In this document: one piece after another, positions 1 to 31,386 of the stretch | Position numbering within the stretch: the stretch's first letter is position 1 | Layout: each line of letters opens with the position of its first letter | Position numbers and translations under genes: made by a program | Virus record (IMG/VR): IMGVR_UViG_2713896900_000011 | Length of the DNA stretch: 31,386 bases | Strand: one strand, 5' to 3' | Source of the DNA: a virus | Lineage: Duplodnaviria; Heunggongvirae; Uroviricota; Caudoviricetes | Notes under the pieces: model-generated | Database searches by the model: none | What the model was told of the DNA's origin: nothing | What the model saw: the letters and a program-made list of their open reading frames with translations, nothing else

Positions 1-219
1 TCACATCCACATAATTTGCTGCCCTGACGGCAACGGGTGCGGCCTTACGGCGTGGACTTCTCCCGGCTTCACGATGTATCGCTGTACCGACTCATAAGTG
101 ATGAACGTGGCGCTGCAATTCACGTTCTGACACTGGTGATAACGCTCTTTTGTCGTGTCAGTGATATAGCGGCTTGTACGCGCATGTGCGGCATTCTGGC
201 ATAAAGGACAATGAAACAT
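1..219 (-). CDS. ogr: Late transcription activator Ogr (C4 zinc-finger, 72 aa)
   Basis: Translation from the ATG at 217-219 gives MFHCPLCQ...CQNVNC...QQIMWM, which I recognise as near-identical to P2 Ogr with its four-Cys zinc finger. The ORF track's 93-aa version (1..282) adds an upstream extension that I do not think is translated. Confidence 0.9.
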   Translation of the reverse strand: MFHCPLCQNAAHARTSRYITDTTKERYHQCQNVNCSATFITYESVQRYIVKPGEVHAVRPHPLPSGQQIMWM

Positions 220-300
220 CGCGAGCACCTCTTCCGGTTTTGTTGATGTTGCCATTTTAGTTAATTTACCCTTATAAAACAAATAGATAAATAAAACACA

Positions 301-1464
301 TCACTCTTCATCTTCTGTTTCATACTCCACATCAGAAAGCCTGACCTCAAGCTCTAAGGACGTCGTGAAGCCGCTATTATTCAGAAAATGTGTCACCTTA
401 GTGATTGTCCAGTCCTGCTCGTCTATGACGCGCTTAAAGCCTGACACTCTGACCGGCGTTTCCGTGTAAATATCAGCCCGACCAGTGGCAAGGCTGATGG
501 AGAACTCCGCAACGCCCCGTTGCAGTTTGTCCCACTTCGCCTGAGCGGCGCGCATTGCCTGCGCTTTCGTGGCATATACCGTGGTCAGGGCAAAAACGTT
601 GTCAGCCCCACCGACCATGTATTCACCTTCGCGCGCTTCCGGTACTTTTGGTGCTTTCTTCTGCGTGACCGGTTTCGCTTTCGGGTGCTCCAGTGCGCGC
701 AGGTGTTTCTCTTTCTTTTTGCGTTTCAGTTTTACCTTCTGCTTTTGCGGCTTCGGGTCTTTGGTGTGTAACCACTTTGCCGTTACGCCGGTATAGGCTC
801 CACGGTCAGCAATCGCAAAATGATGACGGTCGCCGTCGCTGCGGGTGATGGTAATCTGCGGGATTTTTTTACCGCTGGACGTCACCCCCTGCCCCGCTTT
901 GAGAAACAACAGTTTTCCCATTTTTACCGACACCTCACCGCCGTTGCGTTCAGCAAGGCGGGTCAGGAATTTCGCATCAGACTCCTGCGACTGGTCGATG
1001 TGCGGGATTTTAATTCCGGCCAGTGACGGAGCAACACTGGCTTCCAGCCTGTTACGGGAGGCTATCGCCTCAACAATCGCACCGAGCGTGGTGTCATGCC
1101 AGGAGCCTTCCCGGCGGGAATTGAGCGTCCCGCGAAAATCTGCACTCCGGGCGCGGATGGTAACCACATCCGGTGCGCCCCGGTGTTCAACCTCATCAAC
1201 GGTGAATTTCCCTTTGCATACCAGGGCAAAACCTTTCCAGCCGATATACACCGTCAGGACAGCGCCACGAACCGGCAGCCCGACCTGCCCGTCGGCATCG
1301 TTCAGTTCAATATCAAGCTGGTCAGCCTCAAAGCCCCGGTTATCCGTCAGGGTCATGCTCATCAGACGGTCGCTGATATTGCCGGTAATATCCCTGCTGT
1401 CGAGCATCAGCATGTAATCCGGCGTCAGCGTACTGCCTGCATCAAATGTCAGCGCATCCAGCAT
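301..1464 (-). CDS. D: Tail protein D (387 aa)
   Basis: Size and position match P2 gpD (last gene of the FI-FII-E-T-U-D tail operon, next to ogr). Its start overlaps the U stop in an ATGA arrangement. Confidence 0.88.
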   Translation of the reverse strand: MLDALTFDAGSTLTPDYMLMLDSRDITGNISDRLMSMTLTDNRGFEADQLDIELNDADGQVGLPVRGAVLTVYIGWKGFALVCKGKFTVDEVEHRGAPDVVTIRARSADFRGTLNSRREGSWHDTTLGAIVEAIASRNRLEASVAPSLAGIKIPHIDQSQESDAKFLTRLAERNGGEVSVKMGKLLFLKAGQGVTSSGKKIPQITITRSDGDRHHFAIADRGAYTGVTAKWLHTKDPKPQKQKVKLKRKKKEKHLRALEHPKAKPVTQKKAPKVPEAREGEYMVGGADNVFALTTVYATKAQAMRAAQAKWDKLQRGVAEFSISLATGRADIYTETPVRVSGFKRVIDEQDWTITKVTHFLNNSGFTTSLELEVRLSDVEYETEDEE

Positions 1465-1943
1465 TATCCCGCCCCCGTCATACCCGTGAATTTAGTCGCC
1501 ATACTGCCAGCCTTACCGATGAGCGATTCTGCCTGTTTACCGATATCGCCATAAAGCGCGGCCAGTGATTCATCCACGCGGGTGAGCGACAGCGTAAAAT
1601 CAATTTTCCGGGGTGTGCCGTCTGCAAAGAAAATACTCCCTGTTTCACTCACACTGCTGATGACATACATGCCGTAAATCATGCCGGTGCCATCCAGCAA
1701 CGGCCACGCCCGGCCTTCCTCTGCCATCAGCCTGAGCGTGGTCATCGTCAGCTTCCCGCCGGTCAGTTCGGGATAAAGCACGCCGGCAAGCGTCATGTTT
1801 TCCTCACCCACACCGAGAAACTGGTAGGCATCCCGTTTACCGATACGGGAATTTGACGGCCAGCGATAATCTGATTCACGCTGCATGGTCTGGTGTGGCA
1901 GCGTCTGGCGCATAAAAACAAACATACCTAACGCGAGCATCAT
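1464..1943 (-). CDS. U: Tail protein U (159 aa)
   Basis: Size and synteny match P2 gpU, between the tape measure gene and D. Confidence 0.85.
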   Translation of the reverse strand: MMLALGMFVFMRQTLPHQTMQRESDYRWPSNSRIGKRDAYQFLGVGEENMTLAGVLYPELTGGKLTMTTLRLMAEEGRAWPLLDGTGMIYGMYVISSVSETGSIFFADGTPRKIDFTLSLTRVDESLAALYGDIGKQAESLIGKAGSMATKFTGMTGAG

Positions 1944-1957
1944 TTTTCGTCACCTCC

Positions 1958-4405
1958 TTAACCGTCATGCATCATGCTGGCACGGGCGCGCGCACGTTTA
2001 TCCCGCTCGTATTTTTCGAGCGCATCCTGTAACTGGCGGTCAAGCTGTGTCCCCGGCGCAGTACCACCCGTAAGGCTGATGTGATATTCGTTTTTACTCT
2101 GGTCCACATAAGAGCGACCAGCCGGTGCCGTGACCGGCTGATAAGCCTGATAGCCTGCATAAGAGCTGGTCGCCGGAATATAACCACTGCTGCCATACGT
2201 GGCGGCTTGAGTTCTGGCGGCGGTCTGGTCAAGTGTGTCTGACTCTTTGTTGATAACACCGAGTTTTTCCAGTACCCAGTCAATACCACTGCGCAGTTTG
2301 TTGAACGCATTAAGCGGCAGCATCAGCGCGTCAGCCAGTGCCTGCCCGAACATGACACCCGTGTCACGGCAACGGTTCAGGGTGTCCTGGGTGGCTTTAA
2401 CCGGGGCAGTCAGGTTTTTAAACCACTGCCACGCGGCCTGTAACTTTTCGCCCAGCCAGTCAAACACCGGCTTCAGTGGCGTGAACAGCTCCCCCACCGG
2501 CGCAAATGCCGCTTTCAGCCCTTCAACCACACCGCCAAAGAATGCGCTGACAGGCTCCCAGTATTTACGGATAAGCAACGCTCCGGCGACAATGGCGGCC
2601 ACCACGGCCACAACCGGCCAGCTAATCGCCCCGATGGCCGTCATAACGGCACTGCCAACCGTCGTGAAGATTGCCCCCATTGCGCCTGCTGCCGCTATGA
2701 TGGCATTGATGCCGGTGATAACCGGCCAGGCTACAAGACCAATGGCACCGATGATGCCAGTAAGCGCCAGTGCGCCACCGGCAATGATGCCGATGGTTGA
2801 CGCCAGTGATTTGTTTTTCTGTATCCAGCCGTCGAGTTTTAACACATACTTTGTGGCCGTCTGCGTGAGCTTACGCAGCGCGCCTTCCTGCTGGTCAAAC
2901 AGGTCAGTCCCCACCGCCTCATAAGCGGACTGAAACTCCTTAAAGTCACCGCCGAGGTTGTCCTGCATGATATTTACCAGCTCGGCGGTCTTCCCGTCTG
3001 AGGCTTTAAACGCAGCGGTCAGTTTGTCCAGCTTTGCGGTTGAGGCGGCAGTCATCAGCACGGCGGCGGCTGAGCTGGCCTCCTCCCCGAAAATGGTTTT
3101 CATGTATTCAGCCTGCTGGGCAGTACCGAGCCGGTTTTTCTCAAAACTGGCCTGCATTTCTTTCAGAATGGTAAATACTGGTCGGGTATTCCCCTTACTG
3201 TCTGAGGTTTTCACGCCAAGCTCTTTGAGTGCATCCCATGCTTTTCCCGTCGGTGCCTGCAGGCGACTTAACACGGCACGGCTTCCCGTCCCCGCCATTG
3301 AGCCTGTGATTTTTGCATCATGCAGCGCCCCGACCATTGCGGCGGTTTCTTCAATGCTGACACCGGCATTTTTTGCCACTGGTGCGGCATAGGTCAGCGC
3401 ATCGCTCATGCCGTCAAAATCGGCGGCGGTTTTGTTCATCGTCATGGAGAGAACATCCCCGATATGAGCGACCTTATCGTTTGAAAGCTGAAAGGCAGAT
3501 TTCATCCCCATCAGCAGAGCGGCGTTTTCTTCCATCGTGCGGCGGTTCGCCAGCGCCATATTCAGTGTGACCGGCGTTGCCGCCTGAATGGCATCAACAT
3601 CCCCACCGGCTTTCGCAATAATAATCTGCGCGCCGGCCGCATCATCCGCTGAGGCGGCGGTGTTGTCACCGAGCTGGCGCGCCTGCTTGCGTAGTGCAGC
3701 CATTTCGGCGGAGTCTTTTGCCACACCGAGCACAGCCTGCAATTCTGAGTTTTTCTGCGCAAACTCATAACCGGGCATCAGCAACTTAACTCCGGCCATC
3801 GTTCCCGCCGCCGCAATCCCCACACCGGCAGCGCCCACCGAGGCCATATTTCCGGCCAGCTCCTTTCCGGCCTGATAACGCTGTTTTACTGCGTTAAGTT
3901 TTGCCTGTTGTGCACTGACACGCGCCAGCGCGTCACGCTGACGGTTAAGCTGTGCGGTGGTTTCACTGATACGGTTTTTCAGTCCCTGCTCATCATGTGC
4001 AAGATTGCGGGTATTAATTCCCACAGCGGCCAGTTCCCGCTGCTGGCGTTTAACGGAATCCGTCAGGCGGTTATATTTCGCCTGTAAGTCCTCCGCCGCT
4101 CGCTTTGCTGATTCCAGCACTTTCGCCTGAGCACGTGTCGGACGTTCGGTGTTTTTAAACTGTGTGGCAAGGGCTTCGGCCTCCTGCCGTGCCTTTTCAA
4201 GTGCATGACCAGTCACGGCGAGCTGTGCACTGGTCTTGCGAAATCCCTCAATACGGGATGCCTGACCGTTCAGCTCGCGCAGTGATTTTTGTGTTTCCCG
4301 GATATCCCCCGACAGCGATTTGCTCGCTGTACGGATGGATTTAAACGGGCGGGATGCCTGGTCAACAGCCCTGAGCAATACCTGTAATTTTACATTGTTA
4401 CTCAT
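1958..4405 (-). CDS. T: Tail tape measure protein T (815 aa)
   Basis: An 815-aa protein with long coiled-coil-like Ala/Gln/Arg-rich stretches and a central hydrophobic Gly/Ala-rich segment, placed right after E/E'. This is the expected tape measure position and size for P2. Confidence 0.9.
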   Translation of the reverse strand: MSNNVKLQVLLRAVDQASRPFKSIRTASKSLSGDIRETQKSLRELNGQASRIEGFRKTSAQLAVTGHALEKARQEAEALATQFKNTERPTRAQAKVLESAKRAAEDLQAKYNRLTDSVKRQQRELAAVGINTRNLAHDEQGLKNRISETTAQLNRQRDALARVSAQQAKLNAVKQRYQAGKELAGNMASVGAAGVGIAAAGTMAGVKLLMPGYEFAQKNSELQAVLGVAKDSAEMAALRKQARQLGDNTAASADDAAGAQIIIAKAGGDVDAIQAATPVTLNMALANRRTMEENAALLMGMKSAFQLSNDKVAHIGDVLSMTMNKTAADFDGMSDALTYAAPVAKNAGVSIEETAAMVGALHDAKITGSMAGTGSRAVLSRLQAPTGKAWDALKELGVKTSDSKGNTRPVFTILKEMQASFEKNRLGTAQQAEYMKTIFGEEASSAAAVLMTAASTAKLDKLTAAFKASDGKTAELVNIMQDNLGGDFKEFQSAYEAVGTDLFDQQEGALRKLTQTATKYVLKLDGWIQKNKSLASTIGIIAGGALALTGIIGAIGLVAWPVITGINAIIAAAGAMGAIFTTVGSAVMTAIGAISWPVVAVVAAIVAGALLIRKYWEPVSAFFGGVVEGLKAAFAPVGELFTPLKPVFDWLGEKLQAAWQWFKNLTAPVKATQDTLNRCRDTGVMFGQALADALMLPLNAFNKLRSGIDWVLEKLGVINKESDTLDQTAARTQAATYGSSGYIPATSSYAGYQAYQPVTAPAGRSYVDQSKNEYHISLTGGTAPGTQLDRQLQDALEKYERDKRARARASMMHDG

Positions 4406-4825
4406 TCGTGTTTCCGCTTCGCCGGAGCGCCTTTTCGCGCCATGTGATGAGTTCGGTCAGGCTCATGGGATACAGTTCTGATGGCGGCCAGTGAAATATC
4501 ACTGCCACATCCGCCATCAGGTCATCGACCGAGAGATTTTTCGGGAACGTCACTGCACCGAGTTCGGCGACAAAAAACCGACCACCTTACCGGCCAGCGC
4601 CACAAGGTCAGGCAGTTCCAGCGCGGCGACTTCCTGCTCGGTCAGCATCGGTGCCGTCATGCGCGGCAGCACTTTAATCAGTGCATCGACTTCGGAGTTT
4701 GCAACCGCAGCCAGACTGACACCGCGCAGCGTCCCGGCACTGGGTTTCATCAGCGTGACCTGTTCGATAACCTGCTCACCACGTTTGACCGGATTGTCCA
4801 GGGTAATGACATTTTCTTTGTTCAT
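4398..4825 (-). CDS. E': Tail assembly chaperone E+E' (about 141 aa), made by a programmed -1 ribosomal frameshift
   Basis: The slippery heptamer T-TTT-TTG sits at 4571-4577 (minus strand, codons G-F-L of E). Hand translation of the -1 frame from there reads VAELGAVTFPKNLSVDDLMADVAVIFHWPPSELYPMSLTELITWREKALRRSGNTNE and ends at a TAA at 4398-4400, overlapping the T start. The length agrees with P2 E+E' (142 aa). Confidence 0.75.
4550..4825 (-). CDS. E: Tail assembly chaperone E (91 aa, in-frame product)
   Basis: A 91-aa ORF ending ...VGFLSPNSVQ, in the P2 gpE position between FII and T. Confidence 0.85.
   Translation of the reverse strand: MNKENVITLDNPVKRGEQVIEQVTLMKPSAGTLRGVSLAAVANSEVDALIKVLPRMTAPMLTEQEVAALELPDLVALAGKVVGFLSPNSVQ
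4571..4577 (-). other. -1 frameshift slippery site (TTTTTTG)
   Basis: Read directly: the minus strand gives GGT TTT TTG near the 3' end of E. Confidence 0.75.
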
Positions 4826-4881
4826 GGTTTTCTCACTTCTGAATCGGGGTTAACCGGTCAGCCAGGCTGACCGGATGAAAA

Positions 4882-5400
4882 TCACAGGCCGATATTGCGG
4901 CGGTGTTGCTCCAGCCGGTCGACGCCGTTCACCTTCTCAATCATGTTGATGGTGTCGATTTCGACCAGCTCCTTACCGTCCATCGTCAGCCGGAAATAGG
5001 TGCAGACCACGGAGATTTTCGACTCGGTGTCTTCTCCCTGTTTACCCTCGCCAGTGTCGATTTCTTTCTGACGTCCACGCATGACCACCTCGACGGCCAC
5101 CGTTTCGCCGGTATCGTCGCGCTGGTAAGAGCCTGCAAAACGAATCGGTACGGCATCCACACCGGTTGCGGCGTAAAGCTCCCAGATAACCGAATCCGGG
5201 AAGCCACCGAGCGACCACTCCATTGACAGCGCATCGTCATCAAGGCCGAGGTCTACCGGTGCGCTGCCGTTCATCCCCGCACCGCGATAGTTTTCGAGCT
5301 TACGGGTCAGTTTTGGCAGCGTGACGGACTTTGCAACGCCCTGATAGCTGTAGCCGTTCAGAAAGACGTTCATTAACTTGAGTTTGCGCGGCATTGCCAT
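4882..5400 (-). CDS. FII: Tail tube protein FII (172 aa)
   Basis: Size and synteny match P2 gpFII, immediately downstream of the sheath gene. Confidence 0.88.
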   Translation of the reverse strand: MAMPRKLKLMNVFLNGYSYQGVAKSVTLPKLTRKLENYRGAGMNGSAPVDLGLDDDALSMEWSLGGFPDSVIWELYAATGVDAVPIRFAGSYQRDDTGETVAVEVVMRGRQKEIDTGEGKQGEDTESKISVVCTYFRLTMDGKELVEIDTINMIEKVNGVDRLEQHRRNIGL

Positions 5401-5412
5401 CGGTCAGGCTCC

Positions 5413-6603
5413 TTAATTGCTGTTAACCGAGGTAACCAGACTTGCCAGGTATCTGGAAGTAATACGCTGGCGCAGGGTCAGGTTTTCGAGAGGAGGCACC
5501 GGGGTATAGTCGTAGTCGATATACAGTTTTCCGGCCTTGAGGGTTTCCGCATCATTGGCTTCTTCACTGAACCAGCATGTGCCATCCACGATATAACCGT
5601 TGTTTTTCAGTTCGCGGAATTTGGCATTAATGCCATCAATGATGTCACGAATCAGCGTTGCGGTAATTGGCTTATCAATAGCCCACATGTGCGCCTCGGC
5701 CATCGTGTCGGCCAGTACCTGCGCGGTGCGGGTGTAGCTTTCAAAGAGGAACAGCGGGTCATCAGAGCAGGTACGGTTACCCCAGAAGCGGAAGCCGTCG
5801 CGGCGAATCAGCGTAGTGATGCCTGACTCGTTAAGCAGGTCAGCATCAGTGCCGGACTTCTGCAAATCCCAGAATACAGAGGCGCTGATGCCGGTAACAC
5901 CATTTACCCCGACGTTGGACAGCGTTTTATGCCAGCCCTGCTCCTGGTCGATTTTGGCACGCAGCCCCAGCGCACGGGCGGTGGCATACGCGGTGGCAGT
6001 GGTACTGGTAACCGTATCCCATGCGAGGAAATCCGGCCAGATGACCATCAGCTCACGCTGGCTGAAATTCTGACGGTAGGCTTTTGCCTCGGAAATGGTT
6101 TTACAGCCCCATGCGCTAATATACCCGAATGCATTCAGTTCCTGGCATACCGATGCCAGTGCGACGGCAACCTCTTTGGTGTCCAGTCCCGGTACGCCGA
6201 GAATGCGTGGTTTAACGCCGGTAACCGACTCAGCCCCCATCAGGGCTTTCAGTCCGGTGTACTGACCGTTTTCGTCGGTGGTGCCGATGATATTGGAAAC
6301 GGTCTGCGCGAGTTTCGTTTCCTCGTCGTCGCCGGTGCCGTCTTCCACACGCACGACAACGGTGACCGGTTTTGACTGGTCGGCGATGGCCTGCAACGAT
6401 GCCGCCAGCGTGCCTTTTTTACCGGCCTTTGCAATTGCGCTCTGCACATTGGTTATCAGCACAGGTTTATTGAGGGGGAAGGTTTCCGCATCCGCATCGC
6501 TGGCCGTGCAGACCATGCCGACAATGGCAGTGGATACGGTGGAAATGACGCGGGTGCCGTCGTTAATCTCCAGCACCTGCACGCCGTGATGATAGTCACT
6601 CAT
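5413..6603 (-). CDS. FI: Contractile tail sheath protein FI (396 aa)
   Basis: Size and synteny match P2 gpFI, the first gene of the tail operon. Confidence 0.9.
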   Translation of the reverse strand: MSDYHHGVQVLEINDGTRVISTVSTAIVGMVCTASDADAETFPLNKPVLITNVQSAIAKAGKKGTLAASLQAIADQSKPVTVVVRVEDGTGDDEETKLAQTVSNIIGTTDENGQYTGLKALMGAESVTGVKPRILGVPGLDTKEVAVALASVCQELNAFGYISAWGCKTISEAKAYRQNFSQRELMVIWPDFLAWDTVTSTTATAYATARALGLRAKIDQEQGWHKTLSNVGVNGVTGISASVFWDLQKSGTDADLLNESGITTLIRRDGFRFWGNRTCSDDPLFLFESYTRTAQVLADTMAEAHMWAIDKPITATLIRDIIDGINAKFRELKNNGYIVDGTCWFSEEANDAETLKAGKLYIDYDYTPVPPLENLTLRQRITSRYLASLVTSVNSN

Positions 6604-6902
6604 CCGTTTAACTCCGTGGTTAATGGGTGCAACTATTTTCTGTTGTGCAGAGCATGAGACGCTATTTGACCTGACTGGTCAGTGGATGAAACAACAGATA
6701 AAGAAAAGGCGGACAATTCGCCCGCTATCCTGATTTGTACTCACTCATTTTCCAACTGACAGTTTACATAGCCCAAACGCTATCAAATCTGACAGCCTGC
6801 TTTGAGCGAACAGCAGACATTCATTAATATGTTTGTTAGGCTAACTTTATATGATGATTACTGAAATTGACCTTAGTTTGAGAATTGCATTAGGGGAATA
6901 AA
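6604..6902. promoter_or_regulatory. Divergent intergenic region: expected late promoter for the FI operon (- strand) and promoter/RBS of the cargo gene (+ strand)
   Basis: A 299-bp AT-rich non-coding gap between divergent genes. An AGGGGA Shine-Dalgarno lies about 7 nt before the ATG at 6903. A TGTTGT...ACAACA inverted repeat sits at 6641-6646 and 6691-6696. I could not place exact promoter elements. Confidence 0.4.
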
Positions 6903-8009
6903 ATGGATGTCAATGAACTTAGAGAGTTACTTATCAAGTATAATGGCCTTCAAAATACTGATGAAGTCTATACGTTTTATTATGATGAAACGAATAACAT
7001 TCGAAAACTATATTTAAAAGATTCTGGCTTTAATGTTGTAAAGGCGGATAACTTCATCCTTGCAGGAATACTACACAAAGGGTTAAGCACTGACAGCGAT
7101 TATTCAACCCTGTTTCAAAAGCTTAATCTTCAAAAAAGTGTCAATGAGTTAAAACTCAGATATATCGCTAAGGGTAGTTTTTTGGATATGCTTAAATCTG
7201 ATAAGCTTTTAATTATTCTAAACTGGCTTATCGAAAACAATTTCTACATCCATTATTTTAATCTTAATATCACATACTGGTCTATTATTGACATTGTTGA
7301 TTCTATTATTGGAGAGCTACACAATCCTTTTTATATCATGAACCACATGTCACTTAAGAGCGATTTTTATGAGCTTGCCAATAGCAATCCCGATGTTTTC
7401 CTGAATGCTCTACATAAATTTAACTACCCCGATATTCCAGAAGAAAAAATTTATGAGTTTTGCCTCTGGCTTATCGATTTTACATGCATGCACAGTTGTA
7501 TGCTGCCAGATTTTCGAGCACACGCACTCGAAAATTTGGTTAAAGAATCTCTAAAAATCGAAGAACTACCGTTCATATCGGGATTTCATGGTCGAAAACT
7601 GATCGATAGCTTTATGGTATTTTATTTAAGAAACTTGTATCTATTTAAAAATTCCGTTCACATATTTGATGAAGAAAAAAGCATTCAAGATGAAGTTAAA
7701 AACTTCCCGTTAACTGAAAATGGCATACCAATACAGAATCATGAATTCGTTAAATCCCACAACTCAGAGGCTATCCAACTATCTGATGTTATCGCAGGCT
7801 TTTTGGGTAAGTATTTTTCTTACTTAAAAGATGTAAATGACGAGCAATTAGCGATTGATAAGTCAGCCTTAACGAGCAAGCAATTTAAGACCCTTTCTGC
7901 GTTAAAACACATTATTGATGTTTCTGATGATGTTAGCAGAGGATTTTTTAATGAAGTTAGCAGCGAGGGAGAGCGACGGAGAAATAATCGTTTTTTACAT
8001 GGCGTATAA
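6903..8009 (+). CDS. AT-rich cargo protein (368 aa) at the Z/fun-equivalent locus; DUF3800-like motifs; candidate anti-phage/abortive-infection protein
   Basis: A visibly low-GC gene on the opposite strand to the flanking late genes, with a strong SD. The N-terminal motif YTFYYDETNN and the C-terminal motif AIQLSDVIAGFL resemble the conserved DESG and QxADxxAG motifs I associate with DUF3800. The family assignment is from memory, not a search. Confidence 0.6.
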   Translation: MDVNELRELLIKYNGLQNTDEVYTFYYDETNNIRKLYLKDSGFNVVKADNFILAGILHKGLSTDSDYSTLFQKLNLQKSVNELKLRYIAKGSFLDMLKSDKLLIILNWLIENNFYIHYFNLNITYWSIIDIVDSIIGELHNPFYIMNHMSLKSDFYELANSNPDVFLNALHKFNYPDIPEEKIYEFCLWLIDFTCMHSCMLPDFRAHALENLVKESLKIEELPFISGFHGRKLIDSFMVFYLRNLYLFKNSVHIFDEEKSIQDEVKNFPLTENGIPIQNHEFVKSHNSEAIQLSDVIAGFLGKYFSYLKDVNDEQLAIDKSALTSKQFKTLSALKHIIDVSDDVSRGFFNEVSSEGERRRNNRFLHGV

Positions 8010-8108
8010 TCGTAAGGGGTAAATTCTGCTTTTGGCACAGGGCGAACTGTCAGATTGGTTTTCACTCTGTGCCATAGATGTATAAACTCACATCAGAGCT
8101 AATACGAT

Positions 8109-8687
8109 TTATTGCGGCATTTCTGGCCATTCTATATCCGGAGTATTTTCCGACTGAACGCGATTCAGTAGCACACGGTATTTTTTCCAGTGTGTCAGGC
8201 TTAACCTTTCTTCCTCGGTAGCCATATCTAAATCGACAGCATCCTGCAGCGTGGCAATAATTTCACCTGCATATGCAATCAGCTCTTTCTTCTGAGAGTC
8301 AGCCGCTCTGACAAGCGCATCACGCTCTGCATTCTCATCATTCACCCACGCATTTCCGTTCCATTTCTGATAATCCCCATCCGGGGAAATGGCTGTCACG
8401 TCTGGAGGTAATGCGCCAAGTTCAGAAATATAAATGGCTGCTCCTGTTTTTGTTTCATAGACAGTCTTTCCACGATGGTCTTCCACCAGATCCCATTTCA
8501 TTTCATCTGCATTGAAAACGGCGGCAAAACCCACCGGAATATCTGGAGGTGCAATGTCTGTACTGTTTGCTGGAAGACCTGTATGCGGCGGAATATATGC
8601 GTCACTTTCGCCAATAAATTCATTGGTTCCATCAAGTAAATTGAAAACGCGGATAGTTTGTGTCTCTGCACTCATTCTGAAAGTCAT
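8109..8687 (-). CDS. G: Tail fiber assembly protein G (192 aa)
   Basis: Immediately downstream of H, with its ATG overlapping the H stop by one nucleotide. Size and position are typical of P2 gpG/Tfa chaperones. The true start may be the internal MSAETQ. Confidence 0.8.
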
Positions 8688-10504
8688 TATGCCAGCCTCA
8701 CAATATAGTTATACGCAACGTTTTTTACGGTGTTCTCTGAATTACCTGTGGCACTTACAGTGACGGTATGACTATGCGCGCCAATCGCAATGGAATGGCT
8801 GTGAGCACCAATGCCAACCGTGTGATTATGCTGACCAATGTCGACTGTATGGGCGTGTGCTCCCGCAGAGCTTGACACCTGGTTGGTTCCTGATACCTGT
8901 ACGCGTTGTTTACCCCCGATGGAGTCACCACCGTAACGACCACCGACAGTGTGCGTATGTGCTCCTGTATTGTTTGTCGTTTTTGTCCCGTGGTTAAACG
9001 TGCTAACCGTTTTTGTCCCGTAATCAAACGAGCTGGTCGTTTTCGTTCCCAAATCCGTACTGGATGCACTGGCACTGTGGGTATGCGATTTAATGCCATC
9101 CTGTTCCTGAGACAATACAGCGCGACCACTGGCGGGTTTGCCCTTGATTGTCCAGCCGCGCATATCTGGAATCACCCCTGACGGATAAGCTGCTGCAAGC
9201 AGGGGATAGGCTGCTTTATCAAAAGTCTGCCCCTGCATCAGGGCATAGCCTGTAGGTACTGAATCAGAAGGCCACGGGATTGGAGCGCCTACCGGAAATG
9301 AATCCTGCGGTGTCCATGGTGTCCAGCCACCCGTTGAATACTGGCTGCGGGTATAGCTTCTTGATGTGTTATAGACATAGTAAATTTGTGTTATTCCGGC
9401 ATTTCTAAGCACAACCAGAGTACCTGCAAGATTCTCCGGGTATTTCAGCGATGCGCTTGTATTCGCATTCAGTGGCTGATGGTACAGTCCCGGCGTTTTG
9501 TAATTATCCAGATTCTGGTTTGCACCAATCCCAATACTCTGACCGTTAAAAATATCCTGCGATGTAATATTGACATCATTGGTCAGCGGTTTGCCATTGA
9601 CCTTACGCTCACCAGGAACGCGCCCGTTTGCATTGTCATTCGCGGCTTTAACCGCTTTTGGAGTCGCGGCAAGTGTTTCAGAATCGCTGTTAGTGGCGCT
9701 GCTTAACTGAACAATCCCTTTTCGTGCCGTGGTGGCGTCCTGTGCAGTGTATTTGCCATTAGCAAGGTCATATGCTGTCTTAACCGCCTTTGGCGTTGCT
9801 GCGAGCGTCTCAGATTCGCTGTTGATGGCACTACTTAGCTGAACAAGACCTTTTCGCCCCGTGCTGGCGTCCTGTGCGGTATATTTCCCGTTAGCAAGGT
9901 CATAGGCGTCCTTTACCGCTTTCGGCGTTGCGGCCAGTGTTTCAGACGTGCTGTTGGTCGCGCTGCTTAACTGAGTAAAACCTTTTGCGGTCAGCGAGGC
10001 GTCCGGGTGACGTCGTGACTGTTCATGCTCTGCAATCTTGTCATCAACGTAATCCTGCGTTGCCATCACCGTTGTGGTGTCAATGGTCAGCTCCACTGAG
10101 GCCACACTGCTGACGATGATGACCATGCGGCAGGTCTGCGAACGCCCTGAGCCTTCGGCAAGGGCAGGCTTATAACTTTCGGCCATGTTCGCCACGGCAA
10201 TTAACGTTCCCGCATCATCGTACAGGCCAAGCTCACGCGTCCAGAAACCGCCCACCTCCGGCGGGATAACCAGCTCTGCGATAATATAATTACTGTGTCG
10301 ATTGCCCTGACTGATTTTATTCAGGGTATGTCGCCAGACCTCATTAACAAGTTTTGTCTGTCCGGCATCCGGGACAGGCAATTTACCACCACCATCCCCG
10401 ACGGCCATCGTGGTAATGTTGACCTTCCGCCCTCCCGGCGCGGTTGCCGCTGCCAGCTTTGCTGCACCGGCAGTGGTGATAACGGTTTTGAATTTTGTGC
10501 TCAT
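8687..10504 (-). CDS. H: Tail fiber protein H (605 aa)
   Basis: The N-terminal region matches the P2 gpH position after I. It contains three tandem ~40-aa repeats ([12 protein letters not shown]...) and a C-terminal His-x-His array. Confidence 0.88.
9634..10000 (-). repeat. Three tandem ~120-bp coding repeats inside tail fiber gene H
   Basis: The protein shows LSSATNS(T/E/D)[12 protein letters not shown](D/T/A)[14 protein letters not shown] three times; the DNA shows matching near-identical ~120-bp units. Boundaries are approximate. Confidence 0.7.
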
Positions 10505-10514
10505 TATTCCTCAC

Positions 10515-11045
10515 TTATCCGGGGTAAACCGTAATTACATCGCCGTCGTAAGCCACACCACCGGCGAACAGGTGGCCGGGAATGTCCTGGGTAATGTTCA
10601 GACCAATAAGGTGACGGCTTGCAGGTTTGGCATCAGCAATCAGCCTCTCCATTTCCAGATACATTTCCTCTGTGATGCCGCTTTCCAGTACACCAATATC
10701 AAGCCGGAAGGTGCCGGGCGGGTCACTGTTTTCCCACCACTCCGTCACGTTGATGAGATAGCCGAGCGGCTCCACCACACGCCGGATTGCACCTATAGTG
10801 CCTTTATGACAGTGGATGAAATAGGCATCGCGGATAACGGCGCGTTTTGTCGCTTCCGGCCACTTTTCATCCCACCTGTCGACCGAAAACGCCCACGCCA
10901 GCCACGGCAGCAGATTTGCCGGACAGGTGTCCGGGTTCCACAGCTCACGAATACTGACCGGCGTTTTTTCAATTTCCGCACAGGCTTTTGCGGCGGCAAC
11001 TTCAAGCGGTGATGAGCCGGTCGGCAGCAGTCGCGAATCACTCAT
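10515..11045 (-). CDS. I: Baseplate assembly protein I (176 aa)
   Basis: Size and synteny match P2 gpI. Confidence 0.85.
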   Translation of the reverse strand: MSDSRLLPTGSSPLEVAAAKACAEIEKTPVSIRELWNPDTCPANLLPWLAWAFSVDRWDEKWPEATKRAVIRDAYFIHCHKGTIGAIRRVVEPLGYLINVTEWWENSDPPGTFRLDIGVLESGITEEMYLEMERLIADAKPASRHLIGLNITQDIPGHLFAGGVAYDGDVITVYPG

Positions 11046-11946
11046 CCGAGCCTCCGGTCACGACGCGGTATTCGGTGCAGAAAGACGCCTGCGTACTGTT
11101 GAGCACAATGTCGGCCAGTGGTGCAGCCAGCTCGACACGCTGCACGCCTTCCACATGCAAAGCGGCATAAATAGCAGACAGACGGATGTCGCGCCCCAGC
11201 CGGTGCTGTGCCGTGATGTACGCTTCCAGTTTTTTCACGGCAGCAGCGCGGATGGGTTCGCTTTCGGGACCAGGGTAAAGGTAAAGCGTGGCGTTTATCT
11301 GGTATTCAACGATGGCGGCAGACTGCACGGTCACGCGGTCGGCCACCGGCCTGACGTCCTCACCATTCAGGGCGTTACGCACCACGGCCAGCAGGTCTTC
11401 GGATGCGACACCGTTATTTTCACGGGACAGCACGGAGATGGTGACGCAGGCCGGAGACGGACTGGTGACCGAGATATCCGCGACACGCCCGTCGGCACTG
11501 CGACCATGATACTGATAGGCTCCCACCGACCCGGCGACGCTTAAGCCCTCAAACGCCTGCTGAATACGCAGACGATAATCGGTGTCAGACTCCATCACTG
11601 CCGGTGTCGGCGGGATAGTCGAATCATCTGCCGGGGTGATAGTCAGGCGCGTGGTGTTGTAATTGGCACCAATCACATCAAGGTCATTACCGGCGGCACA
11701 GGCCAGCATTACCGCCCGTGCGGCCTCATTCACACGCTGACGCCAGATAAGCTCACGATAAGCATTTTCCTCCAGCAGTTTGACGAGAGGTTCGGATTCC
11801 AGCGTCAGGGTACGGGCGACCGCCTCCTGCTGGTCTTCCGGGTAAAGGGAAATCAGTGTCGCCTTGCGTTCAGCGAGAATGCTTTCAAAGTCCAGCTCCT
11901 CGACCACATCCGGTGCGGGTAGCTGGTTCAGGTCGATAATCGGCAT
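11038..11946 (-). CDS. J: Baseplate protein J (302 aa)
   Basis: Size and synteny match P2 gpJ. Confidence 0.88.
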   Translation of the reverse strand: MPIIDLNQLPAPDVVEELDFESILAERKATLISLYPEDQQEAVARTLTLESEPLVKLLEENAYRELIWRQRVNEAARAVMLACAAGNDLDVIGANYNTTRLTITPADDSTIPPTPAVMESDTDYRLRIQQAFEGLSVAGSVGAYQYHGRSADGRVADISVTSPSPACVTISVLSRENNGVASEDLLAVVRNALNGEDVRPVADRVTVQSAAIVEYQINATLYLYPGPESEPIRAAAVKKLEAYITAQHRLGRDIRLSAIYAALHVEGVQRVELAAPLADIVLNSTQASFCTEYRVVTGGSDE

Positions 11947-11950
11947 GGTT

Positions 11951-12298
11951 TCAACTCACAGGGATGGTTAATGAAAGTGGCTGGCCGGTGTCGTTGTGCT
12001 GGCCGGTTAACGTGACCGTCATTCGCCCGTCAAAACTGCGCTCAGTGGTGACGGATGACAGGGTGACGCGGGGTTCCCATTTCAGCACCGCCATGTAACA
12101 GGCGACCTTAATCTGCAACTCAAGCGCCGGGGTCTGCGGCTGGTCAATCATTGATGCCAGCAACGAGCCGTAATCACGACGCATCACCCGTGAGCCGACC
12201 GGTGTGCGCAGGATATCGCCGATACTCTGGCTGATATGCTCAAGGTCAGTGACAGTCAGGCCATCACTGCGATTCATTCCGAGATAACGCGCTGTCAT
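11951..12298 (-). CDS. W: Baseplate wedge protein W (115 aa, gp25-like)
   Basis: Size and synteny match P2 gpW. Confidence 0.85.
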   Translation of the reverse strand: MTARYLGMNRSDGLTVTDLEHISQSIGDILRTPVGSRVMRRDYGSLLASMIDQPQTPALELQIKVACYMAVLKWEPRVTLSSVTTERSFDGRMTVTLTGQHNDTGQPLSLTIPVS

Positions 12299-12930
12299 AA
12301 AGGACTCCCGGTTGTGCCGCCGCTGTCGCCGGGGTGTTTATGGGTATGCAGTACCTTCCCGTTTGATGAGAGCTCACCGCCGTTGTGTTCAATGTTGCCA
12401 CGCATCGTCCCGCCCTTCTGCACTTCCAGCGTGCCGGTAATCAGCCTGTTGGTGCAGACCACCTCCGGTGTGTCCAGTGTGATGCGGGTTGACGCTTTCA
12501 CCATGACCACCGGCACCGTGGCAGTAACAGAATCAGAAGCCGTCACGCTGGCCGTTTTAATTCCGCTTACCGTGAGTGCACTGGTTTCGGGTTCATACTC
12601 AATCACCGCCCCGTCAGGGAAACGGATATGCAGGGCATCCGCCGACGCAGACGGCGCGGGGTTATCGCCGGAATAAATCCCCGGCAGAACAAACGCCGTG
12701 TCAAGTTCACCGCCCACGGCCAGAATCAGCACCTGCTCCCCCACGGAAGGTGCCCACCATGTGCGCGAACGCCCGGCACGACAGGTCAGCCACTGAAGCC
12801 AGTCGGTGCACATGCCGCCGGTCTGCACACGGCAGCGACCGGATTTAAGGTTGGTTTCGACGACAAGGCCGGTGCGAATCATGTTGCGCAGTGCGCGCGC
12901 GAGTTCCTGGATATTTGCGAGAGTGTTCAT
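12295..12930 (-). CDS. V: Baseplate spike/assembly protein V (211 aa)
   Basis: Size and synteny match P2 gpV. Confidence 0.85.
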   Translation of the reverse strand: MNTLANIQELARALRNMIRTGLVVETNLKSGRCRVQTGGMCTDWLQWLTCRAGRSRTWWAPSVGEQVLILAVGGELDTAFVLPGIYSGDNPAPSASADALHIRFPDGAVIEYEPETSALTVSGIKTASVTASDSVTATVPVVMVKASTRITLDTPEVVCTNRLITGTLEVQKGGTMRGNIEHNGGELSSNGKVLHTHKHPGDSGGTTGSPL

Positions 12931-12996
12931 AACGGGAAGGATGCCGCCGGGTCATACCGGCGGCAATGTGACGATGAGGTGTCAGGAGTGGCACAA

Positions 12997-13449
12997 CTAA
13001 CGGTCGAGGTGAGCCAGGATAATCTCTTCAATCATCTGCACATCCTCACCGGTAAAGCCGAGCAGAGGACGCGCCGGATAATCAATTTTCTTACCGTCTT
13101 TCCGGGTTTCTTCCGACAGACCGAACTGATGCACACTGGCTATTTTCGGTGACTTCCCGCCGTAAAACTCCATTGACGCCTGTTCAGGGCTGGCGCGGAT
13201 ATGCAAAAAACGACTGGTGATAAGTTTCGCAAACATTTTTCGTTTAATGCGACCGGTCTTTTTTCTGGCGCTCTGCTGCTGGCGTGGTGCGTAGGGTGTG
13301 CCGTCCGGGGCTTTCTGTGCCATCACCCGACGCTGCTGACTCTGCCGCAGGCGTTTCGCCAGTTCGGCACTCAGTCGCCGACGCCCTGACGGTGACAGCG
13401 ACTCAATCAGTCCGGTCAGCCGGTCTTCAAAACGCTTAAACTCATTCAT
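12997..13449 (-). CDS. S: Tail completion protein S (150 aa)
   Basis: Size and synteny match P2 gpS. Confidence 0.85.
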   Translation of the reverse strand: MNEFKRFEDRLTGLIESLSPSGRRRLSAELAKRLRQSQQRRVMAQKAPDGTPYAPRQQQSARKKTGRIKRKMFAKLITSRFLHIRASPEQASMEFYGGKSPKIASVHQFGLSEETRKDGKKIDYPARPLLGFTGEDVQMIEEIILAHLDR

Positions 13450-13909
13450 CCCACTTACTCACCAGTTCACCATTGATATAAAGCTCCATCGGGCGGGTAA
13501 CCGGCTCCGGCGGCGGGGGTTCCGGGATATTCTTCACATGCAGTGCGCCGTCCACCTCACTGACCAGCGTGCGCTCGGTCAGCATCAGGCTGATGCTGAT
13601 ATCAAAGCTGCTGTCATTGTTGATGTCCGCATAAAACGTGAAGCCCTTTTTCTGGCCTTCGTCGGTGGTCATGATGTCGGGCTGATTTTCCCGCAGCCAC
13701 GCCAGCACCGGCACGATGAGCAGGTCAAAATCACCGGTAAAGTCGGTCACAATGACATTGAGCGTGTAACGCTTTTCGAATGACAACGACGTCGCCAGCG
13801 TGGAGGCAATACTCCCGTTATCCACGAATATCCGCAGCATATCGGGGTTAGTTTTCAACACCGTGACGGCATCAGTCAGCGCCCTGCGCAGGCTGTCGGG
13901 TTTGAGCAT
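13442..13909 (-). CDS. R: Tail completion protein R (155 aa)
   Basis: Size and synteny match P2 gpR. Confidence 0.85.
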   Translation of the reverse strand: MLKPDSLRRALTDAVTVLKTNPDMLRIFVDNGSIASTLATSLSFEKRYTLNVIVTDFTGDFDLLIVPVLAWLRENQPDIMTTDEGQKKGFTFYADINNDSSFDISISLMLTERTLVSEVDGALHVKNIPEPPPPEPVTRPMELYINGELVSKWDE

Positions 13910-14162
13910 CGTTTTCGTCCTGACAGTGTTTAATCATTTTTACCTGGCTGGCACAGCGTGCCAGCGCGTTCTCAAGCTGCCGGATATCGGCACTTAAATC
14001 ACCGTTCGTCTCCGGGTCACTGCCCGGCATCGGGCAAAGACTCACTTTCGGGCAGGCGTTGGCGACAATCACTGGCGTCGGTGCAGGCCGGGCGCTGGTG
14101 CAACCGGCGCACAGCATCAGGCAGGTCAGCACCGTACCAGCGGCGAAAATCTTCGTTTTCAT
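13872..14162 (-). CDS. lysC: LysC, Rz1-like outer-membrane spanin lipoprotein (about 96 aa)
   Basis: The internal ATG at 14160-14162 starts MKTKIFAAGTVLTCLMLCAGCTS, a lipoprotein signal with an LCAGC lipobox. The gene begins inside lysB in another frame and runs into R, as in P2. The track's 135-aa version begins further upstream. Confidence 0.75.
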   Translation of the reverse strand: MKTKIFAAGTVLTCLMLCAGCTSARPAPTPVIVANACPKVSLCPMPGSDPETNGDLSADIRQLENALARCASQVKMIKHCQDENDAQTRQPAQGAD

Positions 14163-14442
14163 TAAGTAACCTCGTGATGGTTTTCTCGCGCTGTGCTTCA
14201 CGCTTCGCGGCGTTCTCCAGTTCCTGACGCAGTGCCACCTGCGCCAGCTCGTTTTTGTCTGCTCTGGTGAGGGCAACATGAAGCTGATTTTTCAGCATGG
14301 TGATGGTCACCTGCTGTTCACTGGCGACGTTGTTCACCCTGTCCAGCGAGGCGCGCAGGCTGGCGTTTTCATGCTTCGCCAGAAACAGCCCCGCCACCGC
14401 CAGTGATAACAACACAACCAGCACAATCATCAGTTTTGACAT
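14017..14442 (-). CDS. lysB: LysB, Rz-like inner-membrane spanin (141 aa)
   Basis: An N-terminal transmembrane helix (MSKLMIVLVVLLSLAVAGLFLA) followed by a coiled-coil-like periplasmic domain, in the P2 lysB position. Confidence 0.8.
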   Translation of the reverse strand: MSKLMIVLVVLLSLAVAGLFLAKHENASLRASLDRVNNVASEQQVTITMLKNQLHVALTRADKNELAQVALRQELENAAKREAQREKTITRLLNENEDFRRWYGADLPDAVRRLHQRPACTDASDCRQRLPESESLPDAGQ

Positions 14443-14855
14443 GGTTCCCGCCCCTCAAAACGCTGACGGCAGGCCGTACGTATCAGCCGGAAGAACAGCG
14501 ACGCCACGAGGTAAATCAGCGCAGTAAAAATCCACCCGGCAGCGACCAGCGAGATAAACGTCGCCACCATCACCACCAGACCCACCGCCCGTCTGCACCA
14601 CGTCACCGGCTGCAAAAACAGCGACGTGACAATCTTCACGGCCTGCGATTCCGGCGGCAGCTCCCGCCCGTAGCGTTCCAGCACATACTCAGTGACATAC
14701 ACGCCGACACCACCGGCAACCACACAGATAACCGTCGCCAGAATCGCCCAGGTGGCGACAAAACTGACGGCCACGCTCTGCGGGTAAATCAGGGACAGTG
14801 CCAGCATCAGCGCCAGCGACACATTCAGCATCAGTGAAAGGGATAATTTCTTCAT
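14430..14855 (-). CDS. lysA: LysA, lysis-timing membrane protein (141 aa)
   Basis: A multi-pass hydrophobic protein between K and lysB, matching P2 lysA in size and position. Confidence 0.8.
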   Translation of the reverse strand: MKKLSLSLMLNVSLALMLALSLIYPQSVAVSFVATWAILATVICVVAGGVGVYVTEYVLERYGRELPPESQAVKIVTSLFLQPVTWCRRAVGLVVMVATFISLVAAGWIFTALIYLVASLFFRLIRTACRQRFEGREPCQN

Positions 14856-14869
14856 GGTGTTTACTCCGT

Positions 14870-15367
14870 TTAAGCCGGTACGCCGCCAGCGGTACGCCAG
14901 ACGGTGACCAGTTTTTCCAGTGAATGCTCACGCTGACCGTAACCGGCACCCGGCAGGGACGCCCAGATATTGCGACAGCGTGAAATGGCGCGCTCAATGC
15001 GTCCCGCCCGGATGTCGTCCAGCGCACCGCGTTCGCGGATCAACTGAATGGCGAGTCTGTCCTGTGACAACGGACTGAAATCCGGCAGGGCAAGCTGTTT
15101 GCGGTAGTGCGGCCAGAACAGGTAAAGCTGCTGATAGCGACCGGAGGCCGTGGATTTTTCACCGCGACGGTTAAACACCTTCGCCGGTCGGCCATGCGCG
15201 AACGGGTGGTCACTGTAGTCGGTGAAAATTTCCGGCTTTCCGTCCACTCCGGTGACTATCACGTCATAACCCCGGTTTTTCGTCAGCGGGTGATTCGCCG
15301 TCCCTTCGGAAACGGCCAGCATGTCGAGAAAGGCGGCGATATTCTGATGCGTGTTAATTACCGGCAT
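14870..15367 (-). CDS. K: Endolysin K (165 aa)
   Basis: Size and synteny match P2 gpK, right after the holin. The start overlaps the Y stop. Confidence 0.88.
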   Translation of the reverse strand: MPVINTHQNIAAFLDMLAVSEGTANHPLTKNRGYDVIVTGVDGKPEIFTDYSDHPFAHGRPAKVFNRRGEKSTASGRYQQLYLFWPHYRKQLALPDFSPLSQDRLAIQLIRERGALDDIRAGRIERAISRCRNIWASLPGAGYGQREHSLEKLVTVWRTAGGVPA

Positions 15368-15648
15368 TACTGTTTCCCCCTGCCCTTAAAGCGGCGCTGA
15401 ATGGCAATCTCAATCACCTGATAACCGGCGATACCCAGCATGGAGCCGATGCCGCACACCGCAGGCAGTGACAGGTCAGGAAACTGCACCAGAACAACAC
15501 CGGCAACCATCGAGACAAAACCACCGAGCAACATGCGCCCGATAAACAGACGTGGGGTGATGGGTTCACCACCGGCAAGCACCTTGCCGACAACAATCAG
15601 CACCCCAATCATGAAAAGCGACAGGACGCTTTTTTCTTCTGCTGTCAT
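15367..15648 (-). CDS. Y: Holin Y (93 aa)
   Basis: A small protein with hydrophobic helices and a charged C-terminus (RRFKGRGKQ), matching P2 gpY in size and position. Confidence 0.85.
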   Translation of the reverse strand: MTAEEKSVLSLFMIGVLIVVGKVLAGGEPITPRLFIGRMLLGGFVSMVAGVVLVQFPDLSLPAVCGIGSMLGIAGYQVIEIAIQRRFKGRGKQ

Positions 15649-15651
15649 GCG

Positions 15652-15855
15652 TTACTCCCACAGATTGACAGTTTCAGCCACGGGCGCGGTCTGAACGTCG
15701 GGCAGTTCGACGGCGGTGCCGTGTGGCAGCACCGCACCCAGTTCAGCCAGTCCCGGATTTGCGGCGAGCACGGTCTCAACCACGCCCTCAGTGCGCCCGT
15801 AATACCGGACACAGATGGCGTCGAGCGTGTCGCCCTGTAGCGCAAAGGTCTTCAT
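15652..15855 (-). CDS. X: Tail protein X (67 aa, LysM-like)
   Basis: The internal start MKTFALQGDTLDAICVRYYG... gives 67 aa, equal to P2 gpX. The track's 90-aa ORF has an upstream extension. Confidence 0.85.
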   Translation of the reverse strand: MKTFALQGDTLDAICVRYYGRTEGVVETVLAANPGLAELGAVLPHGTAVELPDVQTAPVAETVNLWE

Positions 15856-16364
15856 CAGATTTGACTCACGATGCAGCGCGGCTTGTCCTGGATGCGCGCC
15901 ACTGCCCAGCGCATATCCCGCCACAGCTCATCAATGGTGCTGTCAATGCTGTCGGCCTTCTTGTCGCCTTTCGCACTGGCATCCACGCCGCGATAACGCT
16001 CATAAAGCGATGCGGTTGCCATCGCACACACGGCGCGCTCGTAGTAAAAAACTTTGATGCTTTCACCGTCGATGTCGTCCGCCGGGACGTCCGCCAGACG
16101 CGTAAAACCGGCAGCAATTTTCTGTTCGCGGTACTCGTACAGCTCCGCATTCGTCTCCGCCATGCCTGACTTGATGGCCTCACGCAGACGGGCGGGGGCG
16201 ACGGTCTGCTCAAGGCGCATACGTTCCCGGACGCGCTTCGGGTCGATATCGGGAAAAAAGAACGTGTTTTTAATCACCGGCTCGTCGCCTGCCGGTTGCG
16301 GGATGACCACCGTACCCTCACCGGACACGGGAGCCTCCTTTCGCGGAATAATCAGCGTCATCAT
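15855..16364 (-). CDS. L: Head completion/stabilisation protein L (169 aa)
   Basis: The ATG at 16362-16364 (MMTLIIPRK...) gives 169 aa, equal to P2 gpL. The track's ORF extends 20 codons upstream. Confidence 0.85.
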   Translation of the reverse strand: MMTLIIPRKEAPVSGEGTVVIPQPAGDEPVIKNTFFFPDIDPKRVRERMRLEQTVAPARLREAIKSGMAETNAELYEYREQKIAAGFTRLADVPADDIDGESIKVFYYERAVCAMATASLYERYRGVDASAKGDKKADSIDSTIDELWRDMRWAVARIQDKPRCIVSQI

Positions 16365-16463
16365 GACTACCTCTGAAAAGTCGGGCGGTGGACGCCGGTG
16401 CAGTGTCAGGTGATTCACCCTCACTGACCGGCGTGCCGCCCTGGCGCGGGGCGCATTCGGTTG

Positions 16464-17207
16464 TTAACTGGCTTTCTTTTTCGGGCGTCCACGTTTTGCC
16501 GGTGTCACGCTCCGTGTCTTACGCGGGGCGCGGGTGACCGCTTTGGGCTGCGGCTCCGGCTTCGGTTTCAGCTCCCGCTCCAGTCGTTCAATCTCTTTTT
16601 TGACGCCTGCCTGACAGTCGAGCTGTGTCGCGCGTTGCAGGTGCGCCAGCGCACCGGCGGCATCACCACCGTCACGCAGAAACAGACCGGTGATTTTGTG
16701 CAGCTTTGCGCGCACTTCATCAGGCATGTCAGCAGCGGCAGTCAGTTCAAGGGTCTCCGTCAGCAGGCGGGTATCAACAGACTCACCGGCCGAGTGGGCG
16801 CGCATGGCCGCAAGCGCCACCTCCTCGGTGAACATGTACGGCGGGGTACGGCGGTGTTTACCCGGCATGGTCAGACCGTACTTCAGGGCATAACGGGCAA
16901 TCTCCAGCGCACCGGCAATATCGCCGGTATCCAGACGCCACAGCATGACCGTCATCAGAATGTCATCCTGTGCACCTTTGCCCTGCTCCAGCACGCCGTT
17001 CACCCACGGCAACCAGAACGGCAGCAGTTCGCGTTTTTTCGCGGCCTTAAGCTCTTTTGAATAAATCGCTTTCAGTGTGCGCTGGTCTGCGGCGAGCTTA
17101 ACCAGCATCTGCTCATAGACAGTTGCATGTCGCAGCGGGGCGGCTTCCCGCTGCGCGGTCATCGCTGCCGAGACCCGCATCATGTGGCGCTGTGCGGGAC
17201 TCGTCAT
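16464..17207 (-). CDS. M: Terminase small/endonuclease subunit M (247 aa)
   Basis: Size and synteny match P2 gpM; the C-terminus is basic and Lys/Pro-rich. Confidence 0.88.
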   Translation of the reverse strand: MTSPAQRHMMRVSAAMTAQREAAPLRHATVYEQMLVKLAADQRTLKAIYSKELKAAKKRELLPFWLPWVNGVLEQGKGAQDDILMTVMLWRLDTGDIAGALEIARYALKYGLTMPGKHRRTPPYMFTEEVALAAMRAHSAGESVDTRLLTETLELTAAADMPDEVRAKLHKITGLFLRDGGDAAGALAHLQRATQLDCQAGVKKEIERLERELKPKPEPQPKAVTRAPRKTRSVTPAKRGRPKKKAS

Positions 17208-17210
17208 CGG

Positions 17211-18284
17211 TTACGCTCCCGGCTCTGCGGTCGCTTTATCCGGTGTGGAAAAATCACCGACCTTAATTTTTTCCACCAGACAACCGGCGGCGTAGTCTTC
17301 CACCACGTAATCAATGTTCATTGACTCGTAGTTCTCCACGCGGTCGAGTTTCGGGTTTTCCACAATCACGCGGCGATGGCTGTCATCCATGTAGTAGATG
17401 GACAGGTTTTCCAGCTTCGTGATGAGCATCGCATCCGCCGGGAAGTACGGGACGCGTACCGCCGGCAGGTTGCCGATGCGTTTCTGGCTGATGATGACGT
17501 CAGCGGCCAGCATCTCGCTGTTGTCCTGCTCCTTGTTAACGATGGGGAAATACTTGTCCGCCAGTAGCTGACGCCCCACAATCACCACAAGGTCAGGGTC
17601 TTCCTGATACCACGGCTCAATCAGGTTGTTGGTCGCATCCATCACCAGTGCATCAAGGCTGGCATAATCACCACCCTTACCCACGCGGATGACCTCAGAG
17701 GTGGTGTGACCTTCCTCGTCAGTAACCTTGCTCATCACGCGCGCCGGGGCTTCATTGCGGTATTTCTGCAGCCAGCCGACCGCCACATCCTGCAGCATCG
17801 GGTTACTGCTGCGGTCAGAGGTTTCGGCACGCTTCACGCCGTTAAAACCGGCCATGATGAAATCAAGGGACTGGCGTTTGATAATGGCGTTACGGATACG
17901 GAGCTGGAAATCCTGATAACGCGCCCACAGGTCAAGCGTTTTGTAGCGGATATAAAAATCGAAGTTAATCTGGTCGCATTCGTACTTACTGGACGCCAGC
18001 TTCGAGAAGTCCTTCGGCTGACGCTCGGTGCCACCGGCGGTGTCGGTGGTGCTGGCGATGGAGCCGGTGACACCGATACCAATTTTTTCCCCTTTCATTT
18101 CGCTGACCGGCACAATGTTGATGCGGGTCAGAAAGTCAGAGGACTCCTGCATGGTGTTCATCAGGGTCTGGGTGACCGACGGTTCAACGGTGAATTTTTT
18201 CGACACATCACCGGCGTCGATGCCGTTCAGCTCGGCAACACGGGACAGGTAGGCATTAAATTTAAAGCGGGTTTCCTGGCGCAT
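17211..18284 (-). CDS. N: Major capsid protein N (357 aa)
   Basis: Size and synteny match P2 gpN. Confidence 0.9.
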   Translation of the reverse strand: MRQETRFKFNAYLSRVAELNGIDAGDVSKKFTVEPSVTQTLMNTMQESSDFLTRINIVPVSEMKGEKIGIGVTGSIASTTDTAGGTERQPKDFSKLASSKYECDQINFDFYIRYKTLDLWARYQDFQLRIRNAIIKRQSLDFIMAGFNGVKRAETSDRSSNPMLQDVAVGWLQKYRNEAPARVMSKVTDEEGHTTSEVIRVGKGGDYASLDALVMDATNNLIEPWYQEDPDLVVIVGRQLLADKYFPIVNKEQDNSEMLAADVIISQKRIGNLPAVRVPYFPADAMLITKLENLSIYYMDDSHRRVIVENPKLDRVENYESMNIDYVVEDYAAGCLVEKIKVGDFSTPDKATAEPGA

Positions 18285-18342
18285 AGTTTTTCCTGAAATT
18301 AAGGGTTAATCGTGAAGGTTTTCCCGGACTGACTGACGCCGG

Positions 18343-19197
18343 TCAGCAGTTCGTCATCAGGGCGTCACCGCCACCGCCGGTGGCCTTGCTGCGGCGCTGC
18401 TGGGTCAGACTTTCGGTGTGGTCGAGACTGTTTTTCAGGCGGGTGAATGCCTGGCTGGTTTCATCCGCCCTGTCAGCTACATCCTGCTTAAGTGCGGAAA
18501 AGGCGGTTTCCATCTCTGCGAGGCGCTGCTCAGTGGCGCTCAGTTTTTCCTGCACATGTTCAGCAACAGCGGTCACCGCTTCATGCACATCATTCAGACG
18601 GGCGTCATCGCTGGCCTGTTTGCGGCCAAAAATGGATTTCACCTTTTCAGTCAGGGCGGTGAACACGGTTTCAGGCAGGTCTTCAAATTCCAGCTCAACA
18701 GGCGTTGCCACTGAAATCAGGTTTTCAGGGCTTAATTTGAAGCGGTTCAGAGGGTTGTGTTTTGCCGTGCGGCAGAATTCCAGGTATTCCGTGCCGAGGC
18801 TTGCCGGGTCATCGGTGACGGCCAGACCCACCAGATAACATTTGCCTGTATTGGCAAAGTTCGGCTGAATTTCCATTGAGGTATAGACCTTCTGCGCGGC
18901 CTTGTTCATTGCGATAAGGTCATCGGTCGGGGTGATTTTCGCAAACAGCGCCCATTTGCCTTTCAGCGCCGAATCATCGTCAATCTTTTCGGCCTTCAGT
19001 TCGGCCACATCGCCATAACGCTTAAAAATACCGTCAGGCAGGATGCCGCGCAGATGTTCCAGGTTAATGCGGCAACCATAGACACGCGGGTCAAAGGTTT
19101 CGGCCATTTCCTGAATATCCTGCGCACTGATGACACGCCCGTCACAGGTGTCACCCTCAACGCCGATACGAAAGAATTTTGAGACTTTTTTTGCCAT
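18343..19197 (-). CDS. O: Capsid scaffolding protein O (284 aa)
   Basis: The ATG at 19195-19197 (MAKKVSKFFRIGVEG...) gives 284 aa, equal to P2 gpO. The track's 306-aa ORF has an upstream extension. Confidence 0.88.
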   Translation of the reverse strand: MAKKVSKFFRIGVEGDTCDGRVISAQDIQEMAETFDPRVYGCRINLEHLRGILPDGIFKRYGDVAELKAEKIDDDSALKGKWALFAKITPTDDLIAMNKAAQKVYTSMEIQPNFANTGKCYLVGLAVTDDPASLGTEYLEFCRTAKHNPLNRFKLSPENLISVATPVELEFEDLPETVFTALTEKVKSIFGRKQASDDARLNDVHEAVTAVAEHVQEKLSATEQRLAEMETAFSALKQDVADRADETSQAFTRLKNSLDHTESLTQQRRSKATGGGGDALMTNC

Positions 19198-19370
19198 TGT
19201 CAGGAGTCCTGAATAGTGATTAGAGGAGTCACATGTCGGCATCAGTTTCCCGACGATGCGCATCCTCCGCCATCAGTCCCGGATGGCTTATCACTGACAC
19301 AACAGCACCTTAGCGAATCGCGTGGCGCGACTCAGTAGCCTTGCCGTGTATTCATCACGGCGAGGTATTC
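19198..19370. promoter_or_regulatory. Divergent late promoter region between O (- strand) and P (+ strand)
   Basis: A non-coding gap between divergently transcribed late operons; in P2 this holds the Ogr-dependent PO and PP promoters. I did not find a perfect TGT-N12-ACA element by eye. Confidence 0.4.
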
Positions 19371-21143
19371 ATGACCATCACCACAGACACCACTCTTTTA
19401 CACGACCCGCGTCGTCAGGCGGCGCTGCTGTACTGGCAGGGGTTTTCCGTGCCGCAGATTGCCGCCATGTTGCAGATGAAACGCCCGACGGTGCAGAGCT
19501 GGAAACAGCGCGACGGCTGGGACAGCGTTGCCCCCATCAGCCGTGTCGAAATGAGTCTGGAAGCGCGGCTGACCCAGCTCATCATCAAACCGCAGAAAAC
19601 CGGCGGTGACTTCAAGGAAATTGACCTGCTGGGACGTCAGATTGAACGACTGGCACGGGTAAACCGCTACAGTCAGACCGGCAACGAGGCAGACCTTAAT
19701 CCGAACGTCGCTAACCGCAACAAAGGCGGGCGCCGCAAACCGAAAAAGAATTTTTTCAGTGACGAGGCCATCGAAAAGCTGGAGCAGATTTTCTTTGAGC
19801 AGTCTTTCGAATATCAGTTGCACTGGTATCGCGCCGGGCTTGAGCACCGCATCCGCGATATCCTGAAATCCCGCCAGATTGGCGCGACGTTTTATTTTTC
19901 CCGCGAGGCGCTGCTGCGCGCCCTGAAAACCGGTCATAACCAGATTTTTCTGTCGGCCAGTAAAACACAGGCGTATGTGTTCCGCGAATACATCATCGCC
20001 TTTGCCCGGCTGGTTGACGTTGACCTGACCGGTGACCCGATTGTCCTGGGCAATAACGGCGCAAAACTGATTTTTCTCGGCACCAACTCCAACACCGCAC
20101 AGAGCCATAACGGCGACCTGTACGTCGATGAGATTTTCTGGATCCCGAATTTTCAGGTACTGCGTAAGGTGGCATCAGGTATGGCCTCACAGAGTCACCT
20201 GCGCTCGACCTATTTCTCCACCCCGTCCACGCTGGCGCACGACGCCTACCCGTTCTGGTCGGGTGAACTGTTCAACCGGGGACGCGCCAGCGCCGCCGAA
20301 CGCGTGGAAATCGACGTCAGTCATAACGCCCTTGCCGGAGGTCTTCTCTGTGCGGACGGCCAGTGGCGGCAGATTGTCACCATTGAGGACGCCCTGAAAG
20401 GTGGCTGCACGCTGTTCGACATTGAGCAGCTTAAACGCGAAAACAGCGCCGACGATTTTAAAAACCTGTTCATGTGTGAATTTGTTGACGACAAGGCGTC
20501 GGTGTTCCCGTTCGAGGAGCTGCAACGCTGCATGGTCGATACGCTGGAAGAATGGGAAGACTATGCACCGTTTGCCGCAAATCCGTTCGGCTCCCGCCCG
20601 GTATGGATTGGTTACGACCCGTCACACCGTGGCGACAGCGCCGGATGCGTGGTGCTGGCACCGCCGGTGGTGGCCGGTGGCAAATTCAGGATCCTTGAGC
20701 GTCACCAGTGGAAAGGCATGGACTTTGCCACCCAGGCAGAATCCATCCGCAAACTCACCGAAAAATATAACGTTGAATACATAGGGATTGATGCCACCGG
20801 CCTCGGTGTCGGTGTGTTCCAGCTCGTGCGCTCGTTCTATCCCGCCGCGCGCGATATCCGCTACACGCCGGAAATGAAAACCGCAATGGTGCTCAAGGCA
20901 AAAGACGTTATCCGCCGTGGCTGTCTGGAATATGACGTCAGCGCCACCGACATCACCAGCTCGTTTATGGCTATCCGCAAGACCATGACCAGCAGCGGAC
21001 GCAGCGCCACCTATGAGGCCAGCCGCAGCGAGGAAGCCAGCCACGCCGACCTCGCCTGGGCGACCATGCACGCCCTGTTAAATGAGCCACTCACCGCCGG
21101 TATCAGCACCCCGCTGACATCCACCATTCTGGAGTTTTACTGA
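19371..21143 (+). CDS. P: Terminase large (ATPase) subunit P (590 aa)
   Basis: The start MTITTDTTLL... gives 590 aa, equal to P2 gpP. The stop overlaps the Q start (TGATG). Confidence 0.9.
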   Translation: MTITTDTTLLHDPRRQAALLYWQGFSVPQIAAMLQMKRPTVQSWKQRDGWDSVAPISRVEMSLEARLTQLIIKPQKTGGDFKEIDLLGRQIERLARVNRYSQTGNEADLNPNVANRNKGGRRKPKKNFFSDEAIEKLEQIFFEQSFEYQLHWYRAGLEHRIRDILKSRQIGATFYFSREALLRALKTGHNQIFLSASKTQAYVFREYIIAFARLVDVDLTGDPIVLGNNGAKLIFLGTNSNTAQSHNGDLYVDEIFWIPNFQVLRKVASGMASQSHLRSTYFSTPSTLAHDAYPFWSGELFNRGRASAAERVEIDVSHNALAGGLLCADGQWRQIVTIEDALKGGCTLFDIEQLKRENSADDFKNLFMCEFVDDKASVFPFEELQRCMVDTLEEWEDYAPFAANPFGSRPVWIGYDPSHRGDSAGCVVLAPPVVAGGKFRILERHQWKGMDFATQAESIRKLTEKYNVEYIGIDATGLGVGVFQLVRSFYPAARDIRYTPEMKTAMVLKAKDVIRRGCLEYDVSATDITSSFMAIRKTMTSSGRSATYEASRSEEASHADLAWATMHALLNEPLTAGISTPLTSTILEFY

Positions 21144-22165
21144 TGAGCAAGAAAAAAGGGAAAACACCGCAACCTGCGGCAAAAAAAATGACCGCCAGCG
21201 CCCCGAAAATGGAGGCATTCACCTTTGGTGAGCCGGTGCCGGTACTCGACCGCCGTGACATTCTGGATTACGTCGAGTGCATCAGTAACGGCAGATGGTA
21301 TGAGCCACCGGTCAGCTTTACCGGTCTGGCAAAAAGCCTGCGTGCTGCCGTACATCACAGCTCCCCGATTTACGTCAAACGCAATATTCTGGCGTCGACA
21401 TTTATCCCGCATCCGTGGCTTTCCCAGCAGGATTTCAGCCGCTTTGTGCTGGATTTTCTGGTGTTCGGTAATGCGTTTCTGGAAAAGCGTTACAGCACCA
21501 CCGGTAAGGTCATCAGACTGGAAACCTCACCGGCAAAATATACCCGCCGTGGGGTGGAGGAGGATGTTTACTGGTGGGTGCCGTCCTTCAACGAGCCGAC
21601 ACCTTTCACGCCCGGCTCCGTGTTTCACCTGCTGGAGCCCGATATTAATCAGGAGCTGTACGGCCTGCCGGAATATCTCAGCGCCCTTAACTCTGCCTGG
21701 CTGAATGAATCGGCCACGCTGTTCCGCCGCAAGTATTACGAAAACGGCGCACATGCCGGATACATCATGTACGTCACCGATGCCGTGCAGGATCGCAACG
21801 ATATCGAAATGCTTCGCGAAAACATGGTGAAGTCGAAAGGCCGCAACAACTTTAAAAATCTGTTTCTCTATGCCCCGCAGGGGAAAGCCGACGGCATTAA
21901 AATTATCCCGCTCAGTGAAGTGGCAACGAAGGACGATTTTTTTAATATCAAAAAAGCCAGCGCCACTGACCTGCTGGACGCGCACCGCATCCCCTTTCAG
22001 TTGATGGGCGGCAAGCCGGAGAACGTCGGGTCGCTGGGTGATATTGAGAAAGTGGCAAAGGTCTTTGTCCGCAATGAGCTTATCCCGCTACAGGACAGGA
22101 TTCGGGAAATAAACGGCTGGCTTGACCAAGAAGTTATTAAATTCAAAAATTATAGCCTAGACTAG
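21143..22165 (+). CDS. Q: Portal (capsid) protein Q (340 aa)
   Basis: Size and synteny match P2 gpQ, co-transcribed with P. Confidence 0.9.
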   Translation: MSKKKGKTPQPAAKKMTASAPKMEAFTFGEPVPVLDRRDILDYVECISNGRWYEPPVSFTGLAKSLRAAVHHSSPIYVKRNILASTFIPHPWLSQQDFSRFVLDFLVFGNAFLEKRYSTTGKVIRLETSPAKYTRRGVEEDVYWWVPSFNEPTPFTPGSVFHLLEPDINQELYGLPEYLSALNSAWLNESATLFRRKYYENGAHAGYIMYVTDAVQDRNDIEMLRENMVKSKGRNNFKNLFLYAPQGKADGIKIIPLSEVATKDDFFNIKKASATDLLDAHRIPFQLMGGKPENVGSLGDIEKVAKVFVRNELIPLQDRIREINGWLDQEVIKFKNYSLD

Positions 22166-22182
22166 GTATTTTAGATAATAGC

Positions 22183-22200
22183 GCCGCTAGTAATAGCGGC
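22183..22200. terminator. Candidate bidirectional intrinsic terminator hairpin between convergent Q and the cargo operon
   Basis: GCCGCTA-GTAA-TAGCGGC: a 7-bp perfect stem with a 4-nt loop, flanked by T/A-rich sequence on both sides, lying between the Q stop (22165) and the last cargo stop (22220). Confidence 0.4.
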
Positions 22201-22219
22201 TTATAGTTCAGAAAAACAC

Positions 22220-22867
22220 TTATTCCTTCGGTTCATGATAGAAGTTTATGGGATAATGAATCACTTCATAATCTAAATTTGATACAGAATGTTTATGAGT
22301 ACTATAAAATACTAGTGGATTCTTATCACACTGCTGAATATTTATTTCTCTAGACGCATGAATTTTGGGCGCATTTTTAGTCAAGTAGGCAATATACTGT
22401 TGCATTACAGCAGAGCAAAGCTTATTTTTTGTATAGATAATTACACCACCCGATGCACTATCAACAGTCCCTGTACTATATCGCTCAGTAAGTTGCGAAT
22501 ATCCCTTAAAAAGGTACGAATATCCTGATGAGTGTTTCTTGGCTTCGCCATGCCATGTAAAATCTGCTAATTGAATTGTAATATCGCAATGACCGCGCTG
22601 ATTAACTTCATGATAAGCTCTTATCCCTAAGAATTCGTTATCTATTATTCCCAGAAGATGAAGTGTCAATTGGTCTTCGGTAAGTTCAAAGCCCATTTTG
22701 TTTGCATTTTGCTCAATTTTTCTTACTGCATAATCAAGTAACTCACGAACAAAAGCCTTAAAGTTATTATAAGATTCCATAGCATATGTCACCGCTGTAA
22801 GAATCTTATTAGCATTATCTATTACGTTATTTTTACGAATATCTGCCAGACTGAAACGTTGGACCAT
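22220..22867 (-). CDS. Cargo operon gene 3 (215 aa): hypothetical protein with a possible PD-(D/E)xK-like nuclease motif
   Basis: AT-rich. Its ATG lies 1 nt after the gene 2 stop and is preceded by a GGGGAG Shine-Dalgarno. The segment GHCDITIQLADFTWHGEAKK has the D-x13-E-x-K spacing of a PD-(D/E)xK core; this is an inference only. Confidence 0.6.
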   Translation of the reverse strand: MVQRFSLADIRKNNVIDNANKILTAVTYAMESYNNFKAFVRELLDYAVRKIEQNANKMGFELTEDQLTLHLLGIIDNEFLGIRAYHEVNQRGHCDITIQLADFTWHGEAKKHSSGYSYLFKGYSQLTERYSTGTVDSASGGVIIYTKNKLCSAVMQQYIAYLTKNAPKIHASREINIQQCDKNPLVFYSTHKHSVSNLDYEVIHYPINFYHEPKE

Positions 22868-22868
22868 G

Positions 22869-23288
22869 TCAACTCCCCACTTTCTTTAAAGAAAAGAAGG
22901 GGAAAATGAAATCCTCATAATCAGTTAAAATATCACCTGTTACAGGATGTTCAAATATATGATTTTTTTCCGCATCCATAACCTCACCAACGGTTACCGG
23001 ATAAAAATCGTCATTTTCATCAACAAAAAAATACTCCAATCTTAAAAGACTTACTTTAGGATTACATAAAACCTGAATGGCGATATAAATTTTATCGTTA
23101 TTTATTTCATCCGTAAAAGAAAGATTACCACCATTCTCTTTGATATACAGATTAACAAGATCTGGATAGCTCATTAAACAGTTTTTTTTACATTGCGGGG
23201 AGAGCTTCATCAATGCATTATAGAGAGCGCATGCGATTTCACCGACATTCGCATCAGTAACGCATATTTCTTTAATAATGTCTGCCAT
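22869..23288 (-). CDS. Cargo operon gene 2 (139 aa): hypothetical protein
   Basis: AT-rich. I take the start as the ATG at 23286-23288 (MADIIKEI...), preceded by a strong GGGAGG Shine-Dalgarno. The track's start 5 codons upstream overlaps that SD. Confidence 0.6.
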   Translation of the reverse strand: MADIIKEICVTDANVGEIACALYNALMKLSPQCKKNCLMSYPDLVNLYIKENGGNLSFTDEINNDKIYIAIQVLCNPKVSLLRLEYFFVDENDDFYPVTVGEVMDAEKNHIFEHPVTGDILTDYEDFIFPFFSLKKVGS

Positions 23289-23316
23289 TGATTTCCTCCC
23301 CATACCTACTACCTTC

Positions 23317-24480
23317 TTAAACGATTAAACTCATTAAACGTTCAAAATCGTCCCGTCCCAGACAATTATTAATAATAGCATAGTTTACTGACGTGGAGCT
23401 AGAACCTCCGAGGTAACGGCGAAGAGAGCCGGGAATGATCAACTCAAGATCATCATCTAGTGATAGAAGCACATTCACTCTTGAAATTTTTATACCAATC
23501 TTGTAAAGACCTATCTGCCCTACTGCTTTAATTCCTTCTTGGTTAAAGATATCATCACGCAAATCTTTTTTTGCTTCTTTTTTCTTTTCCTGATGCGTAG
23601 TTCCCTCTGGAGTATAGAAAGATAATTCAAAAACTTGATAATCGCTTGCATTAAAAGGATAGGTGTTTTGAGCAAAAATTTGTTCAATTAGAGGGAAAAA
23701 GTCTTTTTCTGTCGAAACAAAATCAGCCCCCATATAATCGTATAATTTTCTAACAATTACGGTTTTAGAAAATGTAATTGTCTCTCCAATAACATTTTTG
23801 GGAGCATCAATAAGTATATTGATAGTGTTATCTTGTATATTTAAAATACAAACATCAAAACATTGTCTTCTAACTTTCTTTTTGGCTATGATTTCATCGT
23901 AGCTTTGATATTGTGGGATTGTTTGCGGTGAGACCTTTTCTTTTATTACTTGCTCCCTGACTGATGAAAAAAGGGCTATCACTTGATTGCTGTCAGTAGA
24001 GCAAAAGATTAGTTGAGGGCTATTTTTAGGTGTGGATAATAACTGTTGCTCATTAAGAATGTAACTTGATACATTTTGTAAAATAGTAGTGTTTGCCCAT
24101 TCTGTCTGAATGGCTAAGCTTAGCCCTGTCATGGTTGGAGCATCAATTGCCAAAGAAAAAATAGCCTTATCGCCATAGAAAAACTGACTAAAAAGAAGGT
24201 CATTAATTTTCTTTAACAATGAGTCAAATTTAACTCTGTCCGTGTCTCTAATTTCAATCAACTGCTCTTTAACTTTATTAAAAGTCGCATCCTTACCGCG
24301 ACCAAGAGAAAAACCTAATGACGACAAAACAGATTTTACTATAGACCAACTTATTCTATTAAATAGACAATTCAGACTTTTTAGTTCAATGTCAGACAGT
24401 GACGATTGTACTGTATTATTTGCTGCTAATACAGCCTGAGGGACAGATGAATTTACTGTTGTAGGGACAATGCCTGTCAT
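23317..24480 (-). CDS. Cargo operon gene 1 (387 aa): hypothetical protein
   Basis: AT-rich. The track ORF begins at a TTG at 24525; the first ATG (24478-24480, MTGIVPTT...) has a GGAG Shine-Dalgarno about 6 nt upstream. I recognise no domain. Confidence 0.6.
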   Translation of the reverse strand: MTGIVPTTVNSSVPQAVLAANNTVQSSLSDIELKSLNCLFNRISWSIVKSVLSSLGFSLGRGKDATFNKVKEQLIEIRDTDRVKFDSLLKKINDLLFSQFFYGDKAIFSLAIDAPTMTGLSLAIQTEWANTTILQNVSSYILNEQQLLSTPKNSPQLIFCSTDSNQVIALFSSVREQVIKEKVSPQTIPQYQSYDEIIAKKKVRRQCFDVCILNIQDNTINILIDAPKNVIGETITFSKTVIVRKLYDYMGADFVSTEKDFFPLIEQIFAQNTYPFNASDYQVFELSFYTPEGTTHQEKKKEAKKDLRDDIFNQEGIKAVGQIGLYKIGIKISRVNVLLSLDDDLELIIPGSLRRYLGGSSSTSVNYAIINNCLGRDDFERLMSLIV

Positions 24481-24598
24481 TGCAAACTCCAGTTCCGCTA
24501 ACAAAACCTCTAAGAATATTGGCAAGCAAGTATCTTCAAATATCAGGGAAAGTCAATCCAATAGCTCTCTTTTTGCGATGGGAAACTGTTAGCGCGCA

Positions 24599-24617
24599 GT
24601 GCTTTCCCCGCCTCGCC
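24599..24617 (-). other. cos site (19-nt cohesive-end sequence)
   Basis: The minus strand reads GGCGAGGCGGGGAAAGCAC, which I recall as the P2 19-nt cohesive end. Confidence 0.75.
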
Positions 24618-24944
24618 TGCCCGCTTTATGGGGCGGTTTTAATGCAGATGCACGAACACGCCGGAGGCGCGCCAGCACCGGCGGCGCTCACACGTGACTT
24701 GGAAGGAAAACGCATGCGATTCGATGCAATAATGCATGCAGAGCTAAAAATGGCAGAACATACTGAAAAAACGCATAAAAAAACGGCATTCAGGTTGCCG
24801 GTTTGAGTCGGCTTCATTGTGGTTACTGGCCGCGCTATGCGCCAATAATACCAGGAGTCAATCTGATAACCAGCTAACGCCTCGCTACGCTCGTTGTTCA
24901 ACCCCGCCAGCCCTGAAAACAAGTTTCACGACTGGCGGCGTTCT

Positions 24945-25163
24945 CTATCGTCTGCGTGGTGGTGGCGTAACTCTTGATTGACCGATATGATTAAACCGCC
25001 CGTAATTATCCCGGACTATTTCGGCACACCCGACTAGCTCATCGGGCGTCAGATTTTCGTTGACCATAATCCGCTGTAAACGCTGAACAATAGCCATCAG
25101 CTTGATATTTTTAGTTTTATGGTGTGGTATCTCACCTGGTATTCTGTGCATTATCCAAGCCAC
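24945..25163 (-). CDS. Hypothetical small protein (72 aa)
   Basis: An ORF between the ASCH-like gene and cos, with nothing recognisable; the call rests on coding context only. Confidence 0.3.
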   Translation of the reverse strand: MAWIMHRIPGEIPHHKTKNIKLMAIVQRLQRIMVNENLTPDELVGCAEIVRDNYGRFNHIGQSRVTPPPRRR

Positions 25164-25606
25164 CCGTTTTGCTGTGCACGCTCCATCTGTTCATCTGAAT
25201 AGTTCCATGCTCCATCCGTGGCAACCATTGCCCCGCCAGACATCCCCGTCTCTGGTTCATACATAACAGCAAGGCCGAGCTGATGCATAATTTCATGATT
25301 AATTCTGAATACCAGGCCACGCTCACTAAGTTCTTTCCAGTTCACAATCTTATATGCGCCCGTATTAAGCAGCTCAATACTTAGCAAGACATAATCTTCC
25401 AGCCAGTCTGACAGGTCAGTAACATCTGTTATCCGGGCTTCAACCTTTCGCCCCGTAAACACACCCTGCACCCATTCATGCAAAATCAACGTGTCCCCGC
25501 ACTCATAATTACGGTCATTTTTCCGAAACTCTGCGCGTTTCTTTCCTTCCAGCACAAGGTCAAAATATTTTGCGTGCAGCTTTACCTCGTGAATTTTGGC
25601 CATCAT
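25151..25606 (-). CDS. Hypothetical protein (151 aa) with an ASCH/PUA-like N-terminal region and an HExxH motif
   Basis: The ATG at 25604-25606 lies 2 nt after the A stop, with a GGAG Shine-Dalgarno. The N-terminal half (KIHEVKLHAKYFDLVLEGKKRAEFRKNDRNYECGDTLILHEW) looks ASCH-like to me; the C-terminal half contains INHEIMHQLG (HExxH). Confidence 0.5.
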   Translation of the reverse strand: MMAKIHEVKLHAKYFDLVLEGKKRAEFRKNDRNYECGDTLILHEWVQGVFTGRKVEARITDVTDLSDWLEDYVLLSIELLNTGAYKIVNWKELSERGLVFRINHEIMHQLGLAVMYEPETGMSGGAMVATDGAWNYSDEQMERAQQNGWLG

Positions 25607-25608
25607 TT

Positions 25609-27888
25609 TCACTCCATTACTGTTGAGAATCCCGGCCACTCATCAGCGACCGGATACGTGAATTTTTTCCCGTCATAATTTACGGTCGCGCCACGCGCCA
25701 GCGCCTCAAGCTCCCATCGCTGCGGCCTGATACCGTTCTGAGCAAGGTCAACGCGGATACGGGTAATTTGCATTCTTTCCGACCGGGTCAGTCTGGCCGA
25801 TGGTGCAATTTCATGTGGTTTTAACGGGCTTCCGTTTCTTTGCTGACGACTTGGCGTTCTCCGACCGTGTTTTAATGCACCTCTGAGCGCCCTCACGACC
25901 TCCGGGTCACTCCATTCGATAACACCGTCATCAACCAGATTAAGCACTGCTGCGGCGTGCTCAGAAGGTGTGGGAGCCGGTAACGAAGTATCACCACCGG
26001 TGAGTTTTCCACAGTTATTGACAGGACTCCGAGGCGCGGCGATGCCGCTTTTTAACGTCAAAGGCTCAACGACCGGCACTTTCGGAACAATGCGCCAGTC
26101 CGTCGTTCTGGTGATATGAATATGACGCGCGCCGAGATGCGGCGCGTAAATGCCGACCACTCTCTCGACTTCTTCCTCGTACTCGTTAACTTCATCCGAC
26201 GGGCTACGGGCGACTCTGACAGTCTGGCAATCACGCGGAACATTTGCCCCACCCTGCGCGCTGATATACAACGCAAAATCACCACTGTCTGCGGCGGCAC
26301 GTGCAGCCTCAACGCGTTCGTCAAACTCATCAGCAATGCTGACGCCGCGAGGCAATTTGCGTAGTTCACGGTAAGCCCCCATTGTCGGCAGACCAACCGT
26401 TTTAAATTGCGGAATGCGCCACGTTGACGCCCATGCGGTAACAGCAGCAGCTGTGTCTTTCAGCGGCCTGCCGGTATCGTTATCGAGCTGCCCATCCAGT
26501 GCATAGCCGTCGATGTTTTTTGAAATGTATTTCGCGATATATCCCGCTGCACCGCCCCGGTTAAGGTGTTTTGCCTGAAAACGGTTTCGCGCGGCTCCTC
26601 TTTCGTCGCCATCCTCTTTGAGCGCATAGCGACGCATGATTTCGATAATCTGGTTACGCTGGCGTGGATTACAAAAAAGCATCATATGCCAGTGCGGTGT
26701 TCCATCGTGGTGTGGCTCGACGACTCGCAAACCGTAGACCTGTAAATCATTATCCTTGAATGCCGTGCGCATCAGGCTCCAGATACGGCAGAGATAACGC
26801 TGCGCATCCTTTGGATTAAATGCCTCATCGTTCCAGCCGTGATTTAGCTGGACGGTTTTACTTTCGCCTTTTCCGACCTGACGTGTCGGGTGATACTTTG
26901 ACGGCGTGGTCAGCGTGATAAACATCCCCACATCGCCCTCTGCGGCGGCGTAACGCTCAATACCGGCAATGGTGTTCATCAGCTCCATCCGGCGAATTTC
27001 TGGATTAGAAATACTGCCCATCACCTTACTGATAAGGTCGATGCGCTCGCCGGTTTCCCTGTTTTCAAGGTCACACGATTTAAGAAATTCCAGATTTGCC
27101 TGGCGGCGTGCACGCACATCACGAATGGCATGTTTACTGGCATAAGGAGAACGGTCTTTATTGACCTCCCCGACAGCAATCAGTAACGCCTCATGCCAGC
27201 GCATACGCTGGCCTTTAAGCTGACTAATCCACCACTCATCGTTAAACAGACGGGCAATGGCAGAATATGCCTGCCTCGTGGTCATCTGTCCTTTACGGTA
27301 TTTTTTCCAGTAGAGAGGGGAAATATTGAAAGCACGTGCAGCGCCAGCAACATGACCATAGAGGTGAGCCTGCGCCTCATCCGTAAACAGCGATTCTTTT
27401 TCGCCATGCGCATCCACCCAGGCATCGCAGAGTTCCTCATACATCATGAAAAGCTGCGATGAAATACGGGCGGCAAACTTTTTCAGCTCCTTATCATTCA
27501 TCCCCGGCAGACGCGCATAATGGTCACGCTCTACCAGAAACAGCAACGACGCGTCGGTATTCATTTCATGGCGCTGATTCACGCGCTCAATGCGCGGCCA
27601 TAAACGACGCTGAAAAGTGGATGTGAGGAAATAAAACCCGTGCACCGGGCTTTTATTGCGCCGGATGTAGTCATAGCGTGAAGTAAACAGCGAACGCAAA
27701 AAGTAAGGCAGGCGGTTAATCGTGGATAAAACACCTTGCACCTGACGCATCTCGTCACGTGTAAGGGGTCTTTCGCGCCCGACGGCCTCGCGTGGCGCGT
27801 TCCATGCATAAGCACCGGTAAACGTCTTACCGGTGCCTGCGGCAAATGCTGACGGAGGGACAAAATGCCCGGAGGCTTTAACGGCCAT
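25609..27888 (-). CDS. A: Replication initiation protein A (rolling-circle initiator, about 759 aa)
   Basis: The start MAVKASGHFVPPSAFAAGTGK... matches my recollection of the P2 gpA N-terminus (P2 gpA is 761 aa). The track's ORF starts 14 codons upstream at 27930. Confidence 0.85.
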   Translation of the reverse strand: MAVKASGHFVPPSAFAAGTGKTFTGAYAWNAPREAVGRERPLTRDEMRQVQGVLSTINRLPYFLRSLFTSRYDYIRRNKSPVHGFYFLTSTFQRRLWPRIERVNQRHEMNTDASLLFLVERDHYARLPGMNDKELKKFAARISSQLFMMYEELCDAWVDAHGEKESLFTDEAQAHLYGHVAGAARAFNISPLYWKKYRKGQMTTRQAYSAIARLFNDEWWISQLKGQRMRWHEALLIAVGEVNKDRSPYASKHAIRDVRARRQANLEFLKSCDLENRETGERIDLISKVMGSISNPEIRRMELMNTIAGIERYAAAEGDVGMFITLTTPSKYHPTRQVGKGESKTVQLNHGWNDEAFNPKDAQRYLCRIWSLMRTAFKDNDLQVYGLRVVEPHHDGTPHWHMMLFCNPRQRNQIIEIMRRYALKEDGDERGAARNRFQAKHLNRGGAAGYIAKYISKNIDGYALDGQLDNDTGRPLKDTAAAVTAWASTWRIPQFKTVGLPTMGAYRELRKLPRGVSIADEFDERVEAARAAADSGDFALYISAQGGANVPRDCQTVRVARSPSDEVNEYEEEVERVVGIYAPHLGARHIHITRTTDWRIVPKVPVVEPLTLKSGIAAPRSPVNNCGKLTGGDTSLPAPTPSEHAAAVLNLVDDGVIEWSDPEVVRALRGALKHGRRTPSRQQRNGSPLKPHEIAPSARLTRSERMQITRIRVDLAQNGIRPQRWELEALARGATVNYDGKKFTYPVADEWPGFSTVME

Positions 27889-28153
27889 GTGAGCCAAAAG
27901 CCTCTGAACAACGCTTGCTGAGTTGCTCAACCTGCGCGTTTAAATCAGCAAAAGATTTTGCGCTTCCGGTCAGAATATCGTGATGCATCATGCCGGAAAC
28001 GAGCTGGCTTAATTTCGGGTAATAACCAACCACCGCCAGCCATTCCTGACCGGCGTTTTTACCGCTTTCCGCTCTCTTTTTCTCGTGGAGAATAAACTGA
28101 AAGCTGTCACTGGTAACGACATAACGTTCGCCAACTTCGATACGAATACTCAT
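27878..28153 (-). CDS. Hypothetical early-operon protein (91 aa)
   Basis: A small ORF directly upstream of A on the same strand, in the position of the P2 orf80-83 cluster. Confidence 0.5.
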   Translation of the reverse strand: MSIRIEVGERYVVTSDSFQFILHEKKRAESGKNAGQEWLAVVGYYPKLSQLVSGMMHHDILTGSAKSFADLNAQVEQLSKRCSEAFGSHGR

Positions 28154-28374
28154 GCCATTCTCCGGTAATGCTTGTTTTTTGCTTCAAAGACTGACTGGCA
28201 GGAAACACAACGCGTGGCTGACGGATAAGCCGCACGACGGGCAGCAGGTATTGGCGCATCACACTCTTCGCAAACCAGCGCAGAAGCACAGCAATGTTTT
28301 ACCCTTGCCGCGTTAATCTGGCGCTCCAGTAATTCAGCCTGTTGTTCCTGAATGAAATCTACGTTGTCCGGCAT
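28150..28374 (-). CDS. DksA/TraR-like C4 zinc-finger protein (74 aa)
   Basis: It has a C-x2-C ... C-x2-C arrangement (CEECDAPIPAARRAAYPSATRCVSCQ) typical of the TraR/DksA zinc-finger family, and sits in the early operon between B and A. Confidence 0.6.
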   Translation of the reverse strand: MPDNVDFIQEQQAELLERQINAARVKHCCASALVCEECDAPIPAARRAAYPSATRCVSCQSVFEAKNKHYRRMA

Positions 28375-28679
28375 TACCAGTTCCTTTTGTCGTTCAGTTT
28401 CTTAAATTCATCAGCGCAATAGCTGGCGATTTCTGTCGTTAATTTTGTCAGTTCATCCACGGAGGAAATTTGCTTGTGAAATACAGCGCGTTTAACAAGT
28501 AAATTGACCACATCAGACAGGAGGTTTAATTCATTCTGATAAATCGCGATAACAGATTCAGTTATGTCGCGTTTTTCTTTATCAAGACAAAGTTGAATAA
28601 GAGACAAATCGCCATTTTTCATAACGGCGATTTTTAAGGCGTTATTCAGTAATACAACTGAATGAGAACAGGACATCAA
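28374..28679 (-). CDS. Hypothetical early-operon protein (101 aa)
   Basis: A contiguous small ORF in the B-A interval with a start/stop overlap to its neighbour; it looks somewhat AT-rich. Confidence 0.45.
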
Positions 28680-28900
28680 AGCACCTCCCCGCGAGACAAT
28701 CCGATATTGTGAAATTTTTCCGACTCCTGACTGAGCAGCTCGACTATCTCCACGCGGGATAACTCCGCCTTTGTGATATGGCGAATCATGGCGTCAAGAT
28801 GAGAAGAAAAGCGCGTCGCAGCATCGGCCTGTGCTTCGGTTCTGGCCTGTTGCAGCAGTAATGCGTATTTACCGCACTGATTTTCAGAAACTGTATGCAT
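28676..28900 (-). CDS. Hypothetical early-operon protein (74 aa)
   Basis: A contiguous small ORF downstream of B on the same strand. Confidence 0.45.
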
Positions 28901-28963
28901 GACTTTCTCCAGGCAAAAAGAAGCCCCGCACGATTAAGTGCGTTAAAAACTCTGGTTAATTAC

Positions 28964-29464
28964 TTAATGCAGATATTGCTCTGGTTTTACCGATGTCAGA
29001 ATTGTCGGTGCATACTCAAACAGGCTGAATAATTCACGTAATGCACGGAATAAAGCATCACGCCAGTAACATGATTCTTCATTAATTCGCCAGTACGGCT
29101 GGTTGAATTCTTTTTCTGTCAGTCGAGCGTGCATAAATAAAGTACGACGCTGGCTGACTGTTAAAAAACTAATATATGCATACTCACTTGCACCAACCTG
29201 ACGGCGTTTTGAGAATGCGCCACGCAATTCATCAATTGCACAAACCAGTCGTTCACGTTCGACGTCGTTCATTTCTTCAAAACGCATCGTTGCGTGACGC
29301 TGTTTTAACTGTGCATGAAAGCAAACCGTTAGCCGTTCGCGCTCCATCATCTGATTATAATAATCACATGTATCCTGCCAGCGAGGGACGGCAAGATGCT
29401 TGCCAATTATCCGGCGCATAGCTGCTGGCTGTTTTTCAACGAGATTGAGCGTCATCACTGTCAT
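28964..29464 (-). CDS. B: Replication protein B (166 aa)
   Basis: Size and synteny match P2 gpB (166 aa), between cox and A. Confidence 0.85.
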   Translation of the reverse strand: MTVMTLNLVEKQPAAMRRIIGKHLAVPRWQDTCDYYNQMMERERLTVCFHAQLKQRHATMRFEEMNDVERERLVCAIDELRGAFSKRRQVGASEYAYISFLTVSQRRTLFMHARLTEKEFNQPYWRINEESCYWRDALFRALRELFSLFEYAPTILTSVKPEQYLH

Positions 29465-29658
29465 TTCCAGACCCTCCGGCTTTTCAGAAAGGTCAGAGCC
29501 TTTTTTAACGGACTCTGTTTTTTGGTGCGGATAATGATTCCCTTGCGTCCCTTCCCGTGGGTGATGGTGAAGTCAATCGCCCTTGGGCTTTCGTTACGCA
29601 ATAACTGAGCAATACAACGCGGCTCATTCATAATCACAACCCCATCCACAAAAGCCAT
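29461..29658 (-). CDS. Hypothetical small protein (65 aa) between cox and B
   Basis: A small basic ORF with start/stop overlaps to both neighbours, in the position of P2 orf78. Confidence 0.45.
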   Translation of the reverse strand: MAFVDGVVIMNEPRCIAQLLRNESPRAIDFTITHGKGRKGIIIRTKKQSPLKKALTFLKSRRVWK

Positions 29659-29921
29659 GCATCACGCTGTTCAACCGGTCGGTTATAAAACGCCTCACGT
29701 ACAGCGCGATTAAACTCAGGAATGAAAACCCATTTTTCACCGGCACGAGCCTTCGGTTTGCAAGGATCACGCAATTCAATAATTGGTAATTTATTTGCCT
29801 TCACCATTTCACTGACGGCTGTCTTTGGCTTCCCTAATAAATCAGCAAATTTATCCACATGAACCGCATCAAGCGGATACTGAATCACATAATTTTCAGC
29901 GTCCATATATGGTACCCTCAT
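29634..29921 (-). CDS. cox: Cox (excisionase / repressor of the lysogenic promoter), about 90-95 aa
   Basis: The C-terminal half (...GEKWVFIPEFN...RDAWLLWMGL) resembles P2 Cox (...GEYWVYLPAWN...RDGWLMWLGL) as I remember it. It is the first gene of the early operon, divergent from C. The start may be the internal MDAENY. Confidence 0.8.
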   Translation of the reverse strand: MRVPYMDAENYVIQYPLDAVHVDKFADLLGKPKTAVSEMVKANKLPIIELRDPCKPKARAGEKWVFIPEFNRAVREAFYNRPVEQRDAWLLWMGL

Positions 29922-30042
29922 AGGATCCAGCCCTTTCTAAACCACTCAAAACCGTTTAGACGCTGGTTTATTCTCAAATCAATGGAACCTATATAGGTTC
30001 CAGTTTTGAGGGAATTTAGTCCCTATATAGGCACCATGTCAA
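29922..30042. promoter_or_regulatory. Immunity switch region (divergent Pe/Pc) with two CCTATATAGG palindromes
   Basis: An 18-bp perfect palindrome GGAACCTATATAGGTTCC at 29984-30001 and a second CCTATATAGG at 30022-30031, 34 bp apart, in the 121-bp gap between divergent cox and C. Confidence 0.6.
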
Positions 30043-30336
30043 ATGAAATTAAGCGAAAAGATTAAGGCCTTGCGTGAGGCTGAAGGGCTAAGCCAATCAA
30101 AATTCTGTGAAATCATAGAGTTACCGCTAAGCACACTTAAAAAATATGAAGGAGGAAACTTTGAACCCGGTGGCACAGCTTTGCTAAAAATCACTATGCA
30201 TCCCACATTCCAAAAATATGCTCTATGGCTTATGACAGATAAAACCGCGCCGGACGCAGGACAAATCGCACCGGCTCTCGCGCACATTGGGCCAGAGTCA
30301 ACAGAGTCCAACCACTCCGCGAAAAGGATTGGCTAA
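30043..30336 (+). CDS. C: Immunity repressor C (97 aa)
   Basis: The size and the C-terminal motif (...FQKYALWLMTDKTAPDAGQIAPALAHIGPE...) match P2 C repressor (...FTKYTLWFMTNQIAPESGQIAPALAHFGQ...) as I remember it. It is divergent from cox and upstream of int. Confidence 0.85.
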   Translation: MKLSEKIKALREAEGLSQSKFCEIIELPLSTLKKYEGGNFEPGGTALLKITMHPTFQKYALWLMTDKTAPDAGQIAPALAHIGPESTESNHSAKRIG

Positions 30337-30405
30337 CTCTATATAAAGATTACATTTTCACCATTTGCTACCAAGATGGTGAATACAGCGCCGGAGGGCT
30401 TTCTT

Positions 30406-31386
30406 ATGGCAATTAAGAAGCTCGATGATGGTCGCTATGAAGTGGACATTAGACCTCGCGGTCGCGACGGAAAACGCATCCGCAGGAAATTCGAAAGAAA
30501 AGCTGAAGCACTAGCATTTGAGCGATACACAATCGCCAATGCCAGTCAGAAAGAATGGGGAGGCCAGCGAGCAGACCGCCGAACTTTGAGTGAGTTGCTG
30601 GACATCTGGTGGAAATATCACGGGCAAAACCACGAGCATGGAACAAAAGAGTTTAATCATCTACTCAAAACCATCAGCGGCATAGGTGATATACCAGTGA
30701 GCAGGATGAGCAAAAGGGCTTTGATGGATTATCGTTCCATGCGACTACGTGATGGTATCAGTGCCGCAACGATAAACCGTGACATGTACCGATTATCCGG
30801 CATGTTCACAAAATTAATTCAATTGGATGAATTTTCCGGGCAACATCCAATTCACGGACTGCCGCCACTGGCGGAGGCCAACCCTGAAATGACGTTCCTG
30901 GAAAAAGCAGAAATCGAAAAACTGTTAAATGTTTTGGCTGGTGATGACTTACTTGTCGCGCTTTTATGTCTGAGCACTGGAGGAAGATGGACGGAAGTTG
31001 CCACGCTAAAACCAGCACAGATTACAAATTGCAGGGTTACCTTCCTGAAAACCAAAAACGGTAAAAAGCGAACCGTGCCGATTTCTGAGGAACTGGAGAA
31101 AAAAGTTAAAGAGGAGGCCAGCGCCAAATTATTCAAAGTTGATTATGAGAAATTTTGCGGGATTTTACGCAGAGTGAAACCTGATATACCACCCAATCAG
31201 GCAACCCACATCCTGCGGCATACATTCGCAAGCCATTTCATGATGAATGGGGGCAATATAATCGCACTGCAACAGATTCTGGGACATGCGAGCATTCAGC
31301 AGACGATGGCCTATGCGCACCTTGCGCCTGACTACCTGCAAAATGCCGTCGCTCTGAATCCACTAAAAGGCGGAGTGACGTTATAA
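30406..31386 (+). CDS. int: Tyrosine integrase (about 326 aa)
   Basis: The C-terminus carries the tyrosine-recombinase catalytic region (...HILRHTFASHFMMNGGNIIALQQILGHASIQQTMAYAHL...). I prefer the ATG at 30406 (MAIKKLDDGRYEV...) because it has a GGAGGG Shine-Dalgarno; the track's start is 30376. The gene ends at the last base of the window. Confidence 0.85.
   Translation: MAIKKLDDGRYEVDIRPRGRDGKRIRRKFERKAEALAFERYTIANASQKEWGGQRADRRTLSELLDIWWKYHGQNHEHGTKEFNHLLKTISGIGDIPVSRMSKRALMDYRSMRLRDGISAATINRDMYRLSGMFTKLIQLDEFSGQHPIHGLPPLAEANPEMTFLEKAEIEKLLNVLAGDDLLVALLCLSTGGRWTEVATLKPAQITNCRVTFLKTKNGKKRTVPISEELEKKVKEEASAKLFKVDYEKFCGILRRVKPDIPPNQATHILRHTFASHFMMNGGNIIALQQILGHASIQQTMAYAHLAPDYLQNAVALNPLKGGVTL

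Follow-up and report, generated by a model that had tools for sequence, protein, structure and literature searches.

Variable genes of P2-like phages are found at two places, the interval between genes A and Q, which is the P2 hotspot, and the Z/fun locus (Rousset 2022, PMC9122126; PMC13586616). In P2 (NC_001895) the genes old and tin occupy the A side of cos, as do hp+hp+hp and DprA-PRT, the two Rousset clones with readable sequences, whereas the P4 hotspot is on the Q side. Other described relatives are L-413C (NC_004745), a plaque-forming phage of Yersinia and E. coli, and the isolated Peduoviruses fiAA91-ss and STYP1. One common integration site is listed for L-413C and Wphi (Nilsson 2011, PMC3448106).

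The window, i.e. the whole stretch of DNA that was analysed (31,386 nt), very probably represents the entire gene-bearing part of a 31,659-bp P2-like prophage (Peduoviridae, genus Peduovirus). Its host genome is that of a divergent Escherichia, where it occupies the known Wphi/L-413C attachment site, located between fieF and cpxP. Judged from its sequence, the prophage would be a structurally intact and ordinary addition to the common P2 type. Order and sizes of all essential genes are those of P2, with 91-100% protein identity, and the cos 19-mer, the ori context, the E/E' slip site and the pO/pP Ogr site are all identical. It differs from P2 in the int/C/cox module and attachment site, in the C-terminus of H and in G, and lacks orf30. 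A DUF3800 gene (cargo 1) stands in place of fun(Z), the 170-bp Q-cos spacer has likewise given way to other sequence together with tQ, and old and tin are missing, a second cargo (cargo 2) being located on the opposite side of cos, as in the P4 hotspot.

L-413C is 96-97% identical at the nucleotide level over positions 1-6809, 9899-22120 and 25110-31386, and shares int-C-cox, attP, the attachment core, an S-V spacer lacking orf30 and the pF region. Unlike this prophage, it features its own H/G module and another gene at Z/fun; its cos is flanked on the A side by an ORF of 993 nt, and its Q-cos spacer has the normal 188 bp. The best overall DNA matches are fiAA91-ss and STYP1 (96.7-96.9% identity, covering 83% of the first 25 kb), which have the same att core. 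The former shares the DUF3800 gene, the latter H and G, but both lack cargo 2.

Gene content and cis-acting sites

When 42 P2 proteins were compared to the window by tblastn, 32 gave full-length, stop-free matches at 91-100% identity (Q, P, O, N, M, L, X, Y, K, lysA/B/C, R, S, V, W, J, I, FI, FII, E, T, U, D, ogr, B, A and orf78/80/81/82/83), each in single copy and in the P2 order. The same search found in the window none of the non-essential orf30, fun(Z), tin and old, and Rfam and tRNA scans of the window were empty. The late genes are arranged as follows.

1-219, minus strand: ogr, late-gene activator of the Ogr/Delta zinc-finger type, 72 aa, complete (P2 Ogr residues 1-72 aligned, 98.6%; stop codon at bases 1-3)
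253-282, minus: ogr promoter, -35/-10 region matching P2 with 2 mismatches
301-6603, minus: tail genes of the F operon, full length, 95-100%; D 301-1464, U 1464-1943, T 1958-4405, E 4550-4825, E+E' 4398-4825, FII 4882-5400, FI 5413-6603
6903-8009, plus: cargo 1, 368-aa DUF3800 protein at the Z/fun locus (PADLOC candidate PDC-S51; phrog_15126)
8109-8687, minus: tail fibre assembly protein G, 192 aa, matching P2 over the C-terminal half only
8687-10504, minus: tail fibre H, 605 aa, P2-like over residues 1-251 only
10515-11045, 11038-11946, 11951-12298, minus: baseplate and tail completion genes I, J, W, full length, 95-100%
12295-12930, 12997-13449, 13442-13909, minus: baseplate and tail completion genes V, S, R, full length, 95-100%
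13872-14162, 14017-14442, 14430-14855, minus: lysis genes lysC, lysB, lysA, full length, 91-100%
13947-13965, minus: lysC attenuator, exact match to P2
14870-15367, 15367-15648, minus: endolysin K and holin Y, full length, 91-100%
15652-15855, 15855-16364, 16464-17207, minus: X, L and small terminase M, full length, 98-100%
17211-18284, 18343-19197, minus: capsid N and scaffold O, full length, 98-100%
19277-19307, minus: Ogr activator site common to the divergent late promoters pO/pP, 31/31 identical to P2 3057-3087
19371-21143, plus: large terminase P, 99.8% identical to P2
21143-22165, plus: portal Q, 340 aa, 97.9% over 340/344 residues

E and E' are joined by a -1 frameshift at about 4570, at the slippery site GGTTTTTTG, and the 142-aa E+E' product is 100% identical to that of P2. 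These data, along with the exact cos sequence, bear out the preliminary description, according to which core P2 genes occur once, in canonical order and size, with open frames, a cos site and the E/E' frameshift. That description also placed both window edges inside phage genes, the first in the 3' end of ogr and the second on the int stop codon. The latter position is correct. All 72 ogr codons are present, and neither end gene is cut, since the window starts with the ogr stop codon and finishes on that of int.

Ogr and the pO/pP site are of P2 type, and the pF and pV regions are unlike P2 and equal to L-413C, the region upstream of FI (pF) and the 66-nt S-V spacer being nearly identical to it. 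The P2 pV, pF, tO, tV and tQ sites were not found in the window in a search allowing up to 6 mismatches. Those of pV and pF are missing because L-413C-type sequence occupies their place, tV and tQ because they were replaced by cargo. H and G (8109-10504) correspond to STYP1 H and G in a single gap-free match of 2396 nt (93.8%), and make up a host-range module different from that of P2.

The early genes, all on the minus strand, are followed by the switch and integration module, which is divergently organized.

24945-25151, minus: 68-aa ORF, phrog_11386, a gene also called in the source contig
25151-25606, minus: orf91-like protein with DUF3850/ASCH and DUF7415 domains, also called in the source contig, C-terminus unlike P2 orf91
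25609-29631, minus: early operon, full length, 94-100%
25609-27888, minus: A, rolling-circle initiator, 97.6% over 759 aa
26015-26045, minus: ori nick context inside A, 31/31 match to P2
27878-28153, 28150-28374, 28374-28676, 28676-28900, minus: orf83, orf82, orf81, orf80, P2 matches
28964-29464, 29461-29631, minus: B and orf78, P2 matches
29634-31386, both strands: switch/integration module of L-413C type; int, C and cox 52, 43 and 43% identical to P2
29634-29906, minus: cox
30043-30336, plus: C, 97 aa
30406-31386, plus: int, 326 aa

The B terminator has 1 mismatch to P2. All essential P2 genes are thus intact as far as sequence can tell, and so are the checkable cis sites, namely the cos core, ori, the E/E' slip site, the Ogr site of pO/pP, and attL and attR with their arm repeats; the parts differing from P2 match plaque-forming relatives. 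Window DNA is 96-97% identical to that of classified Peduoviruses. The degraded relative L012 looks quite unlike this prophage.

As a prophage the element is of little importance. Its tail sheath and fibre-assembly genes match in 1692 of the 5426 complete E. coli genomes (about one third), and its integrase module is present in 790. Its practical value is that of a cleanly delimited example, in which every gene has been mapped together with att, cos and ori, and two cassettes are found where P2-like phages keep anti-phage genes.

The Q-cos interval and packaging

The region between Q and A is organized in the order Q, cargo 2, cos. Cargo 2 thus separates cos from Q, an arrangement absent from the preliminary description.

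22183-22200, both strands: bidirectional terminator-like hairpin between Q and cargo 2, 7-bp stem with 5 GC pairs
22220-24480, minus: cargo 2, three genes, about 34% GC
22220-22867, minus: 215-aa protein, possible PD-(D/E)xK nuclease
22869-23288, minus: 139-aa small protein
23317-24480, minus: 387-aa protein with RdgC-like fold (AF2 model/Foldseek)
24556-24529, minus: promoter-like site of cargo 2
24591-24646, minus: P2/P4 cos core of about 55 bp, including the exact 19-nt cohesive end GGCGAGGCGGGGAAAGCAC at 24599-24617

About 170 bp of Q-cos sequence including terminator tQ, present in P2, L-413C and 'empty' prophages, are replaced. The last 45 nt or so of Q are recoded and its final 4 codons are gone; the DNA diverges from position 22122, while the protein is conserved. 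The terminator-like hairpin found next to Q takes the place of tQ of P2. A P2 match of 62 bp (24585-24646) spans cos, around which only the 55-bp P2/P4 core is kept. Conservation beyond the 19-mer extends for 8 nt toward Q and for 29 nt toward A, as in P4, and the base beside the cos cut is A, not G.

In one engineering study, longer cos flanks raised the transduction of P2 cosmids (PMC9594776). For this reason, and because the Q-cos spacer is replaced, packaging of a phage with cargo between Q and cos could be less efficient. A more radical reading is that the prophage is cryptic, i.e. all frames are open but the cycle fails, either because the spacer swap weakens terminase recognition or termination of the Q operon, or by missense changes. 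The loss of tQ, the mere 8 nt or so of P2 sequence left on the Q side, the cosmid packaging data (PMC9594776) and the absence of the cargo 2 cassette from every isolated phage in a collection of 50,697 records would all fit. Yet P4 is packaged by the P2 terminase with only the same core of about 55 bp, and carries unrelated cargo at the same joint (PMC9594776; PMC9122126). A new terminator-like hairpin is found 3' of Q, and the recoded Q tail is conserved as protein. Complete prophages integrated at three different att sites, moreover, show the same layout, and another P2-like lineage has a variant of it with 51% identity. For each protein of the prophage, P2 or an isolated relative offers a counterpart with 90% identity or more, and L012, which is truly degraded, is quite different. 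A cryptic state is on these grounds unlikely, and an intact prophage remains the preferred reading.

Immunity switch, attachment site and assembly

P2-type prophages are known not to respond to SOS, and to release phage only spontaneously. The switch found here is of this type: a short 97-aa C is divergent from cox, and the module is 99.5% identical to that of L-413C. At the nucleotide level, int-C-cox is 99.5-99.8% identical to L-413C, P24B2, vB_YpM_50 and 429 E. coli genomes. The mechanism of 186, based on Tum and LexA, has been contrasted in general terms with that of non-inducible phages, which use spontaneous induction (PMC7708051). A 186-type switch (CI/Apl/CII plus LexA-controlled Tum), through which mitomycin C would induce the prophage, could be suspected from the general habit of temperate phages and because 186 is a relative with many late genes in common. 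It is highly improbable, as the repressor is a 97-aa P2-type C, 186 Tum, CI, Apl, CII, Fil and Dhr have no homologue in the window (the best tblastn hit has E=0.02 over 25 residues), and LexA boxes, either CTGT-N8-ACAG or AT-rich CTG-N10-CAG, are missing from the window. The prophage had been considered capable of induction, and mitomycin C suggested as a test; with a P2-type switch lacking Tum and a LexA box, such induction would not be expected.

The C repressor would rather maintain the prophage with no link to SOS, and the lytic switch would be spontaneous only, or follow inactivation of C, for example by the P4 epsilon protein. Int and Cox acting on the cores of the attachment site would then excise the prophage; replication from the A-nicked ori and packaging from cos would follow, the two low-GC cargo loci being carried along.

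Flanking DNA was taken from the source contig (GCA_001514685.1, BBVK01000010.1), which is 100% identical to the window over 1-11464 and 15609-31386. A perfect 47-bp direct repeat brackets the window, one copy lying 111-157 nt ahead of it and the other 117-163 nt behind, in the fieF-cpxP interval. Arm repeats fitting TGTCCACATAG(T/C)GTCCACA flank the prophage on both sides of the contig; a tyrosine integrase is thus accompanied by core repeats with arm-type sites. The rebuilt attP is identical to that of plaque-forming L-413C at 266 of 273 positions, without gaps, and of 5426 E. coli genomes, 4590 contain the rebuilt attB without interruption. An exact copy of the 47-bp core occurs in 55 phage records, Wphi included. 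The extension of the flanks, proposed earlier for locating the att core and the interrupted locus, hence yielded both: attL, attR and the host target lie just outside the window as had been predicted, and, with perfect repeats and intact arm-type Int sites, no truncation contradicts an intact prophage.

That several P2-like prophages were fused into a chimera during assembly is hardly credible, although the source genome is a draft and such prophages are common (up to 4 in some genomes), since an independent Logan assembly of run DRR017187 agrees at 100% over the part compared (window 1-11464), the joints Q-cargo 2, cargo 2-cos and FI-cargo 1-G are each seen in other genomes, and both flanks together rebuild a normal attB. 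The Logan contig measures 31,672 bp. Its interpretation as an excised circle was rejected, since by calculation its length equals that of the prophage with 30 nt of each 47-bp repeat added, where a k=31 assembly graph is expected to break.

The two cargo loci

Cargo 2 lies in the A-Q interval and cargo 1 at Z/fun; both are low in GC and oriented as in lysogen-expressed cargo of the P2/P4 hotspots. Cargo 2 does not occur among the systems tested there (Rousset 2022, PMC9122126; PMC13586616). Both loci are known P2 variable loci, in agreement with the earlier view that the cargo would be mobile with the phage. Provided that the phage is viable, lysogeny can transmit both cassettes. Both probably serve, by expression in the lysogen, to keep out other phages.

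Cargo 2 proteins fit no PADLOC, Pfam or NCBIfam family, and match phrog_12777, 11490 and 9664, all PHROGs of unknown function. Homologues are confined to Enterobacterales, and the three genes are conserved together as a unit. Three different att sites (pflA, yegS and cpxP) were found to host P2-like prophages, complete in other respects, in which the cassette has the same Q tail and the same joint to cos, which argues that phages of this layout spread. Among complete E. coli genomes only STK77-E hosts it, with a different int and cargo 1, and none contains this exact prophage; the first ten contigs listed as carrying the 215-aa protein are relatives at about 98% and differ from the source.

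The AF2 model of the 387-aa protein (pLDDT 84.9) matches RdgC (PDB 2owl) in Foldseek with E=5e-5 and probability 1.0, at a TM-score of only 0.32-0.40 and rmsd above 10 A. The model points to a fold resemblance to RdgC, nothing more, and the protein has no sequence match in PDB or Pfam. D95, E108 and K110 of the 215-aa protein do not vary among 35 homologues. The top matches in fold searches are nucleases (Bax1, EcoRV, McrC, Cap4, a phage restriction endonuclease), none with E<=0.001, and the protein may be a PD-(D/E)xK nuclease. Profile searches of the two larger proteins against PDB sequences gave nothing meaningful.

It is tentatively proposed, at somewhat less than even chances, that cargo 2 is a new three-gene anti-phage system, which travels as one block among P2-like and lambdoid prophages of Enterobacterales. 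In P2-like phages it would mark a second sub-hotspot, situated on the Q side of cos at the position equivalent to the hotspot of satellite P4. If this is true, cos would be a shared recombination joint at which helper and satellite could swap cassettes. The location of cargo 2 on the P4 side gives a hint of the way in which the two might exchange defence genes. Identity of cargo 2 to the Rousset system hp+hp+hp (Rst_3HP) was considered and rejected (best blastp E=0.08, no PADLOC match).

Cargo 1 coincides with a local GC dip (about 34-37%). It matches the PDC-S51 profile of PADLOC over its full length (residues 2-366, E=1.2e-106) and Pfam DUF3800 with E=2e-7 and 32.2 bits, above the cutoff of 21, and is by family profile a candidate anti-phage gene. 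Its counterpart in phage fiAA91-ss, orf20, is identical at 351 of 368 residues (95%).

Gene content, boundaries and attachment sites

The prophage is an ordinary one, of a very common kind, and very probably it is complete, correctly integrated and free of visible defects. Megablast against 50,697 phage records returned 217 matches to the window, the top ones being the classified Peduoviruses STYP1, fiAA91-ss, P24A7b, P22H4 and Wphi, which are 95-97% identical across ~80% of its first 25 kb. The backbone has ~55% GC, with two dips to 34-37%, one at ~6.6-8.1 kb and the other at ~22.2-24.5 kb. Translations of the 42 annotated P2 genes were searched against the window by tblastn. As had been claimed for the core genes, 32 of the 42 proteins are found full-length, free of stops, once each and in P2 order, at 91-100% identity.

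P2 proteins matched at full length
First group: Q, P, O, N, M, L, X, Y, K, LysA, LysB, LysC, R, S
Second group: V, W, J, I, FI, FII, E, T, U, D, Ogr, B, A
Numbered frames: Orf78, Orf80, Orf81, Orf82, Orf83

Gene order in the window, the conventional P2 map reversed
Left: ogr-D-U-T-E/E'-FII-FI / cargo 1 / G-H-I-J-W-V-S-R-lysCBA-K-Y-X-L-M-N-O
Right: P-Q / cargo 2 / cos / orf68-orf91-A-orf83..80-B-orf78-cox / C-int

Compared with P2, Int, C and Cox are present at just 52, 43 and 43% identity, H is alike in residues 1-251 only, G in its C-terminal half only, and the Orf91 C-terminus differs. The same protein search finds none of the non-essential P2 genes orf30, fun(Z), tin and old in the window; L-413C, a plaque-forming P2 relative, likewise lacks orf30. 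The int-C-cox segment shares 99.5-99.8% identity with L-413C, P24B2, vB_YpM_50, other phages and 429 E. coli genomes, H and G align with Salmonella phage STYP1 as a single gap-free piece of 2396 nt, and cargo 1, the DUF3800 gene at the Z/fun locus, is identical to orf20 of phage fiAA91-ss at 351 of 368 residues. By these matches, all parts of the window except cargo 2, the three-gene cassette, occur in isolated phages. The orf91 equivalent (24945-25606 region) encodes 151 aa, with DUF3850/ASCH joined to DUF7415, and is followed by an ORF of 68 aa belonging to phrog_11386, a PHROG with no assigned function. Positions 24653-25109 are unlike both L-413C and the other prophages bearing cargo 2.

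The preliminary description had a near-complete prophage and a window starting inside the ogr 3' end. Completeness holds, but the window begins on the ogr stop codon (bases 1-3; P2 Ogr residues 1-72 align at 219..4) and its last three bases are the int stop codon. The cut falls at the outer ends of the two genes, and therefore no gene is truncated. Contig BBVK01000010.1 (GCA_001514685.1), located through exact matches to gpD and gpA and 100% identical to window 1-11464 and 15609-31386, supplies the flanks. Host genes fieF, pfkA, sbp and cdh lie past ogr, and cpxP, cpxR, cpxA, yiiM and sodA past int. The att sites are just outside the window, as predicted: a perfect 47-bp direct repeat, GATAAAAAAAACCCCCACATCATGTGGGGGAAGACAGGGATGGTGTC, is found at -157..-111 before it and +117..+163 after it, giving a prophage of 31,659 bp from core to core. 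The attP rebuilt by joining the phage-side halves measures 273 bp, matches the L-413C int-ogr spacer at 266/273 positions without gaps, and contains the ogr terminator as well as the two arm repeats TGTCCACATAG(T/C)GTCCACA. The attB rebuilt from the host-side halves forms a continuous stretch in 4590 of the 5426 complete E. coli genomes. Extending the sequence on both sides has thus recovered repeat, attP and attB without truncation, which favours an untruncated, correctly integrated prophage. Identity of the 47-bp core reaches 100% in 55 phage records, among them Wphi, L-413C, fiAA91-ss and P2_AC1; a single integration site common to Wphi and L-413C has been described by Nilsson et al. (PMC3448106).

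The source flanks (L018, 11465-21164, and L023, 1-6502) have at most 97% identity to any of the 5426 complete E. coli genomes, which suggests that the host belongs to a somewhat divergent Escherichia lineage. An independent Logan assembly contains contig DRR017187_17, of 31,672 bp, by calculation the length of the prophage extended 30 nt into each of the two 47-bp att repeats. The reading of this contig as an excised circle was rejected, its size being typical of a k=31 assembly graph that breaks at the repeat.

Cis-acting sites and immunity

The cos site and the E/E' frameshift are intact, as previously noted. The cohesive end, GGCGAGGCGGGGAAAGCAC, matches that of P2 at all 19 nt. Across the 441 bases of the E/E' region there are 3 differences from P2, the slippery sequence GGTTTTTTG is kept, and the -1 product (142 aa) is identical to P2 E+E'.

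Cis-acting sites in the window compared with P2
24599-24617, minus strand: cohesive end
19277-19307: Ogr site between pO and pP, 31 nt, exact
26015-26045: surroundings of the ori nick in gene A, 31 nt, exact
lysC attenuator: exact
Terminator after B: one mismatch
ogr promoter: two mismatches

The P2 pV and pF activator sites and the terminators tO, tV and tQ were not found in the window. L-413C has nearly the same sequence, base for base, in the S-V spacer and in the 160 nt upstream of FI; since that phage forms plaques, the differences in the pV and pF regions are normal variants rather than damage. Position 24618, which directly adjoins the cos cut on its A side (the flank toward replication gene A), is an A (GGGCA|GGCGAGG), where P2, L-413C, P4 and an empty prophage have G; the same A is found in two Klebsiella P4-like clones in Rousset Table S2A.

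P2-type phages have no LexA-controlled Tum and are classically non-inducible. The immunity switch of the prophage is P2-type. Among the proteins of phage 186 searched by tblastn, only Int (38%) and B (61%) match the window; Tum, CI, Apl, CII, Fil and Dhr have no match, and no LexA box is found in the window. Induction of 186 relies on LexA-controlled Tum (PMC7708051). SOS inducibility, assumed in the mitomycin C experiment formerly proposed, is contradicted by these data, and mitomycin C is expected to fail even with a fully functional prophage, because the switch is P2-type and free of Tum/LexA control.

The Q-cos joint and the spread of cargo 2

P2 carries old and tin in the interval from orf91 to cos, and its Q stop is 186 bp away from cos, a spacer that includes tQ. 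The window reads Q - cargo 2 - cos, a layout that the preliminary description, correct on intactness and att sites and mistaken on SOS induction, did not mention. The joint was mapped by aligning the window with the 'empty' prophage CUPF09, P2, L-413C and P4. Similarity to P2 ends at 22122, within the last ~45 nt of Q, and does not return until 8 nt from cos; on the A side the conserved stretch is 29 nt long. What persists at cos is the ~55-bp core common to P2 and its satellite P4 (PMC9594776; PMC9122126). This very joint, where cos is followed by (T/C)GCGCGC, houses the hotspot of P4 itself (gop-beta-cII); at cargo 2 (22122-24598) the joint is cos + TGCGCGC. Cargo 2 is on the side of cos where P4 has this defence hotspot, while old/tin of P2, the extra L-413C ORF and the Rousset hp+hp+hp and DprA-PRT clones are all on the opposite side. 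The P2 hotspot is delimited merely as 'between A and Q' in two hotspot papers, including PMC9122126.

In the Q tail (22122-22165) the codons have been recoded to AT-rich synonyms; the protein is conserved except for G->D, R->K and four residues missing from its end. The tail looks like a recombination joint inside Q. The pattern suggests that cargo 2 was acquired along with the 3' end of Q, the donor being a diverged P2-like phage and the exchange a recombination between Q and cos. After Q a new hairpin terminator is predicted (22183-22200), and cargo 2 is preceded by a promoter-like site.

In the index of the assembly collection, the exact 215-aa protein of cargo 2 occurs in 225 blocks. Ten loci were inspected, and all are P2-like prophages with a 340-aa Q and an identical joint, located at three att sites, beside pflA, yegS or cpxP. 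One of the ten (L010, GCA_005400045.1 BIDJ01000004.1, 5156-10648, cos at 8251) features cargo 2 on the Q side and, on the A side, a distant homologue (36/29/19% identity) of Rst_3HP, the three-hypothetical-protein system of Rousset 2022; both sides of cos can therefore be occupied at once. Another (L012, GCA_044950565.1, 10703-14583) is a clear deletion remnant and a useful contrast to intact layouts: the portal gene, shortened to 301 aa, is directly followed by U, D and ogr, most late genes being deleted, while the early region has survived along with cargo 2. A 51%-identical variant of cargo 2 adjoins the portal gene of a further E. coli P2-like prophage. In K. pneumoniae GCA_053895705.1 (7001-9219) a homologous cassette (368/139/221 aa, ~50% identity) is hosted by a lambdoid prophage, with the replication genes O/P on one side and the nin/Q region on the other, which indicates that cassettes of this type move as a unit between unrelated phage backbones. 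Cargo 2 is found in just one of 5426 complete E. coli genomes, and in none of the 50,697 phage records searched.

The prophage is probably able to make infectious particles. In our assessment the main uncertainty is the Q-cos replacement; the P4 precedent lessens it, and so does the spread of the Q-cargo 2-cos layout.

Possible functions of the cargo proteins

Cargo 1 matches the PADLOC candidate PDC-S51 (E=1e-106) and Pfam DUF3800. The domain is reportedly mentioned in a study on retron-associated genes (PMC7736814) and in one on rare CRISPR-Cas systems (PMC10910872); the literature search found no functional test of it.

Discovery potential is limited to the uncharacterised three-gene cargo 2 and its P4-like position. 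Its identification as Rst_3HP was rejected by blastp comparison. The three proteins match no family in Pfam, NCBIfam or PADLOC and only PHROGs with no known function, and their homologues, none of them named, are confined to Enterobacterales. The AlphaFold model of the 387-aa protein (pLDDT 84.9) resembles RdgC (Foldseek E=5e-5, TM 0.32-0.40), a ring-forming DNA-binding protein. In the 215-aa protein (model pLDDT 89.7) D95, E108 and K110 are invariant in the homologue alignment, and the best fold matches, every one sub-threshold, are PD-(D/E)xK nucleases. From these models, a DNA-binding sensor coupled to a nuclease effector would be a reasonable guess for cargo 2.

What the first reader, a model, noticed from the sequence alone, without database searches (positions are those of the whole stretch)
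4398..4825. Conserved -1 programmed frameshift producing E+E' over a TTTTTTG slippery site
Hand translation shows the heptamer T-TTT-TTG near the end of E. The -1 frame from that point stays open for 57 codons and ends at a TAA that overlaps the T start codon. This is exactly the tail-assembly-chaperone frameshift architecture known from P2 E/E' and lambda G/GT, and it supports the tail operon being intact.
Basis: partly seen in the sequence, partly recalled or inferred. Interest (0 to 1): 0.35.

Follow-up and report, generated by a model that had tools for sequence, protein, structure and literature searches.

The report
Phage P2 E/E' tail-chaperone frameshift
This is the well-known programmed -1 ribosomal frameshift of bacteriophage P2 that makes two tail-assembly chaperones (gpE and gpE+E') from one start codon; it is present and intact in a P2-like prophage, so it is real but ordinary.

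Summary
On the minus strand, gene E (4825..4550, 91 aa) carries T_TTT_TTG at 4577..4571 in the correct X_XXY_YYZ phase. From there the -1 frame runs 57 sense codons to TAA at 4400..4398, 8 nt inside the tape-measure gene T (ATG 4405..4403).

It is not merely like P2 E/E'; it is P2 E/E'. The DNA is 98.8% identical to phage P2, and gpE and gpE+E' are 100% identical to GenBank AAD03291/AAD03292 (UniProt O64312). The P2 record annotates the frameshift site.

Across 228 distinct related sequences every one keeps an in-phase slippery heptamer and a -1 extension of 32-55 codons. Some lineages use G_GGA_AAG or A_AAT_TTT instead, which argues for ribosomal rather than transcriptional slippage. Sequence variation switches from third positions of the E frame to third positions of the -1 frame.

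Two corrections:
- The curated junction is ...VVGFL|VAELG..., not ...GFF|VAELG.
- The TAA overlaps T codons 2-3, not the ATG.

All seven F-operon genes are full length.

One small open point: reporters give U_UUU_UUG only 0.1-0.8% shifting, far below what is reported for P2, and no stimulator is known.

Novelty: already known. Interest: low.

The parts
4550..4825 (-). Gene E (gpE, 91 aa), the zero-frame tail assembly chaperone. ATG 4825..4823, TGA 4552..4550.
   Evidence: ORF and translation. Pfam PF10109 Phage_TAC_7 at 47.8 bits against a cut-off of 25. 100% identical to P2 gpE.
4571..4577 (-). Slippery heptamer T_TTT_TTG (U_UUU_UUG in the mRNA), in phase with E codons 84 (Phe) and 85 (Leu).
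   Evidence: offset 248, phase 2. Same position as the frameshift site annotated in P2. Intact in 80/80 close IMG/VR loci.
4550..4586 (-). The 37-nt stretch where the E frame and the -1 frame are both open, bounded by the -1-frame TAA at 4589..4587 and the E stop at 4552..4550. Only a shift inside it can yield E+E'.
   Evidence: It contains exactly one in-phase heptamer. The 37-nt figure agrees with PMC3931495.
4398..4571 (-). E' segment read in the -1 frame. G4571 is read twice, followed by 57 codons (VAELG...GNTNE) and TAA at 4400..4398.
   Evidence: Pfam PF06528 Phage_P2_GpE at E = 1.2e-21. Variation among 65 distinct close sequences falls on third positions of this frame (14/21).
4398..4825 (-). 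The complete E+E' coding unit (142 aa fusion, junction ...VVGFL|VAELG...).
   Evidence: Exact match to AAD03292.1 / NP_046780.1 / UniProt O64312 'Tail assembly protein E''. Identical to the P2 translation.
1958..4405 (-). Gene T (tape measure protein, 815 aa). Its ATG at 4405..4403 lies 8 nt inside the E' ORF (ATGAGTAA).
   Evidence: Pfam PF10145 at E = 1.8e-45. 802/815 residues identical to P2 gpT.
4882..5400 (-). Gene FII (tail tube, 172 aa), immediately upstream of E.
   Evidence: Pfam PF04985 at E = 2.3e-60. 172/172 identical to P2.
5413..6603 (-). Gene FI (tail sheath, 396 aa), first gene of the F operon.
   Evidence: Pfam sheath domains. 375/396 identical to P2.
301..1943 (-). Genes U (1943..1464, 159 aa) and D (1464..301, 387 aa), the distal genes of the F operon.
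   Evidence: 155/159 and 378/387 residues identical to P2.
4582..4589 (-). SD-like TAAGGTGG, 4 nt 5' of the heptamer. Possible but unproven modulator; its spacing is atypical for -1 stimulation.
   Evidence: Read from the sequence. Anti-SD duplex -8.4 kcal/mol, within the top 7% of windows in a near-identical P2-clade locus, L002. Not shown to be functional.

Best explanation
This is the bacteriophage P2 E/E' recoding site inside a P2-like prophage.

How it works:
- Ribosomes translating gene E, the third gene of the late F operon FI-FII-E-T-U-D, mostly terminate at TGA 4552..4550. They release gpE (91 aa), a tail assembly chaperone.
- A minority slip one nucleotide backwards on U_UUU_UUG (4577..4571). 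In the standard model tRNA-Phe sits in the P site and tRNA-Leu in the A site. They re-pair from UUU-UUG to UUU-UUU.
- Those ribosomes then read 57 further codons in the -1 frame to TAA 4400..4398. The product is gpE+E' (142 aa): the first 85 residues of gpE plus a C-terminal 'GpE' domain.

Inferred function, by analogy with lambda G/GT: the shared N-terminal part coats the tape-measure protein gpT, and the rarer E' domain recruits the tube protein. The fixed slip frequency sets the chaperone ratio, and neither protein ends up in the virion.

What is shown here:
- the sequence anatomy;
- identity to P2;
- conservation and purifying selection in both frames.

What is taken from the literature on P2:
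- that the fusion is made;
- that shifting is 2-3-fold more efficient than in lambda, whose product ratio is about 30:1;
- that E' lacks its own ribosome-binding site.

The essentiality of E' is my recollection of Christie et al. 2002, which I could not read.

What is inferred:
- the dual-tRNA (versus P-site-only) slip;
- the protein-binding roles.
For: Identity to P2:
- 98.8% DNA identity to P2, whose record annotates the site.
- Only 3 differences from P2 within the 428-nt E+E' unit, and both products are 100% identical to P2's.
- The E part hits PF10109 and the -1 part hits PF06528.
- The unit lies between the tube and tape-measure genes.

Conservation:
- 13 divergent Peduoviridae, down to about 38% identity, all keep an in-phase heptamer in the overlap and a -1 extension of 32-54 codons ending at or near the T start.
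- 228 distinct sequences give TTTTTTG 169, AAATTTT 47, GGGAAAG 9, TTTTTTA 3 and none without a heptamer.
- 79/80 close loci keep the 142-aa fusion.
- Variable sites sit at codon position 3 of the E frame upstream (40/42) and at position 3 of the -1 frame downstream (14/21).

Chance: 3.3% for the ORF length alone, and none of 34 other in-phase heptamers has an extension above 26 codons.

Literature:
[quoted passage not shown] - PMC5009743: roles of lambda G/GT; efficiency in P2 is 2-3-fold higher than in lambda.
Against: - Nothing here measures translation of this particular copy.
- In a systematic E. coli reporter study the bare heptamer is weak: U_UUU_UUG gave 0.118% without a stimulator, 0.247% with the IS911 stimulator and 0.765% with the IS3 pseudoknot (PMC4066793, Table S3). 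No conserved downstream RNA structure is found. The reported P2 efficiency is therefore not explained by known elements.
- The residue inserted at the junction is an annotation convention as far as I could verify. Leu fits a dual-tRNA slip; Phe fits a P-site-only slip or an extra U in the mRNA.
- The primary paper (Christie et al. 2002) could not be read.
Confidence: 0.93

Rival explanations
1. E' is translated on its own from an internal start in the -1 frame (GTG at 4553..4551, or the ATG of ...DDLMADV...). It would then be a separate small 'GpE family' protein, as many automatic annotations show, with no frameshift needed.
For: - ORF listing gives a 51-aa GTG ORF at 4398..4553.
- Several GenBank records annotate a separate 39-51-aa 'GpE family' CDS.
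Against: - There is no usable SD before either candidate start. The best anti-SD duplex is -2.6 to -2.9 kcal/mol.
- The Mannheimia and Ralstonia representatives have no ATG/GTG/TTG at all between the junction and the conserved ADIA motif.
- Residues upstream of the conserved Met, such as (I/V)(D/E)D and LPxR, are conserved as protein.
- Published P2 work describes E' as lacking an RBS and being made as an extension of E (PMC3931495; PMC3091744).
Confidence: 0.02
2. The fusion arises mainly from transcriptional slippage. RNA polymerase adds one extra U in the U6 run, so a subset of mRNAs encode E+E' in a single frame with junction ...GFF-VAELG....
For: - The site is a homopolymeric T6 run.
- The bare heptamer is a poor ribosomal shifter in reporters (0.1-0.8%; PMC4066793).
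- Relatives with T7G and T7C runs exist (PMC3931495).
- A one-U insertion gives exactly the -1 frame.
Against: - From my own knowledge, six residues is shorter than the runs usually needed for efficient slippage by bacterial RNA polymerase.
- The run is in the X_XXY_YYZ phase in all 172 T6R sequences.
- Position 7 is always a purine, giving UUR Leu.
- Homologous genes in other lineages use G_GGA_AAG or A_AAT_TTT. These have no long homopolymer and can only act on the ribosome.
Confidence: 0.04
3. The -1 ORF and the heptamer are a coincidence with no function.
For: An open -1 frame of 57 codons or more occurs at 3.3% of codon positions in this window.
Against: - The -1 peptide matches a Pfam family at E = 1.2e-21.
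- It is conserved, with third-position variation in its own frame.
- It is retained in 228/228 distinct relatives.
- It is identical to a protein reported as made by -1 frameshifting in P2.
Confidence: 0.01

Closest known systems
Bacteriophage P2 gpE / gpE+E' (Christie et al. 2002, J Bacteriol 184:6522; GenBank AF063097; UniProt TAP_BPP2 / TAPFS_BPP2 O64312)
   Same: Everything that could be compared:
- the same heptamer at the same codon;
- the same 37-nt overlap;
- the same 8-nt E'/T overlap;
- 100% identical 91-aa and 142-aa proteins;
- the same flanking genes.
   Different: There are three differences from P2 within the 428 nt, and they leave both proteins unchanged. The surrounding prophage differs from P2 only in cargo loci, part of the tail fibre, and the immunity/integrase region.
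Phage lambda G / GT tail assembly chaperones (Levin et al. 1993; Xu et al. 2004, 2013, 2014)
   Same: - Two overlapping ORFs between the major tail/tube gene and the tape-measure gene.
[quoted passage not shown]
- A minor fusion product and a major short product (PMC5009743).
   Different: - No detectable sequence relationship; only Phage_TAC_7 and Phage_P2_GpE are hit.
- The lambda heptamer is G_GGA_AAG (own knowledge), although Mannheimia P2-like phages use that heptamer too.
- Efficiency in P2 is reported as 2-3-fold higher.
- P2 has a contractile tail with an added sheath.
E. coli dnaX and IS911/IS3-type -1 programmed frameshift signals
   Same: An X_XXY_YYZ heptamer decoded by tandem tRNA slippage in the same host.
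   Different: - dnaX uses A_AAA_AAG with an SD-like element about 10 nt upstream and a hairpin 5-6 nt downstream (own knowledge).
- Here there is no conserved downstream structure.
- The SD-like TAAGGTGG lies only 4 nt upstream.
- U_UUU_UUG is about 50-fold weaker than A_AAA_AAG or G_GGA_AAG with the IS3 stimulator.

Membership tests
P2 gpE / gpE+E' (Peduoviridae tail assembly chaperone pair) | Sequence identity of both products to the P2 reference proteins | tested here: met
   The 91-aa and 142-aa products are exact matches to the sequences held for P2 (AAD03292.1, O64312). They equal the P2 translations.
P2 gpE / gpE+E' (Peduoviridae tail assembly chaperone pair) | Zero-frame part belongs to Phage_TAC_7 (PF10109) and -1 part to Phage_P2_GpE (PF06528), both above the gathering score | tested here: met
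   47.8 bits against a cut-off of 25, and 76.3 bits against a cut-off of 23.
P2 gpE / gpE+E' (Peduoviridae tail assembly chaperone pair) | In-phase T_TTT_TTG heptamer inside the short region where both frames are open | tested here: met
   Heptamer at 4577..4571, phase 2, and the only one within 4586..4550.
P2 gpE / gpE+E' (Peduoviridae tail assembly chaperone pair) | Located between tail tube gene FII and tape-measure gene T, with E' ending inside the start of T | tested here: met
   FII at 5400..4882, E at 4825..4550, T ATG at 4405, E' TAA at 4400..4398.
P2 gpE / gpE+E' (Peduoviridae tail assembly chaperone pair) | The fusion protein is actually made, and E' is essential for tail assembly | not testable with these tools
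   That the fusion is made is reported for P2 itself in secondary sources (PMC3091744; PMC3931495; PMC5009743). Essentiality rests on my recollection of Christie et al. 2002, which is not held. I infer that these results transfer because the sequences are identical.
Lambda G/GT-type conserved tail-chaperone frameshift (architecture class of Xu et al. 2004) | [quoted passage not shown] | tested here: met
Lambda G/GT-type conserved tail-chaperone frameshift (architecture class of Xu et al. 2004) | Sequence homology to lambda gpG/gpGT | tested here: not met
   The Pfam scan at E <= 0.01 returns only Phage_TAC_7 and Phage_P2_GpE. No direct alignment to lambda G was made. The literature states there is no amino-acid similarity (PMC3931495). 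It is therefore the same architecture class but not the same protein family.
dnaX-type stimulated -1 frameshift signal | Stable RNA hairpin or pseudoknot starting about 5-9 nt 3' of the heptamer | tested here: not met
   - The 50 nt 3' of the site fold no better than shuffles (z = 0.11).
- The consensus fold of 14 relatives is -0.23 kcal/mol.
- A strong hairpin at 4520..4478 lies about 50 nt away and is not conserved.
- There are no Rfam matches at gathering score; the two hits at E <= 1 lie on the opposite strand and are far below their families' gathering scores.
dnaX-type stimulated -1 frameshift signal | SD-like element about 10-14 nt 5' of the heptamer | tested here: not met
   In the window TAAGGTGG ends 4 nt before the heptamer. 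Burkholderia-type relatives do have GGGAGG/GGGGGG at 10-12 nt.
Programmed transcriptional slippage | A long homopolymeric A/T run whose reading-frame phase is irrelevant | tested here: not met
   The run is only T6. It is always in the X_XXY_YYZ phase. It is replaced by the heteropolymeric G_GGA_AAG or A_AAT_TTT in related lineages. Direct mRNA sequencing was not possible.

The most novel reading that the evidence does not exclude
The P2-type T6G site may depend on a stimulator or sub-mechanism that has not been recognised.

The gap: in E. coli reporters the bare U_UUU_UUG heptamer shifts at only 0.12-0.77% (PMC4066793). P2 E/E' is reported to shift 2-3 times more than lambda's roughly 1:30, and no downstream structure exists.

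Candidates:
- An upstream SD-like element. This is TAAGGTGG 4 nt upstream in the P2 clade. In Burkholderia-type relatives it is GGGAGG/GGGGGG 10-12 nt upstream, with Gly codon GGR in 98 of 101 distinct sequences that have Gly there, although GGC and GGT make up most Gly codons in those E genes.
- P-site-only slippage of tRNA-Phe while a slowly decoded UUG codon waits. This would put Phe, not the annotated Leu, at residue 85.
Probability: 0.25. Interest if true: 0.3.

Novelty: already known. Interest (0 to 1): 0.06.

Why it matters
For genome annotation, the small 'GpE family' ORF should be joined to E as a -1 frameshift product rather than called separately. Many public records still call it separately.

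An intact E/E' site together with full-length FI, FII, T, U and D indicates a prophage whose tail module is probably functional.

Scientifically it adds nothing new about the mechanism. The only point of wider interest is the unexplained gap between the weak intrinsic shiftiness of U_UUU_UUG and the efficiency reported for P2.

Tried and rejected
- **Primary paper.** Christie et al. 2002 (PMID 12426340 / PMC135442) is not held. A title search up to 2003 found nothing. I used secondary sources instead. What I recall of its abstract (about 10% efficiency, E' essential) is marked as my own knowledge.
- **Downstream RNA stimulator.** The first 50 nt show nothing. A 100-nt fold gives z = -3.1, owing to a hairpin at 4520..4478. 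That hairpin is about 50 nt away, is not conserved in divergent relatives, and a G-to-A change in its 5' arm (offset 313, 8 of 67 sequences) has no compensating change in the 3' arm. Rfam gave no gathering-level hit, and only two sub-threshold, opposite-strand hits at E <= 1.
- **Structure.** A single-sequence AlphaFold2 model of E+E' was unusable (mean pLDDT 42.4), so I ran no fold search. A PDB sequence search found no relative.
- **NCBIfam.** It gave no hit for the fusion at E <= 0.01.
- **First viral-contig scan with P2 gpE.** It returned only 99-100% identical loci. These served for the codon-position test but not for deep conservation, so I added four scans with divergent E proteins.
- **Crude gene caller.** In one search it dropped E, because a longer opposite-strand ORF (4481..4870) outcompeted it. 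I evaluated E by hand.
- **Locus L005.** It appears to break E', but it contains an N (assembly problem) and was excluded.
- **Errors and irrelevant hits.** Searches were tool-usage errors. PMC1635266 contained TTTTTTG only as the reverse complement of a dnaX oligonucleotide.
- **SD-like element in the P2 clade.** Its synonymous positions never vary among 65 close sequences. With only 3 such sites (p about 0.125) this is not significant, so I do not claim it as a functional part.
Full report
**1. What is in the sequence.** The feature is on the minus strand.
- Gene E runs from ATG 4825..4823 to TGA 4552..4550 and encodes 91 aa, ending ...AGKVVGFLSPNSVQ.
- E contains a single TTTTTTG, at 4577..4571. 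It starts 248 nt after the ATG (phase 2), so the zero frame reads GG[T TTT TTG]. That is a correctly phased X_XXY_YYZ heptamer over codons 84 (Phe) and 85 (Leu).
- In the -1 frame a TAA lies at 4589..4587. Both frames are therefore open only between 4586 and 4550, which is 37 nt, and the heptamer is the only in-phase slippery site in that stretch.
- After a -1 slip the ribosome reads 57 sense codons (VAELGAVTFPKNLSVDDLMADVAVIFHWPPSELYPMSLTELITWREKALRRSGNTNE) and stops at TAA 4400..4398.
- The tape-measure gene T starts at ATG 4405..4403 (ATG AGT AAC). The E' stop therefore lies in T codons 2-3 and the two ORFs overlap by 8 nt. The stop does not overlap the ATG itself.

**2. Is it more than chance?**
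- In the window's gene-like ORFs the -1 frame stays open for a median of 8 codons. Only 3.3% of codon positions are followed by 57 or more open codons.
- Of 34 other in-phase heptamers, none is followed by more than 26 open codons. E itself had to be assessed by hand because my crude gene caller preferred a longer antisense ORF.
- The -1 peptide matches Pfam PF06528 (Phage_P2_GpE) at E = 1.2e-21. The zero-frame part matches PF10109 (Phage_TAC_7, 'tail assembly chaperone proteins E, or 41 or 14').
- The flanking genes are the tail tube gene (PF04985, 4882..5400), the sheath gene (5413..6603) and the tape-measure gene (PF10145, 1958..4405).

**3. What it is.**
- The 601-nt region is 98.8% identical to bacteriophage P2 (AF063097 / NC_001895) and 98-99% identical to about 70 other Peduovirus records.
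- The P2 record annotates E, E+E' ('shares amino terminus with gpE; -1 frameshift; essential tail protein') and a 'site of -1 translational frameshift' at the base after the heptamer.
- Within the 428-nt E+E' unit the window differs from P2 at three positions, and both protein products are unchanged.
- An exact-sequence look-up shows that the 91-aa product is P2 gpE (TAP_BPP2, on at least 1000 contigs). The 142-aa product with junction ...VVGFL|VAELG... is AAD03292.1 / NP_046780.1 / UniProt O64312 'Tail assembly protein E''.
- The whole window is a P2-like prophage lying in reverse orientation to the P2 map, from the ogr stop (base 1) to the int stop (base 31386).
- FI, FII, E, T, U and D have exactly the P2 lengths, no internal stops, and 375/396, 172/172, 91/91, 802/815, 155/159 and 378/387 identical residues.

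**4. Comparative evidence that the site is functional.**
- A tblastn of the fusion against 50,697 phage records found 424 records. In 401 of them at least 80% of the fusion is covered, and in nearly all listed examples the match is split into two pieces, as expected for two frames.
- I examined 13 divergent Peduoviridae, down to about 38% identity. These infect Klebsiella, Salmonella, Yersinia, Burkholderia, Pseudomonas, Ralstonia, Shewanella, Aeromonas, Mannheimia and E. coli.
  - All have a -1 ORF extending 32-54 codons beyond the E stop and ending at or near the tape-measure start.
  - All have an in-phase heptamer in the overlap. Eleven have T_TTT_TTG, Mannheimia phage 1152AP has G_GGA_AAG, and E. 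coli phage 520873 has A_AAT_TTT.
- Five scans of IMG/VR gave 228 distinct sequences.
  - Heptamer counts were TTTTTTG 169, AAATTTT 47, GGGAAAG 9 and TTTTTTA 3. None lacked a heptamer.
  - Extensions were 32-55 codons.
- Among 80 close relatives, all keep the heptamer and 79 keep the 142-aa fusion. The exception, L005, contains an N.
- Among 65 distinct close DNA sequences, 40 of 42 variable sites in the E-only part are at codon position 3 of the E frame. In the E'-only part, 14 of 21 are at position 3 of the -1 frame. That is the signature of purifying selection switching frames at the site.

**5. Mechanism and rivals.**

*Best explanation.* The best-supported explanation is ribosomal -1 slippage on U_UUU_UUG. 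In the standard dual-tRNA model, Leu is inserted before the shift, which is the curated junction.

*Independent initiation of E' is unlikely.*
- The candidate starts (GTG 4553; the ATG of DDLMADV) have no usable SD.
- Two lineages have no start codon at all before the conserved domain.
- Residues upstream of the conserved Met are conserved as protein.
- The literature describes E' as lacking an RBS (PMC3931495).

*Transcriptional slippage as the main source is unlikely.*
- The run is only six residues long.
- It is always in the ribosomal phase.
- Position 7 is always a purine.
- Related lineages use heteropolymeric heptamers.
- It is not formally excluded here.

*Function.* By analogy with lambda G/GT, the shared N-terminal domain coats the tape-measure protein, the rarer -1 domain recruits the tube protein, and the ratio is fixed by the slip frequency (PMC5009743). 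This function is inferred, not tested.

**6. Stimulators, the one loose end.**
- No downstream structure is evident.
  - The 50 nt after the site fold no better than shuffles (z = 0.11).
  - Fourteen relatives give a consensus of -0.23 kcal/mol.
  - Rfam finds nothing at gathering score.
  - This agrees with PMC3091744.
- Yet Sharma et al. 2014 measured U_UUU_UUG at only 0.118% (no stimulator), 0.247% (IS911 stimulator) and 0.765% (IS3 pseudoknot) in E. coli. G_GGA_AAG gave 0.28, 3.8 and 43% (PMC4066793, Table S3).
- P2 is said to shift 2-3 times more than lambda's roughly 1:30. Something in the native context must therefore contribute.
- I noticed SD-like sequences upstream of the heptamer in 18 of 24 lineage clusters, scoring in the top 10% of windows in their loci.
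  - Burkholderia-type relatives have GGGAGG/GGGGGG 10-12 nt upstream, a dnaX-like spacing. The Gly codon there is GGR in 98 of 101 distinct sequences that have Gly at that position, although GGC and GGT make up most Gly codons in those E genes.
  - The P2 clade, including the window, has TAAGGTGG (4589..4582), but only 4 nt upstream. That spacing is not expected to favour -1 shifting.
- The clusters are phylogenetically related and the motif overlaps conserved residues. This is a lead, not a finding.
- A P-site-only slip at a slowly decoded UUG would also fit. It predicts Phe rather than Leu at residue 85, so the junction peptide is the informative experiment.

**7. Comparison with what is known, and verdict.** This is a member of the P2 gpE/gpE+E' family, in fact an identical copy. 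Every testable defining feature is met. It belongs to the same architectural class as lambda G/GT without sequence homology, and it lacks the dnaX-type stimulators. It is already known (Christie et al. 2002; Xu et al. 2004; annotated in GenBank and UniProt). Interest is low.

Noticed in passing
window 22220..24525 (-), three ORFs: 22220..22867 (215 aa), 22869..23303 (144 aa), 23317..24525 (402 aa as listed from TTG): A low-GC (0.34-0.37 against 0.55-0.59 for the core) three-gene cargo replaces old/tin at the P2 cargo locus next to cos. From my own knowledge, this locus is a hotspot for anti-phage systems. The genes have no Pfam, NCBIfam or PADLOC hit, only PHROGs of unknown function (phrog_9664, 11490, 12777). 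The full-length block occurs in 1 of 5,426 complete E. coli genomes (NZ_CP162190.1, all 'hypothetical protein') and in 0 of 50,697 phage records. It may be an uncharacterised defence system.
   Followed up: partly
window 6903..8009 (+), 368 aa: The Z/fun locus of P2 is replaced by a low-GC (0.34) gene encoding a DUF3800 protein (Pfam E = 2e-7). It matches the PADLOC candidate defence model PDC-S51 at E = 1e-106 and phrog_15126.
   Followed up: partly
window 29632..31386 and 12930..12995: The immunity/cox/integrase end is only 70-80% identical to P2 or unalignable, so it is a different immunity and integrase type. The int ORF at 30376..31386 ends exactly at the window end. P2 orf30 is absent between S and V.
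   Followed up: no
window 8025..9777 (tail fibre genes: H 8687..10504, 605 aa; G-like 8109..8687, 192 aa): The distal part of tail fibre H and the fibre assembly gene differ from P2, with only patchy 76-82% matches. This suggests a different receptor specificity.
   Followed up: no
window 4478..4520 (-): A perfect 10-bp stem (CUGAUGGCGG...CCGCCAUCAG) lies inside the most conserved part of E', about 50 nt 3' of the heptamer. The 100-nt fold has z = -3.1. The stem is kept in close relatives but not in divergent ones, and shows no compensatory change. It is probably a by-product of the coding sequence.
   Followed up: yes
window 4582..4589 (-); related loci such as L100, L169, L171 about 10-12 nt 5' of their heptamers: SD-like sequences precede the T6G site in most lineages: TAAGGTGG 4 nt upstream in the P2 clade, and GGGAGG/GGGGGG 10-12 nt upstream in Burkholderia-type phages, where the Gly codon is almost always GGR. 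This may be a frameshift stimulator. I do not know whether it has been described.
   Followed up: partly
heptamer 4571..4577 (-), compared with the literature: U_UUU_UUG is among the weaker heptamers in the systematic E. coli reporter study (0.12%, 0.25% and 0.77%). P2 E/E' is reported to shift more than lambda G/GT. The discrepancy is unexplained.
   Followed up: partly
related loci L093/L213-L292 (E. coli phage 520873 type), L094/L204-L211 (Mannheimia type), L152 and two others: The slippery heptamer has been exchanged during evolution while the E/E' architecture was kept. A_AAT_TTT occurs in 47 distinct sequences, G_GGA_AAG (the lambda heptamer) in 9, and T_TTT_TTA in 3.
   Followed up: yes
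public records L085, L087, L089, L091, L092, L093: Many GenBank/RefSeq phage records annotate E' as a free-standing 39-51-aa 'GpE family' CDS, with an arbitrary start, instead of a frameshifted E+E' fusion. This is a recurrent annotation error.
   Followed up: partly
locus L005 (IMGVR_UViG_2695420821_000010, second copy): The same viral contig holds two copies of the E region (L002 and L005). The L005 copy diverges after an N within E', which suggests a mis-assembly or scaffold join rather than a real loss of E'.
   Followed up: no

What the first reader, a model, noticed from the sequence alone, without database searches (positions are those of the whole stretch)
6604..8108. Single AT-rich cargo gene with DUF3800-like motifs in the Z/fun slot between tail sheath gene FI and tail fiber assembly gene G
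A 368-aa plus-strand gene of clearly lower GC than its neighbours sits between two minus-strand late operons, with its own non-coding flanks. In P2 this position holds Z/fun, which blocks T5, and in P2-like phages generally it is a known variable defense hotspot. The protein has an N-terminal FYYDETNN motif and a C-terminal IQLSDVIAGF motif that resemble the two conserved motifs of DUF3800 proteins, a family without an established mechanism. I cannot tell from memory whether this is simply a Z/fun homolog.
Basis: partly seen in the sequence, partly recalled or inferred. Interest (0 to 1): 0.7.

Follow-up and report, generated by a model that had tools for sequence, protein, structure and literature searches.

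The report
Untested DUF3800 nuclease-like gene in P2 hotspot
A P2-like prophage carries, in a slot known to hold anti-phage genes, one foreign gene for a predicted RNase H-like nuclease of the DUF3800 family; standard tools already flag it as an untested defence candidate, so it is a good test case but not a new kind of system.

Summary
A 368-aa plus-strand ORF (6903-8009, GC 0.34 against 0.56 for the backbone) lies between tail sheath gene FI and tail fibre assembly gene G.

- **Family:** it passes the Pfam DUF3800 cut-off (32.2 bits, cut-off 21). It matches PADLOC candidate PDC-S51 end to end (E 1e-106) and PHROG 15126.
- **Not Fun(Z):** BLASTP against the real 528-aa P2 Fun(Z) gives E 3.8.
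- **Maintained and independent:** dN/dS is 0.13-0.24. It has no conserved partner gene and no DUF3800-associated RNA motif.
- **Context:** it occurs mostly on plasmids, ICEs and defence islands, and seldom in phages.

The best reading is a stand-alone anti-phage nuclease expressed from the prophage. The function is inferred, because PDC systems are explicitly untested.

The cargo is a deletion derivative of a two-gene cassette (PD-T7-1-like plus DUF3800). It is bounded by small conserved hairpins that also occur in a Klebsiella plasmid, a Vibrio island and other P2-like phages. What these sites are is unresolved.

Novelty: new member of a known kind. Interest is moderate.

The parts
6903..8009 (+). 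ORF of 368 aa: stand-alone DUF3800-family protein (PADLOC PDC-S51, PHROG 15126) with a predicted RNase H2-like core
6892..6897 (+). Shine-Dalgarno AGGGGA, 5 nt before the ATG; conserved in close homologs
6793..8038 (+). Transferable unit: 88.7% identical over 1,246 nt to a Klebsiella IncF conjugative plasmid (NZ_CP132605)
6796..6817 (+). L hairpin CCTGCTTTGAGCGAACAGCAGA (stem CTGCT/AGCAG, loop containing TGAGCGA). Present in P2-like phages and at the left end of the Vibrio and Klebsiella cassettes
6804..6847 (+). Cassette leader. It is 93% identical to the sequence that in Vibrio lies upstream of the PD-T7-1-like gene. It contains the only (weak) promoter candidate, TTGAGC(6802)-17-TAATAT(6825)
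6848..6864 (+). Relic of the last codons and stop of a deleted PD-T7-1-like gene (reads ..LYDDY*)
8025..8046 (+). R hairpin, degenerate copy (TCTGCTTTTGGCACAGGGCGAA). Intact versions follow the stop codon in the Vibrio, Klebsiella-plasmid and L100 copies
6786..6817 (.). Left arm of a 32-nt imperfect inverted repeat that brackets the slot (partner 8025-8056); the outer 10 nt, AATCTGACAG, are perfectly complementary
8025..8056 (.). Right arm of the slot-bracketing inverted repeat
8033..8074 (.). Strong backbone hairpin between the convergent stops of the DUF3800 ORF and gene G; no T-run on either strand
6709..6725 (-). Intrinsic terminator-like hairpin with a T-run on the late-gene strand, between the slot and the pF promoter region; conserved in the P2 reference

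Best explanation
The gene is lysogenic-conversion cargo in the Z/fun hotspot of a P2-like prophage. It encodes a self-contained protein of the DUF3800 family (subfamily PDC-S51). The protein has a type-2 RNase H-like, metal-dependent catalytic core with these predicted active-site residues: the adjacent D28-E29 at the end of strand 1, D130, the H253/D256/E258 cluster, and Q292xxD295. A helical insertion of about 110 residues and a C-terminal helical bundle surround the core. Most likely the lysogen expresses it, and it acts as an anti-phage nuclease that cuts a nucleic acid made during infection by another phage. The substrate could be an RNA:DNA hybrid or a structured RNA or DNA. Cutting would either destroy the invader directly or stop the infected cell. 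The helical parts would provide substrate recognition or autoinhibition. Shown here: family membership, fold, invariant acidic residues, purifying selection, location in a documented hotspot, carriage on mobile elements and defence islands, independence from any partner gene or RNA, and a second independent capture of the family in the same slot. Inferred: nuclease activity, substrate, trigger, expression in the lysogen, and the anti-phage phenotype.
Against: No experiment exists. PDC systems are explicitly untested candidates, and no paper in the library mentions PDC-S51. No convincing sigma-70 promoter was found upstream; the only candidate matches 8 of 12 positions. The link to RNase H rests on fold alone, since hhalign against E. 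coli RNase HII gives nothing, Foldseek on the PDB gives nothing, and Altae-Tran et al. note a 'catalytic rearrangement' in DUF3800. I could not check that the invariant residues cluster in 3D, because model coordinates are not exposed. The gene is rare: 6 of 5,426 complete E. coli genomes, 3 of 50,697 phage records and 13 loci in 2.9 million viral contigs. The same kind of hairpin-bounded unit carries a non-defence GFA-family gene on another plasmid, so the vehicle is not specific to defence.
Confidence: 0.6

Rival explanations
1. Orphaned half of a two-gene system. The DUF3800 protein normally works with the PD-T7-1-like protein encoded just upstream, and the copy in this phage is a non-functional or reduced-function remnant left by the deletion.
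For: The window keeps the last codons of a PD-T7-1-like gene (..LYDDY*) and the leader that precedes that gene in Vibrio, which implies a precise 1,431-nt deletion. In L003, L004, L007 and L008 the two genes are 33-39 nt apart and co-oriented.
Against: Only 5-6 of about 80 loci have the PD-T7-1-like neighbour. PD-T7-1 is reported as a defence system in its own right. The deleted form is shared by a Klebsiella plasmid and several P2-like prophages, and it remains under purifying selection after the deletion: window against fiAA91-ss gives dS 0.087 and dN/dS 0.24. Distant family members are solo and keep all catalytic residues.
Confidence: 0.12
2. Counter-defence or other phage-benefit gene. The RNase H-like enzyme degrades a host immune nucleic acid, such as retron msDNA, a guide:target hybrid or a defence-associated ncRNA, to help the P2-like phage rather than the host.
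For: DUF3800 domains associate with retrons, CRISPR loci and eleven ncRNA motifs, so nucleic acids of immune systems are plausible substrates. The gene is phage-borne here.
Against: The family is far more common on plasmids, ICEs and chromosomal islands than in phages. It is oriented against the late operons, as the lysogenic-conversion gene fun(Z) is. It sits in a slot where tested occupants are defence genes. PDC-S51 was defined by being embedded inside BREX, DISARM or type I RM loci.
Confidence: 0.1
3. Self-mobile element. The protein is a DDE/RNase H-fold transposase or recombinase that moves its own hairpin-bounded cassette, and it has no role in immunity.
Against: The best structural matches are RNase H2/H3, not transposases. 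The same L and R ends flank unrelated cargo, namely an ATPase plus HNH pair, a GFA-family gene and other P2 cargo, so the ends do not belong to this protein. Most of the 80 homolog loci lack the hairpins. No Pfam transposase or integrase family is hit.
Confidence: 0.04
4. Replication or repair accessory. It is an RNase H used by the phage to remove primers or R-loops during its own replication.
For: The fold resembles RNase HII/HIII.
Against: The gene is absent from nearly all P2-like phages. It sits in a variable low-GC slot away from the replication genes. It has no sequence similarity to RNase HII. The large insertions are atypical of housekeeping RNase H.
Confidence: 0.03

Closest known systems
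DUF3800 (Pfam PF12686)
   Same: It passes the family's gathering score and has the N-terminal DE and C-terminal QxxD motifs and an RNase H-like fold.
   Different: The 149-position Pfam profile is spread over residues 25-302, so this protein carries about 130 extra, mostly helical residues plus a 65-residue C-terminal helical region. None of the eleven DUF3800-associated RNA motifs is nearby.
PADLOC phage defence candidate PDC-S51 / PHROG 15126
   Same: Full-length HMM matches, at E 1.2e-106 and 7e-250. Single-gene architecture.
   Different: PDC-S51 was nominated by being embedded in BREX, DISARM or type I RM loci and has not been tested. Here the gene is in a P2 prophage hotspot.
Retron type VII effector (DUF3800 protein, or an RT-DUF3800 fusion)
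   Same: The same domain family, modelled on RNase H2, in a defence context.
   Different: There is no reverse transcriptase or msr/msd RNA in the 1.2-kb cargo. The retron proteins lack the Q of QxxD, whereas Q292 is invariant here. PADLOC returns PDC-S51 as the only match at E up to 10.
TPR-DUF3800 accessory proteins of Cas12a2/Cas12a3 and type VI-F CRISPR loci
   Same: A DUF3800 RNase H-fold nuclease domain linked to immunity.
   Different: No TPR domain and no CRISPR-Cas neighbours; it stands alone.
Type-2 RNase H (RNase HII, RNase H2A, RNase HIII)
   Different: Identity over the aligned residues is 6-11%. No profile-level similarity was found, and the Pfam scan returned only DUF3800 above its cut-off. 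It has extra domains and an extra invariant H/D/E cluster.
P2 Fun(Z)
   Same: The same slot between G and FI. Both are antisense to the late operons, low in GC, non-essential cargo.
   Different: The proteins are unrelated: 528 aa against 368 aa, BLASTP E 3.8, and Fun(Z) has no Pfam domain.
PD-T7-1 (Vassallo et al. 2022)
   Same: A homolog is the upstream cassette partner in the Vibrio, Thiodiazotropha and Ketobacter loci, and its 3' relic is present in the window.
   Different: It is a different protein. It has been deleted here and is absent from most loci of the family.

Membership tests
DUF3800 (PF12686) | Match to the Pfam HMM above the gathering score | tested here: met
   32.2 bits against a cut-off of 21, E 2.1e-7, profile positions 2-147 of 149
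DUF3800 (PF12686) | N-terminal DE motif and C-terminal QxxD motif | tested here: met
   D28-E29 and Q292-L-S-D295 are invariant in 32 homologs; the motif definition is
DUF3800 (PF12686) | RNase H-like fold | tested here: met
DUF3800 (PF12686) | Neighbouring DUF3800-I to -XI, drum or skipping-rope RNA motif (frequent, not obligatory) | tested here: not met
   No Rfam match in the window or in 22 homolog loci totalling 275 kb. At least two of the motifs (DUF3800-I and DUF3800-IX) are confirmed to be in Rfam
PADLOC PDC-S51 | Full-length match to the PDC-S51 HMM | tested here: met
   E 1.2e-106, residues 2-366 against profile 4-370 of 376
PADLOC PDC-S51 | Anti-phage activity | not testable with these tools
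   PDC systems are described as untested and unvalidated; no paper mentions PDC-S51
Retron type VII | Reverse transcriptase and msr/msd ncRNA next to the DUF3800 gene | tested here: not met
   Only one substantial ORF in the 1.2-kb cargo; no Rfam hit; PADLOC returns PDC-S51 as the only match at E up to 10
CRISPR-associated TPR-DUF3800 | TPR domain fused to DUF3800, adjacent to cas12a2/a3 or a type VI-F locus | tested here: not met
   No TPR Pfam hit; the neighbours are phage tail genes
Type-2 RNase H (RNase HII/HIII) | Sequence membership (RNase HII family profile; DEDD residues in the canonical motifs) | tested here: not met
   No RNase HII Pfam hit; a profile search of the PDB finds nothing; hhalign against E. 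coli RnhB gives probability 0.06
Type-2 RNase H (RNase HII/HIII) | Cleavage of RNA in RNA:DNA hybrids | not testable with these tools
   Needs biochemistry
Fun(Z) of P2 | Sequence homology to P2 Fun(Z) (NP_046777) | tested here: not met
   BLASTP best E 3.8
Occupant of the P2 Z/fun defence hotspot | Variable low-GC cargo between G and FI in a P2-like genome | tested here: met

The most novel reading that the evidence does not exclude
The gene is the payload of a small cassette bounded by hairpins and inverted repeats (L site GTCYGCT-WKGAGYGARN-AGCRGAC, R site GTCYGCT-TTGGCACAA-AGCRGAC). The cassette would move by site-specific recombination between the P2 Z/fun slot, conjugative plasmids, ICEs and chromosomal islands, possibly helped by IS110-family recombinases that sit at the same motif on plasmids. 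That would give a physical mechanism for the rapid swapping of defence genes in P2 hotspots, which PMC13586616 says is still to be elucidated. On the same reading, the solo DUF3800 protein would be a complete sensor-plus-effector nuclease.
Probability: 0.15. Interest if true: 0.7.

Novelty: new member of a known kind. Interest (0 to 1): 0.42.

Why it matters
DUF3800 has been an unsolved domain for years. It sits next to eleven unrelated structured RNA motifs, it serves as the predicted effector of type VII retrons, and it accompanies Cas12a2/a3 and type VI-F CRISPR loci. No activity has been shown for it in the literature searched here. This copy is a compact single gene of about 1.1 kb, in an E. 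coli-type phage, with its native leader and no partner gene or RNA. That makes it a convenient experimental handle on what the domain does. Separately, the conserved hairpin ends and the traceable deletion history give a concrete lead on how cargo is exchanged at P2 hotspots. As a discovery in itself it is modest: RefSeq already names the gene as DUF3800, PADLOC already flags it, and the slot is a published hotspot.

Tried and rejected
1. My first Fun(Z) comparison used the 197-aa occupant of the slot in record OU784746. That is not Fun(Z). I repeated it with the annotated 528-aa Fun(Z) of NC_001895. Neither protein is related to the window protein.
2. Foldseek against the PDB and BFVD gave nothing significant, apart from one short viral DUF3800 protein (probability 0.99, E 7.5e-3).
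3. A profile search of PDB sequences and hhalign against E. coli RNase HII gave no residue-level alignment, so I could not map the catalytic residues onto RNase HII.
5. Rfam at permissive thresholds found only chance snoRNA-like hits, plus a sub-threshold IS009 hit inside gene G.
6. A search for a family-wide conserved non-coding element next to the gene found similarity only between closely related loci. Median flanking gaps are about 100 nt.
7. The sigma-70 consensus scan found no promoter upstream. A relaxed scan gave one weak candidate.
8. A loose regular expression for the R hairpin was non-specific in GC-rich genomes: 35 hits against 11-23 in shuffles. I therefore relied only on the specific AT-rich instances.
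9. I first read the 1,607 plasmid hits to the L site as widespread cassette sites. In all three plasmids inspected (L104, L105 and L106) the motif lies at the right boundary of an IS110-family element, so I withdrew that reading.
10. I could not obtain Nilsson et al. 2004 (Mol Biol Evol 21:1), whose title points to site-specific recombination at P2 variable loci, or the 2026 preprint on a tRNA-derived messenger that mentions DUF3800.

Full report
**1. Observation**

The window is a P2-like prophage. It matches fiAA91-ss, STYP1 and P24A7b at 95-97% over most of its length.

Between the minus-strand tail sheath gene FI (5413-6603) and the tail fibre assembly gene G (8109-8687) lies one plus-strand ORF, 6903-8009, of 368 aa. 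A Shine-Dalgarno AGGGGA sits 5 nt before the ATG.

GC is 0.34 for the ORF and cargo, against 0.56 for the flanking backbone.

**2. Identity of the protein**

- Pfam DUF3800 (PF12686) is matched above its curated cut-off: 32.2 bits against 21. The 149-position profile is stretched over residues 25-302, so the protein carries a large insertion.
- PADLOC gives a full-length match to PDC-S51 (E 1.2e-106).
- PHROGs gives phrog_15126, function unknown.
- NCBIfam gives nothing.
- RefSeq annotates the same gene in E. coli prophages as 'DUF3800 domain-containing protein'. In phage fiAA91-ss it is 'hypothetical protein orf20', at 96% nucleotide identity.

It is not a Fun(Z) homolog. The reference P2 Fun(Z) is a 528-aa protein encoded antisense to the late genes. 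It shows no similarity (BLASTP E 3.8) and has no Pfam domain. My earlier comparison was to a different 197-aa occupant of the slot in record OU784746, which is also unrelated.

**3. Family and structure**

The word-index search found 657 relatives of uniform length, about 370 aa. The exhaustive profile search found 1,119 cluster representatives, of which 541 have E at or below 1e-30. Nearly all are 355-395 aa and are matched end to end.

Members occur in Gamma-, Alpha- and Betaproteobacteria, Nitrospira, cyanobacteria, Chloroflexia, Clostridium and Bacteroidetes.

In an alignment of 32 members down to 33% identity, these residues among others are invariant: D28, E29, N31, N32, R34, K84, D130, K152, H253, D256, E258, Q292, D295, G299 and K303.

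Foldseek on the PDB finds nothing. Sequence profiles give no link to RNase HII. So the relationship is one of fold only.

This agrees with the literature. DUF3800 is described there as an RNase H-fold nuclease with DE and QxxD motifs and a 'catalytic rearrangement'.

The gene is under purifying selection, with dN/dS of 0.13-0.24.

**4. Context and independence**

The slot is the one that holds fun(Z) in P2. Vassallo et al. 2022 documented it as a second defence-enriched P2 locus. Of 63 phage records that share the left backbone, only two carry this cargo, and both are entries for fiAA91-ss.

The cargo is rare:
- 6 of 5,426 complete E. coli genomes, always in this slot
- 3 of 50,697 phage records
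- 13 loci in 2.9 million viral contigs

By contrast, 148 plasmid records carry homologs, 65 of them conjugative.

In about 80 genomic loci no neighbour family recurs in more than 11. The recurrent neighbours are GajA/OLD/PtuA/AriA-type ATPases, GajB, PD-T7-1, SoFic, Shedu, ArdC, relaxases and recombinases.

DUF3800 genes are known to sit beside eleven structured RNA motifs, at least two of which (DUF3800-I and DUF3800-IX) are confirmed to be in Rfam. None is found in the window or in 22 homolog loci. Flanking gaps are short and not conserved across the family. This subfamily is therefore a stand-alone protein.

A second family member, only 29% identical, occupies the same slot in a more distant P2-like viral contig. 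It lies in the opposite orientation, so it is an independent capture.

**5. Anatomy of the cargo**

Comparison with P2-type phages puts the backbone/cargo junctions near 6822 and 8036. The unit shared with non-phage replicons is 6793-8038. It is 88.7% identical over 1,246 nt to a Klebsiella IncF conjugative plasmid.

Against a Vibrio island the homology splits in two:
- window 6804-6847 matches the leader upstream of a PD-T7-1-like gene (93%)
- window 6848-8039 matches from the last 17 nt of that gene through the DUF3800 gene (86.5%)

So the window carries a precise 1,431-nt deletion of the PD-T7-1-like gene. The relic reads ..LYDDY*. The Klebsiella plasmid has the same deletion, so the deletion predates the divergence of the plasmid and phage copies.

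Both ends of the unit carry small hairpins that share a stem:
- L: GTCYGCT, a loop containing TGAGYGA, then AGCRGAC
- R: GTCYGCT, loop TTGGCACAA, then AGCRGAC

In Vibrio they flank the two-gene unit. In the Klebsiella plasmid they flank the DUF3800 gene and, separately, an ATPase plus HNH pair. In P2-type slots the L and R regions form imperfect inverted repeats of about 33 nt.

Two caveats apply. First, the L motif on plasmids (1,607 records) lies at the right boundary of an IS110-family element in all three plasmids inspected (L104, L105 and L106). Second, one plasmid has an L, GFA-family gene, R arrangement, so these units are not specific to defence. Whether the sites are recombination sites, IS targets or shared terminators is unresolved.

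**6. Expression signals**

By homology to the annotated P2 reference, positions 6604 to about 6790 hold the pF start site and activator site, and a conserved terminator-like hairpin on the late strand (6709-6725).

No good sigma-70 promoter precedes the ORF. The only candidate is TTGAGC(6802)-17-TAATAT(6825), matching 8 of 12 positions. Its -35 element lies in the L-hairpin loop.

A strong hairpin without a T-run (8033-8074) lies between the convergent stops of the ORF and G. The annotated P2 V-operon terminator is not conserved here. Late transcripts may therefore run antisense through the gene as far as 6725-6709. This last point is inference.

**7. Mechanism**

The best-supported reading is a self-contained anti-phage nuclease. 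It would have a type-2 RNase H-like metal-dependent core, with a helical insertion and a C-terminal bundle for substrate recognition or autoinhibition. The lysogen would express it, and it would act on an infection-specific nucleic acid.

- Shown: family, fold, invariant residues, selection, hotspot location, mobile and defence contexts, independence from partners, and repeated capture.
- Inferred: activity, substrate, trigger, expression and phenotype.

PDC systems are explicitly untested and no paper mentions PDC-S51. I put confidence at about 0.6.

The rivals are an orphan of a two-gene system (0.12), a counter-defence gene (0.10), a self-mobile element (0.04) and a replication accessory (0.03).

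**8. Novelty and verdict**

The gene belongs to a catalogued but uncharacterised candidate family, in a published hotspot. Standard pipelines flag it. I rate it a new member of a known kind.

Its value is practical. It offers a minimal E. coli-compatible handle on the long-unexplained DUF3800 domain. The cassette ends also bear on the open question of how P2 hotspots swap cargo. Interest: 0.42.

Noticed in passing
window 21600-25000 (ORFs 23317-24525, 22869-23303 and 22220-22867, all minus strand): A second low-GC island (GC 0.34-0.41) lies in the classical old/tin hotspot next to the portal gene. It holds three near-contiguous co-directional ORFs of 402, 144 and 215 aa. None has any Pfam or PADLOC match at E up to 1e-3. 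The related phages stop matching the window at about 22.1 kb. This could be an uncharacterised three-gene defence system, and it may be more novel than the finding evaluated here.
   Followed up: partly
window 6786-6817 and 8025-8056; also L001, L100: The Z/fun slot is bracketed by an imperfect inverted repeat of about 32 nt, with a perfect outer 10-mer (AATCTGACAG / CTGTCAGATT). It is conserved in fiAA91-ss and in a divergent P2-like contig (L100), but its right arm is absent from the P2 reference.
   Followed up: partly
window 6796-6817 and 8025-8046; L003 6464 and 9123; L104 1176, 3443, 4895 and 6123; L005 6928; L106 about 5017 and 5590: Two related small hairpins with the same stem and different loops (L and R types) mark the ends of gene cassettes on a Vibrio island, a Klebsiella IncF plasmid, a Pectobacterium ICE, an Enterobacter plasmid and P2-like phages. 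The cargo between them varies: PD-T7-1-like plus DUF3800, DUF3800 alone, an ATPase plus HNH pair, and a GFA-family gene.
   Followed up: partly
L104 about 3610-4920; L105 3720-5039; L106 3741-5045: An IS110-family element of about 1.3 kb, common on Klebsiella and Enterobacter plasmids, has its right boundary inside an L-type hairpin. This explains most of the 1,607 plasmid hits to the L motif. In L104 the element sits exactly between one cassette's R hairpin and the next cassette's L hairpin. From memory, it resembles IS5075/IS4321, which target transposon terminal repeats. I did not verify that.
   Followed up: partly
window 6848-6864: A relic of the 3' end of a PD-T7-1-like defence gene (..LYDDY*), left by a precise 1,431-nt deletion relative to the Vibrio cassette. 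The same deletion is present in the Klebsiella plasmid copy.
   Followed up: yes
L100 (IMGVR_UViG_2767802166_000003) 5001-6188: A family member only 29% identical to the window protein occupies the same slot of a more distant P2-like phage, inverted relative to the backbone. This is an independent capture of the same family.
   Followed up: partly
L005 13290-14024 (Pectobacterium parmentieri ICE): A second, short (244-aa) DUF3800 gene lies about 4 kb from the long-form homolog in the same island. A Shedu SduA_C gene and an Imm63 gene lie between the two DUF3800 genes.
   Followed up: no
window 8146-8300, minus strand: A sub-threshold Rfam hit to IS009 (40.7 bits against a gathering score of 117, E 1.6e-7) lies inside the coding sequence of gene G. 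It probably reflects tail-fibre-assembly-like sequence in the Rfam seed rather than an RNA.
   Followed up: no
OU784746.1 (L002) 3330-3923, and Yersinia phage vB_YpM_46 15949-16881: Other occupants of the same slot: an unrelated 197-aa ORF with no Pfam domain in a record labelled P2, and a distant PD-T7-1/5-like gene at about the same genome position in P2-like Yersinia phages.
   Followed up: no

Follow-up and report, generated by a model that had tools for sequence, protein, structure and literature searches.

The needle of the phage T4 long tail fiber protein gp37 holds seven coordinated iron atoms, with H929 and H931 among the iron-binding residues, and these two histidines, together with residues of the tip loop, are essential (PMC6957217, which also gives the domain limits). 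Tips of the gp37 type are likewise carried by Felixounavirus fibers, among them the long and short tail fibers of Bas63, and the long tail fiber of Bas63, with six di-His motifs, has a shorter needle, the shortest among those compared (PMC12609058). The corresponding fiber and assembly proteins are Stf and Tfa (orf-314 and orf-194) in lambda and gpH and gpG in P2. For P2-like fibers, host-range sites have been located in the P2-type distal domain (PMC5285337), which is not the tip of the fiber described here. The closest full-length relative of that fiber in a phage record is the tail fiber of STYP1, a Salmonella Typhi prophage (YP_010768516; 95.5% identity, 605 aa).

We analyzed a stretch of viral DNA of 31,386 nucleotides (the window) and one of its genes, H. 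This gene very probably encodes the tail fiber of an Escherichia prophage of the P2-like (Peduovirus) kind, and its sequence points to a protein built from four exchangeable modules that ends in a tip of the T4 gp37/lambda Stf type. It is an ordinary and already catalogued tail-fiber allele, and every one of its modules comes from a well-studied family.

Gene H, its operon and the surrounding genome

The original prediction placed a 605-residue tail fiber at positions 8687-10504; both the coordinates and the length agree with the ORF list, which adds the strand (minus) that the prediction had left unstated. The gene and its downstream partner are as follows.

8687..10504, minus strand: tail-fiber gene H, 605 aa (ORF list; stop codon at 8687-8689)
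8109..8687, minus strand: tail-fiber assembly (Tfa) gene in the gpG position, 192 aa (PF02413, E=6.4e-39); its start overlaps the H stop by one base

A GAGGA Shine-Dalgarno sequence lies 5' of the H start, and the TAA stop of H shares one base with the ATG of the next gene (TAATG). Pfam matches in H are PF12571, three of PF03406, PF07484 and PF03335, and an NCBIfam search with H returned no family. Gene I (PF09684, Tail_P2_I, E=2.3e-55) lies upstream and the Tfa gene (Caudo_TAP, E=6.4e-39) downstream, giving an operon V-W-J-I-H-G with the same gene order as in P2 and STYP1. The window carries intact ORFs whose order is that of P2, beginning with D, continuing over the genes for tail, baseplate, head, terminase and portal, and reaching gpA and an integrase. 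The G+C content drops to 42-52% over most of the foreign H-Tfa cassette, against 53-60% for the P2 core genes.

The P2-type proximal half

The likeness to P2 gpH and gpG covers the N-terminal domain, the 44-aa repeats, the operon position, the flanking genes and the C-terminal Tfa domain (40%), and at the DNA level the identity to P2 (NC_001895) is 94.9% from gene I through H residue 243. The proximal features are given below.

10052..10504, minus strand: P2 gpH-type N-terminal domain, residues 1-151, presumed baseplate attachment (PF12571, E=2.9e-56)
9602..9997, minus strand: three tandem 44-aa shaft repeats, residues 170-301 (PF03406; TRF, Pfam)
9866-9997, 9734-9865 and 9602-9733, minus strand: the three repeat copies, residues 170-213, 214-257 and 258-301

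The N-terminal domain would presumably anchor the fiber trimer to the P2 baseplate. In the repeat array TRF finds a period of 132 nt, with 2.6 copies and 79% matches at the DNA level, and PF03406 matches three stretches (E=1.8e-61), with the motif [12 protein letters not shown] beginning at residues 187, 231 and 275. Copies 1 and 2 have 36 of 44 residues in common and copy 3 has 27-29 of 44, its final part ([12 protein letters not shown]) departing from the others. Hence the three tandem, near-identical repeats of about 40 residues that were first described do exist, but their period is exactly 44 residues (132 nt) and "near-identical" overstates the likeness of the third copy (27-29/44). Repeats of the PF03406 family are a normal feature of P2 gpH. 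Their number is two, three, four or five in close relatives, with two in P2, and this variation would alter the length of the fiber.

P2 gpH has indeed 669 residues, as stated in the original prediction, which took the shorter length of H as a sign of mosaicism. Relatives with the same tip have 605, 652 or 696 residues, the length being set by the repeat copy number, and because they vary in this way a difference in length alone is not evidence of mosaicism.

Mosaic junctions

The receptor-binding region is nevertheless mosaic relative to P2, as had been proposed. BLASTP of H against P2 gpH is collinear over residues 1-288 only, so that full-length collinearity is absent, and the DNA identity of ~94-95% ends at window position 9777 for canonical P2 or at 9623 for the P2 variant NC_070905. 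Similarity to lambda stf-tfa DNA then spans 9298 down to 8125, with a gap at 8949-8868 and 79.9% identity at the collar start (from 9298), and similarity to P2 DNA returns at 8132. Judged by these alignments, the collinearity with P2 ends inside the repeats, and everything from about H residue 296 through the whole downstream assembly gene is foreign.

That H might be a plain, merely shortened P2 gpH ortholog with the P2 receptor specificity, as the 94-95% nucleotide identity of its N-terminal 243-295 residues would allow, is a reading to which we give practically no credence. Similarity to P2 gpH is absent past residue 288, the distal 310 residues and Tfa derive from other lineages, and a scan of P2 gpH for HxH motifs found none. 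The distal half is therefore not a strict ortholog of that of P2 gpH (BLASTP covering residues 1-288 only), the distal ~380 residues of gpH and the N-terminal half of G being unrelated to their counterparts here. A collinear P2 gpH ortholog was rejected as a candidate on the BLASTP coverage and the mapped DNA breakpoints. Because the whole distal half of P2 has been replaced, and since the tip subdomain is unlike those of T4 and lambda too, it is reasonable to expect that the host range would differ from that of P2.

The first segment of non-P2 origin precedes the tip.

9305..9601, minus strand: knob-like module, residues 302-400, first non-P2 segment (weak match to R-type pyocin fiber 6CL5)

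The match to 6CL5 is marginal (E=8.8e-4) and lies around the motif ...YP..LAG.L.V...W.PW, and on this match the segment can be weakly assigned as a possible knob-like module. In tblastn the module matches distal fiber subunits of T4-like phages, phiO18P and a Mu-like S' protein.

The tip and its His-x-His array

The C-terminal third of H can be divided as in the T4 gp37 tip.

9089..9304, minus strand: collar domain, first part, residues 401-472, equivalent to T4 gp37 811-881 (PF07484, E=9.7e-11)
8951..9088, minus strand: descending needle strand, residues 473-518, with HTH474, 10-aa GTK repeats and HTH516 (2XGF/T4 alignment, PF03335)
8876..8950, minus strand: variable tip (head) subdomain, residues 519-543, predicted receptor contact (aligned to T4 932-959)
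8741..8875, minus strand: ascending needle strand, residues 544-588, with HAH550, HNH559, HSH568 and HSH577 (aligned to T4 960-1009)
8690..8740, minus strand: C-terminal return to the collar, residues 589-605, equivalent to T4 1010-1026, ...[16 protein letters not shown] (alignment; limits per PMC6957217)

A C-terminal run of HxH tripeptides had been noticed from the start, and the array is there, but it contains six motifs (HTH474, HTH516, HAH550, HNH559, HSH568 and HSH577, five of them of the form GxHxH) and not the five that were quoted, the KSHTHS at 474 having been overlooked. The proposed likeness of this array to the metal-binding needle of gp37 is well founded: H residues 401-605 match PDB 2XGF with E=1.9e-74 and 62% identity over 219 aligned columns, and each of the six HxH motifs aligns with an HxH of the T4 tip. 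By alignment, the resemblance is one of homology. The identity is 62% to both T4 gp37 812-1026 and lambda Stf. By domain, H agrees with T4 at 72 of 88 collar residues, 58 of 85 in the stem and 5 of 19 in the tip, and with lambda Stf at 74 of 88 residues over both collar segments; the collar is split, with its C-terminal segment ENTVKNxAxNYIVRLA common to H and T4.

In architecture H follows the T4 tip (2XGF; D10 collar, D11 needle) over residues 402-605 (62%), with a collar, a needle of two HxH-bearing strands per chain, a tip subdomain and a C-terminal return, and T4 W936-x-G938-x-x-V941-G942-G943 aligns with Y524-x-G526-x-x-I529-G530-G531 of H. There are also clear differences. H lacks one 14-aa GxHxH unit on the descending strand (six HxH in the tip region versus seven in T4), the alignment near this missing motif being ambiguous as the 14-aa units of T4 that hold residues 915 and 929 are tandem copies, and its ascending strand is five residues shorter. 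Among the plaque-essential residues of T4, N937 and G940 correspond to Gly and Ser in H, and the stretch that holds S947 and Y949 is deleted. The tip sits on a P2-type fiber of 400 aa in contrast to the 1026-aa gp37, with a chaperone of the lambda Tfa type and not gp38, and H, like lambda, has a 10-aa GTK repeat in addition. TRF reports the GTK repeats at 8976-9043 with a period of 30 nt.

The DNA between the collar start and the tfa stop is 70-80% identical to that of lambda, the tip excepted, and the one-base stop/start overlap is present in lambda as well; the lambda protein differs in having eight HxH and a tip of ~45 aa, and the N-terminal two thirds are unrelated, apart from matches of 64-77 nt to a PF03406 repeat in orf-401. 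The difference between the descending and ascending HxH spans is 42-27=15 residues in H, 46-32=14 in T4 and 56-41=15 in lambda, and this near-constant value indicates that an indel on one strand is balanced by one on the other, which is what a needle made of hairpins demands.

By homology with gp37, each H chain would form the collar, descend in a six-stranded trimeric beta-needle, turn in the variable tip at residues 519-543, where the receptor would be contacted, and climb back to the collar. Each HxH would supply two histidines per chain and hence six per site, giving six metal sites of octahedral geometry along the three-fold axis, two from descending and four from ascending motifs, the metal in T4 being iron. 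The needle would thus have one metal site fewer than that of T4 and be slightly shorter.

The repetitive look of the sequence might suggest instead that the HxH run is a chance or low-complexity feature, rich in His, Gly and Thr and with no role in metal binding, but this we consider highly improbable. Thirteen of the 18 histidines of H fall in the last 205 residues, and when these 205 residues were shuffled the mean was 0.76 HxH, with one in 100,000 shuffles reaching the observed six; chance enrichment was rejected on this test. Among 21 sequences with several different tips, 10 of the 12 HxH histidines are invariant and the other two at least 90% conserved, so that they persist across divergent tips, and the homology (E=1.9e-74) is to a solved needle reported with seven coordinated iron atoms. 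Among P2-type relatives, at least eight different sequences occupy the position of the tip subdomain between invariant HxH motifs.

AF2 (ColabFold) monomer models gave a pLDDT of 43.6, a pTM of 0.18 and almost no secondary structure for residues 395-605 (21-sequence alignment) and a pLDDT of 36.0 for residues 296-402 in the knob-like region (12-sequence alignment). Such values, too low for the models to be of use, are to be expected when the predicted fold is an intertwined trimer, and the alignments were shallow, with relatives 74-100% identical.

A portable tip cassette

Part of the tip is found with high nucleotide identity in phages of unrelated lineages.

8795..9031, minus strand: portable tip cassette, residues 492-571 (nucleotide identity to unrelated phage lineages)

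Its nucleotide identity is 93.7% to the Felix-O1-like Salmonella phages SP4, SEP1 and SP2 (for SP4 over 237 nt), 92.6% to T4-like Eco15, 90.4% to T4-like Lv5cm and 97.9% to STYP1, and in the SP4 fiber a segment of 54 residues is 100% identical in amino acids. Beyond the cassette Eco15 diverges much more, its identity being 78.7% when the entire tip region is counted, and SP4 has unrelated sequences at the collar position and at the C-terminus; the N-terminal fiber body of SP4 also differs from that of H. Among 5426 complete E. coli genomes, 14 have the cassette, with nine copies on plasmids, which are E. coli plasmids of ~93-124 kb that carry phage tail genes.

The GxHxH "His box" is considered a site of recombination, and a literature search for "His box" recombination found no paper with that phrase. 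With slightly less than even confidence, we suggest from these identities that residues 492-571 may represent a minimal, recently circulating host-range cassette, flanked by the 10-aa GTK repeats and, at its other edge, by a GxHxH His box. If so, Salmonella and Escherichia phages, temperate and virulent alike, would have one receptor specificity in common through exchange at these repeats, and one experiment could reveal the receptor of all cassette carriers.

H as a whole joins, in a natural and presumably functional protein, the P2 half that would attach to the baseplate and a gp37/Stf-type tip that comes with a Tfa of its own, and comparable chimeras have been built by hand to retarget P2 particles (e.g., PMC9594776). 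The junctions suggest fusion points that are already tolerated in natural fibers: just after the last 44-aa repeat, where the collar begins, at the GTK repeats and at the His boxes.

The tail-fiber assembly protein

The protein encoded downstream has the architecture of the PF02413 family, directly downstream of the fiber and with a conserved C-terminal and a variable N-terminal domain, and belongs to PHROG 105 (tail fiber assembly). PF02413 covers its residues 72-192. Its residues 1-191 have 64.9% identity to lambda Tfa, the identity to T4 gp38 is 28%, its match to P2 G is limited to residues 95-192 (40%), and residues 75-192 match Mu Tfa (Mu U; 5YVQ_B, E=3.5e-11), its N-terminal half matching lambda-type Tfa only. 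This co-inherited lambda-type Tfa, translationally coupled through TAATG, would chaperone trimerization of the fiber from the C-terminus. A fiber capped by a gp38 adhesin of the T2/S16 type, for which a separate protein with polyglycine-rich and hypervariable segments would be encoded downstream, was also considered and rejected, the downstream protein being a PF02413 Tfa with 28% identity to the T4 chaperone gp38; the two kinds of protein are set apart here by family and by record annotation, the T4 record noting that the "gp38" adhesin of the T2 subfamily is unrelated to T4 gp38.

Phage Mu Tfa reportedly remains bound to the fiber and takes part in receptor binding. If the protein here did the same, staying on the fiber tip in the virion and contributing to or capping receptor binding, then the H-Tfa pair and not residues 519-543 alone would set the specificity. 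The resemblance of its C-terminal half to Mu Tfa in the fiber-Tfa complex 5YVQ (E=3.5e-11) and the inheritance of Tfa with the tip from a lambda-type source are consistent with this, but we regard it as unlikely. T4-like Eco15 has the same tip (96% over the 54-aa segment) beside a gp38 with 100% identity to the one of T4, and SP4 has the same tip with two small downstream ORFs, 3' of the fiber gene, that have no match to Tfa; the tip is thus not tied to one helper. Furthermore, T4 gp38 is a chaperone that gp37 needs in order to fold, and LPS and OmpC are bound by the gp37 needle when purified (PMC6957217). The preferred reading is that Tfa would act as a chaperone and that the variable tip would make the receptor contact.

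Relatives and prophage status

The exact sequence of H is RefSeq WP_059253606.1 from E. albertii, and alleles of 99-100% identity occur in E. coli and E. albertii. The STYP1 fiber and the Escherichia alleles (WP_059253606, P0018) have the same four modules and 605 residues, at 95.5% (STYP1) to 100% identity and with a Tfa that is 90.6% identical, and nothing of substance separates them from H. Their annotation goes no further than "tail fiber" or "phage tail protein", and literature searches found neither experimental work on the STYP1 fiber or the Escherichia alleles nor a paper that deals with the receptor used by STYP1 or by the H allele. The discovery value of H is accordingly small, as a catalogued allele composed of known module families. 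What it illustrates, with two to five repeat copies and multiple tips on one scaffold, is the variation of host range and fiber length in one prophage family.

STYP1 is a PHAST-predicted prophage that is listed as "cryptic", which raises the question of whether the prophage carrying H is defective, or whether its fiber serves a tailocin-like particle, in which case H would be uninformative on the host range of an infectious phage. This seems quite improbable given the P2-ordered, intact ORFs that extend from D to gpA and integrase and the intact, translationally coupled H and Tfa genes. In addition, an allele differing from H by one residue is found on 82 contigs. A phage in circulation would be expected to show this, more than a remnant in decay.

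Modular structure of the H tail fibre

The window, a P2-like prophage lying in reverse orientation, has intact ORFs that follow the P2 gene order (D, U, T, FII, FI; G, H, I, J, W, V; terminase and portal; gpA and integrase). The original prediction for the tail-fibre gene H gave the correct coordinates but left the strand unstated; the ORF list places it on the minus strand, with the ribosome-binding site GAGGA and a TAA stop codon that overlaps by one base the start codon ATG of the gene behind it (TAATG). The protein matches four Pfam families and is organized as follows.

Window 8687..10504, minus strand: gene H, 605 aa
H residues 1-151: PF12571, phage tail-collar fibre N-terminal domain (E=2.9e-56)
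H, three stretches: PF03406 (E=1.8e-61)
H residues 170-213, 214-257 and 258-301 (window 9602..9997, minus strand): tandem repeat copies, strict period 44 aa (132 nt)
H residues 406-453: PF07484, Collar (Pfam)
H: PF03335, 10-aa fibre repeat (Pfam)
H residues 492-571 (window 8795-9031, minus strand): tip cassette, 80 aa

The description of H as a fibre with three repeats and a C-terminal run of His-x-His (HxH) motifs is right, with four details corrected, including the strand. H is a tail-fibre allele that has been catalogued before and is built of well-known modules. RefSeq lists the identical protein as WP_059253606.1 ('phage tail protein [Escherichia albertii]'), and one-residue and 99% alleles, labelled tail fibre proteins, occur in E. 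coli and E. albertii, with 82 contigs carrying one of these near-identical alleles. The Salmonella Typhi prophage STYP1 has a 605-aa fibre 95.5% identical to H and an assembly protein 90.6% identical to Tfa, the tail-fibre assembly protein encoded downstream of H.

Canonical P2 gpH has 669 aa and two 44-aa repeats and lacks HxH motifs, whereas H has 605 aa, three repeats and six HxH. The predicted mosaicism relative to P2 is demonstrated by the end of BLASTP collinearity with P2 gpH at H residue 288 and by mapped DNA breakpoints: identity to P2 (94.9%) extends from gene I to window 9777 (H residue 243), and identity to the P2 variant NC_070905 (93.8%) reaches window 9623, where the last repeat ends (residue 295). 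Similarity to lambda DNA starts at window 9298 (79.9%; residue 403, the collar start), is lost over the tip (8950-8867), and is back at 69.5% through the entire assembly gene to 8125, while P2 similarity returns at 8132. These limits therefore define a foreign stretch from approximately window 9622 to 8133, comprising H residues 296-605 and nearly all of Tfa, with a G+C content of 42-52% over most of its length versus 53-60% in P2 core genes. Within it, residues 302-400 are a module of their own, whose matches, to the R-type pyocin fibre 6CL5 (E=8.8e-4) and to distal subunits of fibres from T4-like and other myoviruses, are marginal. Tail-fibre segments are reportedly exchanged horizontally among P2, lambda, Mu, P1 and T-even phages (described by Haggård-Ljungquist et al. 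in 1992). From the sequence comparison it is plausible that the host range conferred by H differs from that of P2.

The repeat period had been put at about 40 aa, and 'near-identical' was generous wording for copies with pairwise identities of 36/44, 27/44 and 29/44 (79% matches across the array at the DNA level). Copy number varies among fibres with the knob and tip of H, where 3, 4 and 5 copies give proteins of 605, 652 and 696 aa, and two copies are present in a relative of 563 aa whose tip is different. Otherwise near-identical fibres (H and the proteins P0101, P0028 and P0017) range from 2 to 5 copies. Three copies in P0017 are mutually identical, which suggests recent unequal recombination as a means of varying fibre length. 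This repeat-number polymorphism is a modest but useful detail.

The C-terminal needle and its assembly

The likeness of the HxH run to T4 gp37 is true homology. The last 205 residues of H match the gp37 tip structure (PDB 2XGF; E=1.9e-74) and are 62% identical to gp37 812-1026, and likewise to lambda Stf. Using the published gp37 limits (collar 811-881 and 1010-1026, stem 882-931 and 960-1009, tip 932-959; PMC6957217), identity is 72/88 in the collar and 58/85 in the stem but only 5/19 in the tip. The six HxH motifs (474, 516, 550, 559, 568 and 577; five are GxHxH), the first of which had been overlooked, all align with HxH motifs of the gp37 tip. These 205 residues hold 13 of the 18 His of H, and when shuffled they contain a mean of 0.76 HxH, with six reached in 1 of 100,000 shuffles. 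Among 21 aligned P2-type relatives, which have several different tip sequences, 10 of the 12 needle His never vary and two are at least 90% conserved, whereas the segment between HTH516 and HAH550 (23-50 residues) is not alignable. AF2 monomer models of two H segments were unusable (pLDDT 43.6 and 36.0).

In this region T4 gp37 has seven HxH and seven reported iron atoms, and H lacks one 14-aa GxHxH unit of the descending strand. Which T4 unit, 915 or 929, is 'deleted' is ambiguous because both lie in tandem units; the copy kept in H directly adjoins the tip. First-to-last HxH spans on the descending and ascending strands are 42/27 residues in H, 46/32 in T4 and 56/41 in lambda, and their difference (15, 14 and 15, respectively) is nearly constant, so that indels compensate between strands, as a hairpin with side-by-side arms would need. 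The needle of H is thus predicted to be the shortest of the three. Six sites are not unusual, since the Bas63 long tail fibre has a naturally shorter needle with six di-His (PMC12609058).

Tfa (192 aa; PF02413, Pfam) shares 65% identity with lambda Tfa from end to end, resembles P2 G only at residues 95-192 (40%) and Mu Tfa in 5YVQ at residues 75-192, and is 28% identical to T4 gp38. Tfa proteins are said to be modular, with a conserved C-terminal domain and a variable N-terminal domain that recognises the fibre (North et al. in 2019), a pattern that this Tfa fits and that accounts for the joint transfer of tip and Tfa.

Taking the observed homologies, module boundaries and conservation together, the best-supported reading is a trimeric P2-type fibre with a gp37-type tip, for which we infer trimerisation, iron binding, chaperoning and a receptor. 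Such a fibre would be joined to the baseplate via the gpH N-terminal domain, extended by the three shaft repeats and the knob, and ended by a gp37/Stf-type collar, needle and tip, the needle being held by six axial metal sites, each formed by HxH from three chains. Folding would start at the C-terminus, nucleated by Tfa, and residues 519-543 would contact the receptor.

A portable tip

Changing any of ten T4 gp37 residues to Ala is reported to abolish plaque formation, and the purified needle binds LPS and OmpC (PMC6957217). H keeps H929, H931, G938, G942 and G943, has Val for I933, Gly for N937 and Ser for G940, and lacks the stretch containing S947 and Y949; therefore the loop scaffold is retained and the likely specificity residues differ. 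This tip type is present in phages of both Salmonella and Escherichia, which suggests that its receptor is a surface structure shared by the two genera.

By its distribution, the tip is a portable cassette, which is again a modest, useful detail. It occurs in the Felix-O1-like Salmonella phages SP4, SEP1 and SP2 (93.7% nt identity), in which its flanks are unrelated, in T4-like Eco15 (92.6%, versus 78.7% across the whole 606-nt tip region) and Lv5cm (90.4%), and in STYP1 (97.9%). Only 14 of 5426 complete E. coli genomes carry it, nine copies being plasmid-borne (the seven plasmids listed are 93-124 kb and have phage tail genes). One border lies in GTK repeats and the other in a GxHxH motif, in agreement with the 'His box' recombination idea reportedly put forward for T-even fibres by Tétart et al. 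in 1996. Eco15 gp38 is 100% identical to T4 gp38, and hence one tip is served by different helpers.

In Eco15 (vB_EcoM_PTE-Eco15; locus 888-4370), gp37 is 62.9% identical to T4 gp37 (BLASTP alignment) and bears the H tip type (96% aa over a 54-aa tip segment), and the T4 chaperone is therefore paired with a tip of different sequence. The E. coli plasmid p1919D3-2 (NZ_CP046005.1, ~95 kb), probably a phage-plasmid, has the cassette (93% nt) at locus 3111-6820 as well as phage tail and holin genes; the annotation splits its fibre into several pseudogene fragments, after which come a frameshifted macro-domain gene, a Tfa gene and genes for LPS modification.

Possible cargo genes in the window

Between portal gene Q and replication gene A, in P2's tin/old cargo position, lie three ORFs with one orientation (215, 144 and 402 aa; window 22220..24525, minus strand). 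They had no Pfam, PADLOC or NCBIfam match and matched only unknown-function PHROGs (9664, 11490 and 12777); together they may make up a cargo or defence operon not yet characterised. At the site of P2's Z/fun, between sheath gene FI and the Tfa gene (window 8109..8687, minus strand) and on the opposite strand, lies a gene for a 368-aa DUF3800 protein (window 6903..8009, plus strand) with a G+C content of only 30-37%, versus 53-60% in P2 core genes. The protein matches PDC-S51, a candidate defence family in PADLOC (E=1.2e-106), and PHROG 15126 (unknown function), and some E. coli prophages have the same gene annotated beside related fibres.

Follow-up and report, generated by a model that had tools for sequence, protein, structure and literature searches.

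A mobile three-gene cassette between portal gene Q and cos of a P2-like phage: a probable defence family with a predicted nuclease and an RdgC/RexA-type fold

The gpA-gpQ/cos hotspot of P2-like phages is a variable site whose cargo has been shown to act in defence in the case of old/tin, Rst_3HP, DUF4238 and DprA-PRTase, and at the sister P4 hotspot six of eight randomly chosen loci of unknown function were phage-protective. In P2 itself, the genes old, tin and orf91 are exclusion genes expressed by the lysogen, and they lie on the gpA side of cos. Rst_3HP (hp+hp+hp, pFR109, from E. coli E1114) is made up of three hypothetical genes at the same cos-proximal hotspot and protects against P1. Table S5B of Rousset et al. 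(Cell Host Microbe, 2022; PMC9122126) lists, from the P2 gpA-gpQ hotspot of E. coli, a System #91 with proteins of 368, 144 and 221 aa; its Pfam field is blank, and it was counted 36 times among 18,150 P2 hotspot loci. Exclusion is also known from phage lambda, where the lysogen expresses RexAB from the prophage. [quoted passage not shown]

The locus presented here is part of a window of 31,386 nucleotides (the whole stretch of DNA that was analysed, IMG/VR record IMGVR_UViG_2713896900_000011), and its features are collected in Table 1. The first-pass annotation had described three closely packed minus-strand genes of 387, 139 and 215 aa in a low-GC block of a GC-rich backbone, bounded by a hairpin terminator on the Q side and by cos on the other, and this description was borne out. 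The open reading frames were confirmed, and in the 99.9% identical E. coli STK77-E the same three CDS are annotated by RefSeq, each as a hypothetical protein. GC content is 0.33-0.35 in genes A, B and C (GC3 0.27-0.29) against about 0.55 in the backbone; portal gene Q has a GC of 0.52 and a GC3 of 0.64, and the change in composition at either end of the block takes place within about 100 bp. Genes A and B are separated by 28 nt, with GGGGAGG six nt ahead of the B ATG, and 1 nt lies between the B stop (TGA) and the C ATG, with GGGGAG upstream. The hairpin between Q and gene C is a probable bidirectional terminator, judging from its sequence. The P2 and P4 constructs in Table S2 of Rousset et al. 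(2022; PMC9122126) also contain the cos motif of the far boundary. The consensus match ahead of gene A is a candidate operon promoter, in a region where sigma-70-like matches are no more frequent than in shuffled sequence.

Table 1. Features of the cassette and its surroundings (positions in the window)
Feature	Position	Strand	Remarks
Hairpin GCCGCTAGTAATAGCGGC	22183-22200	terminator-like on both strands	7-bp stem with 5 G-C pairs; Q and gene C converge on it
Gene C	22220-22867	minus	ORF, 215 aa; predicted PD-(D/E)xK nuclease, presumed effector
Gene B	22869-23288	minus	ORF, 139 aa; 144 aa if upstream ATG used
Gene A	23317-24480	minus	ORF, 387 aa counted from ATG; extension possible to TTG at 24525
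Sigma-70-like promoter match (TTGACT, 16 nt, GATACT)	24556-24529	minus	consensus scan; between cos and gene A
P2/P4 cos 19-mer, GGCGAGGCGGGGAAAGCAC on minus strand	24599-24617	minus	exact, 0 mismatches; far boundary of block
orf91-like gene	25151-25639		retained in window

The interval from Q to cos encodes A, B and C only, and the trio is oriented against the phage operons beside it. The block has no gene for a membrane protein, and the ORFs, Pfam and RefSeq annotation gave no methyltransferase in or beside it and no methyltransferase domain. As had been proposed, the block is cargo of the gpA-gpQ/cos hotspot, a validated defence hotspot. The site and the phage family are those of old, tin and orf91, but the trio is on the Q side of cos and its proteins are unrelated to these exclusion proteins.

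The first-pass annotation had raised a possible match to Rst_3HP, which we rejected. Searches with BLASTP and hmmsearch against the published proteins gave nothing better than E 0.1 (5-sequence database), and the sizes differ (333/359/227 aa in Rst_3HP vs 387/139/215 aa in the trio). Both are three-gene cassettes of the P2 gpA-gpQ hotspot, but this feature is non-discriminating because it is common to many unrelated systems. The PADLOC models Hp1-3 returned E-values of 1e-157 to 1e-248 on real Rst_3HP proteins and nothing at E<=1 on A, B and C; because these models detect genuine Rst_3HP proteins, the PADLOC negative is meaningful. The comparison of the three proteins with PADLOC 2.0, which had been suggested as a check, and with Pfam and NCBIfam gave nothing meaningful at E<=1, and clear homology to a non-defence function, named in advance as evidence against a defence role, was not found. 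Ten distant relatives of A and several of B and C were also negative against the catalogues, except for weak matches to the PADLOC candidate PDC-S54: the window's own C has none, and some distant C homologues (two proteins) match its C-terminal part at E 5e-6. The statement that no protein could be assigned to a known family thus holds for the Pfam, NCBIfam and PADLOC families, but C and A could be placed at the level of the fold.

System #91 is a sister variant of the trio. It corresponds to two of our loci (L007/L008), about 51/37/62% identical to the A/B/C of the window, and its C shares the motifs HENNQRGHCDIT...WHGEAKKH...QLTERYS. Rousset et al. (2022; PMC9122126) tabulate the systems that they cloned and tested, and these motifs are absent from those tables. 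We found no literature on the A-B-C family; a "defense modularity" preprint and a 2026 NAR paper on P2/P4 deal with other systems. The term "undescribed" used in the first-pass annotation is therefore right in that no name, fold or phenotype is on record, but not in that a sister variant had already been catalogued.

Megablast of the phage collection gave no match, and relatives were found by protein-level search. In 59 of the 61 non-redundant loci, A, B and C are neighbours on one strand and follow one another in this order; the result holds whether the search is seeded with A or with C, and the order is kept down to about 20-30% identity. One of the two exceptions is cut at a contig end and the other is without a detectable B. 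The three genes had been regarded as a single functional unit, and a lack of co-occurrence outside this phage had been set beforehand as the test of refutation; the refutation fails, with the genes found together far beyond P2-like phages, and the view of A, B and C as one functional unit stands. Triad GC is lower than flank GC in all 61 loci, and the reading frames of the homologues are intact across them. Since dS is saturated, the dN/dS ratio is not quantifiable; intact frames in 61 loci and a dN of 0.14-0.54 against saturated dS nevertheless show that A, B and C are real genes under purifying selection.

The family occurs in Gamma- and Alphaproteobacteria and in Cyanobacteria, on phages, satellites and plasmids, and A-type clusters number at least 405 at 50% identity, over several phyla and every major mobile-element class. 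Carriers include P2-like phages, at the Q/cos site and at a second site beside GpU/GPD, Stx1a lambdoid phages, in which the trio lies between Q and stx1A and immediately upstream of stx1A, one Mu-like phage, a satellite-like element with integrase, primase and Ogr/Delta, and plasmids of Calothrix, Pseudomonas, Vibrio, Rhizobium and others (several phyla). Abi, Mrr or toxin-antitoxin genes often adjoin the trio, and its neighbours at various loci include AIPR, Mrr_cat, YafO, AbiEi and PRTase-CE with NADAR. Degraded P2 remnants in Cronobacter and Serratia still carry an intact trio. In E. coli it is rare (about 45 of 5426 complete genomes for the three variants together, <1%). The trio is thus a mobile accessory unit that moves between unrelated elements.

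This distribution bears on the idea that the beneficiary of the trio is the phage or plasmid and not the host, with the trio acting either as an RdgC-like modulator of RecA and recombination together with a structure-specific nuclease, or in counter-defence or host takeover. Its position near the late-gene switch in Stx1a phages would suit such a role, as would the participation of PD-(D/E)xK nucleases in recombination. However, the trio is patchy and dispensable, as its frequency in P2 hotspot loci (36/18,150) and in E. coli genomes (<1%) illustrates, it is oriented against the adjacent phage operons, and it is kept in prophage remnants unable to replicate and also on plasmids. We hold a benefit to the carrier's own replication or takeover to be quite unlikely, and the two following proteins add one argument on each side.

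The AF2 model of protein C, examined by structure comparison, has a restriction-endonuclease alpha/beta core fold (alpha-beta-beta-beta-alpha-beta), in which strands 96-100 and 103-111 (beta2 and beta3) hold the D...ExK motif. The motif residues are H86-E87, D95, E108-A-K110, Q125 and R129-Y130, and D95, E108 and K110 do not vary across 26 close C sequences or across 9 wide-range ones. By fold and catalytic motif, protein C is assigned to the PD-(D/E)xK superfamily, and it may have the Mg2+-dependent nuclease activity of that superfamily. Its top structural matches are BamHI, OkrAI, BglII and BstYI; nucleases of defence systems (McrC, HamA, NucC and Cap4) are also among its structural neighbours, as is CdiA-CT, a DNase toxin. 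The closest folds are those of type II restriction enzymes and not of lambda-Exo, RecE, Cas4 or resolvases, which argues against a nuclease acting in the recombination of the carrier. C has the core and the D...(E)xK motif in common with the four restriction enzymes, McrC, HamA (Hachiman), NucC, Cap4 and SduA, but sequence identity to restriction-enzyme and PD-(D/E)xK defence chains is only 5-17%, and C matches no Pfam or PADLOC family model of type II REases, McrC, HamA, NucC, Cap4 or SduA. The partners differ as well. The trio has no adjacent cognate methyltransferase as in type II R-M, no AAA+ GTPase (McrB) as in type IV McrBC, no HamA (DUF1837) with HamB helicase as in Hachiman, and no cyclic-nucleotide sensor domain.

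Given the top matches of C, with McrC also among the neighbours, the trio might be a solitary modification-dependent (type IV-like) or methylase-less restriction enzyme, in which C cuts and A and B recognise modified or unusual DNA. The block and its surroundings being free of a methyltransferase is in keeping with this, as is the predicted DNA-binding fold of the partner A. Nevertheless, there is no McrB-type NTPase in the trio, Pfam gave no modified-base reader domain (SRA, YTH, Mrr-N, DUF3427 etc.), and the mandatory acidic B is without counterpart in known type IV enzymes, and we find such an enzyme improbable. Such an enzyme would be a specific sub-case of defence, with direct cleavage of the invader and no abortive infection.

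In the model of protein A, residues 1-25 are disordered and residues 30-102 are helical, followed by an RdgC-like alpha/beta body. Two methods and two libraries place the modelled fold in the RdgC/RexA/Iml3-Chl4 class, with similarity over the centre and base domains and with RdgC, CENP-L/Iml3 and Chl4 as structural neighbours; the AF2 models were built on shallow alignments of 26 sequences. The likeness is at the level of structure. Sequence identity to RdgC, the nucleoid/recombination-associated protein of E. coli (PDB 2OWL), and to phage RdgC-like proteins is 8-12%, A has no match to Pfam RdgC (PF04381) at E<=1, and hhalign of the 85-sequence A profile gave a probability of 0.6% against E. 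coli RdgC and no signal against lambda RexA. PDB searches with the A profiles (26 and 85 sequences) and with those of B and C returned chance-level matches only. Moreover, unlike RdgC, A has an additional N-terminal helical region and is in the constant company of B and C. Protein A may well bind DNA, as its modelled fold suggests; the spread of its pI across the family (4.8-9.3) was unexpected and counts against a generic DNA clamp. Among viral structures, the best matches of A are phage proteins with the annotation RdgC or recombination-associated, and RdgC modulates RecA and replication restart (PMC11077077). Both points speak for a service to the phage's own recombination, as discussed above.

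The fold class predicted for A is that of lambda RexA, and the comparison with RexAB extends to expression from a prophage if the trio acts as we propose. In contrast to RexAB, the trio has no RexB-like polytopic membrane partner, its effector is a predicted nuclease, and A and RexA have no sequence-profile similarity. The maximum 19-residue hydropathy is 1.49 in A, 1.14 in B and 0.85 in C, and none of them has a TM segment; a membrane effector was rejected on this ground.

Protein B is the fastest-evolving of the three. It matches phrog_11490 (E 2e-22), and its relatives were detected solely inside the A-B-C family. Its profile gave no PDB or Pfam match and no recognisable fold, HTH or autoregulator signature. 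Across 32 diverse members, the pI of B is 4.3-5.7 and the median charge is -9, and a start codon lies at most 5 nt from the B stop in 56 of 59 loci. An apparent B-C fusion in one locus (L110) was rejected, the long ORF upstream of C being without B-like sequence.

A gene for a small acidic protein that is directly upstream of C and coupled to it recalls a toxin-antitoxin pair, and the trio could be a tripartite toxin-antitoxin or addiction module stabilising its carrier, with C as DNase toxin, B as antitoxin or immunity protein and A as regulator or third component. The gene arrangement and the acidity of B fit this equally well. On the other hand, B has no known antitoxin fold and neither an HTH nor an autoregulator signature, A is the largest of the three and no less strictly conserved in the trio than the other two, which would be uncommon in an accessory of a toxin-antitoxin module, and the preferred sites are phage defence hotspots and not plasmid maintenance regions. 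We judge an addiction module to be unlikely. The two readings are compatible, because many toxin-antitoxin modules defend against phages.

The trio is probably a new family of defence cassettes made of a sensor, an adaptor and a nuclease, expressed by the prophage and excluding phages or other mobile elements. We infer this function from context and fold, and we likewise infer the physical contacts between A, B and C, the trigger, the cleavage target and the phage-resistance phenotype. Protein A would be a soluble sensor of RdgC/RexA/Iml3-Chl4 fold, probably a DNA-clamping dimer, which by analogy with lambda RexA might recognise the DNA of an invader or intermediates of its replication or recombination. 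Protein B, acidic and translationally coupled to C, would link A to C and most likely keep C inactive until A is triggered. Protein C, with D95...E108-x-K110 intact, would be the PD-(D/E)xK endonuclease effector that cuts DNA, either that of the invader alone or also that of the host (abortive infection). The hotspot site, the strict linkage, the mobility, the defence and toxin-antitoxin neighbours, the retention in decayed prophages, the predicted nuclease effector, the sensor-like A and purifying selection all support a defence role. RdgC homologues of lytic phages are thought, from their protein names, to serve the phage's own DNA metabolism, which is a point against it, as are the lack of catalogue matches, the pI spread of A, the shallow AF2 alignments and the rarity in E. 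coli. More tentatively, it is possible that the trio represents a phylogenetically broad defence family in which an RdgC/RexA-fold sensor licenses a restriction-fold nuclease via a dedicated acidic adaptor or inhibitor, and that it is also an immunity module of Stx1a-converting phages.

Should the trio prove to be a defence system, the known families would gain one that was missed by PADLOC 2.0 and by Pfam/NCBIfam naming up to 2026. The trio would also offer a testable case of an RdgC/RexA-type DNA-binding fold as an immune sensor and shed light on the Rex mechanism: Rex-type sensing would here be wired to a DNase rather than to a membrane channel, and the RdgC fold would have its first mechanistic partner set in immunity. 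If the trio is instead a toxin-antitoxin module or of benefit to the phage, the strict three-way linkage still makes it a new functional unit worth naming. As cargo, the trio could influence phage-therapy host range and the competition between prophages. Our analysis flags it as unannotated cargo in medically relevant elements, namely Stx1a-converting phages and the P2-like prophages of E. coli, Salmonella and Klebsiella.

The window carries a P2-like prophage, in which the first-pass annotation had described a low-GC block of three genes between Q and cos, and this description was confirmed in full (ORFs, GC content, cos and hairpin). GC content is 0.33-0.39 over 22000-24500 versus 0.53-0.60 in the backbone, and the composition switches within ~100 bp at either edge of the block. 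The trio genes have a GC of 0.33-0.35 and a GC3 of 0.27-0.29, versus 0.52 and 0.64 for Q. The junctions were also as described, with a 28-nt spacer between A and B that contains a Shine-Dalgarno sequence (GGGGAGG), and a single nucleotide separating the stop codon of B from the start codon of C, with GGGGAG upstream. In E. coli STK77-E, the only one of 5426 complete E. coli genomes to carry the window's allele, RefSeq has the same three CDS, all named "hypothetical protein".

Features of the window discussed in the text
Feature	Position	Strand	Product	Remarks
Tail-sheath-like gene	5413-6603	-
DUF3800 protein	6903-8009	+	368 aa	Pfam E 2e-7; PADLOC candidate PDC-S51 E 1e-106
Tail-fibre-assembly-like gene	8109-8687	-
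Terminase P	19341-21143	+
Portal Q	21143-22165	+
Hairpin	22183-22200			7-bp stem, between convergent Q and C
Gene C	22220-22867	-	215 aa
Gene B	22869-23288	-	139 aa
Gene A	23317-24480	-	387 aa
Promoter-like site	24556-24529			TTGACT-16-GATACT, between gene A and cos; consensus match only
cos	24599-24617			exact 19-nt P2 sequence
72-aa ORF	24945-25163	-	72 aa	no family match
orf91-like ORF	25151-25639	-	162 aa	DUF3850/ASCH and DUF7415 domains
gpA	25609-27930			replication gene, beyond the trio, cos and the orf91-like ORF

Close homologues of the trio (37 A clusters and 36 C clusters) come from Enterobacterales only and lie within P2-like backbones, with the A-B-C order kept and convergent on Q; the backbone genes of these phages have diverged much further (gpA 31-38% identical). 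When A served as the profile in an exhaustive search (50% identity clustering, E<=1e-3), 405 representatives were found, 204 of them at E<=1e-10, and among the 150 matches listed nearly all were full-length (340-380 aa). Five distant A relatives were examined, and every contig of sufficient length carried a trio of ~350/135/215 aa whose other two genes are genuine homologues of B and C (E 1e-14 to 1e-46). C-seeded scans of viral contigs yielded 27 and 67 loci. The single functional unit proposed in the first-pass annotation was borne out beyond P2-like phages, since A, B and C are adjacent, co-directional and in order in 59 of 61 non-redundant loci; one exception is truncated by a contig end and the other has no detectable B. 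The C start codon is <=5 nt from the B stop in 56 of these 59 loci, with an overlap of the two codons in 45; the counts are somewhat generous because the heuristic prefers nearby starts. Moreover, the trio has a lower GC than its flanks in all 61 loci, over host GC contents of 34% to 64%. In the one locus where A and C are present and B was undetected (L110, IMGVR_UViG_3300011605_000012, 1-2182), ~500 bp lie between the two genes, and a B that is degraded or highly divergent may reside there.

Searches of PADLOC 2.0, Pfam and NCBIfam returned nothing meaningful for A, B or C at E<=1, and the sole family matches were phrog_12777, phrog_11490 and phrog_9664 (PHROG, function unknown). A match to Rst_3HP, the three-hypothetical-protein system of P2-like hotspots, had been suspected. 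Its reference proteins (pFR109; 333/359/227 aa) were taken from Table S2A of Rousset et al. (2022, PMC9122126), and BLASTP and HMM comparison revealed no resemblance to any of the trio proteins, which rules out this identity. The silence of PADLOC on the trio points the same way and is in line with an uncatalogued system; it is informative because the PADLOC models Hp1, Hp2 and Hp3 do match the Rst_3HP proteins (E 1e-157 to 1e-248) and PADLOC recognises another gene of the window. A sister variant of 368/144/221 aa is System #91 in Table S5B of Rousset et al. (2022, PMC9122126), with an empty Pfam field and 36 occurrences among 18,150 P2 hotspot loci. Its motifs are absent from the tables of cloned systems in that study (PMC9122126), and System #91 thus seems to lie outside the tested set. 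Within the literature covered, searches by accessions, motifs and fold terms found nothing on the trio beyond this entry, and the database names of cluster members are all "hypothetical protein" except for one evidently spurious UniRef name. The trio is a real, conserved and uncharacterised family, which this unannotated entry in a supplementary table anticipates in part.

By its predicted structure, C is a PD-(D/E)xK nuclease whose active site looks intact. Its structural neighbours include the DNase toxin CdiA-CT EC869 (7.8) and the defence nucleases McrC (6.9), HamA (6.6) and NucC (6.0). The residues H86-E87, G92-H93-x-D95, W105-x-G-E108-A-K110, Q125 and R129-Y130 are invariant across close homologues and homologues at only ~30% identity, and the model places D95 on the second and ExK on the third core strand. 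A methylase-less, modification-dependent restriction enzyme, which would be a sub-case of defence, is very unlikely. Distant C homologues at L050 (5971-6636) and L018 (7511-8140) weakly match the PADLOC candidate PDC-S54 (E 5e-6 and 6e-4) in its C-terminal part (~240-385 of 410), which hints at a C nuclease domain fused into a single-gene candidate defence protein. As judged from its model, A is related to RdgC and RexA by fold only and not by sequence; it has no Pfam RdgC match, and hhalign gave a probability <1% against both. B is the fastest-evolving of the three (2 word-based matches only, dN 0.38-0.54), and a 21-sequence profile found no relatives in PDB or Pfam. It is acidic in 32 of 32 diverse members (pI 4.3-5.7, median charge -9). 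No transmembrane segments were found in A, B or C.

About half of the loci occupy the P2-like Q/cos site. In P2-like phages of high-GC hosts the trio lies at another site, beside GpU, GPD and the tape-measure gene. It is also carried by a Mu-like phage, a satellite-like element of Providencia (integrase, primase, Ogr/Delta), a contig with ParA, resolvase and Peptidase_M78, phages of Acinetobacter, Moraxella and Vibrio, and plasmids of Calothrix, Pseudomonas, Vibrio, Photobacterium, Rhizobium, Pantoea, Enterobacter, Leclercia and Moritella. In Stx1a-converting lambdoid phages, a 350/130/221-aa variant lies between the antiterminator Q and stx1A and is encoded on the opposite strand (Stx1_499, LC567825, 5541-7648, locus L114; also L055). 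This variant occurs in seven deposited Stx1a-converting phages and in 23 of 5426 complete E. coli genomes, O145:H28 included, and the sister P2-type variant in 21; nearly all E. coli genes under trio matches are named "hypothetical protein". E. coli TUM9812 (NZ_CP128926.1) carries both, with the Stx-phage variant at 2.09 Mb and the P2 sister variant at 3.43 Mb. A 34.8-kb clone filed under Vequintavirinae (L002, Klebsiella phage KP12 clone KP12_3, OM835953) has P2-like portal, terminase, GPO-type scaffold, P2-type capsid and gpA-like replication genes, and resembles a P2-like prophage that was co-purified rather than a piece of a Vequintavirus.

Neighbours of the trio include AIPR, Mrr_cat, YafO, AbiEi and PRTase-CE with NADAR, and degraded P2 remnants of Cronobacter and Serratia still hold it intact. 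In Serratia ureilytica (L010, 5836-7474) it follows a PRTase-CE and NADAR pair and a phospholipase-like and ankyrin pair, and at L016 (365-3825 and 8181-9236) it is flanked by a DUF3226 and 958-aa pair and an Mrr-type nuclease; both surroundings look like defence islands with further uncharacterised pairs.

Anti-phage or anti-MGE defence is the most likely function of the trio, and we hold it as probable. This reading draws on the intact catalytic motif of the putative effector nuclease C, the predicted DNA-binding fold of A, akin to an exclusion sensor, the strict linkage of the genes, their movement between unrelated mobile elements, the adjoining defence genes and the retention in dead prophages. 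The P2 gpA-gpQ hotspot is, moreover, an experimentally established reservoir of defence systems (Rousset et al. 2022, PMC9122126). Of 8 loci of unknown function picked at random from the companion P4 hotspot, 6 gave phage protection. That the trio instead works for its own phage, in DNA metabolism or as counter-defence, is quite unlikely. In the mechanism that we favour, A would bind the DNA of an invader or intermediates of its replication or recombination, which would lift a restraint of B on C or bring in C via B, and C would then cut DNA; beyond the fold assignments, these steps are what we infer. A tripartite toxin-antitoxin or addiction module would be compatible with defence, and we consider it unlikely. 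As a putative hotspot-borne nuclease defence cassette, the trio is of a kind already known and brings no new principle. It is of interest for how widely the family is spread, for the RdgC/RexA fold of one partner and for its occurrence in Stx1a phages, although candidate systems from such hotspots are numerous.

In P2, old, tin and orf91 lie between cos and gpA, i.e. on the gpA side (Rousset et al. 2022, PMC9122126), whereas the trio of the window is on the Q side. Among related P2-like loci with a findable cos-like site that were compared with the window (L010, L011 (9885), L012, L020, L044 and L046), the trio is mostly on the Q side, and L011 is the one locus with it next to gpA; the hotspot thus offers two sub-sites for insertion, one on either side of cos. 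Between cos and gpA in the window, old and tin are absent and the orf91-like ORF is the only P2-like cargo remaining; over residues 12-86 it shares 97% identity with the first 75 residues of P2 orf91, while its C-terminus is different. A second low-GC island (~6500-8000) holds the DUF3800 gene at the P2 Z/fun position, between the tail-sheath-like and tail-fibre-assembly-like genes. Given its PDC-S51 match, the DUF3800 protein is probably a second defence cargo of this prophage.

Follow-up and report, generated by a model that had tools for sequence, protein, structure and literature searches.

The interval between gpA and gpQ of phage P2 has been described as a hotspot for defence genes (PMC9122126; PMC13586616). 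Toxins and partition genes are also found in such hotspots (PMC9122126), so that the location of a gene in one of them is no proof of a role in defence. From this interval Rst_3HP has been reported, a system of three hypothetical-protein genes ('hp + hp + hp') that protects against P1 (Rousset et al. 2022). For phage lambda, the crystal structure of RexA has revealed the RdgC/IML3/CHL4 fold, and both RexA and RdgC, the latter a modulator of RecA and of replication restart, are non-specific DNA binders (PMC11077077). RexA, the sensor of Rex exclusion, is thus a precedent for an RdgC-type fold at work in a prophage exclusion system, its partner RexB being a membrane protein; what this fold senses is a long-open question for lambda Rex. 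A further point of comparison is given by the STAND immune proteins (Avs, bNACHT), of which most characterised members carry the effector domain at the N-terminal end. An NTPase sensor and an effector united in one protein are typical of such single-protein immune sensors.

The stretch of DNA analysed here, referred to as the window, is 31,386 nucleotides long (IMG/VR record IMGVR_UViG_2713896900_000011) and is a P2-like prophage, whose core genes were identified by PHROG profiles (Table 1). Between the portal gene Q and cos lies a cargo island with a GC content of about 34% (range 32-39%), against about 55% for the phage backbone, as seen in composition profiles. According to the list of open reading frames (ORFs), A, B and C are the only genes between Q and cos, and they are co-directional on the minus strand. 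The P2-type cos core, recognised by exact match, is taken as the gpA-side border of the cargo. At the other end, just 3' of C, the hairpin probably acts as a bidirectional terminator. The promoter-like site upstream of A is regarded as a weak and tentative candidate, since such sites are not more frequent in the region than expected from shuffled sequence. Here the cargo stands between Q and cos, whereas in phage P2 cos is found about 250 bp from Q, with old/tin beyond cos (cloned P2 sequence); this arrangement would place the cassette at the Q end of the packaged linear genome. Between cos and gpA, a 162-aa ORF (25151-25639, minus strand) matches phrog_1812 and, in part, phrog_986 ('RNA-binding protein'); it overlaps the gpA start by about 30 nt, and the equivalent place in Escherichia coli STK77-E has no annotated CDS.

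Table 1. Features of the cargo region and its flanks in the window, with the evidence or particulars of each
Feature	Position	Strand	Particulars
Large terminase gpP	19341-21143	+	PHROG profile
Portal gpQ	21143-22165	+	PHROG profile
Low-GC cargo island with C, B, A	22170-24580		Between portal gene Q and cos; composition profiles
GC-rich hairpin GCCGCTA-GTAA-TAGCGGC	22183-22200		Between the convergent stops of Q (22165) and C (22220)
Gene C	22220-22867	-	ATG start, 215 aa; putative PD-(D/E)xK nuclease, putative effector
Predicted nuclease core of C, residues 64-146	22430-22678	-	Order alpha1, beta1, beta2, beta3, alpha2, beta4
Codon of C E64	22676-22678	-	Nuclease core
Codon of C D95	22583-22585	-	Nuclease core
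Codon of C E108	22544-22546	-	Nuclease core
Codon of C K110	22538-22540	-	Nuclease core
Codon of C Q125	22493-22495	-	Nuclease core
Codon of C Y130	22478-22480	-	Nuclease core
Gene B	22869-23288	-	139 aa from the RefSeq start; readable from 23303 (144 aa)
Gene A	23317-24480	-	387 aa; longest ORF to 24525, TTG start
Promoter-like site TTGACT, 16 nt, GATACT	24529-24556	-	About 48 nt 5' of the gene A start; consensus scan
P2-type cos core GGCGAGGCGGGGAAAGCAC	24599-24617	-	Exact match; 0.01 expected by chance
Replication protein gpA	25609-27930	-	PHROG profile

Several described systems were considered as possible identities for the cassette. Rst_3HP also comprises three hypothetical-protein genes in the P2 gpA-gpQ hotspot, but its proteins are of different sizes (333, 359 and 227 aa, compared with 387, 139 and 215 aa for A, B and C), and it was ruled out because the best BLASTP match of A, B and C to hp1, hp2 and hp3 (Table S2A) had an E value of 0.09. 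Classical restriction-modification was likewise discarded, the operon consisting only of A, B and C with no Pfam methyltransferase match in the A and B families; in contrast to type II systems, C is linked to A and B instead of to a methyltransferase partner, and it may lack a recognition sequence. For the three window proteins, no family was matched at E<=1 in PADLOC-DB v2.0.0 (2023), and nothing significant was obtained from Pfam and NCBIfam (June 2026). Their RefSeq accessions are not mentioned in the literature searched, nor in the supplements of Rousset 2022, two tables of which were available in part, and the literature yielded nothing relevant on RdgC-like anti-phage proteins or on RexA-like proteins with a nuclease. 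Judged against these releases, the cassette is uncatalogued, and a more recently named system may correspond to it.

In the initial annotation, C had been singled out as the possible carrier of a PD-(D/E)xK nuclease core and as the likely effector of the operon, based on an Asp that follows a hydrophobic stretch and precedes E-A-K by 13 residues, with the caveat that this motif could be a coincidence. The coordinates, length and sequence of the ORF, and its last place in the cargo operon, agree with the ORF list; an identical ORF is found in E. coli STK77-E (WP_059274821, a hypothetical protein in RefSeq). The peptide concerned, GIRAYHEVNQRGHCDITIQLADFTWHGEAKK, corresponds to C residues 81-111. 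The described spacing is present, E108-A109-K110 being reached 13 residues after D95, but D95 is preceded by R-G-H-C and not by a hydrophobic stretch, a hydrophobic beta-strand (ITIQL) following it instead. As for coincidence, the caveat was justified for the bare pattern: D-x(8-20)-[DE]-x-K occurred in 49.6% of 5000 shuffles of C, which is not above chance, and C itself contains a second, irrelevant match at D199. What lifts the motif above chance is its conservation across homologues together with the predicted fold, and not the pattern itself.

A word-indexed search recovered 36 close homologues of C, and an exhaustive profile search over 1.84 billion representatives extended the family to 534 clusters at 50% identity (E<=1e-3), 411 of which reached E<=1e-10. 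Among 50 representatives, the most distant at 25% identity, E64, G92, D95, W105, E108, K110, G122, Q125, R129 and Y130 are invariant. The same ten residues and L126 are invariant in all 76 distinct phage-borne C sequences (26-100% identity), in which the remaining columns average about 35% identity; at E87, D or E is found in 60 of the 76 and Q in 14. Residues conserved in at least 90% of sequences number 17 in C, three in A and one in B, and among the three proteins only C displays an invariant catalytic-type constellation.

The AlphaFold2 model of C (pLDDT 88.6, pTM 0.85; 26-sequence alignment) contains, according to DSSP, the elements H64-75, E82-85, E96-100, E103-111, H117-130 and E139-146, which make up the canonical alpha-beta-beta-beta-alpha-beta core of the restriction-endonuclease-like fold. 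Structure prediction had been suggested in the initial annotation as a check, and the fold that it returned is that of a nuclease. In the model alpha1 carries E64, beta2 begins at D95, beta3 contains E108-x-K110, and Q125, R129 and Y130 belong to alpha2; an acidic residue at the beginning of beta2 with (D/E)-x-K on beta3 is an arrangement expected of the PD-(D/E)xK superfamily, and we infer that E64, D95, E108-x-K110 and Q125/R129/Y130 form the active site. Comparison of the model with PDB structures placed C closest to small restriction enzymes of the BamHI type, namely OkrAI (3odh), BamHI (1bam), BstYI (1sdo) and BglII (1d2i). The predicted fold is alike, yet identity to BamHI-like enzymes is 8-9% and there is no similarity at the profile level: hhalign of the C family profile with BamHI (a sequence identical to 1bam) gave a probability of 0.4%, the profile found no nuclease among PDB sequences and only chance-level matches, and a Pfam scan of 50 family members gave no match. 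As far as the model can tell, the relation of C to known nucleases is a structural one only.

The same data bear on the view that the motif is coincidental, or that the nuclease fold of C has degenerated and now serves binding alone. The occurrence of the bare pattern in half of the shuffles and the missing sequence similarity to known nucleases would suit such a view; it is nevertheless extremely improbable, since the catalytic-type residues are invariant in sequences that vary so widely in their other columns, and since the predicted fold matches that of active enzymes. Inactive PD-(D/E)xK domains usually lose their catalytic residues. The invariance of D95, E108 and K110 in 76 of 76 sequences and the canonical core of the model thus uphold the nuclease core originally proposed: there is little doubt in our minds that C is a PD-(D/E)xK nuclease with an intact active site, and it is very probably, as predicted from the model, a catalytically competent, metal-dependent endonuclease.

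The context of C was followed in 95 loci with a C homologue, taken from annotated phages, GTDB genomes and IMG/VR, in which A, B and C were sought by iterated HMMs. In 93 of them A-B-C are colinear on one strand, while in the two others the contig breaks off immediately upstream of C; the linkage holds at C identities of 26-47% and in a divergent branch with a longer C. P2-type portal, terminase or gpA genes flank the cassette at 39 loci, while the other 56 belong to other phages, where it follows antiterminator Q and precedes stx1A, or lies between a Q-like antiterminator and holin, beside an integrase, beside a tail gene or near a CI-like repressor; temperate phages commonly carry their morons at such places. 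The carriers are P2-like, lambdoid and other temperate phages of Enterobacterales, Moraxella and Acinetobacter, and the cassette is mobile between phage types. The Stx1a-converting phage Stx1_499 (LC567825; L001, 3460-5567) encodes a diverged cassette, C being 35% and A 25% identical to the window proteins; this copy follows antiterminator Q, lies directly upstream of stx1A and is oriented against late transcription, and its genes are all annotated as hypothetical. Of 5426 complete E. coli genomes, 23 carry this Stx1 variant at >=99% identity, one of them that of an O145:H28 strain, whereas the window variant occurs in a single one of the 5426, STK77-E, where all three genes are hypothetical in RefSeq; such rarity is as expected if the cassette is rapidly exchanged cargo.

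In the divergent branch (IMG/VR loci L083-L095) the C-like ORFs are 265-295 aa long and only their N-terminal ~130 residues align (tblastn); iteration of the HMMs was needed to recover the A-like (~350-370 aa) and B-like (~134-146 aa) genes. At several of these loci, which belong to P2-type phages, the cassette is inverted and shares the strand of Q.

The C domain is also found in fusion proteins. In several relatives it forms the C-terminus of STAND proteins with a NACHT (or NB-ARC) domain and HEAT repeats, in one it follows HEAT repeats alone, and in another it is joined to an S24 (LexA/UmuD-type) peptidase; D, E-x-K and Q...RY are kept in every fusion protein inspected. The cyanobacterium Fischerella sp. 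CENA71 encodes a protein of 1198 aa in which NACHT and HEAT repeats are followed by a C-type nuclease domain at the C-terminus (L097, 6001-9597; P0073), whose gene stands alone among housekeeping genes with A and B absent nearby, and similar NACHT-HEAT-C fusions occur in several metagenomic proteins. On a metagenome contig (L096, 984-2054; P0118), A- and B-like genes precede a C domain that is followed by a C-terminal S24 peptidase. The STAND fusions are the strongest sign of, and suggest by analogy, a portable immune effector in the C domain. They share with Avs/NLR-like STAND systems the logic of a sensor plus a nuclease with intact catalytic residues, although their nuclease is C-terminal, unlike the N-terminal effector of most characterised STAND proteins. 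The cassette differs in that it lacks an NTPase, no P-loop, NACHT or NB-ARC match being obtained in A, B or C with Pfam, and in that the nuclease forms a polypeptide of its own, accompanied by two partners; an Avs/STAND identity was therefore ruled out, the NTPase being present only in the fused relatives elsewhere. The fusions also raise the possibility that A and B fill the role of the NTPase-repeat module. Among defence candidates, PDC-S54 of PADLOC was matched by 13 of 50 C family members over profile positions ~247-371 of 410, a stretch that corresponds to the nuclease core in the C-terminal part of the profile. PDC-S54 is a longer, single-gene candidate in contrast to the three-gene cassette, C of the window has no match to it at E<=1, the family members that do match being distant relatives, and no mention of PDC-S54 was found in the literature searched.

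For gene A, the RefSeq start at 24480 was preferred because of the conserved start MTG.VP. Two methods assign its predicted model to the RdgC/RexA/CENP-L-N fold; in the comparison with PDB structures, Foldseek matched RdgC (E 1e-5, probability 1.0) and CENP-N (E 9e-4), and RexA itself was absent from the top structural matches although the RdgC-type fold was matched. No Pfam, NCBIfam, PADLOC or PDB sequence match was found for the window protein and 32 family members. The pI of A is 5.7 in the window, which is not basic, against a family median of 8.3. By analogy with RdgC and RexA, A is considered a putative DNA-binding sensor or regulator. Like lambda RexAB, the cassette is a prophage accessory whose larger component has an RdgC/IML3/CHL4-type fold, a predicted one in the case of A, and both are lysogen-expressed from a moron-type position, expression of the cassette being a prediction. 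RexB, however, is a membrane protein, whereas the three cassette proteins all appear soluble and the effector is a putative nuclease: Kyte-Doolittle hydropathy over 19 residues peaks at 1.49 in A, at 1.14 in B and at 0.85 in C, and a value of 1.6 is reached by three of 72 B and two of 81 A relatives. With no polytopic membrane partner among A, B and C, the cassette was ruled out as a RexAB system. The S24 fusion and the RdgC-like fold of A give a hint of a tie to RecA or the SOS response.

These features could also be read as those of a phage life-cycle module, in which an RdgC-like modulator of RecA and a nuclease would serve the recombination or replication of the carrier phage itself. PD-(D/E)xK exonucleases are often included in phage recombination modules, and the action of RdgC on RecA and replication restart, as well as the S24 peptidase fused to one C relative, would be in line with this. 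The location of the cassette speaks against it: in phages that are not related to one another, the cassette occupies moron sites and not the modules for replication and recombination. Its GC content also departs from that of the backbone, it is missing from nearly all phages closely related to that of the window, and it has its own putative promoter and runs against the flanking late operon. A function in the carrier's own life cycle is accordingly held to be very improbable.

Gene B encodes an acidic, soluble protein (pI 4.4 in the window, family median 4.65) that matches phrog_11490. No recognisable domain was found, with no Pfam or PDB profile match (the Pfam scan took in 37 family members), and the sequence is very variable, G118 being the sole residue conserved in at least 90% of sequences. 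The B stop and the C start are separated by 1 nt in the window, and across loci the two genes overlap with a median of -4 nt. B may act as an adaptor or inhibitor of C, a putative role suggested by analogy. The fast evolution of A and B and the slow evolution of C fit a variable sensor or regulator combined with a conserved effector. The coupled or overlapping B-C arrangement, with a small and acidic B, would also be found in an addiction or toxin-antitoxin module where C is the toxin, B a labile acidic antitoxin and A a regulator, the module stabilising the prophage or cassette with defence at most as a side effect; moreover, C is similar to the CdiA-CT toxins, nucleases that small immunity proteins hold in check. 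We find this distinctly unlikely, given that a third gene, for a protein of 350-390 aa, is present in every complete locus and is not needed by a simple two-part module, that a rapidly exchanged and rare cassette (one genome in 5426 for the window variant) does not look like successful addiction, and that the STAND fusions point to immunity. There is some overlap with the defence reading, many such modules being defence systems themselves.

On balance, we lean towards the reading in which a prophage-borne, uncharacterised A-B-C cassette serves in defence and has C as its nuclease effector. The role of effector would fall to C because it alone has an invariant catalytic-type constellation and because the same domain ends STAND proteins. 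The cassette would be mobile moron-site cargo of temperate phages, placed in the window at the gpA-gpQ hotspot, that guards the lysogen against other phages. By analogy with RexA/RdgC, with immunity proteins and with BamHI-type dimers, it can be proposed that A recognises infection by a DNA-linked cue, for example phage DNA that is entering or replicating, or intermediates of recombination, while B, translationally coupled to C, would tether C or hold it inactive; upon the trigger, C would be released or assembled into an active dimer and would cut phage DNA, host DNA or both, which would halt the infection. As there is neither a methyltransferase nor an NTPase, self-protection would have to be regulatory, exerted through A and B, and not based on DNA modification.

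It could be argued instead that A-B-C form a constitutive, methyltransferase-free restriction complex in the style of Type IV systems (McrBC), in which A recognises modified or non-self DNA and directs C to it, with no sensing and no cell killing. The absence of a methyltransferase is part of this proposal, which nonetheless appears unlikely: known multi-subunit Type IV systems have an NTPase or translocase, which the cassette lacks, and B is left unexplained. The nuclease domain is, furthermore, the one found on STAND sensors, whose logic is that of ligand-triggered activation, and RdgC and RexA bind DNA non-specifically (PMC11077077).

Within the defence reading, a more far-reaching proposal can be put forward tentatively, as a possibility on which we would not insist: that a DNA-encircling A with the RdgC/RexA fold and an acidic B license a restriction-fold nuclease without methylation or NTP hydrolysis, in answer to phage DNA or to RecA-linked recombination or replication intermediates, and that they represent a new, widespread anti-phage system. 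If true, this would be the first RexA-type fold wired to a soluble nuclease effector, and it could show what the fold senses in Rex-type exclusion. A protein with the predicted RdgC/RexA fold paired with a putative nuclease is an easier biochemical handle than RexB on that question. If the cassette defends its host, a compact system of about 2.3 kb, with no NTPase and no methyltransferase, joins the known repertoire. In Shiga-toxin-producing strains, superinfection and the ecology of toxin phages may be influenced by the Stx variant that lies between antiterminator Q and stx1A. Uncharacterised nuclease-containing candidates are common in defence hotspots, and among the many of them this cassette is a well-supported one.

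A second low-GC island (33-36% GC) is located among the tail genes of the window (6650-8050), at an accessory site of the P2 Z/fun type. It contains an ORF of 368 aa (6903-8009, plus strand), whose RefSeq relatives are named 'DUF3800 domain-containing protein' and whose full-length version is found in six of 5426 complete E. coli genomes; this ORF may be another cargo or defence gene.

Follow-up and report, generated by a model that had tools for sequence, protein, structure and literature searches.

Results

The window analysed here is a 31,386-nucleotide stretch of viral DNA (Caudoviricetes; IMG/VR record IMGVR_UViG_2713896900_000011) that holds a whole P2-like prophage, which has ogr (4-219) at one end and int (30376-31386) at the other and, at ~31.4 kb compared to 33.6 kb for P2, reaches 94% of the P2 length. 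Read in the sense of the P2 map, which corresponds to the minus strand of the window, the gene order is int, C, cox, B, A, an orf91-like ORF, a 72-aa ORF, cos, three cargo ORFs, Q and P. Replication gene A (25609..27888, minus strand) encodes a protein with 97.6% amino acid identity to P2 gpA over residues 1-759, and next to it on the same strand lie the orf91-like ORF (25151-25606), which carries DUF3850 and DUF7415 according to Pfam, and the 72-aa ORF (24945-25163) on the A side of cos, with a match to phrog_11386 in this pair. The initial annotation of this DNA had described two small ORFs as the only occupants of the A side and had placed the cargo between cos and Q, a layout that our map reproduces. 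This A-side pair (24945..25606) represents the minimal, cargo-free state of that side, in that the A-to-cos distance is ~990 bp in the window while across 70 loci among the matches listed it has a minimum of 907 bp and a median of 2705 bp. A terminator scan found a hairpin followed by a T-run at 24784..24800 on the minus strand, downstream of A and orf91 and upstream of cos, which would serve as the terminator of the A/orf91 operon.

On the other side of cos, whose 19-nt cleavage core lies at 24599..24617, a promoter-like site at 24529..24556 (minus strand) consists of a -35 element TTGACT at 24556-24551 and a -10 element GATACT at 24534-24529 and matches 9 of 12 consensus positions in a consensus scan. 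The three cargo genes that follow on the same strand encode proteins of 387 aa (gene 1, 23317..24480), 144 aa (gene 2, 22869..23303) and 215 aa (gene 3, 22220..22867). Between this operon and Q, a hairpin at 22183..22200 fits the terminator pattern on both strands in the terminator scan, and it may act as a terminator common to the cassette and to Q. The portal gene Q (21143..22165, plus strand) encodes 340 aa with 98% identity to P2 gpQ, and both terminase genes are full length, P for the large subunit (19371..21143, plus strand; 99.8% amino acid identity to P2 gpP) and M for the small subunit (16464..17207, minus strand; 98.4% identity to P2 gpM). For cargo gene 1 we also considered a TTG start at 24525, which would give 402 aa and is probably too long; the ATG at 24480 is preferred because it and its ribosome-binding site are conserved in the cassette of the 186-like phage L125 and because it is the RefSeq start in E. 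coli STK77-E. The GATTGAC motif, which resembles a -35 element, the GGAG ribosome-binding site and the ATG are all kept in the 64%-identical L125 cassette, and the cassette thus appears to have a promoter-like site of its own that reads away from cos. Since 118 nt separate the conserved ATG from the 19-mer, the earlier estimate of about 120 bp between cargo and cos core stands.

The integrity of the remaining genes was assessed by tblastn with 41 P2 proteins against the window. Full-length genes encoding products with 91-100% amino acid identity to P2 were found for Q, P, O, N, M, L, X, Y, K, lysA, lysB, R, S, V and W, and likewise for J, I, FI, FII, E, T, U, D, ogr, B and A. Tail-fibre genes H and G are full-length ORFs but divergent, matching P2 over part of their length, and int, C and cox form a heterologous module with 43-52% identity to P2. 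The same search saw no disruption of the essential P2 genes in the window and returned no counterpart of orf30, fun(Z), tin or old.

We compared the cohesive-end sequence with the annotated P2 genome (NC_001895). The letters at 24599-24617 read gtgctttccccgcctcgcc on the plus strand and GGCGAGGCGGGGAAAGCAC on the minus strand, and the latter is identical to P2 cosL (1-19) and cosR (33575-33593), so the identification of this 19-mer as the P2 cohesive end in the initial annotation proves to be correct without a single mismatch. In the whole window GGCGAGGCGGGGAAAGCAC has one exact match, and this remains the only match when up to three mismatches are allowed, at which stringency ~0.01 would be expected by chance. 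The orientation is also that of P2, from A through cos to Q. Around the 19-mer, the match to P2 extends for ~29 nt towards A and for 8 nt towards Q: attaaaaccgcccc(ata)aagcgggc(a) stands directly before the 19-mer and tgcgcgct directly after it, both shared with P2. The P2 layout given in the initial annotation was accurate as well: NC_001895 has tin and old on the A side, in the stretch from orf91 to cosR, and Q has its stop codon at 187. The 167 bp between cosL and that codon hold the tQ terminator (annotated 160-181) alone.

We built a column-wise conservation profile of 114 distinct P2-like and P4-like cos regions (among the matches listed), all of which have the exact 19-mer. In these 114 regions, most columns between about -29 and +25, the 19-mer included, reach at least 90% conservation, with weaker A-side conservation reaching -35 and with positions -16, -13 to -10 and -1 at 65-89%. 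On the Q side conservation stays at 96% or more and then falls sharply, to ~60%, at the eighth nucleotide beyond the 19-mer; among canonical P2-like phages, P2 positions +26 to +60 are 60-80% conserved. Together the 29 conserved A-side nucleotides, the 19-mer and the 7 nt TGCGCGC on the Q side define a core of 55 bp, which lies at 24592..24646 on the minus strand of the window. This length, obtained here from conservation, equals that of the published '55-bp core sequence' common to P2, 186 and P4, which PMC5694545 attributes to Ziermann and Calendar (1990). From -29 to +25 the window departs from the consensus at -10 and -1 only, both intrinsically variable positions, and it matches the consensus at every highly conserved column of the P2/P4 profile. 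By analogy with P2, the gpM/gpP terminase would recognise a compact core of ~55 bp and would nick it in a staggered fashion to leave 19-nt 5' cohesive ends, and the recognised core would be lopsided, extending 29 nt from the cut towards A and just 7 nt towards Q. Because the essential P2 genes are full length, with H and G divergent, and the conserved cos core is intact, the prophage looks packageable, in line with the earlier suggestion that a packaging site is present and that the prophage may still be packaged. Prophages of the P2 type are poorly inducible by SOS.

We next compared the position of the cargo with that in related phages using an exact-pattern scan of IMG/VR for the 19-mer, which recovered at least 120 loci bearing the exact 19-mer, related contigs included. 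Loci were oriented on cos and classed by comparison with two genes of the window, Q and A, and four genes of P4 (psu, sid, alpha and int). Among the matches listed, 92 P2-like contigs carry cos together with a complete Q 3' end. In 84 of these 92 listed contigs the cos-to-Q distance is 173-189 bp, and in the other eight (~9%) it is 946-3221 bp, meaning that cargo intervenes; most of these eight leave the canonical sequence right after TGCGCGC. The Q-side inserts of the IMG/VR contigs have a GC content of 33-37%, and PADLOC assigned to them Drt2, Avs5, PD-T4-4 and a type IV retron (RT plus 2TM), as well as an ATPase pair resembling HEC-02/PD-T4-4 and a PDC-S02-like protein, with two inserts left without assignment. 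Of 75 deposited Peduovirus records, 70 have the canonical cos-Q arrangement. In Peduovirus pro147, which like the IMG/VR contigs with Q-side cargo is known here from sequence alone, the exact 19-mer is followed by an Ec48-type retron reverse transcriptase and effector and then by a 340-aa portal, and a second reverse transcriptase lies on the A side. In phiCTX, cosL (1-21) is followed by ctx, which has its own promoter and terminators, and then by Q.

P4-like satellites use the same side of cos for their cargo. In 23 P4-like loci among the matches listed, psu ends ~168-177 bp before the 19-mer (216 bp in one), which is the A-equivalent side, and in 17 of the 23 a P4-type int lies beyond cos, with variable cargo spanning the interval from cos to int on the Q-equivalent side. 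The cloned P4 loci in Table S2A of Rousset et al. have the same cos-cargo junction as the P4-like IMG/VR loci. These satellites share with the window the cos core, the constant side bearing the 29-nt conserved flank and variable cargo that begins 7-8 nt after ...GGAAAGCAC TGCGCGC on the same side; they differ from it in having no Q gene, in their psu-cos-cargo-int order and in being bounded by int at the far end of the cargo.

The region that these comparisons describe has been recognised before. Rousset et al. 2022 (PMC9122126) define the P2 defence hotspot as the cos-proximal gpA-gpQ region and do not tell its two sides apart, and those of their clones in which both cos and cargo are present in the listed sequence (old-tin, 3HP and DprA-PRTase) have the cargo on the A side. 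The cosL-Q interval is itself termed a hotspot in PMC5694545, with reference to Dodd and Egan 1996 and Nakayama 1999, and retrons Ec67 and Ec86 are reported to occupy the cosL-Q position of 186-related prophages (Dodd and Egan 1996). Further members of the family resemble the window in part. ORF1-4 of phiRSY1 are a P2-family example of Q-side (cosL-Q) cargo. PhiCTX, like the window, has its cargo between cos and the portal gene, with transcription directed away from cos, but the cargo is a toxin gene and the cos is a different 21-nt sequence. Pro147 agrees with the window in the exact P2 19-mer, in a junction that follows cos directly and in a portal of 340 aa whose 3' end has been replaced; it differs in cargo, which is a retron in pro147 and, in the window, a nuclease gene together with genes for an RdgC-like protein and a small protein. 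Like the window locus, the gpA-gpQ hotspot as a whole (PMC9122126; de Sousa et al. 2026, PMC13586616) holds AT-rich accessory cargo beside cos, varies between otherwise near-identical prophages and has an empty allele.

Judged by its place in the sequence, the cargo operon occupies the Q-side sub-site of this known cos-proximal accessory and defence hotspot, and by the same comparison the Q-side sub-site is the minority one in P2-like phages and lies on the same side as the P4 satellite hotspot. The initial annotation had regarded the insertion point as different from the canonical one. This is right for P2 itself, in which a 167-bp spacer containing tQ leads from the 19-mer to Q and in which old and tin lie on the opposite side, compared to 2.4 kb of cargo before Q in the window; it does not make the position new, since the eight survey contigs, pro147, phiCTX and the literature (PMC5694545) document it as a recurrent one in the family.

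We then characterised the cassette itself. PADLOC, Pfam and NCBIfam gave no match for the three cargo proteins, weak Pfam hits with E values of 0.03-0.07 being below the cut-off and disregarded. The PADLOC v2 models, which gave no match in the scan of the cassette, presumably include 3HP. Searches of PHROGs matched the cargo proteins to families of unknown function only (phrog_11490 for gene 2), and a full-text literature search for the RefSeq accessions of the cassette found no mention of them. The product of gene 1 is predicted to have an RdgC-like or TBP-like fold, the resemblance to RdgC being partial (TM 0.33-0.41), and it may encode a nucleic-acid-binding sensor. The product of gene 2 has a fold without assignment and is always encoded between genes 1 and 3. 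The model of the gene 3 product has a PD-(D/E)xK restriction-endonuclease-like fold in which the D...ExK motif is invariant, and gene 3 is therefore a putative PD-(D/E)xK effector nuclease. The cassette is none of the validated systems of PMC9122126 or PMC13586616. Among those systems, Rst_3HP also consists of three hypothetical proteins encoded in the P2 hotspot and protects against P1 (Rousset). We rejected identity with it on the grounds that the E1114 proteins have ~346, 349 and 226 aa compared to 387, 144 and 215 aa here and that the sequences differ. The RefSeq accessions of the cassette were not found in the Rousset supplements.

Only one of 5426 complete E. coli genomes, STK77-E, holds the cassette, with 99.6% nucleotide identity and in the same place next to a different A side, and its presence or absence differs between near-identical prophages. 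A protein-cluster search found homologues of cargo genes 1 and 3 in ~37 clusters, of which the named ones are from Enterobacterales except for one Turicibacter MAG on a 2.9-kb contig; the named homologues of both genes are all annotated 'hypothetical' and none has a Pfam domain. Our estimate of prevalence rests on this search because a scan of GTDB species representatives gave only four cassette loci. The three-gene order is kept in each of the eight loci examined. In L125, whose proteins are 64% identical, gene 1 has the cos variant GGCGTGGCGGGGAAAGCAT 124 nt upstream of it and gene 3 is succeeded by the portal gene, while in Klebsiella KP12_3 (51%) the cos variant GGCGTGGCGGGGATACGAG and then cgcgcgc lead into the cassette and the portal gene. 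A 51%-identical E. coli variant of the cassette adjoins the portal gene, and in Plesiomonas and Rosenbergiella prophages the order is A, cassette, Q. In two Klebsiella lambdoid prophages the cassette still has a decayed cos on one flank (GGCGTGGCGGAGATACGAA) and, on the other, 86 codons from the 3' end of Q, which indicates that a piece of a P2-family phage entered these prophages as one unit. No P4-borne copy was found among the P4-like IMG/VR loci listed or the cassette loci examined. In every P2-family context examined the cassette adjoins cos on the Q side, and the maintenance of this position at 48-64% protein identity and next to three cos variants indicates that the arrangement is compatible with phage propagation.

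Based on its location, its low GC content and the predicted folds of its products, anti-phage defence is the probable function of the cassette, a candidate system that would comprise an RdgC-like nucleic-acid-binding sensor, a small partner and a PD-(D/E)xK nuclease effector. That it is in addition a previously undescribed defence system whose native place is the slot beside cos on the Q side in P2-family phages is a proposal that we put forward tentatively, at somewhat below even odds. In a bolder version of this proposal, the constant cos-adjacent position might be functional rather than historical; for instance, the cassette might sense or act on DNA ends, cohesive or linear, when phages or satellites enter the cell, and such end-sensing, if true, would be one way to explain why a cos remnant was carried into the lambdoid prophages.

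A competing account of the cassette is that it does not act against phages and instead functions in toxin-antitoxin-type addiction, in counter-defence or against satellites, or in phage DNA metabolism linked to the cos ends. It draws on the failure of any known PADLOC defence model to match, on reports of non-defence cargo in the gpA-gpQ hotspot, namely partition systems and cytolethal distending toxin, on the invariable place of the cassette beside cos together with the cos remnant that travelled with it, and on the nature of RdgC, the closest fold to cargo gene 1, as a DNA-binding recombination modulator. However, the occupants of the Q-side sub-site in sister phages are recognised defence systems, and the low GC content, promoter-like site and polymorphism between near-identical prophages described above, together with the pairing of a nuclease effector with a putative sensor, which is typical of defence architecture, all point the other way. 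The link between cassette and cos is also more simply explained if the unit of recombination spans the cos core to the Q 3' end. We therefore regard a role outside anti-phage defence as unlikely, if still deserving of consideration, and retain candidate defence as the preferred reading of the cassette.

The boundaries of the cargo indicate how it may have arrived. GC content is 30-40% in the module, with 33% in the three-gene operon, compared to ~55% in the phage DNA around it. On its A side the window shares 97% identity with a prophage of E. coli KTa005 in which both sides of cos are free of cargo, and this identity stops at 24591, which is cos +8, placing the left junction at 24591|24590. 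At the other end, the Q DNA is near-identical to P2 until ~22100, and the stretch at ~22102-22165 (~65 nt), which would derive from a diverged source, differs at many codon third positions, and gpQ ends 4 aa early (340 compared to 344 aa in P2); the pro147 portal has a divergent Q 3' end of the same type. The sequence of the P2 spacer and tQ was not found between cos and Q in the window, where the hairpin at 22183-22200 stands instead. These two limits define an exchanged segment of ~2.49 kb (~22102-24590) that replaces the usual ~185 bp spacer, tQ and the last ~65 nt of Q. With junctions at the edge of the cos core and inside the Q 3' end, the module would have been acquired by recombination with another P2-family phage that already bore the cassette at the cos-Q position, and the crossovers would lie in or beside cos and inside Q. 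Rousset et al. 2022 (PMC9122126) speculate that cohesive ends may seed exchanges at the hotspot. A P4 satellite was considered as donor of the Q-side cargo on account of the identical junction and was rejected, as no P4-like locus listed bears the cassette; in a published analysis the exchange of defence genes between P2 and P4 is almost nil (PMC13586616).

Discussion

Our comparisons indicate that 24599-24617 is a functional-type cos of a complete and probably viable P2-like (Peduovirus) prophage. The window shares with P2 the 19-mer, its orientation to A and Q and the 29-nt and 7-nt flanks, and it encodes near-identical gpM and gpP terminase genes in cis. We assign a probability of roughly 0.85 to the reading that the cos of a complete P2-like prophage is intact, that the cargo sits in a documented, less common slot and that the packaging signal is untouched. 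The initial annotation had raised the concern that cargo so close to cos could affect the sequences recognised by terminase. Conservation and precedent argue against this: the divergence starts where the conserved core ends, 7-8 nt beyond the cut site, and P4 has unrelated DNA from that point, so that disruption of terminase recognition by the Q-side cargo is unlikely.

Put as a rival reading, the same concern is that loss of the native Q-side flank (P2 27-185) has removed accessory sites for terminase or host factors, which would impair packaging and leave an effectively defective prophage. The canonical cos-Q spacer is near-constant in P2-like phages, at 183-189 bp with 60-80% conservation per column, and the canonical arrangement found in 84 of the 92 contigs among the matches listed and in 70 of the 75 deposited Peduovirus records lends this idea some weight; the conservation at +26 to +60 could arise because these positions add modestly to the efficiency of packaging, and not from common descent alone. 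Nonetheless, P4 satellites, which depend on the same terminase for packaging, are unrelated in sequence from +8 on, and nine independent cargo types occur at the same junction in otherwise intact P2-like genomes, while phiCTX, an isolated phage, carries ctx between cos and Q. The cassette has moreover kept its place beside cos through divergence to ~50% identity and across three cos variants, and this persistence in divergent phages is hard to reconcile with a packaging defect. Together these observations make an impaired packaging site very improbable. We give marginally less credence still to the view that the window is a cryptic remnant whose cos match is a conserved relic without current function, which has in its favour that the window is bounded by ogr and int, leaving the att sites outside the compared sequence, and that the divergence of int, C and cox (only 43-52% identical to P2) and of H and G means that function is not readable from P2 identity alone, but which has against it full-length essential head, terminase, lysis and replication genes, ogr and tail genes other than H and G at 91-100% amino acid identity, a cos core with no substitution at highly conserved positions and the ordinary occurrence in P2-like phages of variable tail fibres and of heterologous int/C/cox modules.

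An intact, packageable cos with cargo in the Q-side slot therefore remains the preferred reading, and both the cos site and the slot are ordinary P2-family biology, from which the slot itself raises no new question. What our survey adds is that the gpA-gpQ hotspot is really two sub-sites split by cos, the Q side being filled in ~9% of the contigs listed. Its junction lies 7-8 nt from the cut, as it does in P4, which indicates that the packaging signal is compact on this side and suggests a safe placement for payloads in transducing particles based on P2 or P4. The junction also provides a concrete breakpoint for the study of hotspot recombination, the mechanism of which is termed unresolved in PMC9122126 and PMC13586616. 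Finally, the three-gene cassette is a new, uncharacterised addition to the cargo known in the gpA-gpQ hotspot: a compact and unannotated candidate defence system of P2-family phages with a predicted nuclease effector, which is easy to clone and test.

Exchange around the cos site

The three-gene cassette, which encodes an RdgC-like protein, a 144-aa protein and a PD-(D/E)xK nuclease, is also found outside P2-like genomes. Two Klebsiella lambdoid prophages (L126 7810-10511 and L137 ~5800-8483) carry, between their replication genes and antiterminator region, a P2-family fragment of ~2.7 kb made up of three parts: a decayed cos (GGCGTGGCGGAGATACGAA), these three genes and what remains of the portal gene 3' end (86 codons). 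The entire cos-to-Q' module has been transferred between unrelated phage types.

In the sister prophage of E. coli STK77-E (L003), whose cassette is 99.6% identical to that of the window, the ~900 bp from the end of gene A to cos (5141-6035) hold no annotated gene and are unrelated to the A side of the window, and we therefore conclude that the A and Q sides recombined independently. Each sub-site can also be filled on its own account, as in Peduovirus pro147 (L138), where reverse-transcriptase cargo occupies both: a 514-aa reverse transcriptase on the A side (1902-3446) and an Ec48-type retron, comprising a reverse transcriptase and a membrane effector, on the Q side (3997-5891). The orf91 homologue of the window (25151-25639, minus strand) is longer than its P2 counterpart (~151-162 aa versus 109 aa) and has, besides DUF3850/ASCH, an extra C-terminal DUF7415 domain; the alignment with P2 orf91 covers only its first 75 residues.

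The 19-mer of cos itself varies. Because cassette-bearing P2-family phages have at least three distinct 19-mers (GGCGAGGCGGGGAAAGCAC, GGCGTGGCGGGGAAAGCAT and GGCGTGGCGGGGATACGAG), an exact-19-mer scan under-samples the family. The loci behind these variants are a 186-like phage (L125 7858-7876), a further locus (L133 5854-5872) and the 3HP clone of Rousset Table S2A (three hypothetical proteins at the P2 hotspot), and they share a constant GCGGGC...GGCG.GGCGGGG part followed by (T/C)GCGCGC.

Other variable modules of the prophage

The tail-fibre genes H and G (8109-10504, minus strand) form a swapped host-range module: H (605 aa versus 669) matches P2 H over its first 251 residues only, and G is just 40% identical to P2 G in a partial alignment of residues 80-175. 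The genes int, C and cox (29655-31386) are only 43-52% identical to those of P2, with neighboring orf78 and B 99-100% identical, and constitute a heterologous immunity and integration module. The prophage is therefore probably heteroimmune to P2 and probably integrates at a different site.

The Z/fun position, the second P2 hotspot, lies between G and FI and is filled in the window by an AT-rich ORF of 368 aa with a DUF3800 domain (6903-8009, plus strand), which PADLOC matches to the candidate system PDC-S51 (E 1e-106). Both classical variable loci of this prophage thus hold candidate defence cargo.

Follow-up and report, generated by a model that had tools for sequence, protein, structure and literature searches.

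Between the replication genes B and A of a P2-like E. coli prophage, four contiguous and overlapping small genes occupy positions 27878 to 28900 on the minus strand of the window (the whole stretch of 31,386 nucleotides that was analyzed). This arrangement raises the question of which genes these are, whether all four are genuine, and what their products might do. We consider it very probable that they form the early orf80-83 block of a P2-type phage, with a TraR-type protein (Orf82), three accessory proteins (Orf80, Orf81, and Orf83), and probable coupling to gene A.

Gene order and coding status of the B-A interval

The features of the locus are as follows.

30013..30042, minus strand: promoter-like site at the position of Pe (TTGACA-18-TAAATT, 10/12 matches)
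28964..29464, minus strand: gene B, replication, upstream neighbor (phrog_235; 164/166 residues identical to P2 gpB)
28915..28942, minus strand: putative weak intrinsic terminator between B and orf80, a short GC hairpin plus T tract (terminator scan)
28676..28900, minus strand: orf80, 74 aa, DUF2732 protein, predicted helical hairpin
28374..28676, minus strand: orf81, 100 aa from the ATG at 28676, DUF5405 protein
28150..28374, minus strand: orf82, 74 aa, TraR-type C4 zinc-finger protein, predicted RNA polymerase secondary channel binder
27878..28153, minus strand: orf83, 91 aa, DUF5405 protein, divergent paralogue of orf81
27872..27904, minus strand: predicted RNA hairpin over the A start (fold z-scores of -2.7 to -2.8)
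25609..27888, minus strand: gene A, rolling-circle replication initiator, downstream end of the operon (PF05840, 3e-123)

The original prediction of four contiguous small ORFs with stop/start overlaps between B and A was confirmed with a sole correction. The ORF given as 101 aa (28374-28679, from a TTG at 28679) most likely starts one codon later, at the ATG annotated as the start in P2, and thus encodes 100 aa. B ends at 28964 and is followed by a 63-nt gap and then orf80. From orf80 to A, the genes overlap by 1, 1, 4, and 11 nt, with TGATG at the orf80/81 junction, TAATG at orf81/82, ATGA at orf82/83, and the 3' end of orf83 reaching over the ATG of A (27888). Each of the four starts is preceded by a Shine-Dalgarno sequence (GGAG, GGAGG, or AGGA), located 7 nt upstream of the ATG for both orf80 (GGAG) and orf81 (GGAGG).

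The same position, strand, order, and overlaps are found for orf80-83 of phage P2 (AF063097 / NC_001895). The DNA of the segment is 97.3% identical to AF063097, and the encoded proteins are 93 to 99% identical to their one-to-one homologues (73/74, 94/100, 72/74, and 87/91 residues for Orf80, Orf81, Orf82, and Orf83). The likeness extends to the A protein, which is identical to P2 gpA at 741 of the 775 columns aligned. In contrast, the cox gene of the surrounding phage is unlike that of P2 (35 identical residues in a 99-column alignment with P2 Cox), and the cargo genes differ. Judged by sequence, 27878-28900 is therefore the orf80-83 accessory block in the early operon of a P2-type prophage, as originally proposed. 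Of 5426 complete E. coli genomes, 1672 carried the segment. Exact copies of Orf80, Orf81, and Orf82 were each recorded on about 1000 or more contigs, and exact copies of Orf83 on 3. The four genes are already known, being annotated in thousands of genomes, and the activity of Orf82 is published.

We evaluated the coding status of the ORFs against a diverged Salmonella prophage and obtained dN/dS values of 0.13, 0.16, 0.08, and 0.20 at dS of 1.0 to 1.9. Estimates for orf81 ranged from 0.12 to 0.16. Synonymous change was saturated or nearly so, lengths were conserved, and all four proteins matched Pfam families. About 20 loci, from genera that include Escherichia, Salmonella, Enterobacter, Kosakonia, and Scandinavium, also shared the order of the four genes. 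Because of the Shine-Dalgarno sequences, the dN/dS values, and the conserved gene order, the four ORFs are not chance occurrences, and these observations show that each of the four is a genuine gene maintained by purifying selection.

A related arrangement is found in the early lytic operon of phage 186, which runs from dhr to A. There, a terminator is followed by DUF2732, TraR-type, and DUF5405 genes, with A last. A DnaQ-like exonuclease replaces orf81, the DUF5405 gene upstream of A is the homologue of orf83, and a PAPS-reductase gene lies between it and A. The 186 record labels the DUF2732, TraR-type, and DUF5405 homologues "not essential" and states that, for A to be translated, the ORF preceding it apparently has to be translated through to its end. 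Such a record could be taken to mean that not all of the small ORFs are real and that the interval serves mainly as a spacer or leader controlling the expression of A. We regard this as extremely improbable, since it is contradicted by the substitution pattern (dN/dS of 0.08 to 0.2), and the conserved lengths, the four Pfam matches, and the confident AF2 models also argue against it.

Orf82 and the TraR subfamily

The Cys4 arrangement of the TraR/DksA type noticed in the original prediction was borne out by C36, C39, C57, and C60 of Orf82 (CxxC-x17-CxxC), which align with the zinc-finger cysteines of TraR in 5w1s/6n57. The family search that had been proposed as a check was also positive, as Orf82 scored 43.5 bits against PF01258 (cutoff, 24.9) and 74.5 bits against TIGR02419, the TraR family of NCBIfam (cutoff, 59.7). 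Moreover, Orf82 matched phrog_54, and phmmer against the solved TraR of the TraR-RNA polymerase structures 5w1s/6n57 gave an E value of 4e-9. Scores against the DksA equivalog models were under their cutoffs, as expected at TraR size; at 74 aa, Orf82 is a short form without the long coiled coil of DksA. It resembles F-plasmid TraR and lambda Orf73 in its length of about 73 aa, its CxxC-x17-CxxC, D3 and D6, and a conserved C-terminal helix ending in KHY. By these sequence comparisons, Orf82 is a member of the TraR subfamily within the DksA/TraR family of C4 zinc-finger proteins. One difference lies at the N terminus (MPDNVDFI), where D3 and D6 are present but the alanine of the TraR DxxDxA motif is replaced by isoleucine (I8). 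The same replacement is seen in P2 Orf82, whereas the homologues of 186 and of a diverged Enterobacter locus have the full motif.

The original prediction described the region as poorly characterized, which holds for orf80, orf81, and orf83 but not for Orf82, whose P2 counterpart was purified in 2022 and shown to bind E. coli RNA polymerase in the secondary channel, at the site of DksA, with which it competes (PMC9239242). Since P2 Orf82 is identical at 72 of 74 residues (substitutions G29C and T73M only), the binding to RNA polymerase anticipated from the family has a direct precedent. P2 Orf82 complements a dksA deletion and inhibits rrnB P1 with an IC50 of 250 nM. [quoted passage not shown] It was one of five homologues tested, which were 32 to 49% identical to TraR. 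Activity in vitro and in complementation is common to TraR and P2 Orf82, although the latter needs about five-fold more protein for half-inhibition in vitro (PMC9239242). During lytic growth, Orf82 may turn host transcription away from ribosome synthesis, in the way that lambda Orf73 raises phage yield (PMC9239242). The prior characterization of Orf82 had been missed in the original prediction, as had the paralogy of orf81 and orf83 described below.

Orf80, Orf81, and Orf83

Orf81 and Orf83 both matched PF17399 (DUF5405), with 114.9 and 49.8 bits, respectively (cutoff, 21.6). Pairwise BLASTP between the two proteins found nothing; alignment of the orf83 family with the orf81 family by hhalign gave a probability of 80% and an E value of 1.4e-5 over 85 columns. 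The two genes are diverged copies of one small fold, DUF5405. A set of 1.84 billion representative proteins contained only 20 relatives of Orf81, and relatives of Orf83 were found in many phage groups in BFVD. DUF5405-like proteins were found in Sf6, beside abc2, erf, and ssb, in N4-like phages, and in Bacillus phages. Many unrelated phages carry the fold, in regions of early genes or of DNA metabolism. The AF2 model of Orf83 (pLDDT, 79.7) consists of four strands followed by two helices. Its best Foldseek match in the PDB had an E value of 0.38, and no PDB match was obtained for the DUF5405 fold. A PC4-like single-stranded DNA-binding fold was considered for Orf83 and dropped, as the T5 match stood at rank 4 and was not significant (E value, 0.8; TM, 0.25).

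An 11-bp hairpin lies inside orf81 at 28606-28633. P2 has it, the diverged Enterobacter locus has a different hairpin there, and five other loci lack it; it is probably lineage specific or due to chance.

Orf80 scored 39.9 bits against PF10809 (DUF2732; cutoff, 25), and the 186 homologue scored 75.9 bits. Its AF2 model (pLDDT, 83.5) has helices at residues 3-45 and 49-69; the best Foldseek E value against the PDB was 3.5, and there was no PDB match by sequence either. By tblastn, Orf80 was found in P2-type phages only. A scan of genome contigs for DUF2732 gave just 13 loci, all closely related, and this set was too small and too uniform for a real test of co-occurrence. Neither single-protein nor profile sequence searches gave a significant solved-structure relative for Orf80, Orf81, or Orf83, none of the four proteins matched the PADLOC defense-system models, and our literature search found nothing on the function of DUF5405, DUF2732, or Orf80, Orf81, and Orf83. 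We propose that Orf80, Orf81, and Orf83 may be nonessential early accessory proteins; a host or DNA-metabolism target would be a guess.

We weighed two more specific roles. Orf81 and Orf83, perhaps with Orf80, might be replication accessory factors working with A and B. The location of the genes between B and A, with orf83 overlapping A, is consistent with such a role, as are the abc2, erf, and ssb genes adjoining the Sf6 homologue, the DnaQ-like exonuclease in the orf81 slot of the 186 lineage, and the label "replication initiation protein" carried by phrog_154 and phrog_265. However, the literature search found no experimental paper behind this PHROG label, and we detected no nucleic acid-binding or enzymatic domain and no significant fold match. 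In addition, phages that replicate by quite different systems also carry DUF5405 proteins, and the DUF2732 and DUF5405 homologues are recorded as dispensable in 186. A replication role is thus unlikely.

Alternatively, one or more of Orf80, Orf81, and Orf83 could be partners or modulators of the TraR-type protein, in a complex that would reinforce or gate its action on RNA polymerase, by analogy with QisA/QtiQ of Vibrio phage VP882. In VP882, the gene immediately preceding traR encodes QisA, which forms a complex with TraR and makes growth arrest much stronger; this QisA-TraR complex is inactivated by a third phage protein (bioRxiv 10.64898/2026.07.27.740977). There, likewise, a phage TraR-type protein, expressed on induction, is encoded beside small uncharacterized genes. 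On either side, orf82 is joined through stop/start overlaps to orf81 and orf83, the DUF2732 gene of 186 is directly upstream of the TraR gene, and databases contain in-frame fusions of orf81 with orf82 (P0187: 74 member sequences, 10 contigs). However, the fusion is created by one additional A within a homopolymer tract and might reflect either an error or an accident that is tolerated. Furthermore, DUF5405 genes of Sf6 and N4-like phages have no TraR-type gene annotated within 3 kb, and a Buttiauxella prophage carries DUF2732 and both DUF5405 genes without a TraR gene. QisA itself (199 aa; no Pfam match) gave hhalign probabilities of 1.4% or less against the three families, which ruled it out as a homologue of Orf80, Orf81, or Orf83, and quorum-sensing control was not evident at our locus. 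We therefore hold a partnership with Orf82 to be quite unlikely and retain the reading of Orf80, Orf81, and Orf83 as accessory proteins.

Transcription signals and probable coupling to gene A

With respect to C and cox, the promoter-like site at 30013..30042 lies where the P2 record places Pe. Pe would drive a cox-orf78-B-orf80-83-A transcript that crosses the weak terminator hairpin and ends in replication gene A. A putative rho-independent terminator is annotated in the P2 record at the same place as 28915..28942. This hairpin, whose fold is weak (5 bp; z score, -0.9), is conserved in the P2 group, and its position is that of 186 tR1, whose stem sequence differs. No known RNA family was found within 27400-30400.

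Because the stops and starts overlap, translation is probably coupled from orf80 down to the cis-acting gene A. In the hairpin predicted at 27872..27904, the Shine-Dalgarno sequence of A is paired, the AUG lies in the loop, and the orf83 stop codon falls in the 3' arm. In the P2 group, a ribosome finishing orf83 would then open the hairpin that closes the ribosome-binding site of A. This hairpin was found in the P2 group only and was not seen in 186, P37, or L006, the diverged Enterobacter locus. As it is absent from L006, the coupling mechanism may hold for the P2 group only.

As a discovery, the block carries little weight, orf80-83 having been annotated in P2 since the 1990s. Yet Orf80, Orf81, and Orf83 are three small proteins present in about a third of E. 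coli genomes, and one of them has a fold whose family extends over many unrelated phages. We think it rather improbable, though conceivable, that DUF5405, present here in two copies and lacking a solved relative, is a widespread phage early-protein fold acting on a conserved host target or that, with DUF2732, it tunes the hold of the TraR-type protein on RNA polymerase. If true, such tuning would be the P2 counterpart of the QisA/QtiQ control of VP882.

The gene block between B and A

The original prediction described four contiguous small ORFs with stop/start overlaps in the interval between the replication gene B and the rolling-circle replication initiator gene A. This description proved accurate with one correction, as orf81 most likely starts one codon after the TTG (100 aa), in agreement with the P2 annotation. 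The block comprises the following ORFs:

28676-28900, minus strand: orf80, ORF of 74 aa
28374-28679, minus strand: orf81, ORF of 101 aa from TTG or 100 aa from ATG at 28676
28150-28374, minus strand: orf82, ORF of 74 aa
27878-28153, minus strand: orf83, ORF of 91 aa

The three junctions consist of TGATG, TAATG, and ATGA overlaps, the end of orf83 overlaps the ATG of A by 11 nt, and a normally spaced GGAG, GGAGG, or AGGA box precedes each of the four starts. Comparison with a Salmonella prophage (L004; 62-80% amino acid identity, dS of 1.0-1.9) gave dN/dS values of 0.13, 0.16, 0.08, and 0.20 for orf80, orf81, orf82, and orf83, respectively. The order B, DUF2732, DUF5405, TraR, DUF5405, A is also found in Escherichia, Salmonella, Enterobacter, Kosakonia, Scandinavium, and Pseudescherichia loci. 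We conclude that all four ORFs are real coding genes.

The proposed correspondence to P2 orf80-83 was confirmed, since the P2 record lists orf83, orf82, orf81, and orf80 between A and B at positions exactly matching those of the window, and the 1.2-kb segment shares 97.3% DNA identity with bacteriophage P2 (AF063097). Identity reached 98% with Wphi and other Peduovirus genomes, and the segment was present in 1672 of 5426 complete E. coli genomes. Residues identical to P2 numbered 73/74 for Orf80, 94/100 for Orf81, 72/74 for Orf82, 87/91 for Orf83, and 164/166 for B, and of the 775 columns in the A alignment, 741 were identical. The exact Orf80, Orf81, and Orf82 sequences each occur in ∼1000 or more public-database contigs and that of Orf83 in 3; the names given there to the four proteins are TraR/DksA, DUF5405 (twice), and DUF2732. 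The block is a known, annotated, and partly characterized one, and the original prediction was correct in both observation and interpretation.

B and orf78 are near-identical to their P2 counterparts, whereas Cox (29634-29921, minus strand) has just 35 residues identical to P2 Cox in a 99-column alignment. The window thus represents a P2-type phage whose cox is different, and its lysis-lysogeny switch region is unlike that of P2.

Orf82, a TraR-type protein

The Cys4 arrangement predicted for one ORF lies in the 74-aa product of 28150-28374 (C36-x2-C39-x17-C57-x2-C60). In HMM searches, Orf82 passed the curated cutoffs of both PF01258 (43.5 bits; cutoff, 24.9) and the TraR-family model TIGR02419 (74.5 bits; cutoff, 59.7). 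It also matched phrog_54 and the TraR chains solved with E. coli RNA polymerase (5w1s and 6n57; E = 4e-9). In its DxxDxA motif, D3 and D6 are kept and the alanine is replaced by isoleucine; the motif is complete in diverged homologues and in the protein of phage 186.

P2 Orf82, which differs from the Orf82 of the window at two residues, was purified by Gopalkrishnan and co-workers (mBio 2022; PMC9239242). P2 Orf82 complemented a dksA deletion upon induction, inhibited rrnB P1 without ppGpp (50% inhibitory concentration [IC50] of 250 nM, versus about 50 nM for TraR), and was similar to TraR in competing with DksA for RNA polymerase. [quoted passage not shown] The in vivo role of P2 Orf82 is inferred.

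The DUF5405 pair, Orf80, and possible partners of Orf82

Orf81 and Orf83 scored 114.9 and 49.8 bits, respectively, against DUF5405 (threshold, 21.6). Pairwise BLASTP gave no match between the two, but profile-profile comparison aligned their families end to end over 85 columns (probability, 80%; E = 1.4e-5). They are old paralogues, now on either side of the TraR gene. The orf81 branch is narrow: a set of 1.84 billion representative proteins yielded 20 relatives. The AlphaFold2 model of Orf83 (31 homologues; pLDDT of 79.7) places two helices after a four-stranded sheet. Foldseek retrieved nothing significant from the PDB (best E, 0.38; TM ≤0.34) but numerous predicted proteins of matching size and fold (TM of 0.5-0.68) encoded by podo-, myo-, and siphoviruses that infect enterobacteria, Bacillus, Cellulophaga, and Lactobacillus. 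Sequence relatives found by tblastn occur in N4-like phages, large Bacillus phages, and Shigella phage Sf6, where gene 24 adjoins abc2, erf, and ssb. For the PHROG label "replication initiation protein," our literature search found no underlying experimental work.

Orf80 belongs to the DUF2732 family and is predicted to form a helical hairpin (pLDDT of 83.5). No relative was found in the PDB, and those in the phage collection are confined to P2-type phages. Sequence and structure comparison gave no functional lead for Orf80, Orf81, or Orf83.

In Vibrio phage VP882, a TraR-type protein and QisA, encoded just upstream, form a complex that causes strong growth arrest and is inactivated by a third phage protein, QtiQ (July 2026 preprint, bioRxiv 10.64898/2026.07.27.740977). 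By analogy, Orf80, Orf81, and/or Orf83 would be partners of Orf82, which we consider unlikely. An in-frame orf81-orf82 fusion in databases is weak evidence for it, because the fusion results from a single A added to a homopolymer run. Obligate partnership is opposed by DUF5405 genes with no TraR-type gene annotated nearby and by a Buttiauxella prophage (L023) without TraR, in which the two DUF5405 genes are adjacent. QisA itself was compared with Orf80, Orf81, and Orf83 and is unrelated to them.

Regulatory features and variable positions

Three regulatory features accompany the block:

30013-30042, minus strand: promoter-like site where P2 has Pe
28915-28942, minus strand: hairpin CGCAC-TTAATC-GTGCG followed by GGGCTTCTTTTT, kept across the P2 group
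27872-27904, minus strand: predicted RNA hairpin at the start of A (z of about -2.7)

In the B-orf80 interval, the P2 record annotates a putative rho-independent terminator. The hairpin at 28915-28942 has the position of tR1 of phage 186, but the stem sequences differ. It is short and of unremarkable stability, and it is at most a weak terminator that would lower orf80-83 and A transcription relative to cox and B. Terminator-like sites numbered 12 in 27500-30400, versus 3.6 ± 1.9 in shuffles. Inside orf81, another hairpin (28606-28633, minus strand; 11-bp stem, 6-nt loop, T-rich tail, -13.8 kcal/mol) also occurs in P2; at these codons, a diverged Enterobacter locus (L006) has a different hairpin, and none is present in five further loci.

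Translation of A is likely coupled to that of orf83, in keeping with the remark in the 186 record that A translation apparently needs translation to the end of the preceding ORF. In the hairpin predicted at 27872-27904, the GAGG box is paired, the AUG is in the loop, and the orf83 stop codon is in the 3' arm; a ribosome ending orf83 translation would open this hairpin. We propose this mechanism tentatively; the hairpin is not conserved in L006.

Downstream of A, three consecutive minus-strand ORFs (22220-24525; 402, 144, and 215 aa) occupy the tin/old slot, a known P2 variable region; they had no match in Pfam or PADLOC and are a candidate uncharacterized cargo or defense cluster. Just downstream of A, 25151-25639 (minus strand) encodes a protein of 162 aa that combines DUF3850/ASCH and DUF7415 domains, at the position of P2 orf91. 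Next to the tail-fiber assembly gene, where P2 has its Z/fun variable slot, 6903-8009 (plus strand) encodes a 368-aa DUF3800 protein matching the PADLOC candidate defense model PDC-S51 (1e-106).

Within the block, Escherichia albertii (L013, 4213-4471) has about 260 bp extra between the DUF2732 and orf81 genes, and in a Salmonella prophage (L004/L005, 4329-4607) the overlap of orf83 and A is broken by an intervening ORF of 92 aa on the opposite strand. In some P2-type phages, a gene with a PAPS-reductase domain (about 335 aa) separates the orf83-type gene from A:

1592-2599: PAPS-reductase insertion in Yersinia phage P37 (L003)
2405-3409: PAPS-reductase insertion in phage 186 (L002); also found in L015 and L016

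In phage 186, the order after tR1 is DUF2732, TraR-type, DnaQ-like exonuclease, DUF5405, PAPS-reductase, A, the exonuclease occupying the orf81 slot of P2; the 186 record describes all five genes preceding A as "unknown function; not essential." The gene contents of 186, P37, and P2 relatives thus identify DUF2732 and the orf83-type DUF5405 gene as the constant members; other genes can be inserted in the orf81 slot and at the orf83-A junction.
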